A DNA stretch of 64,000 bases from Botryllus schlosseri (taxonomy: Eukaryota): contig CM119385.1 of assembly GCA_051294905.1 (NCBI GenBank), positions 2,790,001 through 2,854,000 on the forward strand, in the 5' to 3' direction. Shown here in pieces: positions 1-64,000 of the stretch; the first letter of the stretch is position 1; every line of letters starts with the position of its first letter. The notes beneath the pieces were generated by a model. That model worked only from the letters and a program-made list of their open reading frames with translations. It did not search any database and had not been told where the DNA came from. The position numbers were made by a program, and so were the translations under genes.

Positions 1-102
1 CTAGCCCTAGAAATATGAGAAACTGATGTAAATTTGTATTTTACAGATATACATACTGCAGTTGTTTGTAATGTCACTCCTGTGATATTTGTGACATTGA
101 AA

Positions 103-3100
103 ATGAGGCTGCTGGAGATCATGAACGAGTGATTACAGTGGATCACAGATCTGAGATAGCTGAAACTGTGAGAACTGTATTTTGGAGTAATATCGGGGAC
201 AGTATATTCAACTTCTATATTACGACGAGGCATTTGCGTCGTATGATCTCTCGACAATTCAAGATAAAGGAGTAATACGACTAATCTTGACAAACGATGA
301 AAGTAAGTAATTATTACCACAAATAAATTGGTAGGCTACTATACTAGGATTACACTCTTAACGCATATTCGAAGGGTTGTTTCGGGGTTCCGAACGACAC
401 TGATTACAAATATAACCTTGGTGTTTTCAAATTGTCTCTGGTTTTGGTGATATCCCATGGGGTTATTTTGACGAACGTCACATTTTCACTGTATGGTCCA
501 GATAAAAAAAAACGGCTAAGAAATTAAATCTACTTGTTATACTGAACACTGTATTGAATCAAAATGCAGTAAAATAATTATATTTAGGGTAATTGGATTT
601 ACTGTAATTTTCCATGTATACTGCGCAAAATTTTCACGGTTTTTTGCCCTAAAATCGGGGGGTGCGTCGTGCGTATTATACATGGAAACAACACGCTGGA
701 AAAAAATCCCTCTCGATAAAAAACTTGAAATCACACCTATCTTCATTCTTCATGTTTGTTTCCAATCGTGCATCACTTTCAGCCATCGCGCGTAGTAATT
801 AGTGGGAAGCGTGTATCCAATTAACGAGAGCCGTGTGCAAAAGCACGCGATCTCCTGCTGAGTTGGTTTGCCGTTTGTACGCGAGCAAAATTAGGTCACT
901 AATAGACACTCGTGCGTGGCAATTCTCGCCAATTATTCGCGTCAACGACCGGCCCCAACAATCGCATACGCAATTTATACATACACAAGAGGCCATGTGC
1001 GCAAGATATAATCGCTTGCGTAATCAGTCGCATCTCCAACAGACCTGTTGCGCATGACATAACCGTTAGCCTAGGCGCAATCGCATCTGTAATAGGCATC
1101 GTGCGCAAGATGTCGGTTCTTTGGCCTAAACTAACTCGCCGCCGGCGTCGCAGGCTTTGGCTACTATCGTTTAGAGACAATACCGGTAATTGTATGATTA
1201 GCAATCGCATCTGTAAAATGTCTTCTCGTGCTCAAGATGCCGTGTCGCTAGCCTGAACTATCGCGCCGCCCGCCTCGCAGGCTTTGGCTGCTATCTACTA
1301 TCGTTTAAAGACAATCCCGCTAATTGTATAATGATTAGCGATCGCTGTGTAATGATTGTTCAAGAGTGACATCGTATACGAAATCGGAACTATTCATGTA
1401 CTGAAATGCAGGGTGCGTACTATACATGGGTACAGGCTTTTTCCCAGAATTTACATGCTATTTTAGGGGTGCGTATTATACATGGGGGCGTACTATACTT
1501 GGAAAATTACGGTATCATAATTGGAGTATTTTATAGATTATTTCTCGAGAGACCACATCATATTTAGAGTGGTGCCCCTTTAATTTCAACCTTGCAATCG
1601 ATTTCTTACAAGCACGTTGCTATTTTTGCGCTGAAGAGATATTTCCATGGCTAAGCCAAGTATTATCGTGACTCTTCTATACTTGTGCAGAGAAAGCTGT
1701 TTGCAAAGTCAACACATCTACCCTTCCGAAGACGAACTTAGCGTCGACGAGCATCAAAAGGAAATAAGTCAGAGTGGAAATAGAGGGTGCCAGATGAAGA
1801 GATGCTGCAAGATGGAATGAGAGGAACTTTTAAATCAGGCCGTGACAGTGTCGTAAATGGAACATCAGCAAGAATACTGATGGAGAATGAAGATCAGTTT
1901 TGACCCATGCTCCCTTGGTAGGTACAATCTAACGCAGTGGTTTCAAACACAACATTGCCATGATCGAGTCAACCTGCGACTTTGCAACAAACTCACAAAG
2001 AGTTCGTTTTACAGAATGCTATGATAGTACAAAACAAACTACATATATATATTCCTGAAATAATTTACGATAGTTGTGACATATCCTCGACCACAAGCCT
2101 GACCTGTGCTTAAATTGAGACTACTGATAGTACTAAAGGCTCCTGCAGACAAACTTAATTGATTAGCTATGATGTAAATCTGTCACAATGTTCAGATTTT
2201 AGAAGAAGTGAAAATGTGTTGCCTGAATCAAGCCTGCTTGGATGTTGACTTGACCTCAAAGATTTTGGAAAAGACTTGGAGCTGTGCACTCAGTCTCCTG
2301 CAACCGCAAGAAATTCCGATAGAAATTCAAAAAGTTATGGGTAAGTAAGATACTTTCGCAAATTTAGTTAGTTGGCGGTCAATATCTGTCGAGTAGTTCT
2401 AGTCGCGGACTGTGAAAGATGATTAGTTCAAATTTTAGTTGCGGGTTTCTTGAAGTGAGTAATTCTTGTTCCAGCTTCGCAGTTGTGTAGGTGCTTAATA
2501 ACTGAAAAACAAATGTCATCGCGAGGGTGGGTTGAAATCGAATAGCCTACCTGAGTGATTCCACAGATCTAGTTATTTCAGGGATGGGCAATTATTTTTC
2601 TCTGCAGGCCACTTCAGTAATAGAAAGTAAGTTGGCGTGCCGAGCCGAGCCAACATGTTCAGCTATATTCTCCAGTGTATTGATTTTATTTATAAATGGA
2701 AAGCAGTGAATTACATTTTTAATAAATACGTCTCCGTGGATGTGTTGATATTAGATAGCCTAATGAGAAAAGTACGGTTAATTAACGAAATGAAAATTTA
2801 TATTTATTTTCCCTCCTAATTCAAGATAATGTTAAACATGATACATTTTGAATTCTCTGTAATCCGGGTTTTTATATCAATACATAAAAAGGTAGGCTAT
2901 ATCTTAACAGTGCGACTTGAAGAAATTGACATATATATATCGGTTTCGGCCGACATGTGGCGGTACTTTTGGTCAAGATTTCCTCGTCGTTGAGCTTTTT
3001 TGCAGCACCCTTCGCAGAGTCACATGTTAGCCGAAACGTCATTGTTAACGTCTTGGTGTGTCCTGACGCGGCGGCCGACGCCGAAATGCTGATCTCTACA

Positions 3101-3416
3101 AATTAGCTGTTCTTGCGGGTAGAGTGGTACCCATATTATTATCAAAACATCTAGTCACTATATATCGCGCGAAGAAAATTTGAATTAAGTTTCATAAATT
3201 ATAGGATTTATGTCCATTTACGAAGTAATTTTTGGTGCTTCGAGCTCGGGCCCTCTCCATTTGAGGGGTCTGGGATGCGGCAGTTGCGGCCCTGTGTTTA
3301 GTGCTCCATACCATCTTTGCATTTCAGCTTTCGACATTCTTTTTATGATGTCCATTCACCCTTTATGTATGATGAGGTCTCAGTCAAAACGCGCACTTAC
3401 AATGGCAACAAAGAAG
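103..3416 (+). pseudogene. Family A copy 1: spliced 'SAMD3-like' CMC-transposon accessory gene, decayed
   Basis: Exons 103-302 (ATG at 103 after ttttacag acceptor; ERVITVDHRSEIAETVRTVF...YYDEAFASY..IRLIL, phase-1 gtaagt donor), 1691-1917 (EDELSVDEHQKEI..EWK*RVPDEEMLQDGMRGTF...PW), 2196-2340 (ILEEVKM..VDLTSKI, phase 0 to 1), probable 3328-3416. Each aligns with exons of copies 2 and 3; stops and frameshifts present. Confidence 0.7.
602..1512. mobile_element. Tc1/mariner (Tc2/pogo-like) MITE
   Basis: TIR C(T/C)GTAATTTTCCA(T/A)GTATA at both ends, flanked by TA at 600-601 and 1513-1514; sits in an intron of family A copy 1. Confidence 0.8.
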
Positions 3417-3994
3417 GTTTGAACCAAACTATACGGAAGGAGTAACTTATTGTGACTTATTGTTACGACTTTGCTACATTGACTTGATTTTAAATCTGGA
3501 TTACGCATACAAGCTTGAGAGGGACGTACGCTATGTAATCGCGATATATTATTGAGCAGGTTTCAAAGTAAATCAATTTCCATTCCAGCTCAGTTTATGC
3601 AGCTTATGGTTTTATTCAGCAATATTCAAAAGTAGGTTTTATGTTTTTAATTCCAAAAAATGGCCACACGTGCTTCTCAAAATAGCGGGGCTCACTTTGC
3701 CCATGGCTGAGTTCGATGTATTATAGTTCGTTAGTTGCGGATTTTCAATAAGTGTCCTCCTTTCCCGAATCCCAAATATGATAACCCTACCTTGTAAGTA
3801 ATAGTGGGCGATGCCAGAGTTGATTTGAATGCAAAGTATTGGAATTTCGGCACACATTCATACAGCGATGACATAACACGTCGATTTAGTGGAAAAGTGA
3901 TATTGTTTCGAGTGAATATTGTTCAATCGGGTTGTTCAGATTTGGACATTTTTTTGGAAACTTGTTTTGCAAAGCTCAAAATGATAGTTTAGTA

Positions 3995-4292
3995 CAGGGG
4001 TTCTCAACCTGGGGGGCGTGAAACATCTAAAGGAGGGCGCGAAGAGGCGGTCACCTGAAAAAATATTTCGCGCTTCGCGCGATTTACCTCTATTGCACGC
4101 ATGTTTCTCTCTATATAGACCAAATTTCATATTTTTTTTTCACTCATGAACATCCATAACCTTCCATACCACCAAACAATCTGTTGAGGTTGCTAGCATC
4201 CCAGTGGGATTTTGTGATATGACGATAAGGGGGGCGCGAAATTTTTCACCATCAAAAAGGGGGGCGTGTCTAAAAAAGGTTGAGAACCACTG
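3995..4292. mobile_element. hAT (Buster/Charlie-type) MITE
   Basis: TIRs CAGGGGTTCTCAACCT / AGGTTGAGAACCACTG; perfect 8-bp TSD GTTTAGTA (3987-3994, 4293-4300). Confidence 0.92.
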
Positions 4293-4867
4293 GTTTAGTA
4301 CATAAAAACACTTTTACAAGCGATTTGGGTCATCTTCATCGCGATCTTCTTTGCCCGCAAAGCCCCTCAGGTCAATTCTCCTTACTACTGACGATTCACC
4401 ATGGTGTTTACGTCATATCTTTATCTGTAGTGATGACCGTGTCACTGGTTTGGAGCTTTTGTGAAGTTATCAGTTGTAGACGGCTATGTAGGGATGGGAA
4501 ATATATCTGTTTTCATAACTGTACTGAAATACAGTCCTATAAATGCCAGATGTATCTTCGTTTTACCATGTACAACCAATGATTACCGGTGAACCCAGCC
4601 CTCGGTGAACCCAGCCTTACAAACTCAGCCCTCGGTGAACTCGGCCCTCGGGAACTTTTGTAATTGAGTGTATTAACAAGTATTATCATGAATTATTTAA
4701 CTAATAATGTTATTATCAACTGATTTGTCGATCTTGTAAGGAGGTCAGGGCATGCGTGGATCACGCAGTCACGGCGTGATCAGATCACTTATTGCGCAAG
4801 CACCAAGCGCGGCCTTACAAACTCGGCCCTCGGTGAATTCCGCCCTCACGAAATTTTGTATTCACCG

Positions 4868-5255
4868 GCAACCCTAATATCCCACCTCCGGCAACCCTAA
4901 TATCCCACCTCCACCAACCCTAATATCCCACCTCCGCCAACCCTAATATCCCACCTCCACCAACCCTATTATCCCCCTCCCCCAACCCTAATATCCCACC
5001 TCCGGCAACCCTAATATCCCACCTCCACCAACTCTAATATCTCACCTCCGGCAACCCTAATATCCCACCTCCCGCAACCCTAATATCCCCCCTCCAACAA
5101 CCCTAATATCCCACCTGGTAACCCTAATATCCCACCTCCACCAACCCTAATATTCCCCTCCCCAACCCTAATATCCCACCTCCGGCAATCCTAATATCCC
5201 ACCTCCGGCAACCCTAATATCCCACCTCCACCAACCCTAATATCCTACCTCCACC
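4868..5255 (+). repeat. 23-bp minisatellite (GCAACCCTAATATCCCACCTCCG), ~17 copies
   Basis: Directly visible tandem array; each unit contains one CCCTAA. Confidence 0.95.
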
Positions 5256-5335
5256 AAACCAAAAATATCCCAGCTCCCAGCTTTAATTCAAAATTGTTCG
5301 GAGGGCGGAATTCAGCGAGGTTCATAGTATTCGAG

Positions 5336-5364
5336 AAACACCATGAATACCACAAAACAAACAA
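5336..5364 (+). mobile_element. 3-prime tail fragment of the tRNA-derived SINE
   Basis: AAACACCATGAATACCACAAAACAAACAA matches the SINE ends at 27820-27850 and 36585-36616. Confidence 0.55.
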
Positions 5365-5924
5365 GTAGAGTATGTGAGCGTCGCGTTATCTCCCCCGCTT
5401 AGTCAATCCGTGAATACAAAATTTCCCGAGGGCCGAGTTTGTAAGGCTGGGTTCAGCGAGGGCTGGCCCAGCAAACACAAGATATGTTATAGATATACAT
5501 ATTATATCTCTCACGTGTTCAAAATATATCCTAATAATATGTATTATATATATAAATCTGTCGACACATTAAGATATGTATATGATATCCATATAAGATG
5601 TCTAAAAGATATCCTGAGAAGATATCTATTGTATATATTCTAAAAATATATCAATTCCCCATCCTCATCAATCGTCTTCCACAAAACTTGATTCTAGCTG
5701 GCCCTGAACTGTCGTCGGTTACATCCTGCACTTCACATGAAAGTAAACCAACCATTAATTTTACAAATCATGCATTACTTTTACTTTTGTATTAAACAAT
5801 AAGCAAAAAATTGAACCAAGCAATCAATACATTGGACGCACGTAGCATCACTATACAATTGGATTATATATTCATATTGAAATAAACCCGTATATTTGCA
5901 GCCGACACTAGTCAGAAGATATTT

Positions 5925-6265
5925 ACTTGCGAAGTGCTTTTTTGCTTAGTTCAAGTGTTGATTTTGAGACGAGTGATGTGTTGGAATGGACCCGAGTACT
6001 TCCAGGTGACATTCGTCAGCAACTAGTAGAGAGTAGAACTTGTTGATCCTATCACCAAATATGAAGTCATCGGCATGAAATTTTGAATAATCAAGGTGAT
6101 CCACGCCAGTGACGTCATGTTTGGTGATACTTTCAACAGGTTCTTTTCAATTTTCTACTACTTGCTGACGAATGTTGCCGGGAGGCATTCGGGTTTATTT
6201 GGGTAGCAATGCATTATTCGTTTGGGAGTCAGCGCTTGCACAGAGTAAAAAAACACTTAGCAAGT
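5925..6265. repeat. Imperfect ~340-bp palindrome (foldback-type element)
   Basis: ACATTCGTCAGCAA.TAGTAG...TATCACCAAA.ATGA.GTCA at 6010-6075 matches the reverse complement of 6105-6175; weaker pairing continues out to 5925/6265. Confidence 0.75.
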
Positions 6266-6758
6266 GAGTAAAATCGATTGAATTAGTGCGGAGTTGGACA
6301 ACTAGACAATTTTCAGCTTTTTCGAATTAGATTGGAATTACTGACATTCAACAAGTTCAGTTGATATCAAATCTCCTGTCTCAGTTTCAAGAAAATCAGA
6401 AATTCGATTAGGATCAAATAAGATCATTCCGCAAATTAGAGTAGAATTGAGCAAATAAATATTTTAGAAATTAGATAACCAGAATCTCACTCCAATTACT
6501 GAAATTACACAACTAGAATTATCTAGTTGTCCAAGTCTGCTGTGAATATCGCAAAATGAACTCAAATATCTGCATCTTCAGACTCCACGATGACGGAAGT
6601 GCTTCTTTCTTCTTCATGATCGTGATCACCCTATAACATGAATGAGTAGATTATTACTACGAGTTAAGTGGATCCTCTCAAGTTGCATACATTAAAAGAT
6701 TTCAAACCCTCTTTCAAAAGTAGGACGATCATCCTGCTGTTTGACCCTTAACTAAAAC

Positions 6759-6917
6759 CAGTGATTCCAAAAGTGGGCGGTATCGTGGGTGTGAATTTTA
6801 GAGATACGGGAGGTAACAAAAGGGTCGATTGGAGGGAAATGCGAGATCTTTTAGTAAATTTTATTGCTCGACTCATTCTAGCCCGTGTAAGGTGAAAATG
6901 ATGTTTGGGAACCACTG
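6759..6917. mobile_element. Short hAT-type MITE
   Basis: CAGTGATTCCAAA / TTTGGGAACCACTG termini; TSD only 5/8. Confidence 0.5.
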
Positions 6918-7916
6918 ATTTACACTGCAGTCATTGTAAAGTCAAGATATGAAACCAGAACCTGTAGAATGAGGCTTGTCCTTGGTCGAGGAGATTCTCA
7001 CTCCATTGGCGTCATAAAGTGGTCATTCTAGTAAATGGTTTTGAAATCCTAGTTTGAGCACGGGGTTAAGACTGTTCCTTAGGAATATTTTCAGTTGCTT
7101 GTTAGAGGCTGGAGTGGTAATTTTTGCTTATTCCATGTACTGCACAGTAAATACAGTGAACTGAAGATGTGCAGTAGCAACAATTCACTGACACTCAAAT
7201 AATACCATAAATTGCACAGATATCACACCGGCACCAAACTCATTAACAAAATCACCTTGCAAGATCCGATAACAGTGACATATGGTGCAACTTGGTCTTT
7301 AATTCATTTTTCTGGATTGGCAATGTCAGGATGAGCAAATCTACATGCTCCTGAAAAGAAAATATACTTCGAAGATGTGTTCAGTCATGGTATTACAAGA
7401 CATTATCAGACAACGACAAAGTATCATTGAGTTGAGACATTTCGAAAATATTGTTAACGAGACTCTGAGGTATCAAATTTCAATATACCATCAATACTAT
7501 ATTCACATTATAATCAAAACAAATATTTTTGACTGGTACATGCTTCTAGTTCAGCAGGTCTTTATCTCCAAATATGATGTCACCGCAAAAAACGGTCGAA
7601 TAATCGAGCCGAACAGATGATTTGTGATCAACGTACTATATTTAGATTACGCAGAAACTCCTGTTGACACAACCAACGTTGCTCGACTTTGATAACGTAC
7701 ACACCAAGGCAGAAGGAACCACCTCTTGATTGTAAATCAGTGGTACAAGTACGGTACCGACTTTTACGTTTGTGGTAGAATGATCAATAACTTCTGATGT
7801 GTTCTTGGTAAAAGCCATACTAATAACTAGGGCAAGTTTTTGTTGCAGTTAAATTCGTGGAAAGTTGCATTTATTTTTGAAAAAAGTTGCAGAAGTTGCA
7901 TGTTGACCGGTTGCCC

Positions 7917-8163
7917 GACATATGAGCATGCGACACAATGGAAAACGACAGTACAACATGGAACACATCAGCATGCGTCACTTCAGCATGTGACTGTATA
8001 AACCAAAAACTTACCCTAACCCGAAACATATAGTCCTGAAATTAACCCTTATATATATCCTAACCTAAATTCTAGCCCTAACCCAACCCAAACCTACCCC
8101 TAACCCGTAATTTAACCCACATGCTCATGTGTCGCATGCTGTAATGTCGCATGCTCATATGTC
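7917..8163. mobile_element. MITE with degenerate telomere-like (CCCTAA) core, copy 1
   Basis: TIR GACATATGAGCATGCGAC; internal ACCCTAACCC / CCTAACC motifs; homologous copy at 47621-47858. Confidence 0.75.
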
Positions 8164-8166
8164 CAC

Positions 8167-10671
8167 CAGACATGGGGTAATCGCGATTAGTAATCGTAAT
8201 CGATTACGACGATTACAGCATTTTGAAGTAATCGTAATCGCAATCGATTACATTCGAAAAAAATCCGAAGTAATCGTAATCGTAATCGACTACTTCCCAT
8301 ATCTAATCGATTTTTTTGTGAAAGAACGATTACTTTTTGTTTGTACAAGGACTATGACATAAACTGAATATTCGTGAACAAGAATGAGATAATATACCAC
8401 GTTAGCGATAGCACAAACGTCTGTTGTCAAACGCCACTGTTTCATTATTACGTCAGAAGTATCCACACATTAGTACGTCATTGCGTAAGAAGTATCCACC
8501 CATAGTAAACAGACATGCGATGGACATTGCAGTGTTATTGTAAGAACACCTCCCGTGGTGTATATCAGGTTATCAATACACTACAGAAGCCCCTACCTCG
8601 CAGCAGGATATTGATCGCCACTCTGCCTATAGTTTCAAATAGTAACTTATGTATTGATGTTTGGTTGTGCTTAGTTAAACGCAGTTTACCGTTGCTGCTT
8701 GGCGAGCAGGAAGCCTACGTACGCACGTGCACCTGACGAAGATTCGGAATTTTGTACTCGTCGAATAAAACATTGCAGTTTCCGCAACGAAGCATTACAA
8801 AAAAACAGCTGCTGATATATATCATAACCGAGCCGTGCTTAGCCGTTTCTCGTAACAGCAGCTCGCGGTATAAGTATTAAGTTGAAGGCAGAATTTTTAT
8901 GTTCACTATATCTTATTCTCATATAACTACTTGAAACGGGCGTCAATCGTTATTTCACAGTTCCTTACTTAGCATTTGGACCTGCCACCATAACCACCCG
9001 CTTATATAGCGTGACATGTTAGCGTGGTTTGTAGCAATTCAAATCAGCAATTCAGCCAAAACAGCAACTCGTTCCCCTGTCCAACCGTTGGTCAATTTTC
9101 AAAACTGAATTCGTCAATAATATTCGTAATTGCATTGTATTACTATTCATTTGTAACCTCTCTCAGCCCCGAGTGTCAGATTTACCTGTAGAGCTGGGAC
9201 ACGTAATTCATAATCATAGCATCTGGTATAGTATTATATTTACTTTATTTTATGTTGTTATTTCGCGACCTCCGGTCTGTTGTATAATCAAAAAATATTG
9301 TACTCGCCCAAACGTAGCAGACTAAAAGAATACCTTTTGTGAGACGCACACACAAATTGTCATGACTATATTCCTTTGTGGATGCGCCGGGTGACATTTG
9401 CATTGTGGGCCCAGATTGGAAGGACAGGAGTTATTAGTCACGCCCACCCAGCGCGGCTATTGACAATGGACGAATATCCTAAGTTTCGGCCAAGGTATTT
9501 CTTTGGTATCACATCCCATGGAGTTTCGTGTTGTCTGAAACTGCATGTCTTTTGGTGTGTTGTGTGATCGTGGCGCGGTATTGACCGGCTCCGAAATGAT
9601 TGTTCCCATAAAATAGCCTATGAATGTTTTTTTTAGGGGAAGAGGTATGCATTTCAAACCCAGCTATCTACTGGAGCAGGGGTCACCAACCATTTTGAAA
9701 CAAAAAGCTACTTCTTGTGTAGTGTACTGATTATTGCGACGATCGACGGGTTACCACTTACTCCCGCCGTTTATCCGTGTTCAGTTGGATTACGTCACTT
9801 AGAGTAAGACAATCAGAGCACTGGGCCGGCTTTCTGCCCCTTACCAAGAACAAAAAACGCTCACTCGCCGGAACTCACACCAGCTCCTCCGGGCTCAGTT
9901 GCGTTGCTGCAGTGCGCGCCGAAGCGCCAATCTCCGCGTCGAGACTCGGGAATATTAACTATAGATTCCCGTTGAGCCGCCGCGTGGAAGAAGACAAGCA
10001 ATGCCCCGAGCGACTGCGTTCGTAAGTTTCTTGGGGTCGGCCGACCCATGTTCAACTTCTGCTCATATGAAACCAGCTTCAACTTTCAAATCTCTCATTT
10101 GGATATTTGCTACAGCGACCGCGGGCAACTCATTTGGTCCGCGTTGGTGACCCCTGTACTAGAGACATTTGAATCGCAAAGCTCGAAGAACATTTTCAAG
10201 AATTATTTAAATTCTCGAAAATACTCTATAATTTATGTTGGTTTACGAAATACTTTTGAGTCCCCTTCGAGCACGCTCCCCACCCTATTAAGGAATTTGG
10301 GGTATGGCAGGTAAAGACCTGGCAATAATGCAAATTGTTGGATGCGATAAATCATCCACTATAAAGTTGGGGATTGGTATATTATGACGTAATAAGCAAA
10401 TGACGCATGATCTATGAAGAGAGTTGATATCTCATTAGGCCTTTTCATTGCAATCCTTGTATTGTCTTCCAATATATCATTTAAGAGTATAGTTCTAAGA
10501 AGCAAAACAAATGTAATCGTGAGTAATCGTGATTACTTTTCCAATGTAATCGTAATCGTAATCGACTACTTCCTGATTTTGCTGTAATCGTAATCGTAAT
10601 CGTAATCGCGTGATTCCGAAGTAATCGTAATCGCAATCGATTACATTCATAAAGTAATCACCCCATGTCTG
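8167..10671. mobile_element. hAT non-autonomous element with GTAATC subterminal arrays
   Basis: TIR CAGACATGGGGT; perfect 8-bp TSD ATGTCCAC (8159-8166, 10672-10679). Confidence 0.9.
9677..10156. mobile_element. hAT (Buster/Charlie-type) MITE, innermost of the nest
   Basis: TIR CAGGGGTCACCAAC / GTTGGTGACCCCTG; TSD TACTGGAG / TACTAGAG (7/8). Confidence 0.88.
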
Positions 10672-12091
10672 ATGTCCACGGACCATTTTGACCACATTTT
10701 GCTCGGTTGACTAAAAAAAAAAGGTCAACTTCCCAGATTGACTAAAAAAAAAGGTCAATTTTCTGGCTCAGCTACCGAAATACCCCTAAAAGCCTTACTT
10801 CGGTGCTGATTTACGGTGTTTCAGTCGAATTTGGCCGTGTATTTCAACAGAATCGAAAATACTTTCATGAAAAATCGAGAAAGTTGCAAAATGTTGCATT
10901 AAAAAAATGGACAAAAGTTGCAAAACGTTGCACTATAAGATTCCTTCAAACAGCTTGAAACAGCATTCTACATATCTTACGAATATTTAGGAAGCTGCCG
11001 GAAGCTGTAAAAATGAGTTGCAAAAACTTGCCCTACTAATAACGCTAGCACTTATGGCATGATTTGGACGAACAAGCGCTTCATTCAAATGAGGAACAAA
11101 AACATACCAGTTCAGACGTCTCGTAATTGCCCCCGTTAAAGTCGTTACAGTTGAGACAAGGTTTGACACGGATCTTCAATAACAACTTTCAGCAATACTG
11201 GGCAACTGCCGTGATGTCGTTGTTCATATGACCTTCCATGAGATCCATCATCTGGTTCAGCTCCAACTTCATATCTTCAGGTAACGAAACGTCGCAATTT
11301 TCTACGGACGAACTAGAAGATTCGATATCGCACAGCTTTGCAGGTGTGGATGTACAATACAGAGCAGCTAAAAATATATTTGATTACAAGATAGTCAGTT
11401 TGACCATATGCGAGAAGCTTACCAATGCTCTGTAATAAGCCAGCACATTCTTGACGTTCAGAGTTTTCTAAGTCAACAATACTTTCAAATGAAGGAGCAT
11501 CTTAAATACAGAATTATTTCAAATTACCGTACTCAAATTCGAGAAGAAATCATATTGCTAGGAACTTACTGCCTGGGGTAGTTCCTGCAGCTGGCTGCTA
11601 CTTTCCATGTTATGATCATGATTTTCACTCTCAAAACTTGATGATGGCATTCTTGAATTTGGCATGTCTGGTGTCTGCATACGTCTCCTTGCAATACTGG
11701 CCCCATCTAGAAAGTATGAAAATTTTGCTTGTTTATATATTCTACGTGTATAACATACCAGACACAGTAAAAGGTTACCATTCGTTGACACAGAAGTATC
11801 CAAAATTTTTTTGTTTGGCTGACGTTTACGTTTTGGTCATTCTGCTCCATCTTTAAACATCCAAAGGCAAGCCACTACTCTCCGCAGCTCGCACCATATA
11901 CTTCAAAACCACATTTCATTCATCTAAAACAGATGGATGATGAAGATTGTGCTGATAATTCTGCGATGTACATTTGCGAATTCTAAGTTCCGTTACTGAC
12001 TGAGCATATCATATGTATTTTGTACAGGGACCAATTGCTATCATATGTTATTGGGACTTCCTCTTCTTGTCTTAGTATTGGTATTTTTAGC

Positions 12092-13502
12092 GGGACACTG
12101 TAAAACCTGCAAAAGCAAGGCTTATTCAGGTAATTGTAGGTATCTTTTACAATATTGTCGCTGTAGGCCTCAAGATATCATGGATTAGTTACTGAATTAA
12201 ACTGCCGGTAACTATACAGCAGGGTTTTGCGGGTGACTAGCAGGGTTTTGCAGTTGGCCACGAGGGTTTTGCGGTTGTCCACAAGGGTTTTGTGGGAACC
12301 TAACAGGGTTGTATAGGAGAGTTTTGCGGTTGTATAGGAGAGTATTGCGGTTGTTTAGGAGAGTTTTGCGGTTGTATAGGAGAGTATTGCGGTTGTTTAG
12401 GAGAGTTTTACGGTTGACTACTGGAGTTTTGCGGTTGTATAGGAGAGTTTTGCGGTTGTCCAAGAGAGTTTTGCGGTTGTATAGGAGAGTTTTGCGTTTG
12501 ACTACCAGAGTTTTGCTGTTGTATAGAAGAGTTTCGCAGGTAACTAGCAGGGTTTTGAAGGTGACTAGCAGTAGTCAACCGCAAAACTCTCCTATACAAC
12601 CGCAAAACTCTAGTAGTCAACTGCAAAACTCTGGTAGGTAGTCAACGCAAAACTCTCCTATACAACCGCAAAACTCTGGTAGTCAACCGCAAAATTCTCC
12701 TATACAACCGCAAACCCACAAAACTTGCAAAACTCGAAAAAGCAAGGCATATTCAGGTAATTGTGAGTAACTTTTACAATATTGTCGCTGTAGGCCTCAA
12801 GATATCATGGATTAGTTATGGAATTAAACTGCCGGTAATTATACAGCAGGGTTTTGCGGGTGACTAGCAGGGTATTGCAGTAGGACTGCGAGGGTTTTGC
12901 GGTTGTCCAGAAGGGTTTTGTGGTTATCTAACAGGGGTTTTGCAGTTGATAACCAGAGTTTTGCGGGTGAAAAATAGGATTTTGAGGTTGACCAAGAGAG
13001 TTTTGAGGTTGCATAGGAGAGTTTTGCAGTTGACTACCAGAGTTTTGCGGTCGTAAAGAAGAGTTGTGCAGGTAACTAGCAGGGTTTTGAAGGTGACTAT
13101 AGCAGTAGTCAACCTCAAAACTCTCCTACACAACCGCAAATCTCTCTTGGAAAACCTGAAAACTCTCCTACAAAACCGCAATATTCTATAGTAGTCAACC
13201 GCAAAACACCATTTTGCACCTGCAGAACTCTCTTAGACAACCGCAAAACCCTGTTAGGTAACCTCAAAACCCTACTGGACAACCGCAAAACCCTCGCAGC
13301 CAACTGCAATACCCTGCTAGTCACCCACAAAACCCTGCTGTATAGTTACCGGCAGTTCAATTCCATAACTAATCCATGATATCTTGAGGCCTACAGTGAC
13401 AATATTGTAAAAAGATACCTACAATTACCTGAATATGCCTTGCTTTTTCGAGTTTTGCAAGTTTTGCGGGTTTTACAAGTTTTGCGGGTTTTACAGTGTC
13501 CC
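12092..13502. mobile_element. Foldback / MULE-like element built from 21-bp tandem repeats
   Basis: TIR GGGACACTGTAAAACC; perfect 9-bp TSD ATTTTTAGC (12083-12091, 13503-13511); internal arrays of GGAGAGTTTTGCGGTTGTATA in both orientations. Confidence 0.88.
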
Positions 13503-14971
13503 ATTTTTAGCCACAAGCAATACAATACCGGTGTTTCCTGAATATATGCAAACAATTTCATACAATTCACAATCAATTACCGGTAGCTAACATATCACTT
13601 ATCAGTAAGAAGTGAATGAATGATCTCACCTCCACATTGGCTTTCCAGCCCCTATGTTATACAGCAACCGATTCTTCCTCCTCCACAAACAGTACAGCAT
13701 ATTCATCTTTTCTCAGAATGCATATTACTGCGGATTCAGAAAAGCTATAGTGATAGGAATCTGCAAACACAAAGACAACAATCAAACAGTACATTAAATG
13801 ACAGGCAATATGACAATATTAACAACAAACGGTAAATTCATTACGCACTCAAGTCTAAAGCCCTACGGAACGTGCAGTTTCAAAGCCCTCTGTAAAAGCG
13901 ATTTCCCTCACGGAGGAAAGTGGCTTGTCTTCTCAATCAATCAATCCTCTTGACGGAACCTTTAATCACGTGATCCCTGACCCGAACTTTTTCGTTCGTT
14001 TTCAACCAATCATGACTCTATGTGTACTTGTCATTATTACGGCACAAAGACAAAATTCTTCATACATTTTGACGTTCGCTGCTGCGTTGAAAAGCTTCGA
14101 GCCGAAATAATTTTAACAATATGAATAAAATAACAATATTTTTTGCTGCTGCATTGAAACTTTTTCGATCTCAACCAATCCTGTCGGATACTTGAACCCG
14201 TGGATGTGTGCAGTGCACTGCGCATTGCAGTTGAAAAACAGTAATCCATTCAAACATGGCGTCCGAGAAACGCTGTTCACATATATTTCAAGGATTGCGA
14301 ATGTTCGTCACATCTCACATGAGTAGTAACAACTAAAAGTCCGAAACGTCGACCGGGGATTTAATTATCTTATGTCGCATGACGATAAATAATCCCGTGT
14401 CAAGTGATTACTTTCATTTGATTTATAACCCTTGAAATGCTTTGATAAGCTGAAATCTATACATCACTAGCCAAATCGAATTTCACATCCCTCATGTATT
14501 TTCGAGATGCAGCATATACGTACGGCGCGATACAAATAATATATACAATTTATATCTTATTGATATATACAGAAATATATGATCTGGGACATATCAGCGA
14601 GATATATTTATGATATGTTTCAGCACAAGATATAATTTGGACAAAATTAGGACAAGAAAAAGATATCTCAACATGTCAGAAATATATCTCGTGTTTGCTG
14701 GGGGGTTCACCGGCAACCCAACTAATCTATCGCGTTCATGGGAAACATGTATTGGTTGCACGTTTGTTATGAATTGTATACCGAAGAAGCACAACTGTGT
14801 TTTGAGTCGAGAACAGATGCGCGGATATTTTCAGCTTATGTTAAGCTAGTGAATGTTACTGAAAGGTATATGTAATTATGTTGTGTCAGTAATCTTTGCC
14901 TCAATTTTAGTGTTACTGTAAGATACCGAGTTATCTAATTTGATGGTAGACTAGAATTTGGTTGAAGAAGA

Positions 14972-16010
14972 ATGTCTGAAACGTTGGAAAAGATTGTGCT
15001 GGACCCACCAATAACAATATCCAAGTCTGGTCATTATTTGGTCGGATATTCATCTGAGTGTATTATTCTCTCCAAGTTACCTACTCTACGCCAGGTTCTG
15101 CAGATTTTGCTGTATCTGAAAGAGGAATGTCCTAAAACTACGAAAACTCAGGATTGTCTTCTTCAAACCGCTGAGGAGGCAGATTTTGCTGTATCTGAAA
15201 GAGGAATGTCCTAAAACTACGAAAACTCAGGATTGTCTTCTTCAAACCGCTGAGGAGGTAGTCAAATATGGAATATGGCAAGAATACCTATCAAGCATAT
15301 GCATGACATGTCAGGTGGATGGGGCCTATTCAATATTCTCAGAATTTGTTCATGTGGGCTGATCAGATGCAATACTCGTCAAGTTGCGTTACTCAACTGG
15401 AGCGCATGAACTTGTTTCTAAGCTTATATGTTCCTGCTTTGCTGGACTGCAGCATTGGGGTGACGCGCCGGGAAACGACTTGCGGTTCATTCAGGAGATA
15501 GGCGGTTACTCTACTACGGATAAAGATGTTGCTAAATCTGCTCTTAATGAGTCGAAGAAGAATCCATGGTAAATTGTGGAAGAAACTGTGCTTTATGCCC
15601 TATCCTCAGAAAAATAAAGTTACGATACCAGAAAAAGCATTGCAAGCCGCCAACTGAAAGCTGCAAAACCGCAATCTTATCGACACTGGCCACCCATTCT
15701 CTCATCAGAAAGGACTTTGGCTGATTTAGTGGGCCCTCAGTCATGGCATTTGTTCAACTAATTTGAGTGTTCTGGAGAATGGTTGAATCAGCCTGTGGAA
15801 CAATGACCTTAGTATGAATCATACAATGAAATGAGCCATTTTGTAAGTAATGTCAAAGTCGTCAATGACGCTGCTGAACGAGGAGTTTAACTCACGCCGA
15901 CTTTGCTTCGATCATCACAGACGATAAACTCCAAGAGGAAAGTCTGTTGCAAGTTGTTGAGCAACACCGTCAGAAGTATCACAACTTCAATAAATCCACA
16001 CTGAAATCCT
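14972..16010 (+). pseudogene. hAT-superfamily (hATm-like) transposase, internally deleted
   Basis: N-terminal KLPTLRQVL...W.MARIP and C-terminal GPQSW.LF..WL.QPVE...KVVNDAAERGV..DF..IITD...SLLQVVEQHRQKY motifs; stops and frameshifts; 79-bp tandem duplication 15101-15258. Confidence 0.7.
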
Positions 16011-17770
16011 TAGAAGCCCGCCTGAGACTAGAGCCTGTCGTTATCCACTTTGTGTATTTATGCTTACCTAATTCTCAACATGTTCTTCAATGATATTAAC
16101 TTCCGTTTCATCTTTCACAATTGTCTCTAGTCACGTAAATGGTCGGCATACTATGTGCGGATTTGTGTTTTGGCTTATCCTGCTTTTCATGTCGGATAAT
16201 GCAAATTTCCGTACAATAAATTCATCAAGTTTCATAAACATAGTCTGTGCCAGGTATTTGCTTTTTATGTGAACTCAGTTGTAAGAACATACCATATTGG
16301 GTGACGACAATGACTAATATGTAGTGAGATTATTGTTTCTGTAGGAAGACCATGGACATTTTTTGACAGAATGACATTGGTAGTTGAGGACCAGGTCCCT
16401 CATTTTGGCGCCATGACTTAATTGTCATGATCTTTTAAGAAGAAGCCAAGTATCGTGAGCTTGTAGCTAGGTATTCTGGCTGTATTCGCTATGACAATGT
16501 CTTGAACAGGACGACCATGAGTTTTTGTGGTCGGGGGAGGGGGCGGGATCTTTCTGTCATACGTATCGAATACTGCAAAACCTGATATAGAGTAGGTAAA
16601 TTGAGCTGCTATAAAGGTGACATTACATTCACATACCATATGTCTTTCATTAACATTTACGAAGTAAAAACCAGATGAAAATGACGGTATTCGCTCGTAC
16701 ATACGACCCGGCTACCTGTACCAAATACCTGAAGGTGGGATACCTTTGGCATGTATAGGACTGAGGTATGTTCAATCGTCAAATAGATATTTCAACCTCC
16801 TATTTCTCACCTCTGCACAGACGTTTTTTACCGCAAACTTCACAAAAGCTACCAACCGGCGGGGGTGAATCTTCAGTAGTAAGGAGGATTGGCCCATGGA
16901 TCTATGGGGGCTTTGCGGGCAAGGAAGATCGTGATGAAAATTACCAAAATCGCTTATAGAAGTGTTTTATGTACTAAACTATCATTTGCAACTACGCAAA
17001 ACAAGTTTCCAAAAAATGCCCAAATCTGAACAACCCTATTGTTCGTGGGTTCGCCCTTTGAGCTTCGAAAGAAATCACTGCACGATACCCCCAGAAAAGG
17101 CAACGGACACCTTGAGAACAGCAGAAGTGCGATATCTGTGATTTTTCTACTGCAGTGATTTTAGTATTTGATTATTCAACAATACGATACGCTGAATGTG
17201 AAATAATGAAGCTCTGTACCTACAGGAAGCTCCACAAATACAAAAGTGATTAGCTTTTCTTTTTGTGTACTAAATTCCAGCTGACTGGCGCGAATTAAAT
17301 TGTTTTTCAAAAAAAGTGTGAATGGAGCTCACAAAGGTGGAAAACCACTGGTGTACGGTATTGTCTTGCTCTACCCAGAGTCTCCATAATAGTATTGAGA
17401 ATATACATTGACATTATTGCAAGCTGCAATGACATCGAGAAGTTGTGCCGTTACATCGTGTGAAGTCAAAGGGAATGACGCATCGCATGCTCTTCATAAA
17501 ATTTCACAACTATCTCAAGTTCGTCCTCTGCGTGACTGCCTAATCGCTAATCGCGTCGAGTGCGACCATGAAGTCCTCGTGCCATGTAACGGGTTAAGAA
17601 ATGACCCGGAGCCGCGACAGCTGCAGCCGGATGTGTTTCTGGAAATTTCAATAAATTGCAGCTCCATTACGGTGGCGTTCTGAAGAAAATGGCTGCGGCC
17701 AAAAAAATTATTTCGTTTTGCCCATCAATTTGAGACCACATCATTTTTTGAGTGCAGTGCCCCTTAAAAT

Positions 17771-19547
17771 GAGTCTGCTAACGGCGGTGATTCTGTAAGC
17801 ACATTGTAGGTTTGTTGGCAGATAATGATTTAAGATTAATTCCGGACATGTTAAGTTACTATATACATGATGATGAACAAACTTAAAGCATGACTGGCTT
17901 ACTGTGAAGGAAACGGCCGTAGCCTACGTGTCTGTTTTGACCGAGGGAAAGCACAGAACCTGCGGAGAAATATTGCAAAGGCACTTATCTGGCGATCGAA
18001 TTTATCTTGTTTCAAAAGGGATGCATCATCATTGAATACAAATATAAAGCTTATAATGACACTACTTTGTTTGATCTCACTAGGTTCCAGTCATGGTTTA
18101 TAATTGACGTCTAGAATGCCCTAAGGACTGACTGAATTAGCCATTGATGCTGGGGATTTATTAGACCAGGGGTTCTCAAAGGGTGGGCCATGGCCCACTG
18201 GTGGGCCACAGAGCATTTTGAGGTGGGCCACAGAGCTATTTAGAAAATTTCAGAATTAAGTTCAGTTATATTTCTTATGTTATTCGCTAAAAATATATTC
18301 GTATTATCTAATTATACGTAGGCTATACATATAGCTTTTCATCCGACTCTGATTAGACGTAGTGGCACGTATGAAGTCAGCTTGTACAAATCGAAAACGT
18401 TCGGGAGAAACGGTGGCTTTTTCTACTGGCTATGACAACCTACAGCTAACAGCAACTAAAAAAAATTAAGCGTATAATAGGCCTAACTGGAAGATGATGC
18501 TGAAGTAACCAAGTATTCCAGCAGGGTCATATGTCGTATGCCGTTGAAAGGGGTATGCAATGAACTCGAAATGAAATGCAATTGATGTGCAGATTTACTG
18601 TACTTCGGCAGGCCGTATTATTGCAAGCTAAAAATAGCCATAATTGCAAATTATTAGCAACTTCTGGCGGAGGTATACTGCACCGCCGCAACGAATCTTA
18701 ATGGATTGAGGATTTAACGGAGGGCATTAATCTTGGAAGTCGGTTTAAAATGTCCGGCCTGGAAATCATTGTACATAATGAAAGAGTCGTCACAGGAATG
18801 AATTGCATCATTGGATTGAATATTCTGACTTCGTAGCTTCAGTTGCTTTGGTACAAGACATACAAAGTAGCCTACATCATGCATATTGAAAAATCTTTCT
18901 CCATTTCTCTGCAGTACCCCATTCACCAATGAATTGTTCAATGCTGGCCCAGAATGATTATAATATTCCCCACAATAGCATCACTAATTCCTAATCGCAC
19001 AGTGCGGGGATCTCATCATTGTGTTTCGCGACGCGAATGGAGCAGCGGACGAAAATAATCTAGTTAGGAGTTTTAGCACATGATCTACCAGAGCCGTAAC
19101 TGCCGCACCCACACCCCCAATTGGGGGAGCTCGAAGGGGTTCAAGATTATTTCGTTGGTCGTTTATTGGAGGATATTTATTCAACTAGAATTTTTTTTCG
19201 CGCTTCGCGCGATTGCATATCCTGGGAGATCGAGATTTAAATATCATTAGTTTGCGAAAAATGCGCATATTTTAGAGAAATAGGCATATCGGCGCTGTCC
19301 ATGACCACGCGTTAAACAGGATTATGACCGTAAGATATCAGGTGGGCCACAGCACATTTATAAACCGGAAAATGGGCCACGGCCAAGAAAGGGCTGAGAA
19401 CCCCTGTATTAGACTCTTACAGCAAAATGAATTCACTCGTAAGTGCTGTCAAAGTCGTCAATGATGCCGCACATAGAGTTGAAAAGGTATAAGCACAGAC
19501 TATGCTGGTATGACCAATAGAAATACAGTTTGCTTGTGTAGCTCAGC
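17771..19547 (+). pseudogene. Decayed hATm-like transposase 3-prime fragment (left arm of inverted pair), interrupted by MITE 18167-19406
   Basis: AVKVVNDAA at ~19445-19475; reverse-complement match to 19904-20459. Confidence 0.6.
18167..19406. mobile_element. hAT (Buster/Charlie-type) MITE
   Basis: TIR CAGGGGTTCTCA; perfect TSD TATTAGAC (18159-18166, 19407-19414). Confidence 0.92.
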
Positions 19548-19903
19548 CTTAGAGAATTGCAGGCGAATGATTGTGCACTTTTAGAACTAAATATAAATCC
19601 GAGAAATACCTAGTTATGGTTGCAATTGCGTCAGTGCTCCTACTTTTTTGGGCGTAGGTAAAGTATATTAGTTATCGCAAACTGGTGCAGCACACCATAT
19701 GTGAGATGGATGCCTCACAAAATCTTATCTGCTCAGAAGATGTTATATGGGCCGACCAAATAGCTTATATAATGGAACCCCGAAGAAATGTAACTATCGC
19801 ACCGCTTCAATTTCATTTTAAGCTCGTTTTATATCCACGTCAGGTTTGATTCCAGCATTTGTAGTGTTGCAGCCAGTAATGATTCATGATTCATTCGCGA
19901 CAT

Positions 19904-20459
19904 GCTAAGATATACCAGCAAACTGTCTTTTTACTGCGGTCATACCAGCATAGTCTGTGCTTACCTTTACACCTCTTTCTACGGCATCATTGACGACTTT
20001 GACAGCACTTATGAGTGAATTCATTATGCTTTAAGAGTCTAATAAGTACCCAGCATAAACGGCGGATTCGGCCAATCCTTAGGGCATTCAAGACTTCAGC
20101 TATATAGCACGACTGGAGACTAATAAGATCAGACGAAGTAGTGTCATTGTTAAGCTTTATATTTGTATTCAATAATGATGCATCTCTTCTGAAACAAGAA
20201 ACTCGTTCGCCACTTGCATAAGCACCTTTGCAATATTTCTCCGCGTGTTCTGTGCTTTCGCTCGGTTAAAACAGACATGGGGGCTACTGCGGATTCCTTC
20301 GCAATAATTAAGCATGTCATGCTTCAAGTTCATGTGAAGCAGCTGTTGTCTGTTCATCATCATGTATTTAGTAACTCAACATGCGCTGAAGTAATCTTAA
20401 ATCATTATCAGCAAACCAACCTACAATGCGCTTGCAGAATCACCGCCGTTAGCAAACTC
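19904..20459 (-). pseudogene. Decayed hATm-like transposase 3-prime fragment (right arm of inverted pair)
   Basis: Minus strand reads SAVKVVNDAVERGVKVSTDY; homologous to 17771-19547. Confidence 0.6.
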
Positions 20460-21487
20460 CTTCAACAGCTAATCAGCAAGCCACCACCATCGTGATCATT
20501 GAAGCATAGCTGATTTACCAATCGAGAGTCGCGATTTCGTGATTATTAGTCTTGTTGCCGTTCTGTGGTCGCTGGCACGCCCACTCGTCGGTCGTTACTT
20601 TCAAACGCTTTGCGACAAATCTTAACCACTTTCCTGTGAGCTTATTCTAGACTCATTGCTGTTTCTTTTTATCAATAATCTATAGAAAGAGACATTGATA
20701 CCCAACATTTTTGAGATTTTCCAAATTTTGGACAACCCTAATAACCATGCTACCTAAATTATACGCTTCTACAATATAGTTAATATAAATATAAAATACT
20801 TCCACACACATCGAGGACATAGTTATACCTAACACACGCGCGAATAGGTGTCGCAAATACAGTAAAAAAAAAGTAATAAAATTGCTGAAGTTACCAATTC
20901 TGAATCGCACTCATGATCCGAATTATGATATTTCCATTTTGAATTTCGGTGATTCTTCCCAACTGAAACCTTTGAAAAGGCGTGGTCCTTGAGATCAGGC
21001 TACTACGACAGGAAGAAAATAAACATCATAGTTAAACTATAACTTATCATTTTCATGAAGAAATATATTAAGAAAGGGTATTATTGCCAAGGTGCTTCAA
21101 AATTACATTTCAATACGCATTATATTTTCTTGAGGCTTTCGAGGGCCGCACAAAACAGTGTTCCGGACCGCATGCGGCCCACGGGCCGTAGTTTGCCCAC
21201 CCCCGTGCTAGATAGAAATGACCAGGCTTGACGCTATATATCCATTTTATTTTTTCGTCAATTGAGTTGCCATATTTGTTGCGATCATACCCAATTGTCT
21301 CGTATAGAGCGTTACGCGGTATTATTACATTGGCCACCACCTATATTTGTGAAAATGGATTTCCGGCACTCGTTCATATCAAATCGAAGGCGCGGATTTT
21401 CAAGACACGACCACATATTTCACGAAGTGCAGCTGCTGAATTCGCTTTGAAATAATAGAAGTCTACCGAATTTCTACATGAAATAGT

Positions 21488-21701
21488 TGTGGTGATTGTT
21501 CGAGACACTTGGTTGATTACTGATTACTGTAATTAGTTTACTTCGCTCTGTTCATTCTCTTTGTACCTCAGTTGCTTATGTCTGCACGCTTGAAAGTGCA
21601 TGTCTTAGTTCCGTTTAGATTGTAGCCGAATATCAGTTAATTAAAACCTAGAAAGCTCTATCAAGCAAATTCGTCTACATTTTCCTCGAAAGGTCACCAC
21701 A
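21488..21701 (+). repeat. 5-prime LTR
   Basis: TG...CA; about 15 mismatches in 214 bp versus the 3-prime LTR (manual count). Confidence 0.95.
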
Positions 21702-21714
21702 ATTTTATTAACTG
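21702..21714 (+). promoter_or_regulatory. Non-tRNA primer-binding site complementary to the LTR (putative self-priming PBS)
   Basis: ATTTTATTAACTG immediately follows the 5-prime LTR (no TGG); its reverse complement matches CAGTTAATAAAA in the LTR (27070-27081, 12/12; 21634-21645, 11/12). Confidence 0.7.
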
Positions 21715-21737
21715 CTATTGATACAATCGACTCTGGA

Positions 21738-24100
21738 ATGGCTTTCTCTCAAGAGAAGTATATCCGCGTGCCGGTTCTAGAATTGTTACCAAGCTCTAAA
21801 GATTTTTGGAGGTGTTCAACCACTGGGACAAAATATGTTGACAAGTTTCATATCGGCTGTAGAGTCTTCTTTGCCACTGACGAGCAGCACAGACACTGGA
21901 CAACCATCTCACAGTGGCCGCAGCGACGTAGTTGTCGATAAGTTGGCTATTTTGACTGGTTACATATCGCCGAGCGTTATACTCTTTATTCGAAGATCGT
22001 GGCACATTCGAATCGGCCATGGCGCACCTAACCAAGTTATACCGGAAGAAAAAGAACATCACGCATGCTAGACATTTACTAGCAACTGCTAAGCAAGACT
22101 CTAGCGAAACTGTCCCTCAGTTTTCTCAGAGGTTGGTCGCCCTATCGCGCGATTGCAATTTCGAAGCTGTTAGTGCAGAAGAGCACAATATGGAGGCCGT
22201 ACGAGATGCCCTAATTACAGGCTTGCGCTCATCTGGTATTAGATTGCGTCTTCTTGAACATGATGAGTTAACACTCGAAAAAGCCATGCCGATAGCCGAC
22301 TCTCTTGAACGAACACAAGCATTTTCCTCGTCCTATGAAATCTCTCCTCCTACCGCTAACATGGTTCCGGGAAATCAGGAACTGCAGAAGACTTCAGATC
22401 CGCCAGAACAATTGCCTGCATTGTCCCACAGCTCTGAATTGTCTGCTTTACAGAATAAGTCTTCTGGAAGGAAAACGTGTATACTTTGTGGTGGTTTCCA
22501 TCAGAGTTGGATCAATTGTAATTTGTAATTGTAATTTAATGTAATTAATTACATTTTTCAATGTAATTAATTACATTTTTCAATGTAATTGTAATGTAAT
22601 TGTAATTGAAGCATTTTTATTTTGTGTAATTGTAATTGTAATTTGACAAAAATTTTGCCAAATTACAATTTCAATTACATTAAATTGCTATTGAGACCTG
22701 ACAAGCACAACGTAAAATAATTGACTTATAATGCATTCTCTTTAAATGTCGACAAGGAATTTGATGGATCCATTTGCGGAAGCCCTTGACTTCGTCCTTG
22801 CGGGCGAAGTTTTGTTTTTATTTTTACCGCTATGCTGGCCTCGGCTGCCATTGTATACAATTATTAGCTTACTAACCAACGGATGGATTCTCAACACGTG
22901 ACTCACGATTGAATACGCCGAGAAGCGAACTGCTGAGCCGGCTAAAAGCAGCAGATCCAGGCGTCGAAATTTGATATGTATGGTCCTAATCGGAAGCTAG
23001 TGTCGCACTGATTCCGCAATAAAAGTATATTTCCAGGCAATGGTACCATCCCAAAATAGTCGTGAAAGTCTGGGAATCGGCATTGTTCTGAACAATTGCT
23101 GGGCGTAATTGGTCATTGTTGTGGTCAACTGGTCATGCTGCTGCAGCGCTCTCACTTTTCAAAACAGTCGGCCTTAAACGGCTATTTTGGAGCAGTTACA
23201 TTGCCCTGACGAGATTTTAATTTGTATTTTCGGAATTAGTGCATCGATAGCGTACGATAAAGACCAGATGCATCAAATTTAGACGCTTGGATCGCCAGCT
23301 CTAGGACTACAAGGTTTGCTGCTTTTAGCCGGCTCTGCAAAGTTTTTCGGTGCATTCATCCGTGACTCACATCTTGCGCATATATCCGTGGGTTGGCAAT
23401 CTACAATACGATTTCAGATCACGATGCTGCATCGTTACTTTGTCTGGCTAACTAACCAGATCACTGAATATTATATAACGTCTTATCTGACAAAGCACGA
23501 TTTTGTTTTTACTCCTCATCCTAATTCCTACGTCCCTCGATAAAAATGATATTATTTCTTTAATTATATACTATATACGCAAATCCAACACTTGCATATA
23601 TTATAATACTTTTTTCAACGACATACTGTATATAGTTCGAAAACGTTTTTTCTTTTTATTAATTAACGGGTATTTGCGCATCATGAATGAAACATGAATA
23701 CTTGAATTGTTGTTAATTACGACGCTACGGTTGTCAAGGAGCACGGTTGAATTTATGATTGTTCAATTACATGTTCAACAGCAGCAATTGTAATTGTAAT
23801 TGTAATGTAATTGAAGCATGCGAGGAGTAATTGTAATTTGATATTTTTAGCATGGAGTAATTGTAATTGTAATGTAATTGAAAGATGCATGAAAGTAATT
23901 GTAATTGTAATTGTAATTGAACTGAAATAATGTAATTGATCCAACTCTGGTTTCCATACTATGTTTCGCAAGTTCTGCCCATCTCAAAACAGCGAATGCT
24001 CGAGATGTGGCCGACGGGGTCATTTCGCCAAAGTTTGCAAATTCAATTTGGCAATGCTAGACGGTGTACCCGGCTCTTTGAAGAGATCGGCGTTTAAAGT
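21738..24100 (+). pseudogene. gag: Gypsy gag with two zinc knuckles (split by a hAT insertion)
   Basis: RDALITGLRSSGIRLRLLE..LTLEKA; the rejoined sequence reads CILCGGFHTMFRKFCPSQNSECSRCGRRGHFAKVC. Confidence 0.88.
22502..23949. mobile_element. hAT non-autonomous element with GTAATT arrays, inserted in gag
   Basis: 16-bp TIR CAGAGTTGGATCAATT; perfect TSD GTTTCCAT (22494-22501, 23950-23957). Confidence 0.93.
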
Positions 24101-26890
24101 CTTTGTTGCCGAGAAGTTGGTTGAAGTACGGGTAGATTCAGGAGCGTACGAATGCTACATTAGCTCATCATTCGCCAAAATTCTTAATCGCGTTATTACT
24201 TCTCGGGACTATACCATTACCCTGGCATCAAAATCTTCTTAGTCTCGGGTTATTGGTCACGCGAACGTGACGCTTCGTATCGAAGATAACGATTACGGCG
24301 TAACTCAATTTTGCGTTGTGGATGAATTGTGCGCCGACGTAATTATCGGTTTAGATTTCCTCAAGCAACATAAAAGAGTCATCTTCAACTTCGGTGGACC
24401 AAAAGGAGATCTGGTGATAGGACGCAAGCATTGTGCCGTAGCTGCAGCCAAAGTGAATGCGCCACCTGAAATATTCAAGTTCTTCGATCCAGCTATGAAG
24501 CCTGTCGCTGTGAAGTCGAGAAAATATAGCTCAGAAGATCGATCTTTCGTGCGTAGCGAGGTCTCGAAACTCCTCGACGAAGGCGTTATAGAGCAATCAG
24601 TATCTCCTTGGCGAGCTCAAGTTTTGGTAAGGAAAGACCTTCGTCATAAGAAAAGGTTAGTGATTGATTACTCGCGAACGATAAATCGATACACCCCTCT
24701 GGACGCTTATCCGTTACCGAAAATTGACGATATTGTCAACGAAGGTGCAAAAGGTGTTGTTTATAGCTCGATAGATCTCAAGTCTGTCTACCACCAGGTG
24801 CCGCTCTCTCCGGCTGACAGACCCTTCACAGCATTTGAAGCTGATGGTAGCCTGTATCAATTTCATCGCCTACCCCTCGGCGTCACCAGTGGGGTTTCTG
24901 CATTCCAGCGTTTCATTGACAAGTTCATAGCAGACAATCACCTGAATGGCACGATAGCTTATTTAGATGATGTAACTATATACGGAAGGAATAAAAAAGA
25001 ACACAATGAGAAGCTTTCTTCGTTCATGTCGGCCGCCGATTCAACAGGCCTAACGCTATATAAAAATAAATGTGCTTTTGTGGTTTCAAAGCTCTCACTG
25101 CTTGGCCATCTGACATCCCACAATGATATTCGATCCGATCCAGATCATTTGCGACCGTTGACGCAAATGTCTGTTCCAAGCGATGCTCGTGGTCTAAAAC
25201 GCTGTTTGGGCATGTTTTCCTACTATTTAAAATGGATCCCCTCCTTCTTCGACAAAGTGAAACCGCTATGCGAAAAGGTCGTGTTCCCCCCGCTTGATAA
25301 GCAGATAAATGCGTTTAAACGTTAAAACAGAATCTACTTCGTGTTTGTTTGAGCTGCATCCATGGTGACGAACCGTTTCAAGTTGAATGCGATGCTTCTG
25401 ACGTCTCGATAGCCTCTATTCTAAGCCAAAAGGGCAGGCCCGTTGCGTTCATGTCTCGAACGCTATCAAAATGTGAAATGAAATATCCTGCTGTAGAAAA
25501 GGAAGCACTGACATCGTCGAGTCTTTTCGAAAATGGCGTTATCTCTTGAACCGAAATGAATTTAAATTGATCACGGATCAAAATGCACTATCTTTCATTT
25601 TCTGCAAATATCATCCGAGTAAGATTAAAAATGCGAAGCTCACTCTGTGGAAACTCGACTTAAGTCCGCTAAAGTATCAAATCGTTCATCGCCCTGGTTC
25701 CGAGAACGTCGGACCTGATACTTTGTCTCGGGTGTGTTGTTCGACTCTGGGCCCGCCAAAATGAGCCTCCAAGAGATACATGAAGCGCTAAGTCACCCTG
25801 GAATTCGACGTCTTGATCACTTTGTCCTATCCAAGAGCCTCCCCTTTTCTATGGAGGATGTTTAACGAACTTGTGCTAATTGTCAAATATGTGCAAAATT
25901 GAAGCCTCGGTTTTTCAGGTCAAACCAAGCGAACAAGTTGATAAACGCATATTGCCATGGGAACGTACTAGCGTCGATTTTAAAGGTCCCGTTGATGGAA
26001 ACAGAAAGTTCGTACTTGTTATCATCGACGAATACAGTCGTTTCCCATTTGCTTATCCTTGTCGCGACAAGACGACGTCTACAGTCATCAATTGTCTTTC
26101 AACTTTGTTTTCGCTTGTCGGTGTACCGGAATATGTACATAGTGACAGGGGTGCATTATTTCTATCTAAAGACAGATTTCACTGATCACTGATTTCCTGA
26201 CACGCAAGCGTGTTGCCACCAGAAAGTCGACTCCCCTATCACCCGACTGGCAATTCGCAATGCGGGAGGCTCAATCAGACTCTGTTGAAATCCGTTGAAT
26301 TGCTTTTAGAAAGTCGGAGATTGACCGAGAAAAATTGGGAATCAGTTTTGCCGGATGCTCTGCATTCCATCCGGTCTCTCTTATGTACGGCGACTAATTG
26401 TTGTCCTCATGAAAGGTTCTTCCAATTTGAAAGGATATCCATGCTAGGAGACTCTATTCACGACTGGCTTCTTCAAGGCGGCACAGTGCTTCCACAAAAT
26501 TTTGTGCGGAACAAAGGCGACCCGCTTGTGAACGAGGTGGAACTGTTGGATGCTAACCCTAAATACGCTTTAATACGATACAGAAACGGCGTAGAATCGA
26601 CGGTTTCGGTTAAGGATCACGCACCCTACCCTGTTTCTGAGAGGTCATCCTGGGCGCGTGGAGGAACGGAGGAAGAGGTTTCTTCGACCAGCGATACAGT
26701 TGAGAGGACTCCCTATGAACTTGCGAAGTCCTCCAGAAGCGAAAGAGATGACGCTGCTTGTGAACCCCTTTCTCCGAGTCGCGATGAGGTCGTGCAGTCC
26801 AGTAGCAGCGGAGATGCAGAGGAACGTCCGCTACGACGATCCACGCGCATAAGGCGCGCTCCCGAACGTTACGGGCATGGGACCTCGTAG
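24100..26890 (+). pseudogene. pol: Gypsy pol (protease, RT, RNase H, integrase) with stops/frameshifts
   Basis: VDSGA protease; LPLGV and YLDD RT; CDASD, YPAVEKE, ITDQ RNase H; VDFKGP, IDEYSRFP, HSDRG integrase. Confidence 0.93.
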
Positions 26891-26923
26891 ATGCGAGTCC
26901 CTATTTTTCTTGGTGGGGGTGAA

Positions 26924-27137
26924 TATCGTGATTGTTCGCGACACTTGGTTGATTACTGATTACTGTAATTAGATTACTTCGCTCTGTTCATTCTGTTCGT
27001 ACCTCAGTTGCTTATGTCTGCACGCTTGAAAGTGCATGTCTTAGTTCCGTTTTGATTGTAACCTAATTTCAGTTAATAAAAATCTAGAAAGCTCTATCAA
27101 GCAAATTCGTCTACGCTTTCCTCGAAAGGTCACAACA
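26924..27137 (+). repeat. 3-prime LTR
   Basis: Follows the polypurine tract TGGTGGGGGTGAA; ends ...ACA; TG start mutated to TA. Confidence 0.95.
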
Positions 27138-27566
27138 ATAGTATGATCCTATTTTACGAAGAGGTCATTTTTTTGCTGTTTATCACTAAGCCTACAGTTG
27201 TCATTTGAAGAAGACCTATGTCGATTGCAAGATAATTCGGCTAAATTTGAACTTAATTTCATGGGGCTCTGCGGGGTCCATGACGGTCCGAAAGGGGTCC
27301 GCGAAGACAAAAAGGTTGAGAACCACTGTATTAGAAGCTATATATTGGGTTCTATCTTGAAAAAATATTTACCTGTTGCCCGCTCTGCTCGCTGACTTGG
27401 ACTCGAACTTGACTCGGTGGTAAATTGAAAATGACTCGACTTGACTCGAGTCAAAACTATAAAAGTGAGAGTGACTTGTGACCCGGAGCGTTGTGACTTG
27501 GTTAAAACACTGCAAGATAAGGTACAATGTGTATGAGGTACACAGGGGCAGGGAATACTACAACTT

Positions 27567-27850
27567 GCGAGTGGCGAGATAGCGCAGTGGTATAATCCGC
27601 GGCTGCAACACTAATGGGTGCGGGTTCGAGTCCGACCGAGGTCGACTTCAGAATTCCGATACGTAAGTGTAGGAGGTCTACCTAGGTTTCTCCTCGCGAC
27701 CTCGTCGGCGTTAGCGGTGTCTTGCAAAAAGCCTATAGAGGTTGGCCGCGCTATAAGTCGGCAGATACGGAAAATAATGAATGATGTCGGCCTGGTGTAA
27801 ATCACCATCGTAGTCGACAAACACAATGAATACCGCAAAACAAAACAAAA
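27567..27850 (+). mobile_element. tRNA-derived SINE, full length
   Basis: A box TAGCGCAGTGG, B box GGTTCGAGTCC, CAAAA tail, 10-bp TSD ACTACAACTT (27557-27566, 27851-27860). Confidence 0.9.
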
Positions 27851-28189
27851 ACTACAACTTATGAAGGATTACGAAAACAGTTTCTTCGGCGAATCGGTGC
27901 CACAACCATTTAAAACAAAAAAACATGTTTAAAACAAGGTCCTTCTTTAAAACATGCTTTTTATTATTATTTTAGTCATGGCGTCACGAATCTCTAATTG
28001 TGACGTCACAGCCGGTTGACATTGACAATTGAAAATTTAGGGTAAATATGGCTCCTTCGACGAAAAGGGCTGCCGACCACCGTTATAAACAGACCATAAA
28101 TATATTTAACAATTGCTACATCGTTATGTAACATTTTCACGGTCAGCGGTCATAATCATCAGAGCATCCATTTTGTACGAATGTTACTA

Positions 28190-28800
28190 CTTGCTATATC
28201 TGTTGAACCAACGTCTATTTTGAGGGTCATGCCATATCATATACGTCGACTATACTGGGCGCACGTCGTCCGTACGCTGCTGCTACATGTTTTCCGAAAG
28301 TATTTAAACAATTATGGCATAATTATACAATTTTTAAAGGCATTTGTTCAAATCACGGTTGGTTTTGAATGCAGCCCTACATCGAACAAATAAGCTTATT
28401 GGTCACCTACATTAATGAATTATGAATTTATTTTGTTGAAGTTATTTCGTAGGAAAAGTATCTTCATTATGACTTCATCTAAATGAAATTATTCCTTAGG
28501 GCTACAGGGATGGAAAGAGGAATGACACGACAATGATAGCATACAGCATTGGCGAAACGGGATTTTGAACGTGCATTTAAGAAGGCCGAATCACGGAACA
28601 TGTAAAACAAGGAAATATACGGAATTATCCAAGATAAATTTCTGTATTACCAAAGATCGACCAAACTCTCATTTAGGGTATCTGATAAGTATTATAATCA
28701 CGTGTAATTGTAGCCGAGGAGAATGCGGGTACTCTGATTCCTCTTTATTCATTTATTTGTTGCAAATATCATTCGCTCTCGAATTGCCGAATTAAAAAGT
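28190..28800 (+). pseudogene. Family B copy (internally deleted)
   Basis: cgtag|GAAAAGTATCTTCA..GCATACAGCATTGGCGAAACGGGATTTTG..ATATACGGAATTATCCAAGAT and the following intron match 38200-38700 (-) and 52900-53314 (+). Confidence 0.65.
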
Positions 28801-28879
28801 TATGGCTTTTAGCGTAGCAGAATATATTTTAAATAGGCTTTCAGAAGTACAGAAGTTCAATATTGTAGCAAACAATACG

Positions 28880-30200
28880 TTCGTGTTGCCAAATTTATTT
28901 CACTCGAAGTTTTTCGACTGGCTCTCTTCAGGAGCGAACGCCAGCAAATGAGGTTAACCAAGTTCGAAATATAGAAATAATTTAGTCGCTTTCAAACCTG
29001 TTACAAGCTGTGTCTATCCACGGGAGATGCAAATAAACTAGGCACCTTCTCCGTCCAAACGGCTTCTCTTTATGAAAATCTTGTATTTTACGTTCAATAG
29101 TTACTTCGATAATATGCTCTGGATAGCCATTGGCAATAAAAATATATTTGAGAGTATATATTTCAAAATTCAGTTATTCATTACTGCAAATCATCATGGC
29201 CCTGTGTACCAGGGTCCTTATCAAATTGGTTTTACGTTTCACAGGGCAAAACGAATCCCATGAAAGATACAAACCACTGAATGTAGCCTTACGGTAGGCA
29301 GATGTAACAATATTATTGTTCATCTTCTCAACAAAGACATCCGAAAACAACATCGAACTGTTATTCTCTTTTTCAACAGTAGATTTCAAAGAAGAGTGAA
29401 GGTCATTTAATTTGGCCAGGAACAAATCACATTGTGCTTTATTATTGAACATGACAAAGGTGTCATCAACATAGCGATAGTACATCAATGGCCGATCGGT
29501 AGCATCCAACAATCTCTTTTCATGAAACCCCACAAAGATGTTAGCCGAAATGGAGCCGAGTGGAGAACCCATTGCAACACCATCTGCTTGTACAATGTAC
29601 ATGATGTTATTAAAACTAATTCATCACTGCAAGTCGCCATTCGCATAGGTTTCAGGAACATAGATTTGGAAAATGGCGGAGATGGAAGCTCACCATCATG
29701 AATTGCATTGGCGCAGATCTCTATGGCTTCTTCGATAGTGACATTGGTTATATCAAAGGAGATTAGGTATACCTTGGAGGCATTATGATGAACATTATTG
29801 AAAGCGTCAACGAATCCCGAATGAAGTTGTCATCATAGAGCGCACTCACCGGCTTAACAAATTATCCCATCCACTTCGCGAGTAAATGGTACGCCGATCC
29901 AACCATCGATCATGTCGGGGGAAGGGGCACGTCTGACTTGTGGATTTTAGGAAGACCATACATTCGCGGACGAAGTGAACCAGTTGGTCTGACTTCGTCA
30001 TACATCGCCGATGAAATCTTTCCAGCATTTTTCAAGATTTGGAGCGCATGTTGACTACGCGATTGGATTTTCGCCGTGCTATCATGATCGCGTGCATGGG
30101 TCGATAGTTTGTAATTTCGTCTGATCGCTGAGTATAGTATTCATCTTGGAAATGTGGACAACTCCGGATACTTTATCAGGTTTAGTATTGTGAATAGACG
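28880..30200 (-). mobile_element. Penelope-like element RT fragment
   Basis: KPDK.SGVV, SFD, DGVAMGSPL..ANIF, RYVDD, YRK.T.SG.YL.W.S..P...K.NLI.TL..RA..ICS motifs; deletions; no GIY-YIG domain seen. Confidence 0.88.
28899..28938 (-). ncRNA. Minimal type I hammerhead ribozyme motif
   Basis: Minus strand: UUCGCUC-CUGAAGA-GAGCCAGUC-GAAA-AACU-UC-GAGUGAA; 7-bp stem I (one G-U), CUGANGA and GAAA cores, G-C closed stem II, UC cleavage site. Confidence 0.65.
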
Positions 30201-30449
30201 CATTAGTCTTCATTGACCTTCATTCATGTTAAAATAAATAACTGGGAACGATACTAAATTCAATGTGAGCAGATATATGCATCCCATTCTCAGTTGACTT
30301 ACTTATAGTTACACAAATCACTAAGACAAAATCCAATACCATTAATCCCCCGTATTGCTAATCTCAGATGTGAATTCGGGAGGGTTCGAACTACATGGTA
30401 TGAGACCCTAAATATACCACACACAATTATTGTATGGTTTATTATAGTC

Positions 30450-31581
30450 CAGTGGTCGGGAACCTATGGCTCACGAGCCATATATGACTCTTTTGGGTAT
30501 AAAATATGGCTCTTTGAGAAATTTTCAATTTTGCACTGAATTTATCAATATTCCAGCAATTCGTAGGAAAATTTTCATGACGGCGAGAATAATTATTATC
30601 GTGGCAGCATAAACATGTCTTTTAGGGGTCAGGACAGTGGGGTATCCAGGGTTAGGGGCTCGTATCACCCTCTTTTCAATATCCCTAAATTTAAGTGGCT
30701 GTCGCACCGGCGACTAACACCACTCGCGAATTCGATCTAGCCACCATCGCGCGCCTAGAAATCTTGGATTGCACAATACCTTGATTGACGAAAGAGAATA
30801 GCAGACACGGCGACACTTGCAGGATAAGGCAGTTTTCAAATACACATTGTTTTCCTTATCTGCTCCGAGAAATAAAATGTCTTCGAAGTGACATTCGCAA
30901 TTATAAATTCAAATTAAAAACAACGCCATAGCTATTCATTTTATTGATTGGTTAGTACCTTTTTAGCACCGCCGTAAAAGTGTAGGTGCGTAATGCAACA
31001 CTACGATACGCCGAATATTTTAGATGTCGATCAATACTTGGATTTTAAGAATCAACGCTACAACTACATTTGAATAATATCAATGATCATAAATTCTAAG
31101 CTATTTACGATGAGTTGCACTGTTACACACAGGTGAGGCTTGGCCCGCCTGTGCCTCAGCTGAGCCTTGCCTCTCCTTTCGCGCTTTATTTACGAACAAT
31201 AAATATAAAAATTCTGTGATTTTGGGAATAAAAATGTTCAAAATCTTGTCATTCATAAACATCGATAGAACATACCAATAACTATTGAAGGGTTCGCAAT
31301 TTGCTTCACTAATTCCTCACTTGCTTCCCCGAACCCCACGTCATGCACAGACGTATCACACGGCGGGTATTTTCTGCTGTATTGACCATGTTTGGCTCCA
31401 CCAACTCATGTGGGCAAAAAATGTGGCGTACACTACGAATCCCGTATATTAGTGCTGTCAATACGTCACGGATGTTCCAATGTGACGTAACAGTTGATTG
31501 ACGTGTATGGCTTTGTGGGAGTTACAATTTAAAATATAGGGCCAATATGACTCTTCGGTCGAAAAAGGTTACCGACCACTG
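30450..31581. mobile_element. hAT (Buster/Charlie-type) MITE
   Basis: CAGTGGTCGG termini; perfect TSD TTATAGTC (30442-30449, 31582-31589). Confidence 0.9.
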
Positions 31582-34233
31582 TTATAGTCGAATGGTCCTC
31601 GAGAGCGAATAAAGCGCGAAATATTTCCAATACCAAAGTCCCGAGAAGACCGACGGGACTTTGACCTCTTGCCACGACCGAAACTGCTGCAATCCAATCC
31701 CCCAATCGGTAAAGGTGCCCTAAATTATTTCGGTGAATGAACATAAATTAAACATCATGTTTTGACTACTCCCCCACGCAAGAATACGCATGATTATAGA
31801 AAGTAGAAATAGGCATTTCGGCGTCGGCCATTACCACGCCACGATGCACGAAGACATATGAAGTTCCGGTTAATATGGGACTCCGAGAAGTGTGTCAAAA
31901 AGACCGCCAGCGAGAAAACCTTAGCCGAAGACGATTGCCCTTATGTTGAGCGTAAACCTCGATGTATATAAGTCTAATAGTCCATAGGTGCTTTAACCGG
32001 TCGTAGCTTTATAGGGACATATGTATGCAATTACCACCTAGTCATTCATGCATTAAAACAATGTTGGCGCCTAGGGCGACCAGGTCAGCATAAAACTTTG
32101 CTGACCATCGAAATTACGCGATGGGGTTCTCGGGGGCGAAATCCTCACGAGGTTGGGTTTATCACGCTATGGGTGCGCAAGACAATCGTTTTTAATGGGG
32201 ACTGACGAAGTGCTGTTACGACTCTCCCTCTTACCCATTGTCTTTATTACAGTCCTTACGATATGAGGTGGGGGGGGGTGAGGCGCTGGAGAAAGATAAT
32301 TTTTGAAAAAGGGCGCTGGAGAAAAAAAGGTTAAGAACCACTGATGTACACGATACCAAGAGATAAATCGGGCCACATTATGCCACAATGCTGAAGTAGG
32401 CCTACGTAGTGACATTTTAAACGTCGCCAAATGTATCAGCTGGGGTCATTAAATGATACAATAATTATATAAAATCAATATCTTCCGTCGCTTTGCCAAC
32501 AATTTCGACGCGGACTTACAAGAGAATATAAAACGAAATCAAGATATACCCCATACGCCTGATAGATTTTTTACATTAGACAACGATACATTCTTTATAT
32601 GGATTTCATTGATTGGTTAAATAAGTATCATTTGCTGACCACCTAAATGTAGCGTAGGGATGCCATAGGGCCTACGTCCGGAATTTCCCGGAAATGTCCA
32701 GAATGTCACTGTTAAAACTACATCCAGGAGGAATTTCTAAAATATGCGTAAATGTCTTGAATTTTGAAGGCTTGAAGTAAGCTTTTCGTAAATCAGCATA
32801 AACAATATTTATTTTTTGGCAGATTTATGCTACATGAAAAATTTCGGTATATTCATGAAGTGGGTTTAAGCCGTCGGGACGCTTTATTCAAAAATAATGG
32901 TTCTAAACCTGGGGGTAGTTTGCCTTTATGCTGGGGTTCGCAAATATGTTGAACGTAATCTGCTTCCAAAATAGACCGTGAGTAAGTCTGGGCAAATGTG
33001 CCGACCTTCAATTGGTAATTAGATCATGAAATTTTGAACTGGGCCACGGAACATTTTCAAATTGGAAATTGAGTCGCAACCATAAAAGGTGGGAAACCAC
33101 CGGATGTGCGGTGTATATATAGCTCTGTGGTGCAGTACACACCAGCATTGATAAATATTCTTATCGGTGTGACATGAACATGACTTGGTGATGTATAACT
33201 ACGCTCCTTACATTTTCGAAGACATCGTCCTCCCCAAGCTCTACCGCTAACTCTGTTCATATGGGGAGGGGGGGGGGGTGAGAGAATCAAAATTATATTT
33301 ATGGAAGAACCAATATTATTGATATAATTCATTCAAAAACTTTAGCGACCAGATACATTTAGTAAGCCCACAAAAGTTTCATCGATTACTCCACGGTGGG
33401 ACCAAGATCAGTGAATATTTGGGAGGAAGGGGGCTGAAAAAATGTGGATTCGGCCCTGGTTACAAGTTACAACTTGCACACACCTAATGTGTGATGCGAT
33501 ATACAAGACACAATGCGATGTATGGCTTTGAAGGCATTGATGGCTATACGTCGTCTTTTAAGAGGATTTGTACTCTTTTTGAATTTTTTGAAAGTGTACT
33601 CGGAGGACACCCTTTTGTCTTCTTTTTTGAGATTTTGTCCTCTTTTTTGAGAATTTTTGTCATATTTATTGCAAAATCCGACTGAGATGCCGTAAATCAG
33701 CACCGAAGTGACACTCCGGCGGGTATTTCGGGAGCTGAACAAAAGGTTGAATATTTTTAGTCAACCACCCGACAGTGTGAAGGTAAAAACTGTATTTTGG
33801 GTAAAATTTATCATTTATTGAGAATTATCCTCCGGTTTTACAAGTCTGAAAATTCTGAAAAAATGTCATTTTTCAAGATTTCCAAATTGTGGTAACCCTA
33901 CTTTGATGACACTGGTATATCGGGCCTCCAGCCTATGCAGGATTACCAACTTATACTTCATTCTACTGCATCGGTATTATGCACACTTTTGACTTGCACG
34001 GATGAGAAATAAAATATTTTTTCTCGCCCTTCTCTCTGTCTCTTTTTGTTGCTCCATTCACGCTTGACTTGACGCTAGACTAGATGGCGCAATCAAAATT
34101 TGAAACGTCGTGCGATATAATCATTACAACTATTACGCGTACCAGTAAAGTGAACAGCGAAGTCTCAACGAAGTGGAATCAGGGAATAGAACAATGATTT
34201 AATGAGAGGTAGGCCTAATTCGTTTATTGATTA

Positions 34234-35194
34234 GGGGAGATGTGGTACCGATGGATCAAAAATTGCAAAATGATCTCTGTCCCTCAAATCTTCAGCCGAG
34301 AATAGCAGATCTTTTGCTGTCTCAACACTTCGATACAAGCTCTACCTATCGCAGACATTTACATGAGTATCCGCTTTTTCAAATAATATTTATAAACGTT
34401 TAAAAGTTGTTGCTCGAACGTGTCATCGGTCCCCACCCGGTGGGTCCAAAGGCACACGACCATGGGACCTATGAGACATACGCTCAAAAACTCAAATTTG
34501 TTCACTTGTTTTGTTGTGTACTATAAGCTAAGCTACAGCAAGTCAATGAAGAATGTTTCGTCGCGACCTTCAAGAATAAAATAGATTATATCAACTCAAA
34601 TGTTGGCATAAAATCTTGTTTTGATTTACGCTAACATTTACAAAATTAATGCCACATACATGTTACACGCAAATCGATATTTTGACTTTGAAATACCTCG
34701 TAATAGCGATAAAACACCACAGGTAAATATGATTTACAGCCTATATATATGTAGGCGAGTTTCTGTTGTTAAGTGATTAGTTGGTCCATCTATTTTGCTT
34801 GATGTGGCCATGGTACCATAGGTCCCCCACCCCATAAATATTGTAATTGACTTGAAAATAGTCCACTCGAGGATGGTATTGATTAAAAAAATACGTGCCA
34901 TTATATAGCCTGATACAAGCCCTATACTTCACCTCAAAAATTATGGCGGGTTTGTTAGTCTGAAAGGTGACATAGAAAAATGCAAATGTCGATCCAAATT
35001 TACTTTACACCCCCTAAAACGTAAATCATTCGTCACAGGCCCCATAACACACGCAGGTCGAATATTTTGCATGTGAGGAAAGATTCTGCCAGCATACAAT
35101 TGTAGACAAATTCACGGAGTGTAATCATGGAATTATCATGGAGAATTTTTCAAGTATTTTCGGTCCCAGTGATCCATCGGTACCACATCTCCCC
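34234..35194. mobile_element. Tc1/mariner-pogo type MITE
   Basis: Perfect 24-bp TIR GGGGAGATGTGGTACCGATGGATC flanked by TA on both sides. Confidence 0.85.
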
Positions 35195-36451
35195 TATATA
35201 ATATGAACATGTCTGAATTACCTTATATTTATGCGGTTAAGATTCCAAGATTTGTTTTAGTAATGAGATCCACGAACCTGCTATTTGGATACAGTAAACA
35301 GAAGGAACAGAATATCAGATACCGCATTGCGTTAATGCAAGTGAAGTCTTGACTAATGTCGTAGATCCGCCATGTACACCACGTATAAGAGATGCTCCAC
35401 ATTCCGCATTTCCAATACACAACAATAACAGCATGCTATAGTGAAGCTGCATAGCTGTGTTCCCCATTAGCATTAACCGGTCTTTGTCTCCATGACTCCA
35501 AGCTAACGCTTCACAACCTTTTTAATAGCCGTGGTGTGGCCAATAAAAAACGTTCTGCGACAGTCACTGCTAGAAATGTAAGGTTACCGCTCTGAACTAC
35601 TATTGCTGGGTATTGGTGCGTCGTGGCGCAGTGATGGCCGACGCCGAAGTTTCCATTTCTATCAACTATACGTATAGTTTCATGAGGGAAGGATAACCAA
35701 TAATCAGATATTTGGCAATATTAAATCGCGCACCCAGCGCGAAAATTTTTCGAAAAAATGAAAAAATGGCATAAATTTTTAAACAATACTTTAATTTATG
35801 TTAATTCACGTAAGAATTTCGGGCTCCTTCGAGCTCGCCCCCTCCCCAATTGGGGGATTTGGGGTGCGGAAGTTACGGTCCTGTTTCCAACTACCCAGCC
35901 CTTTTGTTGTCACAGAGCAGCCATTTGCTGGTTTGACTACGCAAGACACACAACCACACCAGTACGCAAGAAAATCGCCTATAACTGCAACAAGGAACGA
36001 ATTGTGAACCGATACCAGTAACGCTCATAATTTCGCGAAAGCGGTATTTACCGTCAAATTAGTCGTGCTGTATGCGTTTGTAACGCCATCATTGGCCATC
36101 CAGAGTCAAAACTGAGGTTTTGTGAACAGCACGCAATATAATTTTCGATACATGCATTCCAGAGCAGTTAACTGGTAGCGGTAATTGCGCATGTGACTCC
36201 GTGAATATGTTGACTGTCCTGTATATAATTTTGAACAAATGCGTCTATTCCCCACCAGAAACCATTCAATTCCCAACCAGTGAAGAATTCCCCACCGTTT
36301 GGGAACCACTGCTATAAACCATGCGTATTTCGTGGTAGAAAGGTCCCTAATATTCAAGGTATTTAGTGATACAAAATCGGCTAAGCGTGAAAATATTGAC
36401 GCGGCTTGAACTACAAGTCAAATCAAGCCGCGTCAATACTACAAGTCAAAT

Positions 36452-36616
36452 TCCTCGCCACCTCATCCGCGTCAGCGGTGTCTTACAAAAAGCCTAGAGG
36501 TGGGCCGTGCTATAAGTCGGCAGTTACGGAAAAATAAGAAGAATATCGGCCTGGTGTAAAATGACCATAGCAGTCGACAAACACCATGAATACCCCAAAA
36601 ACAAACAAACAAACAA
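36452..36616 (+). mobile_element. 5-prime truncated copy of the tRNA-derived SINE
   Basis: Matches the 3-prime half of 27567-27850; (AAAC)n tail; 11-bp TSD ACAAGTCAAAT (36441-36451, 36617-36627). Confidence 0.88.
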
Positions 36617-37559
36617 ACAAGTCAAATGTTACCAGACCTTATGTTACCTCACGAAGTTCTCAATTAGTTTAAATTTTGATGTTTCATTTACTTTATCGAT
36701 GAACAAGCCTTCAACATATTGCATCTTGAAGTTAAAGTATAAACTTGTAAAATGCCTGGCGGACCAGCAGGACAGACTTCGCGGACCGGCGGTTGAGAAC
36801 CACTGTTGTAGAGCAGACACCTAGTGGAAATGTAAACAACAGGCCTGAAAACTGATAAAGTAGTTTCAAAACGCAGATTTAGTCTAGGGATTGCATACTT
36901 ATACCAGTGCGTAACTATATACAGGACAAAGCAAATCCATACGCTTCTCAGTATAGCTATAGAGTCAATTGCTGTTGTTCGTAACACGTTGCAGGGAACA
37001 CTAGGGATAACCTAATTAAGTTAACGAGGTTCCCTTGACGTCAAGACACACTGCCATCTCATGCATATGATTTGTGATGTCACGCCCGACTTGGCCATCA
37101 TCGGTTGTAGGCAATCAGGCATTGGTTGGTAGTCAAATTGTGACCGTTTTGGTGGTACGTGCCATGTGCAGTGGTTCAAGCAGGGAGGATGTGGTTCGAA
37201 ACTCCGTCCTGGCAACTTAATTATATCTCCAATATATAATCCTTGAAACTCCGTCCTGGCAACTTCATTATATCTCCAATATATATAATCCTTGTTGCAA
37301 TCATGGAATTTGAGATGTCGTATTTGGACACACGTTCAGGCTTCAACAGCATCATTGTAACTAATATTTTTTGGAATTCTTCTACATTATGATAATAAAA
37401 ATGCAAAGGGTAATGCGAAATTATGAGGTTTAATAGACTCATGTGTGGATCAAGAACTTTATATCCATGATGTGCACGGCGTCATTGTGCTCAGAGATAA
37501 AAGATGGAAGTTTACCCGAATAATAAAATGCCTGATATAACAACACGTGTAAAACATGA

Positions 37560-40500
37560 ATGTTTCAGTAAATCGAATAGACGTCAATGATTGAAAACAG
37601 GCAGAAACAATCGGATGATGCTCGGATCAGAAAGGGTGAATTTTCTTCAGGTTCGTTCAAGCCGTAAAGTGATCGAAATCACAGGAATATTACAGGAACA
37701 AGCTGTTGCAGGTCATCATCGTTTTCAAAAATCTCCCGAACATCAGCTGGAATATAATAATCAAAAAGTATTAGAAGTAGTTTTAGTTAACAGGAGACAC
37801 ATTTTCTGCTAAATAGACACATTTTCTACTAAATAAAGAAGGAATAAATGAATACATTATTTTAAAAACCAAAGGTTCGAGTTACTAGCTAAAATATCGG
37901 TGTCACATTAAGTAAATATCCGTAAGCTGTAAAAAATGACATACCATTTCTACTAATTGCTTGACTTATTTTCAGTAAATTTTTACTTGACAAATTGAGC
38001 AAGTTCCTTTTCAGTGCAGGCTCGTCAGCGATATTCCAAAGAATCTTGCCATCTCGCGACAACCCGGAGCGTCTGTATAGGCACGGTCTTCGACGTGCAG
38101 ATTCTTCCCCCTTCTTTGCACTTAATGTCGTCAAGCGGTTCCGTATGCTACTCTGTTGAAAAGATATAGACTTGATAATATTTGGATACAAAACATGTTC
38201 TGCTACGCTTACAGTCACCGACTTTCAAGTCATCAATTGGAGAGCGAATCATATTTGCCACAAATAAATGAATAAAACAAATTAGAGTTCCTGCATATGC
38301 ATTGGTTACAATTACACATCAATAAAATAATTTCCATATACCTTAAATGTTTTTTTGTTCGAAGCTTGATAATACGGAAATATATCTTTGATAATTCCGT
38401 ATATGTCCTTGTTCCGCAAGTCCTGGCATTCGACCTTTTTGAAGGCAAGGTAGATGGCCACATCGAATTTTCTTGGGGGCTTGGGAGCCCTGTTGAGAGC
38501 TTCCTGCCACGCCGTTGTTCCAAGTTCGATGTGCAAAATCCCGTTCTCGCCAATGCTGTATGCGATCCTTGGCGTATAATTCCGTCTTCCCTTTCTGTTA
38601 CCGTATTGAATAACTTTATTTTGTTGAAGTCGTATCGATGTTACTTTTCCTTCGAAATTAGTTCAACAAGAAAAATGCAGAACTCAATAATATAAATGAC
38701 TAACAAGCTTATTCGTTCGATGCGTGGAAATCTATTTCTACTGTACCTGTTGTTCGATTGAGGCTGCATTTCACGTCGGATGCAATCCTCGTGAGTTCGT
38801 TCCGTGGCATCGATTCTCCGAAGTATTTCACGTAGAATGGCTTCGGAGTTGGGCCCCTCCTCAAGCTGAAGTATCTTCTGGCCCGTTTTTTATACTTCAT
38901 AAACATTGAATCGCATGCTGCTTGCGGGTGAGACCTGCATGGGAGAAGCAATATTACCCGGAATCAATATCACTAGTTGATGCTCAAATCTCACTTTTGG
39001 TTTGCCGATGTTAACATGAGCAGGTAACTGTTTTCCTCATTGCCTCGAATAATCTGAAAAACAATATACCTTCCTTCAGAAGACAATATTGAATTGTCCT
39101 ATATAATCGACGATAAGAACATATATGATGTGGTAATTATATCTTTGACATCTGTACATACATAGTCTGTTTTAGATTACAAAAGAACATTACCATTATT
39201 AATTTGGAGGCGACTAACATACGATACGGAGATTTATACAATCTATATGAAGGCGGTGTCAAAAGGTATTTATAATCTGCGGCGCTAATGATAACTCTGT
39301 AAGCACCGAAAGTATGAAGTATGACTTTTCTGTCCAAACGTGAAAGCGAAATGTATCTGAGTGGAATCGGCTTCATGCACAAACACCCTCAGTACACGTA
39401 TTACTGAAGCAAATGTTTTACAAAGGAATATTCCCTGTTTCATCGCAGTCACGAGACCAGGGGTTCTTAAACTTGGGGTCCACGGACCCCATAGTGGTTC
39501 GTATACTAGTATTAGCGGGTCCGTGAAAAGGCAGTACGTCATTAAGCAGCTATACAAACAGATTTTCTTTCGGTAACGATGTCGTGAGTAGGACTTTGAT
39601 ATATTGTCAAGTCTTATCTTAGCCATGAAATCACCGAAATACAGTTGACCTTGTTGCAATGACCCTTCTGTCATCGGTTTCTGAAATTTCGGAGGTACGC
39701 AGAACCGACCAGATAACCTGAAGTTCCGCTAGCAAAAAAGTTAAAGAACGCCTGAACAAGACTGACTAGAGGCGTCGACATCACGATTGCTCCGCATGCA
39801 GCATTGAAGGAATAATCTATTTTACCTATTTCTTCTGTGTGAACCATACATATTATTTGTTTCCAAGATCAAACACTTATCATTCGGTGTCCATCCCCAA
39901 TTTTATGGCTTGCGTTTCATTGAACAACTTCATCAAGTTCACACGAGTCCTTTCCACCTCCTGATTCTAATGCAATCTAGTTTTGTAACGGCTCAAATAT
40001 TGAATAACGAAAGGCAGGAAGCCTCGCAATTGTTTCTAACCCAGTTTAGAGATCAGCATGGCGCACTTATCTTTATTTGACTAGTCGCGCAGTTGACTGC
40101 ATATTTCCAAGTGCGACAGGCTATACTTTACACCCACCGAGACTCTTCGAAACAATTGAATCCCGTGATTGACCAAGCTCGATTTGAGCAAAATAAAGGA
40201 TTTCAATACCTAGCGTGTAGCTTATCTAAATAAAAAAGGGTTTTCTTACATGTCGGTACGCTCTTGATTTCGATTCACTACTGTTGGAACCTGATTAGCA
40301 GATTGCTGCCAGACAACAGGTGCTGCTTGCTCGCCGCTGAATTCCGGTCCCGCTCCTTGGTTTCCTGTAGGTAATGACAGAAATAATAGTAAGGTAAATC
40401 GGAGCGGCCAGGAAGATTGGATCGGGTAATGTTGACAGGACTATGAAAAATGTTCAAAGACAATCAATCAACAGGCCGATATATATCGGGACAGTAAATA

Positions 40501-41300
40501 CATTTATATAAATAACAAGGGATGTATTATGATTATACTGGAGTTCATTTCTTACTTATATTTAAATAGTGTTAGCAGGGAAATAGCTAAATTTACTTGT
40601 AGGTGAGTAGAAATTTTCATGATCAATTTTACTTCTACTTGAGCAGCAGTGCTGACTACTTTGACAACCTCCGGTATATAACAAGGGATCGAACACGATT
40701 GTAATTCCACATTCAATATCACTTGTAGCATTAAGCGTGGTGAACGTAGTCAATGCTGGAATGCAAAATTGAAATTAGGAACTTCTAAGATTGATTCTCT
40801 TACCTTGTTCCGAAGAATTGTCTAGTATTGTATAATCGACGTCTCCTATTTTTTCCAACGCTTTGAACAATTTAATCGCATTTTGTGGTACTTCCACAAT
40901 GACTTGGCTGCGACTTTGCATCTGCAATAAGTTGTCATTCCGTTCAACATTGTGTTTGTTCCATTTCGACTGGTGTTTGATCAACGGCTTGCTGTCGATG
41001 AACTGGTGCTGATTGGTTGTCGCTGGTTTTCGGATCCGCTGCTTGGTTTTCTATAGGATATGAAAGAACAATAAGCTGGGCAGATTCGATTGGTCCGGCA
41101 GATTTGATCGGTCAGGATGAACATGGTGTTAAAGACTATCGATATCCCCTTTAACATCTTGTACTGTATTGAATATCACTGTAATGAATTTTACTAGGAA
41201 GTATATATAGATGATGTCATTCAACATTGCGATGAACATCGAGCCTTCATTTCTGAGTTATAACTGAAAATTCAAAACGGGATCGAATATGATTTAGTTT
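37560..41300 (-). pseudogene. Family B main copy: multi-exon gene of unknown function
   Basis: Apparent exons ~40945-41050, ~40590-40750, 40250-40364, 39194-39329, ~38706-39053, 38342-38649 (open, KVTSIRLQQNKVIQYGNRKGRRNYTPRIAYSIGENGILHIELG...), 37945-38152 (open), ~37560-37746. Phases of the last three junctions agree (1-0, 0-1, 1); a few stops. Confidence 0.65.
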
Positions 41301-41379
41301 ATTTTCTGATTATACTTGAAGTTTTAACTTCCCAAGGACATCGCTACTTCCACTTGCATTTGAGTAGAAATTAATGGCA

Positions 41380-44300
41380 TTACTTCTACTCAGCGTATGC
41401 ACAAGAATATTCGCCTAGCACTCGTCGAGCAAAATATCACGAATCCTAGGGAGTTGGCCAAGCGAGCCGACTTGCTATGGCACGCACGTAGCACACACGC
41501 AGAATATGCGATTAACATATCAAAAAAGCGCCCTAAACAAGTTCATACAGATAGCAGCAGTACTCATGCGGACATGTGCTACTATCACAAGACTTTCGGC
41601 GACAACGTACGCAAATGCTCTCCTCCTTGTTCCCCTCAGGGAACACCATGGCCGGTTGCCCTTGATGGCTAGAGCAACCGGTCAACATTCTAGCCTTTTT
41701 TGGTGCACGATCTCGTCTCCCGGAAAAATTTCCTCATCGACACCGGCGCGGAAGTTATAGTGTACTACCGCCTACAAATTATGAACGCCGATTTAACGAG
41801 AAACGCGCTCCGTTGCAAACGGCTAACGGCAGCATAATAAACACATACGGTCACAGAAACGTGACGCTCAACATCCCCGCGGGGACATTCACATGGAAGT
41901 TCGTTCTGGCCGACGTCTCCCGACAACTCATCGGAATCGACTTCCTGCGCCCTCATCATTTGCTGATCGACATGCAGAAGCAGCTTCTTATTAACCCAAA
42001 TCAGCGCATAACCTACCCGGTGAGCAGGTACGCTCAGCCTGCACCACAGCTGAACACGATAGCTTCTCCGTATGACAAGTTCCTTGCCACGCACCCTCAA
42101 CCGTCAGTCCCTAAGTTCTCTTCGTCGACAACGAGACATGGAGTGGAACACCACATAGTGACTTTAGGACAACCAGTGCACGCACGGGCAAGACGTCTTT
42201 CACCAGACAGATTAGCTATTGCCAAAGCGGAGTTCCAACGAATGATAAGTTTGGGAATTGTCCGGAGATCATCCAGTCCTCATCATGACATCATGAGACC
42301 CCTTTATCGTGCGCTGGCCGGCAAGCCACGAAACATAGTCTGGGGACCCCGAGCTAGAAAAAGCTTTCAATGCAGCGAAGGAAGCGTTAGCCAACGCAAC
42401 AATGTTGCACCATCCAGTATGCGCTGCCAAAACCGTCCTCATTGTCGACGCTTCACAAACGGCAGTTGGGGGAGTCCTAGAACAACTGGTCGACAGGGAA
42501 TGGTGTCCCCTTGCCTTTTTCAGTCGGCAGCTTCGCAAACCGGAGACAAAATACAGTGCTTTCGACCGAGAACTTTTGGCACTACATTTGTGCATCAGGC
42601 ATTTCCGATATTTCCTAGAGGGACGCCCTTTTACAGCTTTTACCGACCACAAGCCACTCACCTACGCATTCACAAAACCTTCGGAGCCTTGGTCAGCACG
42701 ACAACAGCGGCACCGTTGCGTGATTTCCGAATATACCACTGATGTCCAACACATCAAAGGAAAAAACAACACAACACGGTCGCGGAAGCACTTTCGAGAC
42801 CAACGATCGCTACTACCGGCCAACAGCCGACGCTTTTGTCCTAAACCTCGAAAACTTAGCTAAAGCCCAAGAAACCGACGAGGTACGGGCTTATCGCACT
42901 GCGGTCACAAACCTACAACTCAGAGACATTCCTATCGGAAACTCGGCAGTCACGCTGCTATGCGATATCTCCTGCGGACAACCTCGTCCTGTGGTTCCCA
43001 AACCTTGGAGAAGGAAAGTTTTCGAAACAATTAACAACGAAAAAACTCGTGAGCTCGAAATTCGTTTGGCACGGTATCCAGAAAGAAGTGGGGTTGTGAG
43101 CCAAGCAATGCCTGGCGTGCCAGCGTTCAAAATACATCAGCATGTCTCTTCGCCGGGTCAAGATTACCCAACACCTTCAGCGCGCTTCAGCCATATAAAC
43201 ATTCATCTGGTGGGCCCTTTGCCTCAATGCCAAGGCAAAACCTACTTACTTACAATAGTCGACCGCTACATGCGTTGGCCGGAAGCGATCCCAATCGAAA
43301 ACTCCACAACTATCACGTGCGCCAAGGCGTTCATATTTCATTGGATTTCTATCTAGGTTTGGTGTTCCTTACCAATCTGTCTTCCGATCGTGGGCCCTAA
43401 TTTACATCGGAATTGTGGTCAGTAATCAACCAACTTTTAGGTATCGAACTTCACCGCACTACTTCTTGGGTTCACCGACACCTGAAAAGCGCGTTAATAG
43501 CTCGTTTGACCGATGCAAACTGGGTGGACCACCTTCCGTGGGTTTTGCTTGGGATCCGGACCGCTCCCAAGGAAGATCTTATAGACCACATCAGCCGAAC
43601 TGGCTCACGGGACTACACTCAACGTACATGGCCAGTTTATCTCCCCGGAAGTCACACAAGAAGCAGGAAGTTTATGCCGACGCTGCGAGAAACGCTTCGC
43701 AAGTTACTGCCTACGTCGATGTCCAGGCACAGCAATACACGAGTAATAATTCCAAATTGTTTGACAGATTGCAGTTACGCGTTCGTGCGGCGAGATACAC
43801 ACCGACCTCCACTGACGAAACCGTACGACGGTCCCTTCAAGATCCGGACCGCTCCCAAGGAAGATCTTAAAGACCACATAAGCCGAACTGGTTCACGGGA
43901 CTATACACTCAACGCACCTGGCCAGTTTATATGTCCCCGGAAGTCACACAAGAAGCAGGAAGTTTATGCCGACGCTGCGAGACACGCTTCGCAAGTTACT
44001 GCCTACGTCGATGTCCAGGCACGGCAATACACGAGTAATAATTACAAATTGTATGACAGATTGCAGTTACGTGTTCGTGCGGCGAGATACACACCGACCT
44101 CCACTGACGAAACCGTACGACGGTCCCTTCAAGGTCCTCGAAAGGACCTCAAAGACATTCAATTCAAGCTTCAAGTTAAGGGAAGGGAAGAGACGATTTC
44201 TATCGACCGTTTAAAACCGGCACACGTGGACCCTCTCCATGCCAGTTCCGGTGGCTCAACCGAAGCCACGAGGAAGACCACGACTGAACTGCCCGCTTCT

Positions 44301-44512
44301 GGGGGGGGGCTATGTGGCGACACCATGCGGCACCACCACTGCGATTATCGAAGCGTACAGTGCTTTCTCTCATGTCGCTTTATATATAAAGCCATTGATT
44401 GTGCTTTTGTTCAGTTCGCTCAAGTGCTGCTTTTGTTGAGTTCGCTCAAGTGCTGCTTACAATAAACTTGTTACCCGCTTAAATCCTCTAAAATCGGGAC
44501 AATTCTTAAACA
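41380..44512 (+). mobile_element. CsRn1-clade Gypsy remnant: 5-prime truncated, RT core deleted, single 3-prime LTR
   Basis: CHCC gag motif CYYHKTFGDNVRKCSPPC; IDTGA protease; DASQTAVGGVL, YSAFDRELLA, TDHKPL RNase H; LVGPLP, VDR..RWPEA integrase; G-run PPT 44301-44309; LTR from TGTGGCG at 44313 (right edge approximate). Confidence 0.88.
43553..44132 (+). repeat. ~288-bp tandem duplication inside the integrase C-terminus
   Basis: GATCCGGACCGCTCCCAAGGAAGATCTT at 43553 and 43841; units end in GGTCCCTTCAA. Confidence 0.92.
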
Positions 44513-45399
44513 TTTGAGCGATTTTCTAAACATATAGTATAAACTATGTCTATCCAGTGTATACCGAAGTGGATCGGATATCTGGTGATCTACAGGATAT
44601 TGATATTATATTTGGAAACGCGCAATCCATAACGAATTGATCTCGGTTACATTGATCAAAATATTACCAAACTACATGACCGTAATTAAGTTTTTTTTAT
44701 ATTGTGAAAAAAAGATAAACACGAAACTATATACACCAACGTTACTTAAACTATAAAATGCAAAGCCCTAATCAGAGCTTACTAGATATCTCGTCACCCA
44801 AGCCTCCCATATTAAAATGGGTAGCCATAATAAATTTGCTCAATGCAGTAACAAGCAATCACGCGAACTTGGAGAAAATGCCTAATTGTATGAATCTATC
44901 CAATGCCTAATTGTATGAATCTAGAGACACAATGCTCTATTTCAGGAGTCTCAAATACGCGGCCGCGTCGGCATTTTCGAAATTTTAATAATCGGTAATA
45001 TTCAACTGTCTGGTATCTTGTTTAGATCTGAGAAAATGAAATTGGACGTGAGCACATTTGCGTTCGAGATGCCAGCTCTAGTTAATGTTGATTTCCGAAA
45101 CATATTCGGGCCACTTCGACCCTACTTCTCCAAATCAGGGCTCTGGTGTGGCAGATAAGACCCAGCCCTCTGCCTTACACCCTAATTTGATTTTGCTATC
45201 GCATGTTCAAGCTTTCCAGAGATCAAATCAACTATGACATCAATCCAACTTTGGTAATACAATGGTTGTCACATTTTATTGATCAAGCTATATTGGCGTG
45301 ACAATTTTTAACATGTTTCGCTTCTTGGCTATTTATACTGCCCAATTACAATGGATGTGACAAAATAATGCACTGGATATTGCGTGATACGCGACGTAA

Positions 45400-45697
45400 A
45401 TGATTCGCTGGTGGACTGGATATGCTTGGTAGGCAGGGGATTTATGTTGTAAATGAGGCTGATGATGGATCAATATTTTGTCGTGTAGAATATATTCTAT
45501 ATTTCAATGAACAGTGGCACATGTGTGGTGAATTGCTGAAGTCGAGATTTGTACGACATTTACACTGCTATGCTTTGGAGGAAACCGGTTCTGTTTACGT
45601 TTTTCAGCCCGGGGAAATATTTTACCAAAGGCCCCATGATGCATACTTTATAGGCTGCATCAACAAATATGTAAGTTTGAAGCCTAAAGATAATTGA
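45400..45697 (+). pseudogene. C-terminal fragment of an animal CACTA/EnSpm (CMC) transposase
   Basis: IFCRVEYIL..QW......F.RHLHCY.LEE...VY.FQP.E......DAY.....KYVSLK resembles the C-terminus of animal EnSpm-type transposases; lies 130 bp upstream of family A copy 2. Confidence 0.6.
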
Positions 45698-47620
45698 GCT
45701 CATACAGTGTAGTATGTTGATTGAAAAATACTGCTTGGCACAAGTTTTGTGCAATTTTCATTATTTTACAGATACACACTACAGCTGGTTAGTAAATTAC
45801 CACTGTGATTGTTGTACAGTTGAATATGAAACTGCTGATTAGTTATGGTGATATTAGAAGAGTGGTCAGAGTTAATCACCAATCTGCGGTTCCTGATGTT
45901 GTGAGAAATGTATTTCGTAATGAAATTGGGGACAATCAATTCAAAATGGAATATTATGACAAGACATTTGATTCGTACGTCGAACTTTACAACATGTCGG
46001 CAATTGTAGATGGACTAACGTTGCGGCTGATTTTGAGCACCAGTGGCGGTAAGTGAAATGTAGGATCAGTAGGCTCATTCACAAGAGAGATGAATATTTA
46101 CCTACTCATATTTTTCTTGCAATAAATTAGATTAGAATTAGATTACTGGCATGTCGCTATAATTTTGTGAAATTACACAACTAAATTATCTACCGTAGTT
46201 TTCCAAGTCTGATCTGATGTGCCTTGGCGAAATCGATTCACCCCTCACCGAGTCTATTTTTATTGGTGCAGAGGGAACCTCTCCAAAAACTAACAACTCT
46301 GTTGTTGAACGTTTGTTTCCTGTATAACGGGTGAGAGGAGGAATATTGAGGATATTGATATTGAGCACAAGAGAATAGCATATTTTGAAACAACTACATT
46401 AATAATAACTGAAATCAATTGAAACATTTCAAAAACTCTACTTGGCATTTCTCCAAAATCTCAAATCAGATAGCATGCAGCATAGTATGACCTCCGGGCG
46501 TGTGTTGGCCTGTATGGAATCGGTGTCCTGTGCTCACACTGTTTTATTTTTCAATATTTTTTTATTAAATTACTTGAACTTGGAAACTCGTCGCTGCTCA
46601 CCTGATATATCAGGCAAAAAGGCCAGCGATTCCCATCAGGTGTGTTGGTGACATCGTCTATAACGCACAGCGTCACGCGAATTTTTCAACGAAGGGGTTC
46701 CCAAACTTTTTATAGTCCTGATCTCAAACTTTTATTGAAGATTATTGAAGATTATTAAAGAAAGTGGTCTGCAACTTCGCCCAAACCTACTCATGGCTTA
46801 TGCGAGAGTCTATTGACTATTCGCGCAGTAATAGCAATTACGCAATTATAAACTCGTCAAAATTTGACCATGAAAAATACCTCTGACCATCTCTGATTAG
46901 AAAATATATTTTTTCTTGTAGATTCCAACCTTATACCCTCCGGAGGATGAGCGTAGCATCGAAGCGCATCAAAATGAAATGAAGACTGAGTGGAAAAGAA
47001 GCCGAAACGCTGATAAAAACACAATCTTGGATAGGATGAAAAGGACCTTTAAAGATCGTCGACATAACGTTAGCAAAGGGACATCGACAAAGAGTCTGTT
47101 GTGTGCGTACCCAGTTCTGGCAGGTGCATATTGGGTAGGTATAACGTATTGGTTTCAGGCACGATTTATAAGCCCTGTGTGCATACATACGAAACGCACA
47201 AGAATGAATTACACTAAACGCTATGATATATATTTTATATATTTTTCGTAAGTGTATAATATTCTCTATGTATTGGTAGAGCATTATACATAGTTATGAC
47301 CAGTACGTCACCGGACTTGCACGTCAATTTAAACTACTAATGAAATTGAAGGCCCCCGCAGCAAAGTTATACTATACTAACCACCCATGGCATGGTATGC
47401 CATGAAGTAAATATTTCCCACTGTTCAGATTTTGGAAGAAATGAAAATGATTTGTCAGAAACAAGACTGTTCCGACGATACTTACTCTGTCGACCTGACG
47501 TCAAAAATTTTTGGGAAGAGTTATAGCTCAGCATCAAGATTCATACTAGCGCTGGATAGTCCTCACGAAGTTGAAGCGTAAGTAATGTTTTTATCCTTTC
47601 ACGGGTTGGCCAACACACGA

Positions 47621-47858
47621 GCAATGAGCATGCGACACAATGAAAAACCACAGATCAGTATGCCACACTTTGGCATGTGGTTTCACAACTCAAAAACTCA
47701 CCCTAACCCCTAACATAATCCTGAAATTAACTCTTGTATATATCTTAACCCCAAACCTATTCCAAACTAGACCCTCATTCTAAACCTTACGCAGTCGTAA
47801 ACCCAAATTTCACCCACATTCTCAAGTGTCGCATGCCCAATTGTCGTACGCTCATTGC
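47621..47858. mobile_element. MITE with telomere-like core, copy 2
   Basis: GCAATGAGCATGCGACACAAT terminus and inverted counterpart; internal CCCTAACCCCTAAC; homologous to 7917-8163. Confidence 0.7.
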
Positions 47859-48372
47859 GTAGGGCTGAGCATAATCGAGTGCGTGATGGATTCAATTCTA
47901 ACCCACTTATCAGGCTTCCAGTCGAATATTCGAGTATCACAATGGTATTTTCCAGCCGTACATATTTAATTGCACTTTGTGGCGATGCTGTGGGTTGATC
48001 ATGACTTCAGAAATATGATATTTCTAGTATTGTGGCTTTTACGACCAATCGTGATTTCACGGTTTCCGCAGTGGAAAATACTATCTGAACTATACGTCTC
48101 TTTGATAAATTTACTAGCAGTTAAAAGGAGCGTATAATTACAATACTCGAAACAATCGTTTTTCACTACTCGACTCGAATCACTACAATTTATGCTGGAT
48201 TCGTATTCGAGTACTCGAATTATTGTGCCCTACGCATGTGTCAACGTACCCCTTTTACTTGATAAACCGCCGAAGTTCGAACTTTCGCTGACTACGTTAT
48301 TTGTTATTTCCGGAGTTATGACACTTCGTTTTCAGGTACTCAAATACTGGACTGGATGGTCTACATCCCAAC

Positions 48373-48832
48373 CATCTTCAAAGAAAAGTATGACAACTTC
48401 CTGATTGTGGACAAGGTATGTTGATCATTGGTATTTCTCAAACTGCAGCTAAACATTTCCACCCATTCCTTACATATTTTGGACATTTAAAATGGCCTCT
48501 GTCAGTATTGTTTTCACAGTTCGTACTTTATTTAATTTGAGACGATATGATATGACCACATGATGTATCTTGTAGAATATTTATATATGCTCGTGTGGAT
48601 CTCATCTTCAAAGAAAAGTATGACAACTTCCTGATTGTGGACAAGGTATGTTGATCATTGGTATTTCTCAAACTGCAGCTAAACATTTCCACCCATTCAT
48701 TACATATTTTGGACATTTAAAATGGCCTCTGTCAGTATTGTTTTCACAGTTCGTACTTTATTTAATTTGAGACGATATGATATGACCACATGATGTATCT
48801 TGTAGAATATTTATATATGCTCGTGTGGATCT
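48373..48832 (+). repeat. 230-bp near-perfect tandem duplication
   Basis: 48373-48602 versus 48603-48832; about one mismatch seen. Confidence 0.95.
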
Positions 48833-48836
48833 ACGC

Positions 48837-49926
48837 CAGACCTGGGCAAAGTGCGGCCCGCGAAGCCATTCTGTGCGGCCCGTGAGGTGTTGCTTGGAAT
48901 TCAAAACAATAAACTTGCATTTTGAATGACTAAAACTATAGGCTGTATCAAATGAACAGGAAAGTCGTTTACTTTGAAGCCTGTTCATTAATATACCACG
49001 ATTGCGCTGCCTACGTACCTGACATGCGTAATCCAGATTTAAAATGAAGGCAATGTGGCAAAGTATAAGAAGCAATTGATATCACAAAAATCACTCTTTC
49101 CATATAGTTTAGTGCAAACCTTATTGGTTGCCATTGTCACATTACGCATTATATGGCATGTGTTTTAATTTGTTACGTGATATGTTTCCAAATCCCAAAA
49201 CAAGTCAATCAGTGCTTGCGATTACTATACGAGTCATCATATCTATTACCCATAAAGGATGCCATGCCGAAAAAAAGTGAAATTCAAAGAAGGTTTAGAT
49301 TTAGAATTCAGAGCACTAAATATTCGTATACTGGAGTCGCGGGTAAACCTGTCCTTTCGGTTTTTGCCAAGCATGTCGCCGAGATCAAGGATTTTAATTA
49401 AAGTCAGTCTTATGACAAAAACACGAAACACTCGGTCAAGGGAGGGCGAAGCTATGCGCGATACACCCCCAGCTTATAGTTGTTGCCTTGTGTATTGTCC
49501 GACGACATATCACAATTCTGTCATCAACGGCTAGAATCGTCCATGCCATCAAACTATCCGTTGGTTGCACTTTTTAATATTTTGTGATATCATGACAAGG
49601 GGGCGCGAAATTGTTCGCTATCGTTAAGGGAGGCGTGCCTAAAAAAGTTTGAGTACCACTGTTTTAGATTCTTAATAGAGGAACATGGAGCTAAAATGTA
49701 TCATGTTCAACATTGTTTCGAATCATGACAGCAAATAGCTATTTTTAACTGTCACTTTCTCATTACCTAATATATCAACACATTCACTGAGCCCTATTTA
49801 TTAACAATGTAATTTGCAAATAAAAATTAAAATACGCCGGAGAATATAGCTAAAATTTTCACTCAGCCCGCCAACGTATCTATTTTTCTCGTTTGGCCCG
49901 CGGAGGAAAATAATTGCCCACCTCTG
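48837..49926. mobile_element. hAT (Buster/Charlie-type) element containing a nested MITE end at ~49661
   Basis: CAGACCTGGGCAA / TTGCCCACCTCTG termini; perfect TSD ATCTACGC (48829-48836, 49927-49934). Confidence 0.88.
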
Positions 49927-50225
49927 ATCTACGCCTATCGTTTTCCAACTTATTTTCACTGAACATCCCCGCATCAAGCTTAATATTTCCCAATGCCTTC
50001 TAAAAAGCAAAGTCATGAGTAATCTGGTAAATTAACTTTTCCAGAGTACCTAAGTAGCAGTCAACTACTTGTATTCCTTACTGATGCGTTTTTCGTGTTC
50101 AACAGTTTTAACTGATGAATACTGTGTGCTCTGGCATAATTAAGTGAAAATGAAATGGAATGTACTTTGACGATGCATTGCTATGCATAGTCCATAAAGA
50201 GCTTCTTGGAGGTACAGAACTTCAA

Positions 50226-50363
50226 TATACAATTAAATAGTATATTCATATTGAAATGAACCCGAATATTTTCGGCTGACACTCGTGACCCTGACACCCC
50301 TGACGAGTGTCAGCCGAAAATATTCGGGTTCATTTCAATATGAATATACTATTTAATTGTATA
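50226..50363. repeat. Perfect 61-bp inverted repeat with 16-nt loop
   Basis: 50226-50286 is the exact reverse complement of 50303-50363; a related half-arm lies at ~5855-5912. Confidence 0.92.
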
Positions 50364-52309
50364 GTCCATAAAGAAGTTCAATGGGTCATGCATTGCGCGT
50401 TTTTCAATCAGAATTCATGGGTTATCATTAATTAAATATAATTTACATAATGTTGAAGCTTCTGCCTACCCGCCCACATTATAAATCACTGATCCACAAA
50501 CCTCACACTCTTTTAAACTATTCCGTAGGACCGAAGAATGTCCATCCGACCATCGCATTCAATTCTCTGATGGAAAAGTGGACGATTCATTTCGATGGAG
50601 AAGCTGTGAGAGGATTATTTGGTTTTCACCATGCTCTAGCATGACTGATGGCTATTTATTGGGTTTTAAACGTGAAGTTTGCTCGTTAATCATCAAACTC
50701 CTTGAACTTTGTCGCAAATTTTCCCGCCAAGCTTCCAGACGTCAAACCAACTAATGCTGTTCGCACCAAGTTAAACATGATACCCGATGATTAATTGTCG
50801 TATTATGATTTGTGGAGGTCCTGTTTGTGCCCTCTTTGATGACTGCCAGCAGTAATAACTTGTGTTGCGACGCTCAGCATTGGTTTTTCAATTGATCGGT
50901 GCTGCTCTAGTCGTCCTTGGCGATATCAATTCTCAATATATTTGTAATGGTCGTGGCCCAGAGTTTTTGGTCTTTTGATTATATTTTTGGATTGCTCGTA
51001 TTGGCAACCAACTGGCCTAAACCTTATAAGCACCATTGTTCAATTGTTGGCACCAGCACAGCGTGCTCATTACACAATAAAATTTTCAACTTGAACAACA
51101 AACATATATTGTTTGTTTACCTGTAATAATTATGCATCATTATGAATTTGTGACACTGCAAGTTTCCAATATTGTTGATTGTACTTGTATGGAACATTGC
51201 TTTATTTGCTGCTAATATACACTGCTTTTTAATCTGCAGACTGACTACTGATTTTGTGTGTTTAAGGTGAAAGGTCAATGACAATTATTTGTCAGGCTCG
51301 GTTTCTTGCAATCCTGGTCAGTCAGCACAGTTGGGATTTGGCTGAGATGAAAGTTCAATGAAAATTATCAATCAGACTCGGTTTTTTCCAATCCGAGTCA
51401 GGGAGAACTTGGGATTTACCTACTTTTAATGAGGTCGGAAAGTAGTTTCCCGGGTCACAACTCGGGGAATTTTGAACCTAACCTAATGTCGGGATTTACC
51501 GAGGATATTTTTTACAGTGTAGTTTCAAAAAATAGATATCCGCAGTTATCCGAGGTTGTTACTTCAAACTCGCCAAGATGTACCTTCTCGACTTGCAAAA
51601 AAGGACTATTAACAAGAGGTGAATGTTGGTTGCCATATAATTGAGGATGCCGTGATGGTTAAAAAAAGGGGTCCGCGCCGACAAAAAATTGAAAGCCACT
51701 CTACTAAATGTTACTGCTCACATTAGCTGATGACTCAAAATGGTCATCACTTCCACCTGGCCAAGTCCGCATATACATCGGCCTATTTGCTATTTAATGT
51801 CATATGTTGACTGAAAATAAGATCCGCAATGCCCTGTTGCCGGTATATATCATAAGCTGATTACTGAAAGAACATCAATGTGTGTGTGTGTATAGAGTAT
51901 GTTCGACCTGATACTTCTTTCACATAATAATTCATTTCTTTAAGACACCCAACTCCGCGTGTCCTACAATTTGCTTCGATACAATGAAGAGAGACTGGAC
52001 CGTCTGGTTTGATGTTGAAAAGGTGAAGAATATCGAGAGCTTCAATGACGCATTTGCAGTCATGCTAATATTCATTGGATCTTCGAAATGCAGTTTCTGA
52101 TTGTCAAGTCATTTTTCTGGCGCGTTTGCCAGGTGTAAAAGACATCGGTACTGCAGCTTACGCCAAACTGGATCACATTCATGACTAATTTGCAAAAATA
52201 CAGTAATTGGAATGAAGGTGATTTAGTGTTTTGTGAATGCTTAAAGTATGGTTATATGCTGTACCTATAGGGCGTTCCTCGAGGATATCGGGGTAGGATG
52301 AAGTGGAAT

Positions 52310-52440
52310 CCGGATAGGGCAAGGTGGAAAGTTGCCCACCTCATGATGAGGTGGAAAAACAACCACCAGTTAGAATTAGGTAGAAAATTTCCCTCCTCTT
52401 TGAAGGTGATTTTTGAAACACCTTAAATGTGGGCACAGTG
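52310..52440 (+). mobile_element. Right terminus of a CACTG-type CMC element (carrying family A copy 2)
   Basis: Four AGGTG...CC(A/T)CC subterminal repeats, then ...ACAGTG followed by TA; downstream of the last exon of copy 2. Confidence 0.55.
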
Positions 52441-53314
52441 TATGTGTCGTATGTTCTTCGTCCTCAAATTAATTTCAGTAATATTCTTTTGTAATCTAAC
52501 ACGGACAATATACGGATGTGAACCAGATCATATATGATCTTATCGTCGATTATATGCTACAATTCAGTATTGTTTTCTGAAGGAAAGTATCTTCTCATTC
52601 AGATTATTGGAGGCGATGAGGAAAACACTCGGAGAACAAGATGTGCGATTTGAACCTAAACCAGAAGTAACAGTTCCGGGTCATAATGATTTTCCGGCCA
52701 ATATGCGGTTTAACGTGTATGAAGTTTTACGCCCGGTCAGAGGATCCGTCGCCATCTGGAGATCCATCTAAAAGAAATACTCCGAAGAATGGACGCCACG
52801 GAACAAACTTACGAATAATGCATCCGTCGAGCAAGGCAGCCCAAATCAAACAAATGGTATTGTAGAAATAGGTTCCCACTCATCGAACGAATAAGCGTAT
52901 TGGTCATCTACATTACTGAATTCTGCATTAATTCTGCATTTTTTTCCTGTTTAACTAATATCGTAGGAAAAGTAACATCAATATGACTTCATAAAAATAA
53001 AATTATTCAATATGGTAACAGGGAAGGAAAGAGAAATTACACGGCAAGGCTCGCATATTGCATTGGCGAAGACGGGATTTTGAACGTGGAACTTGGTGGA
53101 TCAACGGTGTGGAAGGATGCTCTGAACAGTGCACCTAAGCCACCAAAAAATGACGTGGCGATAATACCTCGCATTTAAAATGGGTAATTTGCAGGATCTT
53201 GAAAACAAGGATATATACGGAATTATAGAAGATATATTTCCGTATTACCAAGGACCAAACAACGGACAATACAAACGGACAATACATGGTATATATTTCT
53301 ATATATACCATGTG
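52441..53314 (+). pseudogene. Family B copy
   Basis: LLEAMRKT..VRFE..MRFNVYEV..LKEILRRMDATE..RNRFPLIERIS and KVTSI*LHKNKIIQYGNREGKRNYTARLAYCIGEDGIL.. match 38342-39329 (-). Confidence 0.75.
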
Positions 53315-53594
53315 TTATTATATTCTTCATTCACAGTAAAACTGGTAAATACACTCATAATCAGGGAAGCAACCCGACCCCAAAGGAAAATGGCGAGATT
53401 TGAGTAGATTTTTAAAATTTCAGTAATACATTCAAATTGTTATCCTACGCAATACATGGAGAAGTCAGATTACAGAATTGCAGCAGATGAAGAATTGGCA
53501 AGGGTTACAGAGCAGAAGTAGAGATGATCGAAGAACAAGAATCGAAATTACACAAATTATGCTGTGATTCACAATGTAATTTTAGTCCACTGGT

Positions 53595-54130
53595 GCATTC
53601 AAGGCCTTCCGAAGAATGTGCACAGTGCCGAATAATGTGATCTTTTGGATCATGTCGAATCGAACGTTACCCGAAATTTGTTGGATATGTCTCATGAGTT
53701 TTTTGCTTATGACCCCGGCCAGTAGCGCCAACGACTATCGGAACAATGTTTATTTTGCATCGCCACATTTTCTCACATTCCATTAGAGATCTGCGTATTT
53801 GAAGTGTTTTTCTGATGTCTTTTGCAATATATTTAATGATCAGCTGGGACAGCCAGTTCAATGAATAAGCATTCTCTTTTTTTTAGTTTGACGATTATAT
53901 CCGGGTGGTTGCTCCTGATTTCGCGGTCAGTTATAACTGGTATACATCCCACAGAATTTTTACTTGTTCGTTTTCTGTCACTGGTGGTGGGCTGTAATCG
54001 TACCAATCTTTTGTCGAAGTGGTGATGTTAAAATGTTTGCATAATTCAAGATGAATGTAGTGACCAATCCTGTTGTGTCTCCATGTGTATTCGGTAGCTG
54101 CAACTGCAACGAGACAGGTGGGCGGAACAC
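53595..54130 (-). mobile_element. R4/Dong-type non-LTR fragment: CCHC tail plus restriction-like endonuclease
   Basis: HLSRC..TEYTWRHN.IGHYIH.ELCK, ENEQVKILWD, TDREIRSNHPDIIV, FIELAVP, KYADL, IVPIVVGATG, IQKITLFGTVHILRKAL across frameshifts. Confidence 0.85.
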
Positions 54131-54189
54131 TTACTCAATAGGTGACTGCGGTAACTCAATAGGTGGCTGCGGTAGTTATAACTAGTTAT

Positions 54190-56925
54190 AAGAGGTATTG
54201 ATGTCTAATATGAAAGGGCATTTCGTGGCATTCAGATTGCAGCGTGCAGATGGGTGTACTGCGCATGGCTCCACGGCAAAGGCGTATAGCCATGTTCTGC
54301 ATTCTGCGTATTTTTTCAACGTAGCGGTTTGGGGCGAAACCATAAGCTGGTAAGTGCGTAATCTGTTACTGAGCGAATGGTAGCTCCTGTTACTGAGCGA
54401 ATGGTAGCTCGGTATATAGGAAGGAGTGACTTTTTGGAGACACACCACGACGTTCCTGTAAGAAGTCGAAGAATACTCAGCCGCTTGGAGAACTTTGAAA
54501 TGATATGGTCGACGTGATGTTTGTAGGATCAGGATGTGTCGAAAACGACTCCAAGATATTTGTACGACTGAACGAATTGAAGCTCCACGCCGCCCACGCT
54601 GAGCGAGAGCGTACTGATTTTACGTTCCCGAGTGAACAAGATGGCGGCAGACTAACTCATCGATACGTTGAATCCCCATTTCGTACACCAATCATGCACG
54701 CGGTTCAGAGATGATTGCGTAGAAGTGAGAAGTGACTCGATGGGTATTCTGCTTTCCCACATCGCGAAATCGTCGGCAAAAAGTGCCTGCTGTTCGCACT
54801 GTACGCTCGACGGAAGGTCGTTGATCATGACATTAAATAAGAGGGGGCTAATTGTACTCTCTTGAGGAGTACCGTTTTCGAGAACATACTTGGATTATGT
54901 ACATCCTATCCTTACTCGAAAAGTCCTTTCTTCTAGAAAGGCTCGAATCCAAGAGAGCATTTTCCCGCATGTGCCTAGTGGCGACTATTTATACAATAGC
55001 CCGTTCCGCGATAGCATATCGTACGCACGTTCAATATCTAAAAACACCGCTATCACTGACCTTTGGCTGTTAATAGACTTATATACCGAGTCGTGTAGTC
55101 GCAAAATATGGTCCAGGGTATTTCTACCCTGTCTAAAACCGCATATCGAGTTGTCAAATAATCCGTTCCGTTTTTCTCTAGATACCATCTCAATCTACTC
55201 GCCACCATTGCTTCCATTACTTTGCAGATGTTACTTGTTGAGAAATTGGCCTGTACGATTCCGGTAATGCTGGGTCCTTTCCCGTTTTTAGTAAAGGGAT
55301 GACCGTTGTATTTTTCCATTCAGGTGGGATAGTACCCTGGTCCCAACTAGCATTATATAAAGAGAGAAGGTGGTTCAAGGCACCAGGGGAAAGATTTTTC
55401 AACATCGGCGCACATACCGTATCCACGCCGGGTGATGTGCTCCGGCGAGAATGTACGGCATCTTTCAGCTCGTCTATTGAAAAGGCGACGTTGTAATCCT
55501 TCTTGGCGTCGGTTTGAAACATTACCGCTTGCATCTCGTCCGCCTCGAAGTTTAATCGGAGTTGCGAGAAATTATCACTGTGATTCTCGTTACTGCTCAC
55601 CGTAGCAAAGTGAAGACCTAGCCGGTCCGCTTTCGATTTATCGTCGAGCATAGTCAAACTGTTTGGAGAAGACGAACTTTATGCGTCGTACGAGCTGCCC
55701 CCAGAAATTGACCGGATTACTCTCCAGACTTTTGATAGGATCGTTTTCCGATCCAATGTTCCGCAAAAGCTTTCCCAACTCACTCGTTTCGCTTGTAGAA
55801 TAGCTCTACGGCACTCCACTCGCATTTTTCTGAAGGATAGAATATCGTGAAGATTGAATGATATTTTCATTTTCACTCGCATTTTTCTTAAGGATAGAAT
55901 ATCGAGAAGATTGAATGATATTTTCATTTTCATGTATTTTCATGTTCATGTAAGCCACCCGTTTACGCCTGATCGCTCGGTTACAAAGATCGTTCCACCA
56001 GGTAACTGGTTTTTTACCGCAGTGTTTTGACCGAGGTATAGACCTTGACGCTGCTGATACGATCGCATGCCTGATACCCTCATTAGATCGTTCCACATCA
56101 TCGGGATAAGTGGATAAGATCTCGGAACCCACGAGTCCGGAAAAGCTATTCCAATCGGCTCTATTTAGATTCCACGAATCTATTGTCACTGAAGTTTTTA
56201 TTGTCCTAACTAACATTGTAAGAAGTGCGTACCACGAAATGATCACTTCCCAGCAATTGATCGGTAAAAGTCAAATTACATTTACTGGCAACATCCGGCG
56301 CAGTGATAGTAAGGTCCAGAATGGACCCCCGTGATCTGGCATTGGATGCGCAGAAGGGACCCCCGTGATCTGGCATTGGATGCTAAGTAAAGACGAGTAG
56401 GTACCGAGGTGTTCAAAAGCACGAGATTATGTTTTCCTATGACATCGTAAAGATGGATACCACGGTTGTTTGTTGTTGGGCCCCAAGATGAGTGGTGTGC
56501 GTTGAAGTCGCCGAACACGATATACTTTGAAGTTAACCCTTCAAGAAACTCCAGGTCACTTGGTTGCAGTTGATAGCTCGGGGATATGTATACGTTACAT
56601 AATTTCAGATCACCCGCCTGTACTGGGATGGCATCGATTTCTGGTGGAGTCCTAATTCGGTGACATGATGAATGCAACGAGTTTGTAACAAAGGTTGCTA
56701 CACCTCCCGAGTGCCCGAGTGCAGGGTTGGGTCTTTCCTATAGAGGGTATAGCCGTTGAATCGCTGAGTATATTCACTGATAAGGTGGGTTTCTTGAATC
56801 AGAATAATATCCGGTGGTGGTCGGAGAGTGGTAAGATAATGTTCAAATTCGGGTAGTTTCCTATAAATTCCACGACAGTTCCATTGTAAGAAAGATATCG
56901 CGGAAGAGCTCTTCAAGAGGTTCAT
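54190..56925 (-). pseudogene. LINE ORF2 (APE endonuclease + reverse transcriptase)
   Basis: FLQWNCRG, QETHL, GDFNAHH.SWG, WNLNRADW, SYRPIS, FLDIERAYD, PQES.ISPLLFNVMINDLP, LFADD motifs; frameshifted. Confidence 0.9.
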
Positions 56926-58397
56926 TGGGGTTCAATGGACATTCCAAGATACTTGGAGGAAGCTTCGCTAACGATGTTGAAAACATCATGATCACAAGAA
57001 CGACAAGTAGATATGGTAATGTTGACTATCTCGGCTATTAGCGCAATGGTAATGTTGACTATCTCGGCTATTAGCGCAAAAAGACGATCGGTGTCGAATT
57101 GCCCTGTACTATTCAAAGGATTTGCGCAGTTTGGCGTTTTCTTAACTGGTGTGTATTGCTGTTGATTGCTGTGTACGTGTCGGAGGTCACCATCGTTAAG
57201 AGCAGGATATGCCGCTTGGTATTTGGATCGCCATTTCCTACTCGTGCGCCGTGTATTCCGTGGTACTGAACCGACGGTCAGGCTTGGCATCGTATCATTC
57301 CCCAAAAGAACAACTTTCTCTGCGAACATTTCTTTTGCTTTTTCGAATGGCACATTGGTCTTTTCTTTTATTGCTAAGATTTTGGCTTCAGCCTTATCTA
57401 CGGGACATCCGCCATACGCTGTGACACTGAAGACAGTTAACACATTTTTTGTCGTTTTGGCATTGCTCATACTCGTGGTCTCGACTACCGCAATTTGTGC
57501 TGCATTTTTTTCCCACGACAGTTGTCGTTGGTGTGCCCGTAATGATTGCACTTGTAACAACGTAATGGCGGTGGTTTGTATGGCCTCCTCCGGAAAGATG
57601 AGTAACCAATCGATACAGAGCGGGGGTACTGTTCTGACTGGAAGTGGAGCAATAGAGACATTGTCTCCACCCTCTTACGTTCACTAGTCATTCTCTTACG
57701 TTCACTAGTCATTCTAGTGAGTCTTTTCACGGAGCTGACCCCGAATTCCGAGAGATCTTTGTTCAATTCATCATCAGTGAACTCTAGTGGAACACCAGAA
57801 ATAACGGCGCGAATGCCGTCAGATCGAGCGGGGTATGGTGACGCCCTGATTTCTATATTTGTTTTACCGTCAGTTATCAAGTTGCTGGTAACCAATTTGG
57901 TAACCTGCTTGCTGTTATTACAGGTTATTAATAAATCACCCGAAGGGAAAACCCGAATGGCTTTGTAGGGACCAATTGTTTTATGAAGCCAAGAATTTAT
58001 CACATTGGGACGATAGTGTTTGAGTTTCCTACCCTCGCCATTTGCGGATAGTACTACCTGTAACGAGGCAACTTTACGAGATTCATTATTGCTGCTAGAA
58101 CTCGGTGAGCTAGCGGTACTGCCTGAGTATGCGAGGTCACGAATAGATGGTGCGCTATATACAGGAACGGAAGGGATAACTTGGGATGTGGCACATATCA
58201 TCGGTTCAGTATTTGCGTCTATAGTATCCGCAACGTCATTCAATGGCACGGTATTGCTAATTTCTCCTGCCTACGGCAAATGATTTCGCCGCTACTTCTG
58301 CACGACCTGGTGAGTCATCACTATCATCGCCATCTGCTGAATTGAACGCTTCTGACGACACGCGCTTACCCGCAGAAGGCGACTTAATTGTGTCCAT
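56922..58397 (-). pseudogene. LINE ORF1 (gag-like nucleic-acid binding protein)
   Basis: PSGDLLI, RAVISGVP, RCYKCNHYGHTNDNC, NCGSRDH, CVNC knuckles; stops and frameshifts. Confidence 0.88.
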
Positions 58398-58592
58398 GAA
58401 CACTATCTACAGGCGGGAAGTAGTTTCTAAACAAGCCTATTATAGAGAACACCGTTGCTGCTTAAACGACCGAGTCCAGCGTACTGTTAACCTGCCAGAA
58501 TTCGTTGATTAGCTCGAGCTACTCTGGAGACGACCGTTCGCGACGACGCCTAATCACGAATGGTACTCATGTGTAATTGTAATCAATGCGTA

Positions 58593-58755
58593 CACTGTAA
58601 ATCTAAAAGGTGGAGATTTCCTCCATTAAAAGTGGTTCACGCTTTTGACCATTTATGGTGGAATGAAAATCCACCCCCATCATGGTGGAAATACCTTCCT
58701 CCCTATAAGGGGGAATACCTTCCTCCCTATATGGGGGAATACCCTCCACCCCAAC
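58593..58755. mobile_element. CACTG terminus of a CMC element (carrying family A copy 3); partner end outside window
   Basis: TA|CACTGTAAA followed by five GGTGGA/GGGGAATACC..CC subterminal repeats; lies downstream of the last exon of copy 3. Confidence 0.65.
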
Positions 58756-58878
58756 CTATCTGTCAGCTGCCACACATCGCTGCGCTATATGCAATACCGA
58801 AAAATACAAATCCAATTGAAAACATACAAGTATGGTATTTCATGCATTTTATTAAGCGAATTCAAACAGCCATTACTG

Positions 58879-59120
58879 TAGGGTTACCATATTACGGAAT
58901 CAAAAAGGAGGACAATTTTACCAATTCAGGAAAGTTAGTTGATCAAGAATGACGGCAGATTTTGCTATTTTTTGCTGGAAAACTTTTGGTGTTGACTGAA
59001 AGTGATGACTCCAGAATTACCATCTTTTTACTTAAATTTAGTGGTGTTGACTAAAATTAAAAGTAGGCACTTACAATCGACTTCCGAATGACCCGCTCGA
59101 GCCTCCGTATGGTAACCCTA
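58879..59120. mobile_element. hAT (Blackjack-like) MITE
   Basis: 13-bp TIR TAGGGTTACCATA; TSD CATTACTG / CATAACTA (6/8). Confidence 0.78.
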
Positions 59121-59921
59121 CATAACTATGATGACAGTTCCATTGTTTATGGCAACATATTGGTAGTCCTCACAACGGAATTTGTCAGCTCTATGCCAGG
59201 CAGCTTTTGCAGGTATATGACGAAATGAAGGTGAGAGTGTGCTTGATAATCTTCTGAAACTTGATGTTAAATATCCAATGAGCTGCGATCAGAAGAGCAA
59301 GTGCTTCATCAAAACTTTCAATGCTTTTTGAGAAGACGAGTCCATCCAAGTGCAGGCTATATTGAGAATTGTAGACCATCGTTGGATATGGAGAGATAGA
59401 AACCTGGAAGATATATAACTATGAAATCTTCGGACTTAAGATCATTATGATATCGAGATAGGTTTAGTACATGGGACAATTTATATTACCAATGCGCAAG
59501 TTATAAACATGACTTTGTGTCACGAAGTGTTGCTCATTTGATTTATACTTTTAAAAATAATCTTGTCAAGTCAGTCTGCTTTGGTCGCGATGAAGTATAT
59601 ATTTCAGTCGCGATGAAGTATGTATTTCAATCTCATGAGCTCCAATCTATTACTAAAGCTATGCGACGCCTGTACCAGGTCTATGAAACTATTTAATTGA
59701 GCAATTTTGACACTTTCTATTGGTAGAAATTGTTGGGGCATATCAGAAATATGGATTGACTCGTGACTCGGTTATGAAACACCGGTCTACCACTATGGTC
59801 ATTTACACCGGGCCGGTATTATTTATTTTTCATTCTGTATTTGCCGACTTGTAGCACGGGTCACTTCTCGGAATTTTGTAAGACACCGCTTACGCGGATG
59901 AGATGGCGAGGTAGAAACCAG

Positions 59922-60364
59922 ACTAGAACTACAATTACTGAATTTTCAAAATCAGCAACTACAACAGTGGTTATCAACCTTTTTGTCTTCTCGGACCCCT
60001 TTTGGACCGTCAAGGACCACGCGGGAGCGTGCAAAAAAAAGACTTTTCTTGAAAATATTTGTATCAGTAGGCTCTTGGCAATTTAGCAATTAAAATGAGT
60101 CTCACAGCTGGATATTTCATATCAGACGGCCATTCTGCTGATGTGAGTTTGGAGTTTTTAATGAAGCGAGACGGCCTCGTGATTTTCCTAATTCAAAAAA
60201 ACAAACACAAATTACGTTATCAACTATGGTATAAATTTAGAGGCTTCGCGGACCCCCTGAAAATGCTTCGTGGACCTCCGGTTGAGAACCACTGAACTAG
60301 AACTACAACTACTGAATTTTCAAAATCAGCAACTAGAACTACAACTATTGAATTTTCAAAATCA
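59922..60364 (+). repeat. 36-bp minisatellite (~3 copies) split by a hAT MITE
   Basis: AACTAGAACTACAACTACTGAATTTTCAAAATCAGC units on both sides of 59965-60294. Confidence 0.8.
59965..60294. mobile_element. hAT (Buster/Charlie-type) MITE
   Basis: CAGTGGTTATCAACC / GGTTGAGAACCACTG; TSD AACTACAA / AACTAGAA (7/8). Confidence 0.85.
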
Positions 60365-60592
60365 AATAAAAATAAACCTTAGTTAGTTTACGATCAACTA
60401 ACTAACTGTTTAGTTTTAACAATGTGTATTATACATAATACATCATCTATCTACGAACAGCTTACCTCTCCAATATGAAGAAAATTGTCATATCTTTCTC
60501 CAAACATGGATGGTGTACCAGCACGCCAATCCACCACTCCATCACCTATAAAGCAGACGCAGGTTATTAGAACCATCGATGATTACTTCTAG

Positions 60593-61138
60593 CAGGGTTG
60601 TAACCAAGTCACAAGTCAATTTCACTTTCATTATTTTGACTCGAGTCAAGTCGAGTCATTTTAAATTCACCACCGAGTCCAAGTCATCGAGCAGAGGGTC
60701 AAGTCCGAGTCATGATATCATGACTCGAGTCCGAGTCCAAGTCATTATGTTGACTGCTCAGTTTCCAGTTAAAGTCTTGTTAAACTCACTTCATATAACT
60801 ATGTTTGGTGATATCGAATGTTTAGCATTTATAATATACTAATTTTTCTCCCTTTTAGCAGTTTCTGGTCGCATTTTCAAGTACCAGTATCAATCAGACG
60901 AAATCCCAGTAGGATGGTTACTTCTCAATTCTACGAAATTACAATGAAATGTCGGTCTTGGCCGTCTGAGTCTCGAGTCAATGACTTGGTCCGAGTCATG
61001 TGCAATGACTCGAGTACAAGTCGAGTCAATACACAGATTGACTCGAGTCGAGTCATCTCCGTATTTTGAAAAAAATGACTCGAGTTATCCGAAAATTTTG
61101 ACTCGAGTCGAGTCATGACTCGAGTCATTACAACCCTG
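60593..61138. mobile_element. hAT MITE with GACTCGAG subterminal repeats
   Basis: TIR CAGGGTTGTAA; perfect TSD ACTTCTAG; related fragments at ~27390-27510 and ~62240-62520. Confidence 0.9.
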
Positions 61139-64000
61139 ACTTCTAGTGTTCCGATATTTATTTTGAATGCGTGTAATTTTTGGAAATGAATCCAACTGTA
61201 ACCGGCTGGTACGAGACAATGTTATTGTGAAAGCCACGATTATTGGTGAGGCGCAAGTCAAACAAGTTTCTACAATTGCCTCGCAACGGCGGAAGTTAGA
61301 GAGCCACTGCACTTGAATTCATTCGAAAAAAGTTGTTAGCGGAAAATTTGCAATGCCACACAATTTCATGAAATAATATTCTCACCAAGTAATCCTTGAA
61401 TAGTCTTGGGAACTTTAGGCCACTTTATCTTGCCCTGAGCTACATTGTAGCGGCTGTGTTGTGTGCTTCAAAATATCAAACCCAATCAAGGTTTCAGCCT
61501 CTTTCAACATCTTAATATGTTACATAAAATATGATACACCTGTGTAATGACAATTCATCCTATAGATTACTGTACTTACCCATTGAGCATCCCATAGTGC
61601 TGGATAGCTCAGGAGTATCTCCGATAACTGAGCCCCTTCTAAAATCTGATTTCTGCGGTGTTGGTGGGTCCTCTTCATTCAATCTAGGAGCGTGACTTTG
61701 TTTGGTTCCCTCTTTTTCACTTCTTGTTGTATATCTTTTATGTGATTATCAATGCTGTGTTGATCTTCGACAAGATCCGGACAGAAATTATCCTGAAAAA
61801 TTAGAATTCAACTAGCTCATCTCAAAACCAAGATAAAAATTAATTGGACTTACAGCCCTGGCTCTTTTGCATCTTGAGCTGCTAGTTTCTTCTTCTTCCT
61901 CAATAACATTCTTTCGTTTTGTACCATACTTCTGCTTCATCTGATTCACCAATTCAGCTTGTAACGGTTTCCGATAGTCCTTGAACTTCTGCTTCAAGGC
62001 AATATGCCACGAGCCCTGAAGAAATTGCAATTATTGTTACACTCAACTCTGCAGAGGGTACCAATACTAAAAGCAAGAAAAAAACCCTAAACAGCCCGCA
62101 AAGTCTGAAAATCGGCATTGTTTCAACACTGGCAGCGCCACAACACAATGAACATAACAATGGTCAATTTCGTTGAGCGATTATTGGGAACAATGCCGAT
62201 TTTCAGACTTTGAGGGCTGTTTTGAGGTGGTTCCATTGCATGGACTCAAGTCGCGATTTTTGGGTGACTCGACTTGACTCAATTCTTTTTTTTTTTACAA
62301 ATACGTTAAATGAATCGACTCGAATCAATTTTTCATTGCAACTTCGAAGAATAGTTATTTCGAGTATGAGTCCTGATACTTGGCAAAATAGAGCCAGAAA
62401 CTGTTAAGACTGAGGAAAATTACTGTATTCTGGATGGGAGCCAATCACTTTAGCAGAATTGACAAAACGTGGATTGAACTGAAAACCTAACATTGAACAT
62501 AACGACTTGGACTCGGCTTATCTTGTAGTTATTCTGGAATTGTGATTATTGCCTTCAGAACTACATTGAAGCTGCGTGCAGTGTACAGGTATAGTCATGA
62601 CAAAAGAGACCATAGGCGCCGACTTACGAGGTTACGAGGTGGCGCAGGTTCGGACATTTTGATTTGCAAAAACTGTCGCCGAGGCTGCGTAATACCAGCG
62701 CGTATTTAATTGTTCACCAGACATCAGTTACTCGCTAATTGACAGCGCTTCCGGACTCTTTGGCAAGCTTATCATACGCCAAAAATCGTCAACAAGAATA
62801 GATTATATCAGGCCTGGGCAATGTGCAGAAATTTGTGTGGGCGTCAACACGTAATTCAATTAGTATGTGTTAGCGGCCGTCGATATTGGTGCGTATAATA
62901 CGCTGATATGAAAACATACAGTAGTCCGGAATTCACCTGTAATGGGCAAGGACAGTTTACTATGGATATTTGCCCAGGACTACAGAAACATGCAGCTGAC
63001 TTACATAGCTGGAATTTTCTTCGTTATTGTCTTTCAAAACTGGATAGTTTCTTAATAATGCCGAGCATACTTCTTGATACTGATGCGCAGTCGGGTACCT
63101 GTTAGATAGATCGGCATATAGTTAGCTGATATCTATCCAAACTAACGAAATGCATGCACGAGTTTCAAAACAATATACCATGGATGAATTGAATAGAATT
63201 ATACTTACAAAGTATATTGCAAAAGATCTTGAAAGAGAATTGTCCTGATCTCTTTTCTCAGTCTTGATGGAATTACGATATTGCCAGCGCTCCGAGGTAC
63301 TAAGTGTTTGATGCGTTGCACCAGGTATTGAGGAAAAGTTGGGATGTTGTAGATCACAGGCCATCGTTGGTGTGAACGTGAAAGTGATGATTCAACTGAA
63401 TCATCCATCAGATCACGTTCAGATGAATCCACAGTTAGGGAGTCGCTAGTGATGCTGCTGTCGCAAACGCTTTGTACTTTTTCTAGGAAAATTGGGTATA
63501 GAGGTGAAAAAATTGATAAATGAAGTCAATCCTAAACTCACCCGTAACACTTGAAGTTTGTACACATATAGTGGCAGCGCCGAACATGAGCCAATAGAGA
63601 CTTCCTGTCCAAGTACTGGTTCATGCATGCAAGGATAGGACATTTCAACACATTCATAGTAATTTCTCTACTGATGTCCTGTTAAGTCATACATTTTACA
63701 TTTTAACATTCAATTTATACCTAAAACGCACTGGTATCAATTATTATGCTGAATGACAGTCTAACACTATATTGATTAACCACAGATACTGTAATACTAA
63801 ACGTCGGACTGAGCGGGACTGAAGACAAGTTATGCATCGTCCGTGACCGTGATCCGTCGTTTAGTATTGGCAGAATTATACTGAATGTATTCATAGTAAA
63901 TTCTCACATTTACAAAATTGTGACGCCAGAAATATATCAGAAGATTTCCTTTCATTTAAACGAGATCTCTCCTTGCAGCAGTCGCAATGAAAATCCAAAT

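What the first reader, a model, noticed from the sequence alone, without database searches (positions are those of the whole stretch)
103..63482. Three diverged copies of one spliced CMC-transposon accessory gene with conserved exon architecture
Seen: copies at 103-3416 (+), 45826-52188 (+) and 59191-63482 (-) align exon by exon. One exon is 213 bp in both copies 2 and 3 and ends in W|GT (same W-ending junction in copy 1, whose donor is damaged); another is 80 bp in both copies 2 and 3 (DW...P..F.E.YDNFL). Copies 1 and 2 share a 5-prime acceptor (ttttacag|ATA) and a phase-1 first exon. Copy 2 starts 130 bp after a CMC-type transposase stop, and copies 2 and 3 end near CACTG termini. Known: animal EnSpm/CMC elements carry a second, often 'SAMD3-like'-annotated ORF of unknown function. 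Inference: an old, intron-rich two-gene transposon lineage whose second gene was conserved at protein level across diverged families; function unknown.
Basis: partly seen in the sequence, partly recalled or inferred. Interest (0 to 1): 0.7.

Follow-up and report, generated by a model that had tools for sequence, protein, structure and literature searches.

The report
Second gene of CMC jumping genes
The window holds three decayed copies of the spliced second gene of CACTG-ended (CMC/EnSpm-type) DNA transposons. Intact, transcribed relatives elsewhere in this animal genome, and distant relatives in other organisms, keep the same pair: a transposase followed by an uncharacterised 'SAMD3-like' protein.

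Summary
Copies at 103-2327 (+), 45826-50795 (+) and 63482-59147 (-) are homologous exon by exon. The 213-bp exon ending W|GT and the 80-bp exon are real. RNA joints on an intact relative confirm them, giving 9 coding exons and a 552-aa product.

All three window copies are broken:
- Copy 1 keeps 3 recognisable exons.
- Copy 2 lacks most of exon 2 and all of exons 3-5, and has two stops.
- Copy 3 lacks exon 1 and has a TGA.

Copy 2's element ends at its TIR at 51519. The stretch 51520-52440 is the tail of a fourth, different element.

Intact relatives are 9.9-kb elements with CACTG TIRs, 2-bp target duplications and subterminal repeats. They carry an 835-aa DDE transposase of the Transposase_21/Plavaka kind, followed by this gene.

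The transposase-then-ORF2 order recurs in about ten or more diverged families of this genome. It also recurs in 20 of 23 informative metagenome contigs whose transposase is only about 30% identical.

ORF2 homologues occur in Styela, Ciona, Hydra and fish, where they are annotated 'SAMD3-like'. Its confidently predicted core has no Pfam family and no PDB fold match.

The function remains inferred: a trans-acting transposition cofactor. I found no published description, but this may already be recorded in Repbase.

The parts
39..46 (+). Acceptor-like TTTTACAG upstream of the copy 1 ATG
   Evidence: Same motif at 45764 in copy 2 and in the intact relative L036. Its use in RNA was not tested.
103..292 (+). 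Copy 1, first coding exon (N-terminal ~70-aa domain), frameshifted
   Evidence: tblastn of the spliced elB product: 53% over 34 aa and 44% over 32 aa in two frames. ATG at 103.
1716..1882 (+). Copy 1, remnant of the 213-bp exon (E6), with a stop and a frameshift
   Evidence: 35-41% aa identity to elB E6.
2196..2327 (+). Copy 1, remnant of E7
   Evidence: 52% over 48 aa. Also 50% over 54 aa to copy 2.
45398..45694 (+). C-terminal remnant of the CMC transposase (residues 733-818 of the 835-aa ORF1). The element is broken on its 5' side at 45427.
   Evidence: tblastn 84%. The same piece ends 835-852-aa open frames in intact copies. Similarity to elB and to sibling copies starts exactly at 45427.
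45826..46048 (+). Copy 2, E1 (ATG to donor)
   Evidence: 92% nt identity to the RNA-supported E1 of the intact relative, no gaps.
46272..46310 (+). Copy 2, first 39 nt of E2, then a deletion of the rest of E2 and of E3-E5
   Evidence: blastn. The same deletion (elB 5172 to 6066) is present in sibling copies L031-L034.
46922..47134 (+). Copy 2, E6, 213 bp, ends W|GT
   Evidence: Gap-free alignment to the RNA-supported 213-bp exon.
47430..47563 (+). Copy 2, E7 (aligned part)
   Evidence: 93% nt identity.
48337..48416 (+). Copy 2, E8, 80 bp (DW..YDNFL). A 230-bp tandem duplication (48373-48602 / 48603-48832) starts inside it.
50531..50795 (+). Copy 2, last exon, with two in-frame stops
   Evidence: (1 TGA, 1 TAA).
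51489..51519 (-). Right 31-bp TIR of the copy 2 element (CACTGTAAAAAATATCCTCGGTAAATCCCGA read inward). No left TIR in the window.
51939..52440 (+). 3' end of a fourth, more diverged element: last-exon remnant 51939-52185 and CAGTG terminus 52436-52440
   Evidence: Profile hit i-E 1e-5 at 51939-52067. 37.5% to the elB last exon. Terminus seen.
58593..58614 (+). TIR at the 3' end of the copy 3 element (the element lies on the minus strand). Its partner lies at window-equivalent 64953-64974, outside the window.
   Evidence: C15:2848593 and C15:2854953.
59147..59403 (-). Copy 3, last exon (2 gap positions against the intact relative)
   Evidence: 93% nt identity. tblastn splits it into two frames.
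60466..60545 (-). Copy 3, 80-bp exon with AG|..|GT
61388..61510 (-). Copy 3, E7-equivalent exon
61580..61792 (-). Copy 3, 213-bp exon, ends W|GT, with an in-frame TGA
61845..62015 (-). Copy 3, exon with a basic, NLS-like stretch
63005..63098 (-). Copy 3, exon encoding the YPT..YP.L.D motif
   Evidence: Weak DUF7648 hit.
63214..63482 (-). Copy 3, second coding exon (27 gap positions). E1 and the ATG are deleted upstream of it.
63547..63681 (-). Remnant of the transposase N-terminal C2H2-type zinc-finger region, kept in the transposase-less family
   Evidence: 44% to elB ORF1 residues 49-93 and 84% to the elC1 piece.

Best explanation
The three stretches are decayed copies of ORF2, the intron-rich second gene of CMC (CACTA/EnSpm-Mirage-Chapaev) DNA transposons. 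Copy 2 belongs to a family whose intact 9.9-kb members carry, between 31-bp CACTG TIRs, an 835-aa zinc-finger plus DDE transposase followed about 150 bp later by ORF2 (9 coding exons, 552 aa, transcribed and spliced). Copy 3 belongs to a 7.3-kb family that lost the transposase core but keeps an open ORF2. Copy 1 is an old remnant.

Shown here: homology, gene model, splicing, TIRs, target duplications, linkage to the transposase, and wide conservation.

Inferred mechanism: ORF2 is a trans-acting cofactor of the element. It probably enters the nucleus, because a basic stretch is conserved. It probably self-associates through a swappable N-terminal module (its own ~70-aa domain here and in Styela; SAM or CIDE-N in other lineages). 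It would then work with the transposase at the TIR and subterminal TTACCGAG[A/G]AT repeats, in the way TnpA helps TnpD in maize En/Spm or the Myb-like protein helps the Harbinger transposase.

My confidence in the identity (ORF2 of a two-gene CMC lineage) is about 0.9. My confidence in the cofactor mechanism is about 0.35.
For: Exon-by-exon homology.

Element limits come from copies that are 99.9-100% identical but have unrelated flanks. These give TIRs and 2-bp duplications (TA, TT). Terminus counts are 82 and 36 against 0 for the control patterns.

Transposase: a weak Plavaka hit; homologues carry PF02992 or PF18759; D311, D406, E500 and CxxC..H are conserved.

RNA: GT..AG joints seen in three contig runs and in raw RNA-seq reads give an open 552-aa frame.

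Linkage: the same order and strand recur across families whose transposase piece is 36-100% identical. ORF1 and ORF2 identities correlate (rho 0.94 over 15 families). In other organisms, 20 of 23 contigs with at least 3 kb downstream of a transposase relative have collinear ORF2 exons on the same strand. None of the 25 contigs with under 1 kb downstream do. Only 2 hits lie elsewhere.

Constraint: dN/dS is 0.55 (p 0.016) for ORF2 and 0.32 for ORF1 between intact copies. The two families keep full-length 29% identity.

Subterminal repeats sharing the TIR's inner motif.

N-terminal modules: SAM and CIDE-N in homologues, and the local domain shared with Styela.
Against: No experiment or structural match points to any activity. 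The core has no Pfam family, no PDB sequence relative and no fold match above Z 4.9.

A sub-family lacking most of E2 and all of E3-E5 still multiplied. ORF2 is therefore not needed in cis.

The transposase has its own zinc fingers and may bind the ends unaided. One element with the copy-3 TIRs and a 784-aa transposase frame showed no ORF2 hit (it could not be fetched).

dN/dS values are only moderately below 1. Whether ORF2 shares a leader with ORF1 was not tested.
Confidence: 0.8

Rival explanations
1. ORF2 is a regulator rather than a helper. It would dampen transposition, or protect the element from host silencing, for example by titrating the transposase or recruiting host factors through its SAM, CIDE-N or local N-terminal module.
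For: It is conserved with the transposase, yet deletion derivatives multiply without an intact ORF2. A transposase-less family keeps ORF2 open. N-terminal protein-interaction modules are swapped between lineages.
Against: No domain links it to any silencing or regulatory pathway. The evidence cannot separate this reading from the helper reading.
Confidence: 0.25
2. ORF2 is a host gene of the SAMD3-like family that was captured once or several times by CMC elements and is carried as a passenger with no role in the element's life.
For: Homologues are annotated as ordinary genes in fish, Hydra, Styela and Ciona. Some carry host-type domains such as SAM and LRR.
Against: Its position, strand and exon order after the transposase are kept in families down to about 36% identity, and in 20 of 23 distant metagenome contigs. 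ORF1 and ORF2 diverge together. dN/dS is below 1. Passengers are usually fragmentary and short-lived.
Confidence: 0.07
3. The similarities between the three stretches are chance matches or low-complexity matches in repeat-rich DNA.
For: Copy 1 matches are short (24-55 aa). A family profile scores them only at i-E 0.1-0.3.
Against: The matches are collinear, on the same strand and multi-exon, with E values down to 1e-10 between copies and 1e-40 or better to intact relatives. Splice sites and exon lengths are shared.
Confidence: 0.01

Closest known systems
Maize En/Spm (CACTA) with TnpD transposase and TnpA accessory protein
   Same: Both have CACTG/CACTA TIRs, short target duplications, subterminal repeat arrays, a Transposase_21-type DDE enzyme, and a second protein encoded inside the element. 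An acceptor-like site sits before the ORF2 start codon, which would fit a shared leader.
   Different: ORF2 has no detectable similarity to plant TnpA families (no Pfam hit even at E 10). The target duplication is 2 bp rather than the 3 bp I recall for plant CACTA. The transposase is one uninterrupted ORF with N-terminal C2H2 fingers. Alternative splicing from a common transcript was not tested.
PIF/Harbinger two-gene transposons (transposase plus Myb-like DNA-binding protein; host derivatives HARBI1/NAIF1)
   Same: Both are two-gene cut-and-paste elements whose second protein is kept across wide distances and has host-gene relatives.
   Different: They belong to a different transposase superfamily. 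No Myb/SANT/MADF signal was found in ORF2.
Proteins annotated 'sterile alpha motif domain-containing protein 3-like' (for example Carassius auratus XP_026114886.1) and uncharacterised Styela, Ciona and Hydra proteins
   Same: They share the core of about 300-350 aa (blastp 8e-22 to 9e-33 against the spliced elB product) and the conserved motifs WP..Y.LP.FP, YP..Y..V..L..YP.L.D and RM.RT..RR.
   Different: The fish proteins, and one Hydra protein, start with a SAM domain. One Hydra isoform starts with CIDE-N. The transposon ORF2 here starts with a ~70-aa domain shared with Styela. Whether mammalian SAMD3 itself shares the core was not tested.
Fungal CMC/Plavaka and KDZ elements carrying TET/JBP genes (PMC12730594, title and abstract only)
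   Same: These are CMC-related transposons that carry a conserved extra gene beside the transposase.
   Different: The extra gene is unrelated and the host kingdom is different.

Membership tests
CMC (CACTA/EnSpm-Mirage-Chapaev) DNA transposons | DDE transposase related to Transposase_21 (tnp2) / Plavaka | tested here: met
   ORF1 itself matches Plavaka at E 0.004, below the Pfam cut-off. Among 36 homologues, 6 match PF02992, 5 match PF18759 and 2 match DUF4218. D311, D406 and E500 are invariant or nearly so, with CxxC and H(3)E.
CMC (CACTA/EnSpm-Mirage-Chapaev) DNA transposons | Terminal inverted repeats beginning CACTG/CACTA | tested here: met
   There are 22-bp and 31-bp TIRs beginning CACTGTAAA. 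The genome holds 82 and 36 termini, in pairs 5-14 kb apart, against 0 for the reversed control patterns.
CMC (CACTA/EnSpm-Mirage-Chapaev) DNA transposons | Target-site duplication of 2-3 bp | tested here: met
   A 2-bp duplication (TA or TT) is present in 4 of 6 complete copies read. The other two differ by one base.
CMC (CACTA/EnSpm-Mirage-Chapaev) DNA transposons | Subterminal repeats | tested here: met
   At least 7 direct copies of TACCGAGAAT lie within 300 bp of the left tip of elB, and none lie inside the element. The motif also occurs in the TIR. There are other repeats at the right end, and 5 copies of CCCTATATGG in elC1.
En/Spm TnpA-type accessory gene | Second gene inside the TIRs, kept with the transposase | tested here: met
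En/Spm TnpA-type accessory gene | Sequence relationship to plant TnpA / TNP1 families | tested here: not met
   No Pfam hit of that kind for the exons or for nine full-length homologues, even at E 10.
En/Spm TnpA-type accessory gene | Made from a transcript shared with the transposase by alternative splicing | not tested
   The single read-laying run covered only ORF2 (L036:400-6000). The acceptor-like TTTTACAG before the ATG is conserved.
En/Spm TnpA-type accessory gene | Binds the subterminal repeats and brings the ends together | not testable with these tools
   This needs binding assays.
SAMD3-like proteins | Shared non-SAM core domain | tested here: met
   A last-exon profile finds Carassius SAMD3-like P0115 at E 7.9e-5. 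blastp of the spliced product against P0115 gives 8e-22 over residues 171-533.
SAMD3-like proteins | N-terminal SAM domain | tested here: not met
   E1 has no SAM hit. SAM is present in P0115 and P0124 only.

The most novel reading that the evidence does not exclude
ORF2 would define an ancient, metazoan-wide accessory protein of CMC transposons with a fold not represented among solved structures. The host genes annotated SAMD3-like, and possibly vertebrate SAMD3 itself, would be domesticated copies of it. Its interchangeable N-terminal modules (the local domain, SAM, CIDE-N) would mark it as a self-assembling scaffold for the transposition complex.
Probability: 0.3. Interest if true: 0.7.

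Novelty: new member of a known kind. Interest (0 to 1): 0.5.

Why it matters
Two-gene cut-and-paste transposons are well studied in plants (En/Spm) and for Harbinger, but the second gene of animal CMC elements has no assigned function. Four things make the question testable here:
- intact, recently moved and transcribed elements in one genome;
- an RNA-supported gene model;
- a confident domain model without any known fold;
- linkage kept at about 30% transposase identity.

The work also suggests that a widespread set of 'SAMD3-like' gene annotations in fish, tunicates and cnidarians are transposon genes or derive from them. That matters for genome annotation and for the origin of SAMD3.

Tried and rejected
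Pfam on the window exons and on full-length homologues gave nothing for the core. The only signals were a weak DUF7648 hit, SAM, CIDE-N and LRR in some homologues.

PDB by sequence, using a profile of nine homologues, returned only SAM-level noise.

Foldseek against PDB and BFVD, and VIA-align against 48,161 chains, were run on two models. The second model has pLDDT of about 95 over residues 110-348. There was no match with E at or below 0.001, and none above Z 4.9.

The ESM Atlas returned only unnamed chordate clusters.

The search for homologous proteins with Styela P0070, and with the nine-protein alignment, returned only P0070 itself.

The idea that the N-terminal domain is CIDE-N was dropped. 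hhalign against the Hydra CIDE-N isoform gave 0.2% probability.

The idea of a Myb/MADF-like DNA-binding region was recalled from the motif pattern. It was dropped because no profile hit supports it.

The inverted 880-bp pair at 38365-39227 / 52444-53252 was considered as long TIRs of copy 2. It was rejected: it is 71% identical coding sequence of another repeat, and it lies outside the CAGTG termini.

RNA loose ends were searched for an upstream leader exon. They come from paralogous copies.

Paper searches found no description of this gene pair.

As a result, the DNA left of window position 1, the DNA right of 64000, and further families could not be read.

Full report
SETTING AND LIMITS. 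The window is C15:2790001-2854000 of a 495-Mb animal assembly. It is 38-50% G+C, has no N runs, and is dense in repeats.

The joined (spliced) ORF2 protein has no reference, so it was never sent to a search or folding tool. Database searches were made exon by exon, by reference. Full-length database homologues (P0070, P0135) stood in for folding. Exons were joined only inside local scripts that read the held files. That was done to check the reading frame, compute dN/dS, run local BLAST and build a local profile.

THE OBSERVATION. A six-frame self-comparison of the window gives same-order, same-strand matches between the three stretches:
- 114-209 with 45847-45942 (47%)
- 2178-2315 with 47411-47572 (50%, E 5e-10)
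- 47036-47137 with 61577-61678 on the minus strand (41%)
- 48329-48418 with 60463-60552 on the minus strand (43%)

The coordinates are in the parts list. 63482 is the first base of copy 3's second coding exon.

INTACT RELATIVES DEFINE THE ELEMENTS. Copy 3's exon has at least 25 relatives in the genome. Three of them were aligned with their flanks and give a 7,320-bp unit. The C1 and C4 copies are 99.9% identical and the C8 copy is 95%, with unrelated flanks. The unit is bounded by CACTGTAAATCTAAAAGGTGGA in inverted orientation. Window copy 3 is an 84-92% identical copy on the minus strand, running from 58593 to beyond 64000. Its other TIR lies at window-equivalent 64953-64974.

The piece 45404-45694 ends open frames of 835-852 aa in other copies. 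Two such copies, on C1 and C3, are 99.96-100% identical over 9.9 kb with unrelated flanks. A third, on C7, is about 95% identical. They are bounded by a 31-bp TIR beginning CACTGTAAAAAATATCC, with TA or TT duplicated at the insertion site.

Genome-wide there are 82 termini of the first kind and 36 of the second, mostly in pairs 5-14 kb apart. The reversed control patterns give none. Near-identical copies with different flanks point to recent transposition.

ORF1. The 835-aa frame has two C2H2-like fingers near its N-terminus and a weak Plavaka hit (E 0.004). It has 61 homologues in Ciona, a fish, a sponge and many unnamed assemblies. Of 36 homologues aligned, 6 match Transposase_21, 5 match Plavaka and 2 match DUF4218. 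D311, D406, E500, CxxC and H(3)E are invariant or nearly so. Together with the CACTG TIRs, the 2-bp duplications and the subterminal repeats, this places the elements in the CMC superfamily.

ORF2 GENE MODEL. Contigs of three runs, and raw reads of an RNA-seq run of the same organism label, were laid on the ORF2 region of the C1 copy (L036:400-6000). They show GT..AG joints at 776/1473, 1676/1733, 1958/2037, 2381/3017, 3229/4192, 4348/4572 and 4651/5602. Raw-read support ranges from 3 to 32 reads for five of them.

With one further intron (2139/2196) taken from a contig that matches the copy exactly, these give nine coding exons of 223, 204, 226, 103, 186, 213, 157, 80 and 267 nt, and an open 552-aa frame. 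The 213-bp exon ends in W followed by GT. The 80-bp exon encodes DW..P..F.E.YDNFL.

A homology-guided model of the 7.3-kb family gives an open frame of about 481 aa that aligns end to end with the 552-aa product at 29% identity. It has exons of exactly 213 and 80 nt at the same places. That model has no RNA support of its own.

STATE OF THE WINDOW COPIES.
- Copy 2 is cut on its 5' side at 45427, where a retroelement pol fragment (41364-44462 and its tail) abuts it. It keeps only the last 86-97 residues of the transposase. It lacks most of E2 and all of E3-E5. It has a 230-bp tandem duplication at E8 and two stops in the last exon. Its intact right TIR ends at 51519.
- The deletion of most of E2 and all of E3-E5, and a second deletion that removes the transposase core (elB 1746-3746), are shared with sibling copies L031-L034. 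This sub-family has paired TIRs in at least eight places. It is therefore a non-autonomous derivative that multiplied without an intact ORF2.
- Copy 3 lacks E1 and the ATG (elC1 1433-1965 is deleted). It has a TGA in the 213-bp exon and indels elsewhere.
- Copy 1 keeps E1, E6 and E7 only, at 35-53% identity to the 9.9-kb family, with frameshifts and a stop.
It has a last-exon remnant at 51939-52185 and a CAGTG terminus at 52436-52440.

LINKAGE.
- Within this genome, the three own-genome searches place a transposase C-terminus, a first ORF2 exon 0.1-0.6 kb further on, and a last ORF2 exon 3-8 kb further on. All lie on one strand, at dozens of sites. These fall into about ten identity classes, from 100% down to about 36%.
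- The identities of the ORF1 piece and of the last ORF2 exon fall together (Spearman 0.94 over 15 families). The families are related, so this is descriptive and not a test.
- Outside this genome, a scan of metagenome contigs with the transposase alignment gave 80 loci at 26-36% identity. I ran a local profile of eight of the nine aligned database homologues plus the two local models against their six-frame pieces.
- ORF2 exons were found downstream, on the same strand and in collinear order, in 12 of 13 loci with more than 5 kb downstream, 8 of 10 with 3-5 kb, 4 of 10 with 2-3 kb, 2 of 22 with 1-2 kb and 0 of 25 with less. Only two hits lay elsewhere. The organisms behind these contigs are unknown to me.
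- A fish gene prediction, Leuciscus P0116, fuses a transposase fragment (35% to ORF1 residues 225-460) with the ORF2 C-terminus.

SELECTION. Between the two intact 9.9-kb copies that differ by about 5%, ORF2 has dN/dS 0.55 (26 synonymous and 55 non-synonymous changes, Fisher p 0.016). ORF1 has 0.32 (p 6e-8). In the transposase-less family, the C1 and C8 copies both keep ORF2 open, with dN/dS 0.47 (p 0.07). Decay after insertion pushes such values towards 1, so they are upper bounds.

THE PROTEIN.
- Search. A profile of the last exon searched against 1.84 billion representatives found 107 proteins. Most are single-exon fragments. A few are full-length: Styela clava XP_039259664.1 (same architecture), Hydra vulgaris, Ciona intestinalis, and Carassius and Phoxinus proteins named 'SAMD3-like'.
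- Conserved features. The alignment shows the motifs listed under Closest known systems and a basic stretch before the 213-bp exon.
- N-terminal modules. The N-terminal module varies. Here and in Styela it is a ~70-aa domain (hhalign 95.8%). It is SAM in fish and one Hydra protein, and CIDE-N in a Hydra isoform.
- Predicted fold. AlphaFold2 models give a confident core: P0070 residues 260-481 at pLDDT 73-96, and P0135 residues 110-348 at about 95 with pTM 0.73. The core has about nine helices, a four-stranded sheet and three more helices.
- No known relative. No Pfam family, PDB sequence or PDB/BFVD fold matches it. A missing match does not prove a new fold.

HOW IT MOST LIKELY WORKS. What is shown is that ORF2 is an integral, expressed, long-conserved gene of these elements, and that it is dispensable in cis. 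I infer that it acts in trans on the transposition complex.

The elements have TIRs whose inner motif recurs in a subterminal array. In En/Spm this is the arrangement to which the accessory protein binds. SAM and CIDE-N are known self-association modules (established knowledge, not tested here). Their exchange at one position suggests that self-assembly matters. The conserved basic stretch suggests nuclear import.

I put the cofactor reading at about 0.35, a regulatory or anti-silencing role at about 0.25, and a passenger gene at about 0.07. The remaining probability is not assigned to any specific function.

COMPARISON AND NOVELTY. The elements meet the tested defining features of CMC transposons. 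ORF2 works like a TnpA-type second gene in its position and conservation. It is not a sequence relative of plant TnpA, so I do not file it there. It shares its core with 'SAMD3-like' proteins but lacks their SAM domain.

I found no paper describing this gene pair. I therefore rate it a new member of a known kind. The domestication and new-fold reading is given as the novel case.

Noticed in passing
window 21492-27139: An LTR retroelement with 212-bp LTRs (21492-21703 and 26928-27139, 94% identical) and a reverse-transcriptase ORF at 24267-25325 (RVT_1, E 1e-25).
   Followed up: partly
window 41364-44462: A retroelement pol fragment with a weak integrase hit. It contains a 292-bp tandem duplication (43553-43845 / 43841-44137) and abuts the 5' break of CMC copy 2.
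   Followed up: partly
window 54900-58300 (minus strand): A LINE-like element. The piece 56282-56677 matches the endonuclease-reverse transcriptase domain (E 8.5e-12).
   Followed up: no
window 38365-39227 and 52444-53252; also 28380-28830: Two inverted copies, 71% identical over 882 bp, of a coding repeat. The piece 38315-38662 (-) resembles the start of a forkhead domain (E 2.4e-4, below the Pfam cut-off). The right copy begins 3 bp after a CAGTG terminus. There is a third partial copy.
   Followed up: partly
G000:C15:2978521-2985725 against window 43900-51519: A 99.4% identical duplicate of the pol fragment plus CMC copy 2 lies 144.6 kb further along the same chromosome. It is either a segmental duplication or an assembly duplicate.
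   Followed up: partly
G000:C3:8323462-8331183: A 7.7-kb unit with the TIRs of the copy 3 family and a 784-aa transposase-like open frame. It showed no ORF2 hit in my searches. It may be the autonomous partner of that family, but it could not be fetched.
   Followed up: no
L107 4404-5225; L120 3800-4654: In two metagenome or WGS contigs, most of ORF2 (profile positions about 32-308) lies in one open piece. These are intron-poor relatives of the intron-rich gene.
   Followed up: no
elC1 positions 5500-5950 (L014 3507-3957); window 59922-60364: A 36-bp tandem array sits in the intron before the last exon of the 7.3-kb family. It is shortened in the window copy.
   Followed up: no
window 4865-5290 and 12099-13460: A tandem array with a period of about 23 bp, and a complex block of direct and inverted repeats. 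Both are unrelated to the finding.
   Followed up: no

Follow-up and report, generated by a model that had tools for sequence, protein, structure and literature searches.

Two kinds of endonuclease meet in the Dualen/RandI LINEs, all members of which encode an APE endonuclease domain and a restriction-like endonuclease (RLE) in one continuous ORF, within an in-frame architecture common to the family, with RNase H and a zinc knuckle included. I-group LINEs (I, Nimb, Ingi, Loa, R1, and Tad1) are built as APE-reverse transcriptase (RT)-RNase H, RNase H being one of the traits given for the group (PMC4640811). R4/Dong elements, considered here with other R2-superfamily LINEs (R2, NeSL, HERO, CRE, and Utopia), have a single ORF with an RT and a C-terminal RLE and do not carry an APE. 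In the RLE of LINEs, the catalytic K of the PD-(D/E) core is displaced into a KX2KY motif, an RH stands at the start of the first helix, and a zinc knuckle precedes every such domain (PMC5678591). Dong elements are reported to insert into microsatellites (PMC3636483), and chimeras made by template switching have been documented in other LINEs (PMC2104539, PMC13174262).

We found that positions 53315-58562 (minus strand) of the 64-kb window, that is, the whole stretch of DNA analyzed, form one dead composite, made up of two unrelated non-LTR retrotransposons, and not a dual-endonuclease family. The front 4.5 kb come from an I-type LINE and the last 0.8 kb from a Dong/R2-type LINE (Table 1). A sequence-only reading had described an I-type APE-RT body with an R4-type RLE tail inside one target-site duplication (TSD), and with the tail taken as R2/R4-type this description held: APE, RT, and RLE share the minus-strand orientation within one TSD. 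The composite resembles Dualen/RandI in having APE, RT, and RLE in that order on one strand; however, it is a one-off, probably out of frame and knuckle-less, its APE and RLE do not share a continuous ORF, and its parent families exist separately. A blastn search revealed no second copy of the body or the tail within the window. Taking copy-number profiles together with the relatives' architectures and the empty-site paralogues, we conclude that the composite is a one-off accident, decayed and non-functional, rather than a new LINE architecture with two DNA-cutting enzymes.

Table 1. Features of the composite element and its flanks (positions are those of the window)
Feature	Position	Strand	Evidence
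5' TSD copy, minus strand CACATGAGTA; base 58563 lies between the TSD and the element start	58564-58573	-	TSD comparison, empty sites
5' UTR of the I-group LINE body, begins CATTCG	58397-58562	-	sequence reading; 5' end probably complete
ORF1, frameshift near 58265, weak RRM-like part and CCHC knuckles	57485-58396	-	ORFs, Pfam
APE endonuclease domain, three frame-shifted pieces	56209-56931	-	Pfam Exo_endo_phos / Exo_endo_phos_2; tblastn
Linker and RT through the thumb (..HEMPFHIRHQYLL), many stops and frameshifts	54189-55888	-	Pfam RVT_1; colinear with I-group proteins
Final I-type body stretch, private 21-bp and 8-10-bp tandem duplications, then no RNase H	54106-54188	-	contigs, tblastn
Junction, TGC overlap of 3 bases shared by contigs of the two families	54106-54108	-	contigs
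C-terminal RLE domain of an R2-superfamily (Dong/R4-like) LINE, four frame breaks	53582-54108	-	blastx, alignment, motifs
3' UTR of the RLE family, ends in (TAA)2; other copies continue into further TAA units	53315-53581	-	contigs
3' TSD copy, minus strand CACATGGTA	53306-53314	-	TSD comparison, empty sites

The body carries ORF1, APE, and RT on the minus strand, as had been read from the letters. Pfam detected its pieces with E-values of 1e-11 (Exo_endo_phos_2) and 5e-8 (RVT_1, RT pieces at 55194-54655), and both Pfam and colinear tblastn matches placed the APE N-terminal to the RT in ORF2. By tblastn, the body was colinear with APE-RT-RNase H proteins of ~1250 aa, over residues ~3 to ~880 only; it stops ~30 codons past the RT thumb, with RNase H and the C-terminus missing, and no other deletion of >50 bp was seen in its 4.4 kb. 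The earlier expectation that I-type elements run on into RNase H was correct for all seven full-length relatives scanned (7/7), and we therefore read the absence of RNase H from the window copy as truncation rather than as a family trait. The nearest relatives (35-45% identity over the RT start) all have RNase H downstream, and it is on their architecture, not on an RT tree, that we assign the body to the I group, leaving the choice between the I and Nimb clades aside. Like I-group elements, it has an ORF1 with CCHC knuckles, an APE, and an RT; unlike them, it has neither RNase H nor the C-terminal zinc knuckle.

The tail (54107-53609) was colinear with R2-superfamily proteins in blastx (E down to 1e-18), and its pieces aligned in register with 25 relatives. 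We located RHN at 54080-54072, PD within 53907-53896 (HPD at 53907), E within FIELAV at 53865-53848, and KHFKY, the KX2KY motif with the displaced K, at 53809-53795, upstream of a stop at 53584-53582. RH, PD, E, and KX2KY occurred together in order in 10 of 20000 shuffles, and their order and spacing (PD-x13-E) are those described for LINE RLEs; the PD-(D/E)xK endonuclease seen in the sequence-only reading is borne out by motifs, blastx, and alignment. Unlike full R4/Dong elements, the window copy retains no more than ~175 C-terminal codons plus the 3' UTR, beginning two residues after the point where a zinc knuckle would end. A CCHC tail had also been reported here, but no CX2-3CX7-8HX4C knuckle is present in any frame of 54400-53900. 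The stretch concerned, KCSAHLSRC (54129-54106), is covered by body-family contigs and hence belongs to the I-type body. Since the tail relatives have the knuckle and the sequence upstream in the tail family itself is ..ETVAHLMSGC, the knuckle of the tail was evidently lost at the junction. The 3' UTR (~267 nt, terminus ..AATATAATAA at 53315), whose affiliation was checked as had been proposed, belongs to the RLE family and not to the I-type family according to contigs.

Several other searches with the tail were negative: Pfam gave no match to five tail pieces at E<=10, a PDB sequence search gave none to two single pieces, a word-indexed protein search with a 67-aa piece returned no candidate within its length range, and viral contigs held neither loci related to the tail pieces nor a match to the DNA pattern KILWD-N39-PDI. 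A bacterial ORF (L001, from metagenome contigs) that shares WYDYSPPPV with a tail piece was set aside as a chance match.

Intact relatives of the tail were retrieved with the KILWD-N39-PDI DNA pattern in GTDB genome contigs. Five relatives of 1008-1216 aa (four of them 1140-1216 aa) are RLE-only proteins with an RT, a zinc knuckle, and the tail; they matched RVT_1 and zf-RVT and gave no Exo_endo_phos match even at E<=0.1. The single ORF with RT and C-terminal RLE, and with no APE, is therefore seen in these relatives, and the window copy represents the C-terminus only. The best PDB matches of the relatives were R2 proteins, through the CCHC and RHN motifs. We modelled the tail of one intact relative, L003, rather than the broken window copy; the model had a pLDDT of 84.8, and its top 7 PDB matches were R2 proteins (E 8e-11 to 2.5e-6). 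The relatives resemble R4/Dong and other R2-superfamily LINEs further in a CX2CX8HX4C knuckle just upstream of the tail, a predicted R2-like fold, microsatellite tails, and head-to-tail stacking in those tails. In contigs of sample X9, the 3' end (53316-53319) of one tail copy is joined to the 5'-truncated start of another; on L008, relatives sit stacked, each in the (TAG)n tail of another, and L003 has a (TAA)5 end. Other tail-family copies continue into TAATAATAA, whereas the window copy has (TAA)2 beside a non-TAA TSD. Judging from these arrangements, insertion into the microsatellite tails of other retroposons is a habit of the RLE family and its relatives. Our placement of the tail in an R4/Dong-like clade is based on the (TAA)n tail and on this targeting of tails rather than on an RT tree.

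The two parent families differ greatly in abundance. Both also occur in related species and samples, namely organisms B and C and sample X9. In this species' sequencing runs the tail family is ~500 times more abundant than the body family, with a copy number in the thousands versus roughly 3-8 copy equivalents by contig depth. Summed contig depth drops ~500-fold at 54108-54120. Tail-family contigs beyond 54108 are unlike the window; body-family contigs cease matching at 54106 and carry 21-155 further letters that are likewise unlike it. Body and tail are each ~4-6% divergent from their closest contigs, and no other copy sharing the 54106-54108 join was seen among the contigs. The sequence-only reading had spread the junction over ~80 bp and counted short duplications (given as 54133-54197) among its features; contigs instead fix the join at 54106-54108, and the tandem duplications (54133-54191) are private to the window copy. 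RT and RLE frames are in phase in present coordinates, but once the private 21-bp and 8-10-bp duplications are discounted the phase is off by 1-2, so the two parts were apparently joined out of frame; in-frame stops also lie between the RT and RLE parts. A similarity between SAHLSRC and VAHLMSGC across the junction was considered and rejected, being matched at the DNA level by 2680 of 5000 shuffles.

The whole unit is enclosed by one TSD of 9-10 bp (TACCATGTG at 53306-53314 and TACTCATGTG at 58564-58573), slightly shorter than the ~11 bp first proposed. Among window-derived controls, 0.3% matched this well, and two paralogous empty sites, near 38316 and 28703 of the window, carry the sequence once. 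Judged from these empty sites, the target is a non-TAA sequence, which fits an APE-type first insertion that brought a TAA tail along.

How did two endonuclease types come to lie within one TSD? A genuine lineage or small family with APE and RLE, analogous to Dualen/RandI and represented here by one decayed member, would explain the shared orientation of APE, RT, and RLE and the in-phase frames of the present coordinates, and the contig data are compatible with a few more junction-sharing copies. We nevertheless regard it as very improbable. For each parent family, the contigs depart from the window sequence at the junction, the RLE tail was found in 0 of the 150 nearest RT relatives, the tail relatives have no APE, and the frames fall out of phase without the private duplications, so the dual-endonuclease lineage entertained in the sequence-only reading is not supported. 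The missing zinc knuckle, the in-frame stops between the parts, and the absence of RNase H, which is present in both Dualen/RandI and the I group, point the same way. An assembly artefact, in which a low-copy LINE body was misjoined to a high-copy repeat, is barely credible. The join does fall exactly at the border between low-copy and very-high-copy sequence, and no listed contig was shown to bridge it; but at its far end the high-copy part meets a matching TSD copy, after which the flanking repeat unit continues correctly, as the two paralogues show, which a misjoin would not reproduce, and assemblers do not join sequence by a 3-base overlap.

The remaining origins, a nested Dong-type insertion with a deletion and a template switch, cannot be separated by the data. 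In our preferred account, on which our own opinion is evenly balanced, a Dong-type element inserted into the (TAA)n tail of an I-type copy that was still complete, with one deletion accompanying or following the insertion. Its starting point is observed directly: an I-group LINE with ORF1 and APE-RT, running from an apparent 5' end and flanked by the 9-10 bp TSD, a length typical of APE-type insertion. This copy would once have been complete and would have ended in a short (TAA)n tail, such a tail being assumed for the I-type family. The abundant Dong/R4-like LINE, which targets microsatellite tails, may then have inserted in that TAA tail. One deletion, either during the RLE insertion (as a target-site deletion) or later, would have taken out the RNase H region and 3' UTR of the I-type element together with the upstream TAA units and the RLE element's 5' part; the ends would have rejoined at the TGC microhomology. 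What remained would be an RLE tail attached out of frame to an I-type body, the two enclosed by the TSD that the I-type insertion had made. The sequence-only reading had kept nested insertion plus deletion as its alternative; that alternative gains weight because the RLE family and its relatives habitually land in microsatellite tails, but not enough to set it apart from a template switch. Only two TAA units, fewer than in most family copies, separate the RLE 3' UTR from the TSD, and the body shows no further deletion of >50 bp; both observations weigh against a nested origin. The similar divergence of body and tail also fits one simultaneous event, and a template switch would account just as well for the microhomology and for both partners being truncated.

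The template-switch chimera proposed in the sequence-only reading is a possible origin, though one indistinguishable from nested insertion plus deletion. A one-event chimera, in which target-primed reverse transcription began at the target nick on the 3' end of a Dong-type RNA, copied ~0.8 kb, and jumped to an I-type mRNA, leaving one TSD, is quite conceivable, if short of an even chance; that the enzyme changed templates within a single target-primed reaction, leaving a Dong-type (RLE) RNA for an I-type (APE) mRNA, is a tentative reading. The jump would have occurred at the 3-base microhomology, to an internal point or a broken 3' end of the I-type RNA, and synthesis would have continued to the 5' end of that RNA. 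R2-type RTs jump templates readily in vitro. One TSD surrounds the whole unit and is single in the empty-site paralogues, the I-type part apparently reaches its own 5' end, as expected if the RT runs off a second template, the microhomology has no wider similarity around it (the shuffles above), both parts are similarly diverged from their nearest contigs, and a short TAA tail sits at a non-TAA target. That same target, however, means either that site-specific Dong-type machinery acted off target or that low-copy I-type machinery primed a foreign RNA in trans, a non-canonical step in both cases; the acceptor RNA would come from the few-copy family rather than the one with thousands of copies, and no sequence feature is specific to this route. 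Template-switch retrocopies (U6-L1, MINE in Magnaporthe, and 5' switching in plant RTE LINEs) share with the composite a 5'-truncated LINE 3' end joined to a foreign RNA extending to its own 5' end, one TSD, and short microhomology. In contrast to them, the acceptor here would be the mRNA of another LINE, joined internally, and the target mismatches the donor's site preference.

Overall, the composite is mainly a caution, in that two endonuclease types on one strand within one TSD mimicked a new LINE architecture. Our analysis further records, in the genome of an ascidian, an abundant RLE LINE that targets microsatellite tails, for which the tails of other retroposons serve as landing pads. 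If the template switch were true, a natural jump across superfamilies would have put APE, RT, and RLE on one DNA copy at once, and dual-endonuclease lineages like Dualen/RandI could have begun with an event of this kind; were that route proven, the locus would be a small natural example of the start of LINE domain shuffling across superfamilies.

The minus-strand stretch 58562-53315 is a strongly decayed non-LTR retrotransposon with numerous stops, frameshifts and short tandem duplications, in which pieces of ORF1, an APE endonuclease and a reverse transcriptase (RT) could be placed (see the table). With the piece at the RT start (55678-55220) as query, an exhaustive HMMER search yielded 7351 relatives; among the 150 best, many were ~1220-1260 aa long, and nothing resembling the 3' part of the element (54108-53315, the tail) was found among these 150. 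All seven relatives scanned, chosen from the ~1220-1260 aa proteins, had the APE-RT-RNase H architecture listed for the I group (Ingi, I, Nimb, Loa, R1, Tad1) (PMC4640811). By tblastn, six of them were colinear with the element between residues ~3 and ~870-880, the match reaching as far as 54189-54204, and ~370 residues (linker, RNase H and C-terminal zinc knuckle) had no counterpart in it. The body (58562-54106) is therefore an I-group LINE minus its 3' third; an earlier sequence-only reading had named it I/Nimb, of which the I-group part stands and Nimb is a putative clade label.

Downstream of 54134 lie five stop-free pieces, none of which matched a Pfam family, and direct searches with the short broken tail pieces gave no informative relatives. 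A degenerate DNA pattern built from the window motifs (KILWD, 39 bases, PDI) retrieved intact relatives from three GTDB contigs (L003, L005 and L008); a protein search from one of these gave relatives P0151-P0181, and looking up clusters added full-length proteins of 1008-1216 aa, one of them from the sponge Dysidea avara. Full-length relatives carry RVT_1, a zf-RVT zinc knuckle and the tail, and no APE was found in the 309-515 residues upstream of their RT, even at E<=0.1. Their best solved-structure matches were R2 retrotransposon proteins (9nl2, 9nl3, 9dou, 8gh6), with alignments spanning the CX2C..HX4C knuckle and the RHN motif. The window tail was colinear with these RLE (restriction-like endonuclease) LINEs over 54107-53609 (E down to 1e-18), its five in-frame pieces lying in register within the tail alignment (A1). 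It retains the features described for LINE RLEs, namely RH, PD, an acidic residue and KX2KY (PMC5678591), which occurred jointly and in order in 10 of 20,000 shuffles. A fold model of the tail of an intact relative, L003, used as a proxy for the broken window tail, had a pLDDT of 84.8, and all seven of its best PDB matches were R2 proteins (E 8e-11 to 2.5e-6), followed by cap-snatching PD-(D/E)xK nucleases.

Overall, the tail is the C-terminal RLE of an R2-superfamily LINE. The Dong/R4 clade proposed earlier fits, on the basis of the (TAA)n tail and tail-targeting behavior rather than a tree; microsatellites are reported insertion sites of Dong elements (PMC3636483). The CCHC motif also proposed is absent from the window copy, which begins two residues past the knuckle's last cysteine; in other tail copies, the 30-letter upstream consensus reads ..ETVAHLMSGC.

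The GTDB contigs are assigned to sponge symbionts: L003 is filed under a Candidatus Poribacteria MAG, and L005 and L008 (932 and 778 kb) under Nitrosopumilaceae MAGs. Because their eukaryotic RLE-LINE copies share a 90% protein cluster with the D. avara protein, these contigs are probably host DNA co-binned with symbionts. At L008:4900-7500 (minus), three 5'-truncated copies are stacked head-to-tail, each beginning directly after the preceding copy's (TAG)n tail, a clear picture of microsatellite-tail targeting.

Coordinates of features of the element, its target site and its tandem duplications (window positions)
Feature	Position	Strand	Remark
ORF1	58396-57485	minus	weak RRM-like match, CCHC knuckles
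APE endonuclease pieces	56931-56209	minus	Pfam
Reverse-transcriptase pieces	55194-54655	minus	Pfam
RH motif (RHN)	54080	minus	tail; PMC5678591
PD motif	53907-53896	minus	tail; PMC5678591
Acidic residue in FIELAV	53865-53848	minus	tail; 14 positions past PD
KX2KY motif (KHFKY)	53809-53795	minus	tail
TSD copy	53306-53314	plus	TACCATGTG
TSD copy	58564-58573	plus	TACTCATGTG
Paralogous empty site	near 38316		..ATTGATGTG/TAATTGTA
Paralogous empty site	near 28703		..AATCACGTG/TAATTGTA
Tandem duplications, element	54133-54174, 54173-54191, 54363-54410, 55817-55932, 56317-56383, 57013-57079, 57672-57715
Tandem duplications, flanks	53261-53286, 58690-58751

Four public runs, representing three coded organisms, supplied contigs that matched 53200-58700 with a likeness of >=80%; being contigs, these data neither bridge the junction nor reveal whether the join recurs in a few more copies. 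In run X1, summed depth was ~1e5 over 53384-54119 versus ~200 over 54120-58535, and the locus's own error-free contigs had depths of ~50-66; therefore, the tail is present in roughly thousands of copies and the body in a handful. Tail-family contigs follow the window to 54108 and are unlike it beyond, and contigs of the body family (X5 record 11 and X9 record 24) agree with it as far as 54106, then continue with 21 and 155 unlike letters. Two LINE families thus meet at one point, where they share three bases, TGC, with no wider similarity around them. Unbroken contigs across 53315-53574 and 53554-54108 place the 3' UTR in the RLE family; it is not the I-type family's own 3' end. In X5 and X7, runs labeled as two other organisms (coded B and C), both families occur at only ~4-6% divergence, which implies either that the species are close relatives or that the activity was recent and shared.

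The short duplications noted earlier at the junction are part of a copy-wide private pattern, because other body copies lack this copy's 21-, 8-, 24-, 33- and 34-bp tandem duplications. In the copy and its flanks, short tandem duplications, nearly perfect and with units of 10-57 bp, number at least nine; at least the six that contigs cover are missing from other family copies, suggesting a strong propensity for small tandem duplication, either local or genome-wide.

One target-site duplication (TSD) surrounds the whole unit, as had been proposed: TACCATGTG and TACTCATGTG flank it, and among control pairs drawn from the window with equal spacing, 0.3% matched as well as this. More telling are two paralogues of the repeated flanking unit in the window, each running uninterrupted from left flank into right flank with a single motif copy, so the target site was no TAA repeat before the insertion. 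The unit (52444-53252 and 58569-58606), called "family B intron" in the sequence-only reading, is 71-85% identical to these diverged paralogues (38282-39227 and 28380-28664).

A lineage or small family encoding both APE and RLE, one suggestion of the sequence-only reading, is very improbable: both parents exist apart and each leaves the window at the join, body relatives lack RLE and tail relatives lack APE, the knuckle preceding every LINE RLE is absent, and in-frame stops separate body and tail. Only in present coordinates do the reading frames of body and tail share a phase; without the private 21-bp and 8-10-bp duplications, assuming that these postdate the join, they fall out of phase. 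We consider the chances evenly balanced for a nested insertion with deletion, in which a complete I-type copy would have inserted via its own APE, creating the TSD, a Dong-type element would then have landed in its (TAA)n tail, and a deletion, during that insertion or later, would have brought I-type ORF2 and the Dong RLE together at the TGC microhomology. All steps use canonical specificities, and the tail family often lands in retroposon tails (in X9 contigs, 53316-53319 of one tail copy is joined to a second copy at its truncated start), as do its relatives, including the L008 stack. However, the native I-type tail was never seen and its (TAA)n is assumed, just two TAA units are left, and the body has no other large deletion.

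Somewhat doubtful, though a serious contender, is a template switch from Dong RNA to I-type mRNA within one reverse transcription. Such a switch accounts for the single TSD, for an I-type part that seemingly reaches its own 5' end and for the similar divergence of body and tail from their nearest contigs (~4-6%), and other LINEs are known to have produced template-switch chimeras (PMC2104539, PMC13174262); however, the switch requires a site-specific element acting off target, or trans-priming by a low-copy element. No window feature discriminates between the switch and nested insertion with deletion. The chimera proposed from sequence is genuine as a composite, a real but ordinary one of two known LINE kinds, and would gain more than low interest if the one-step route were demonstrated.
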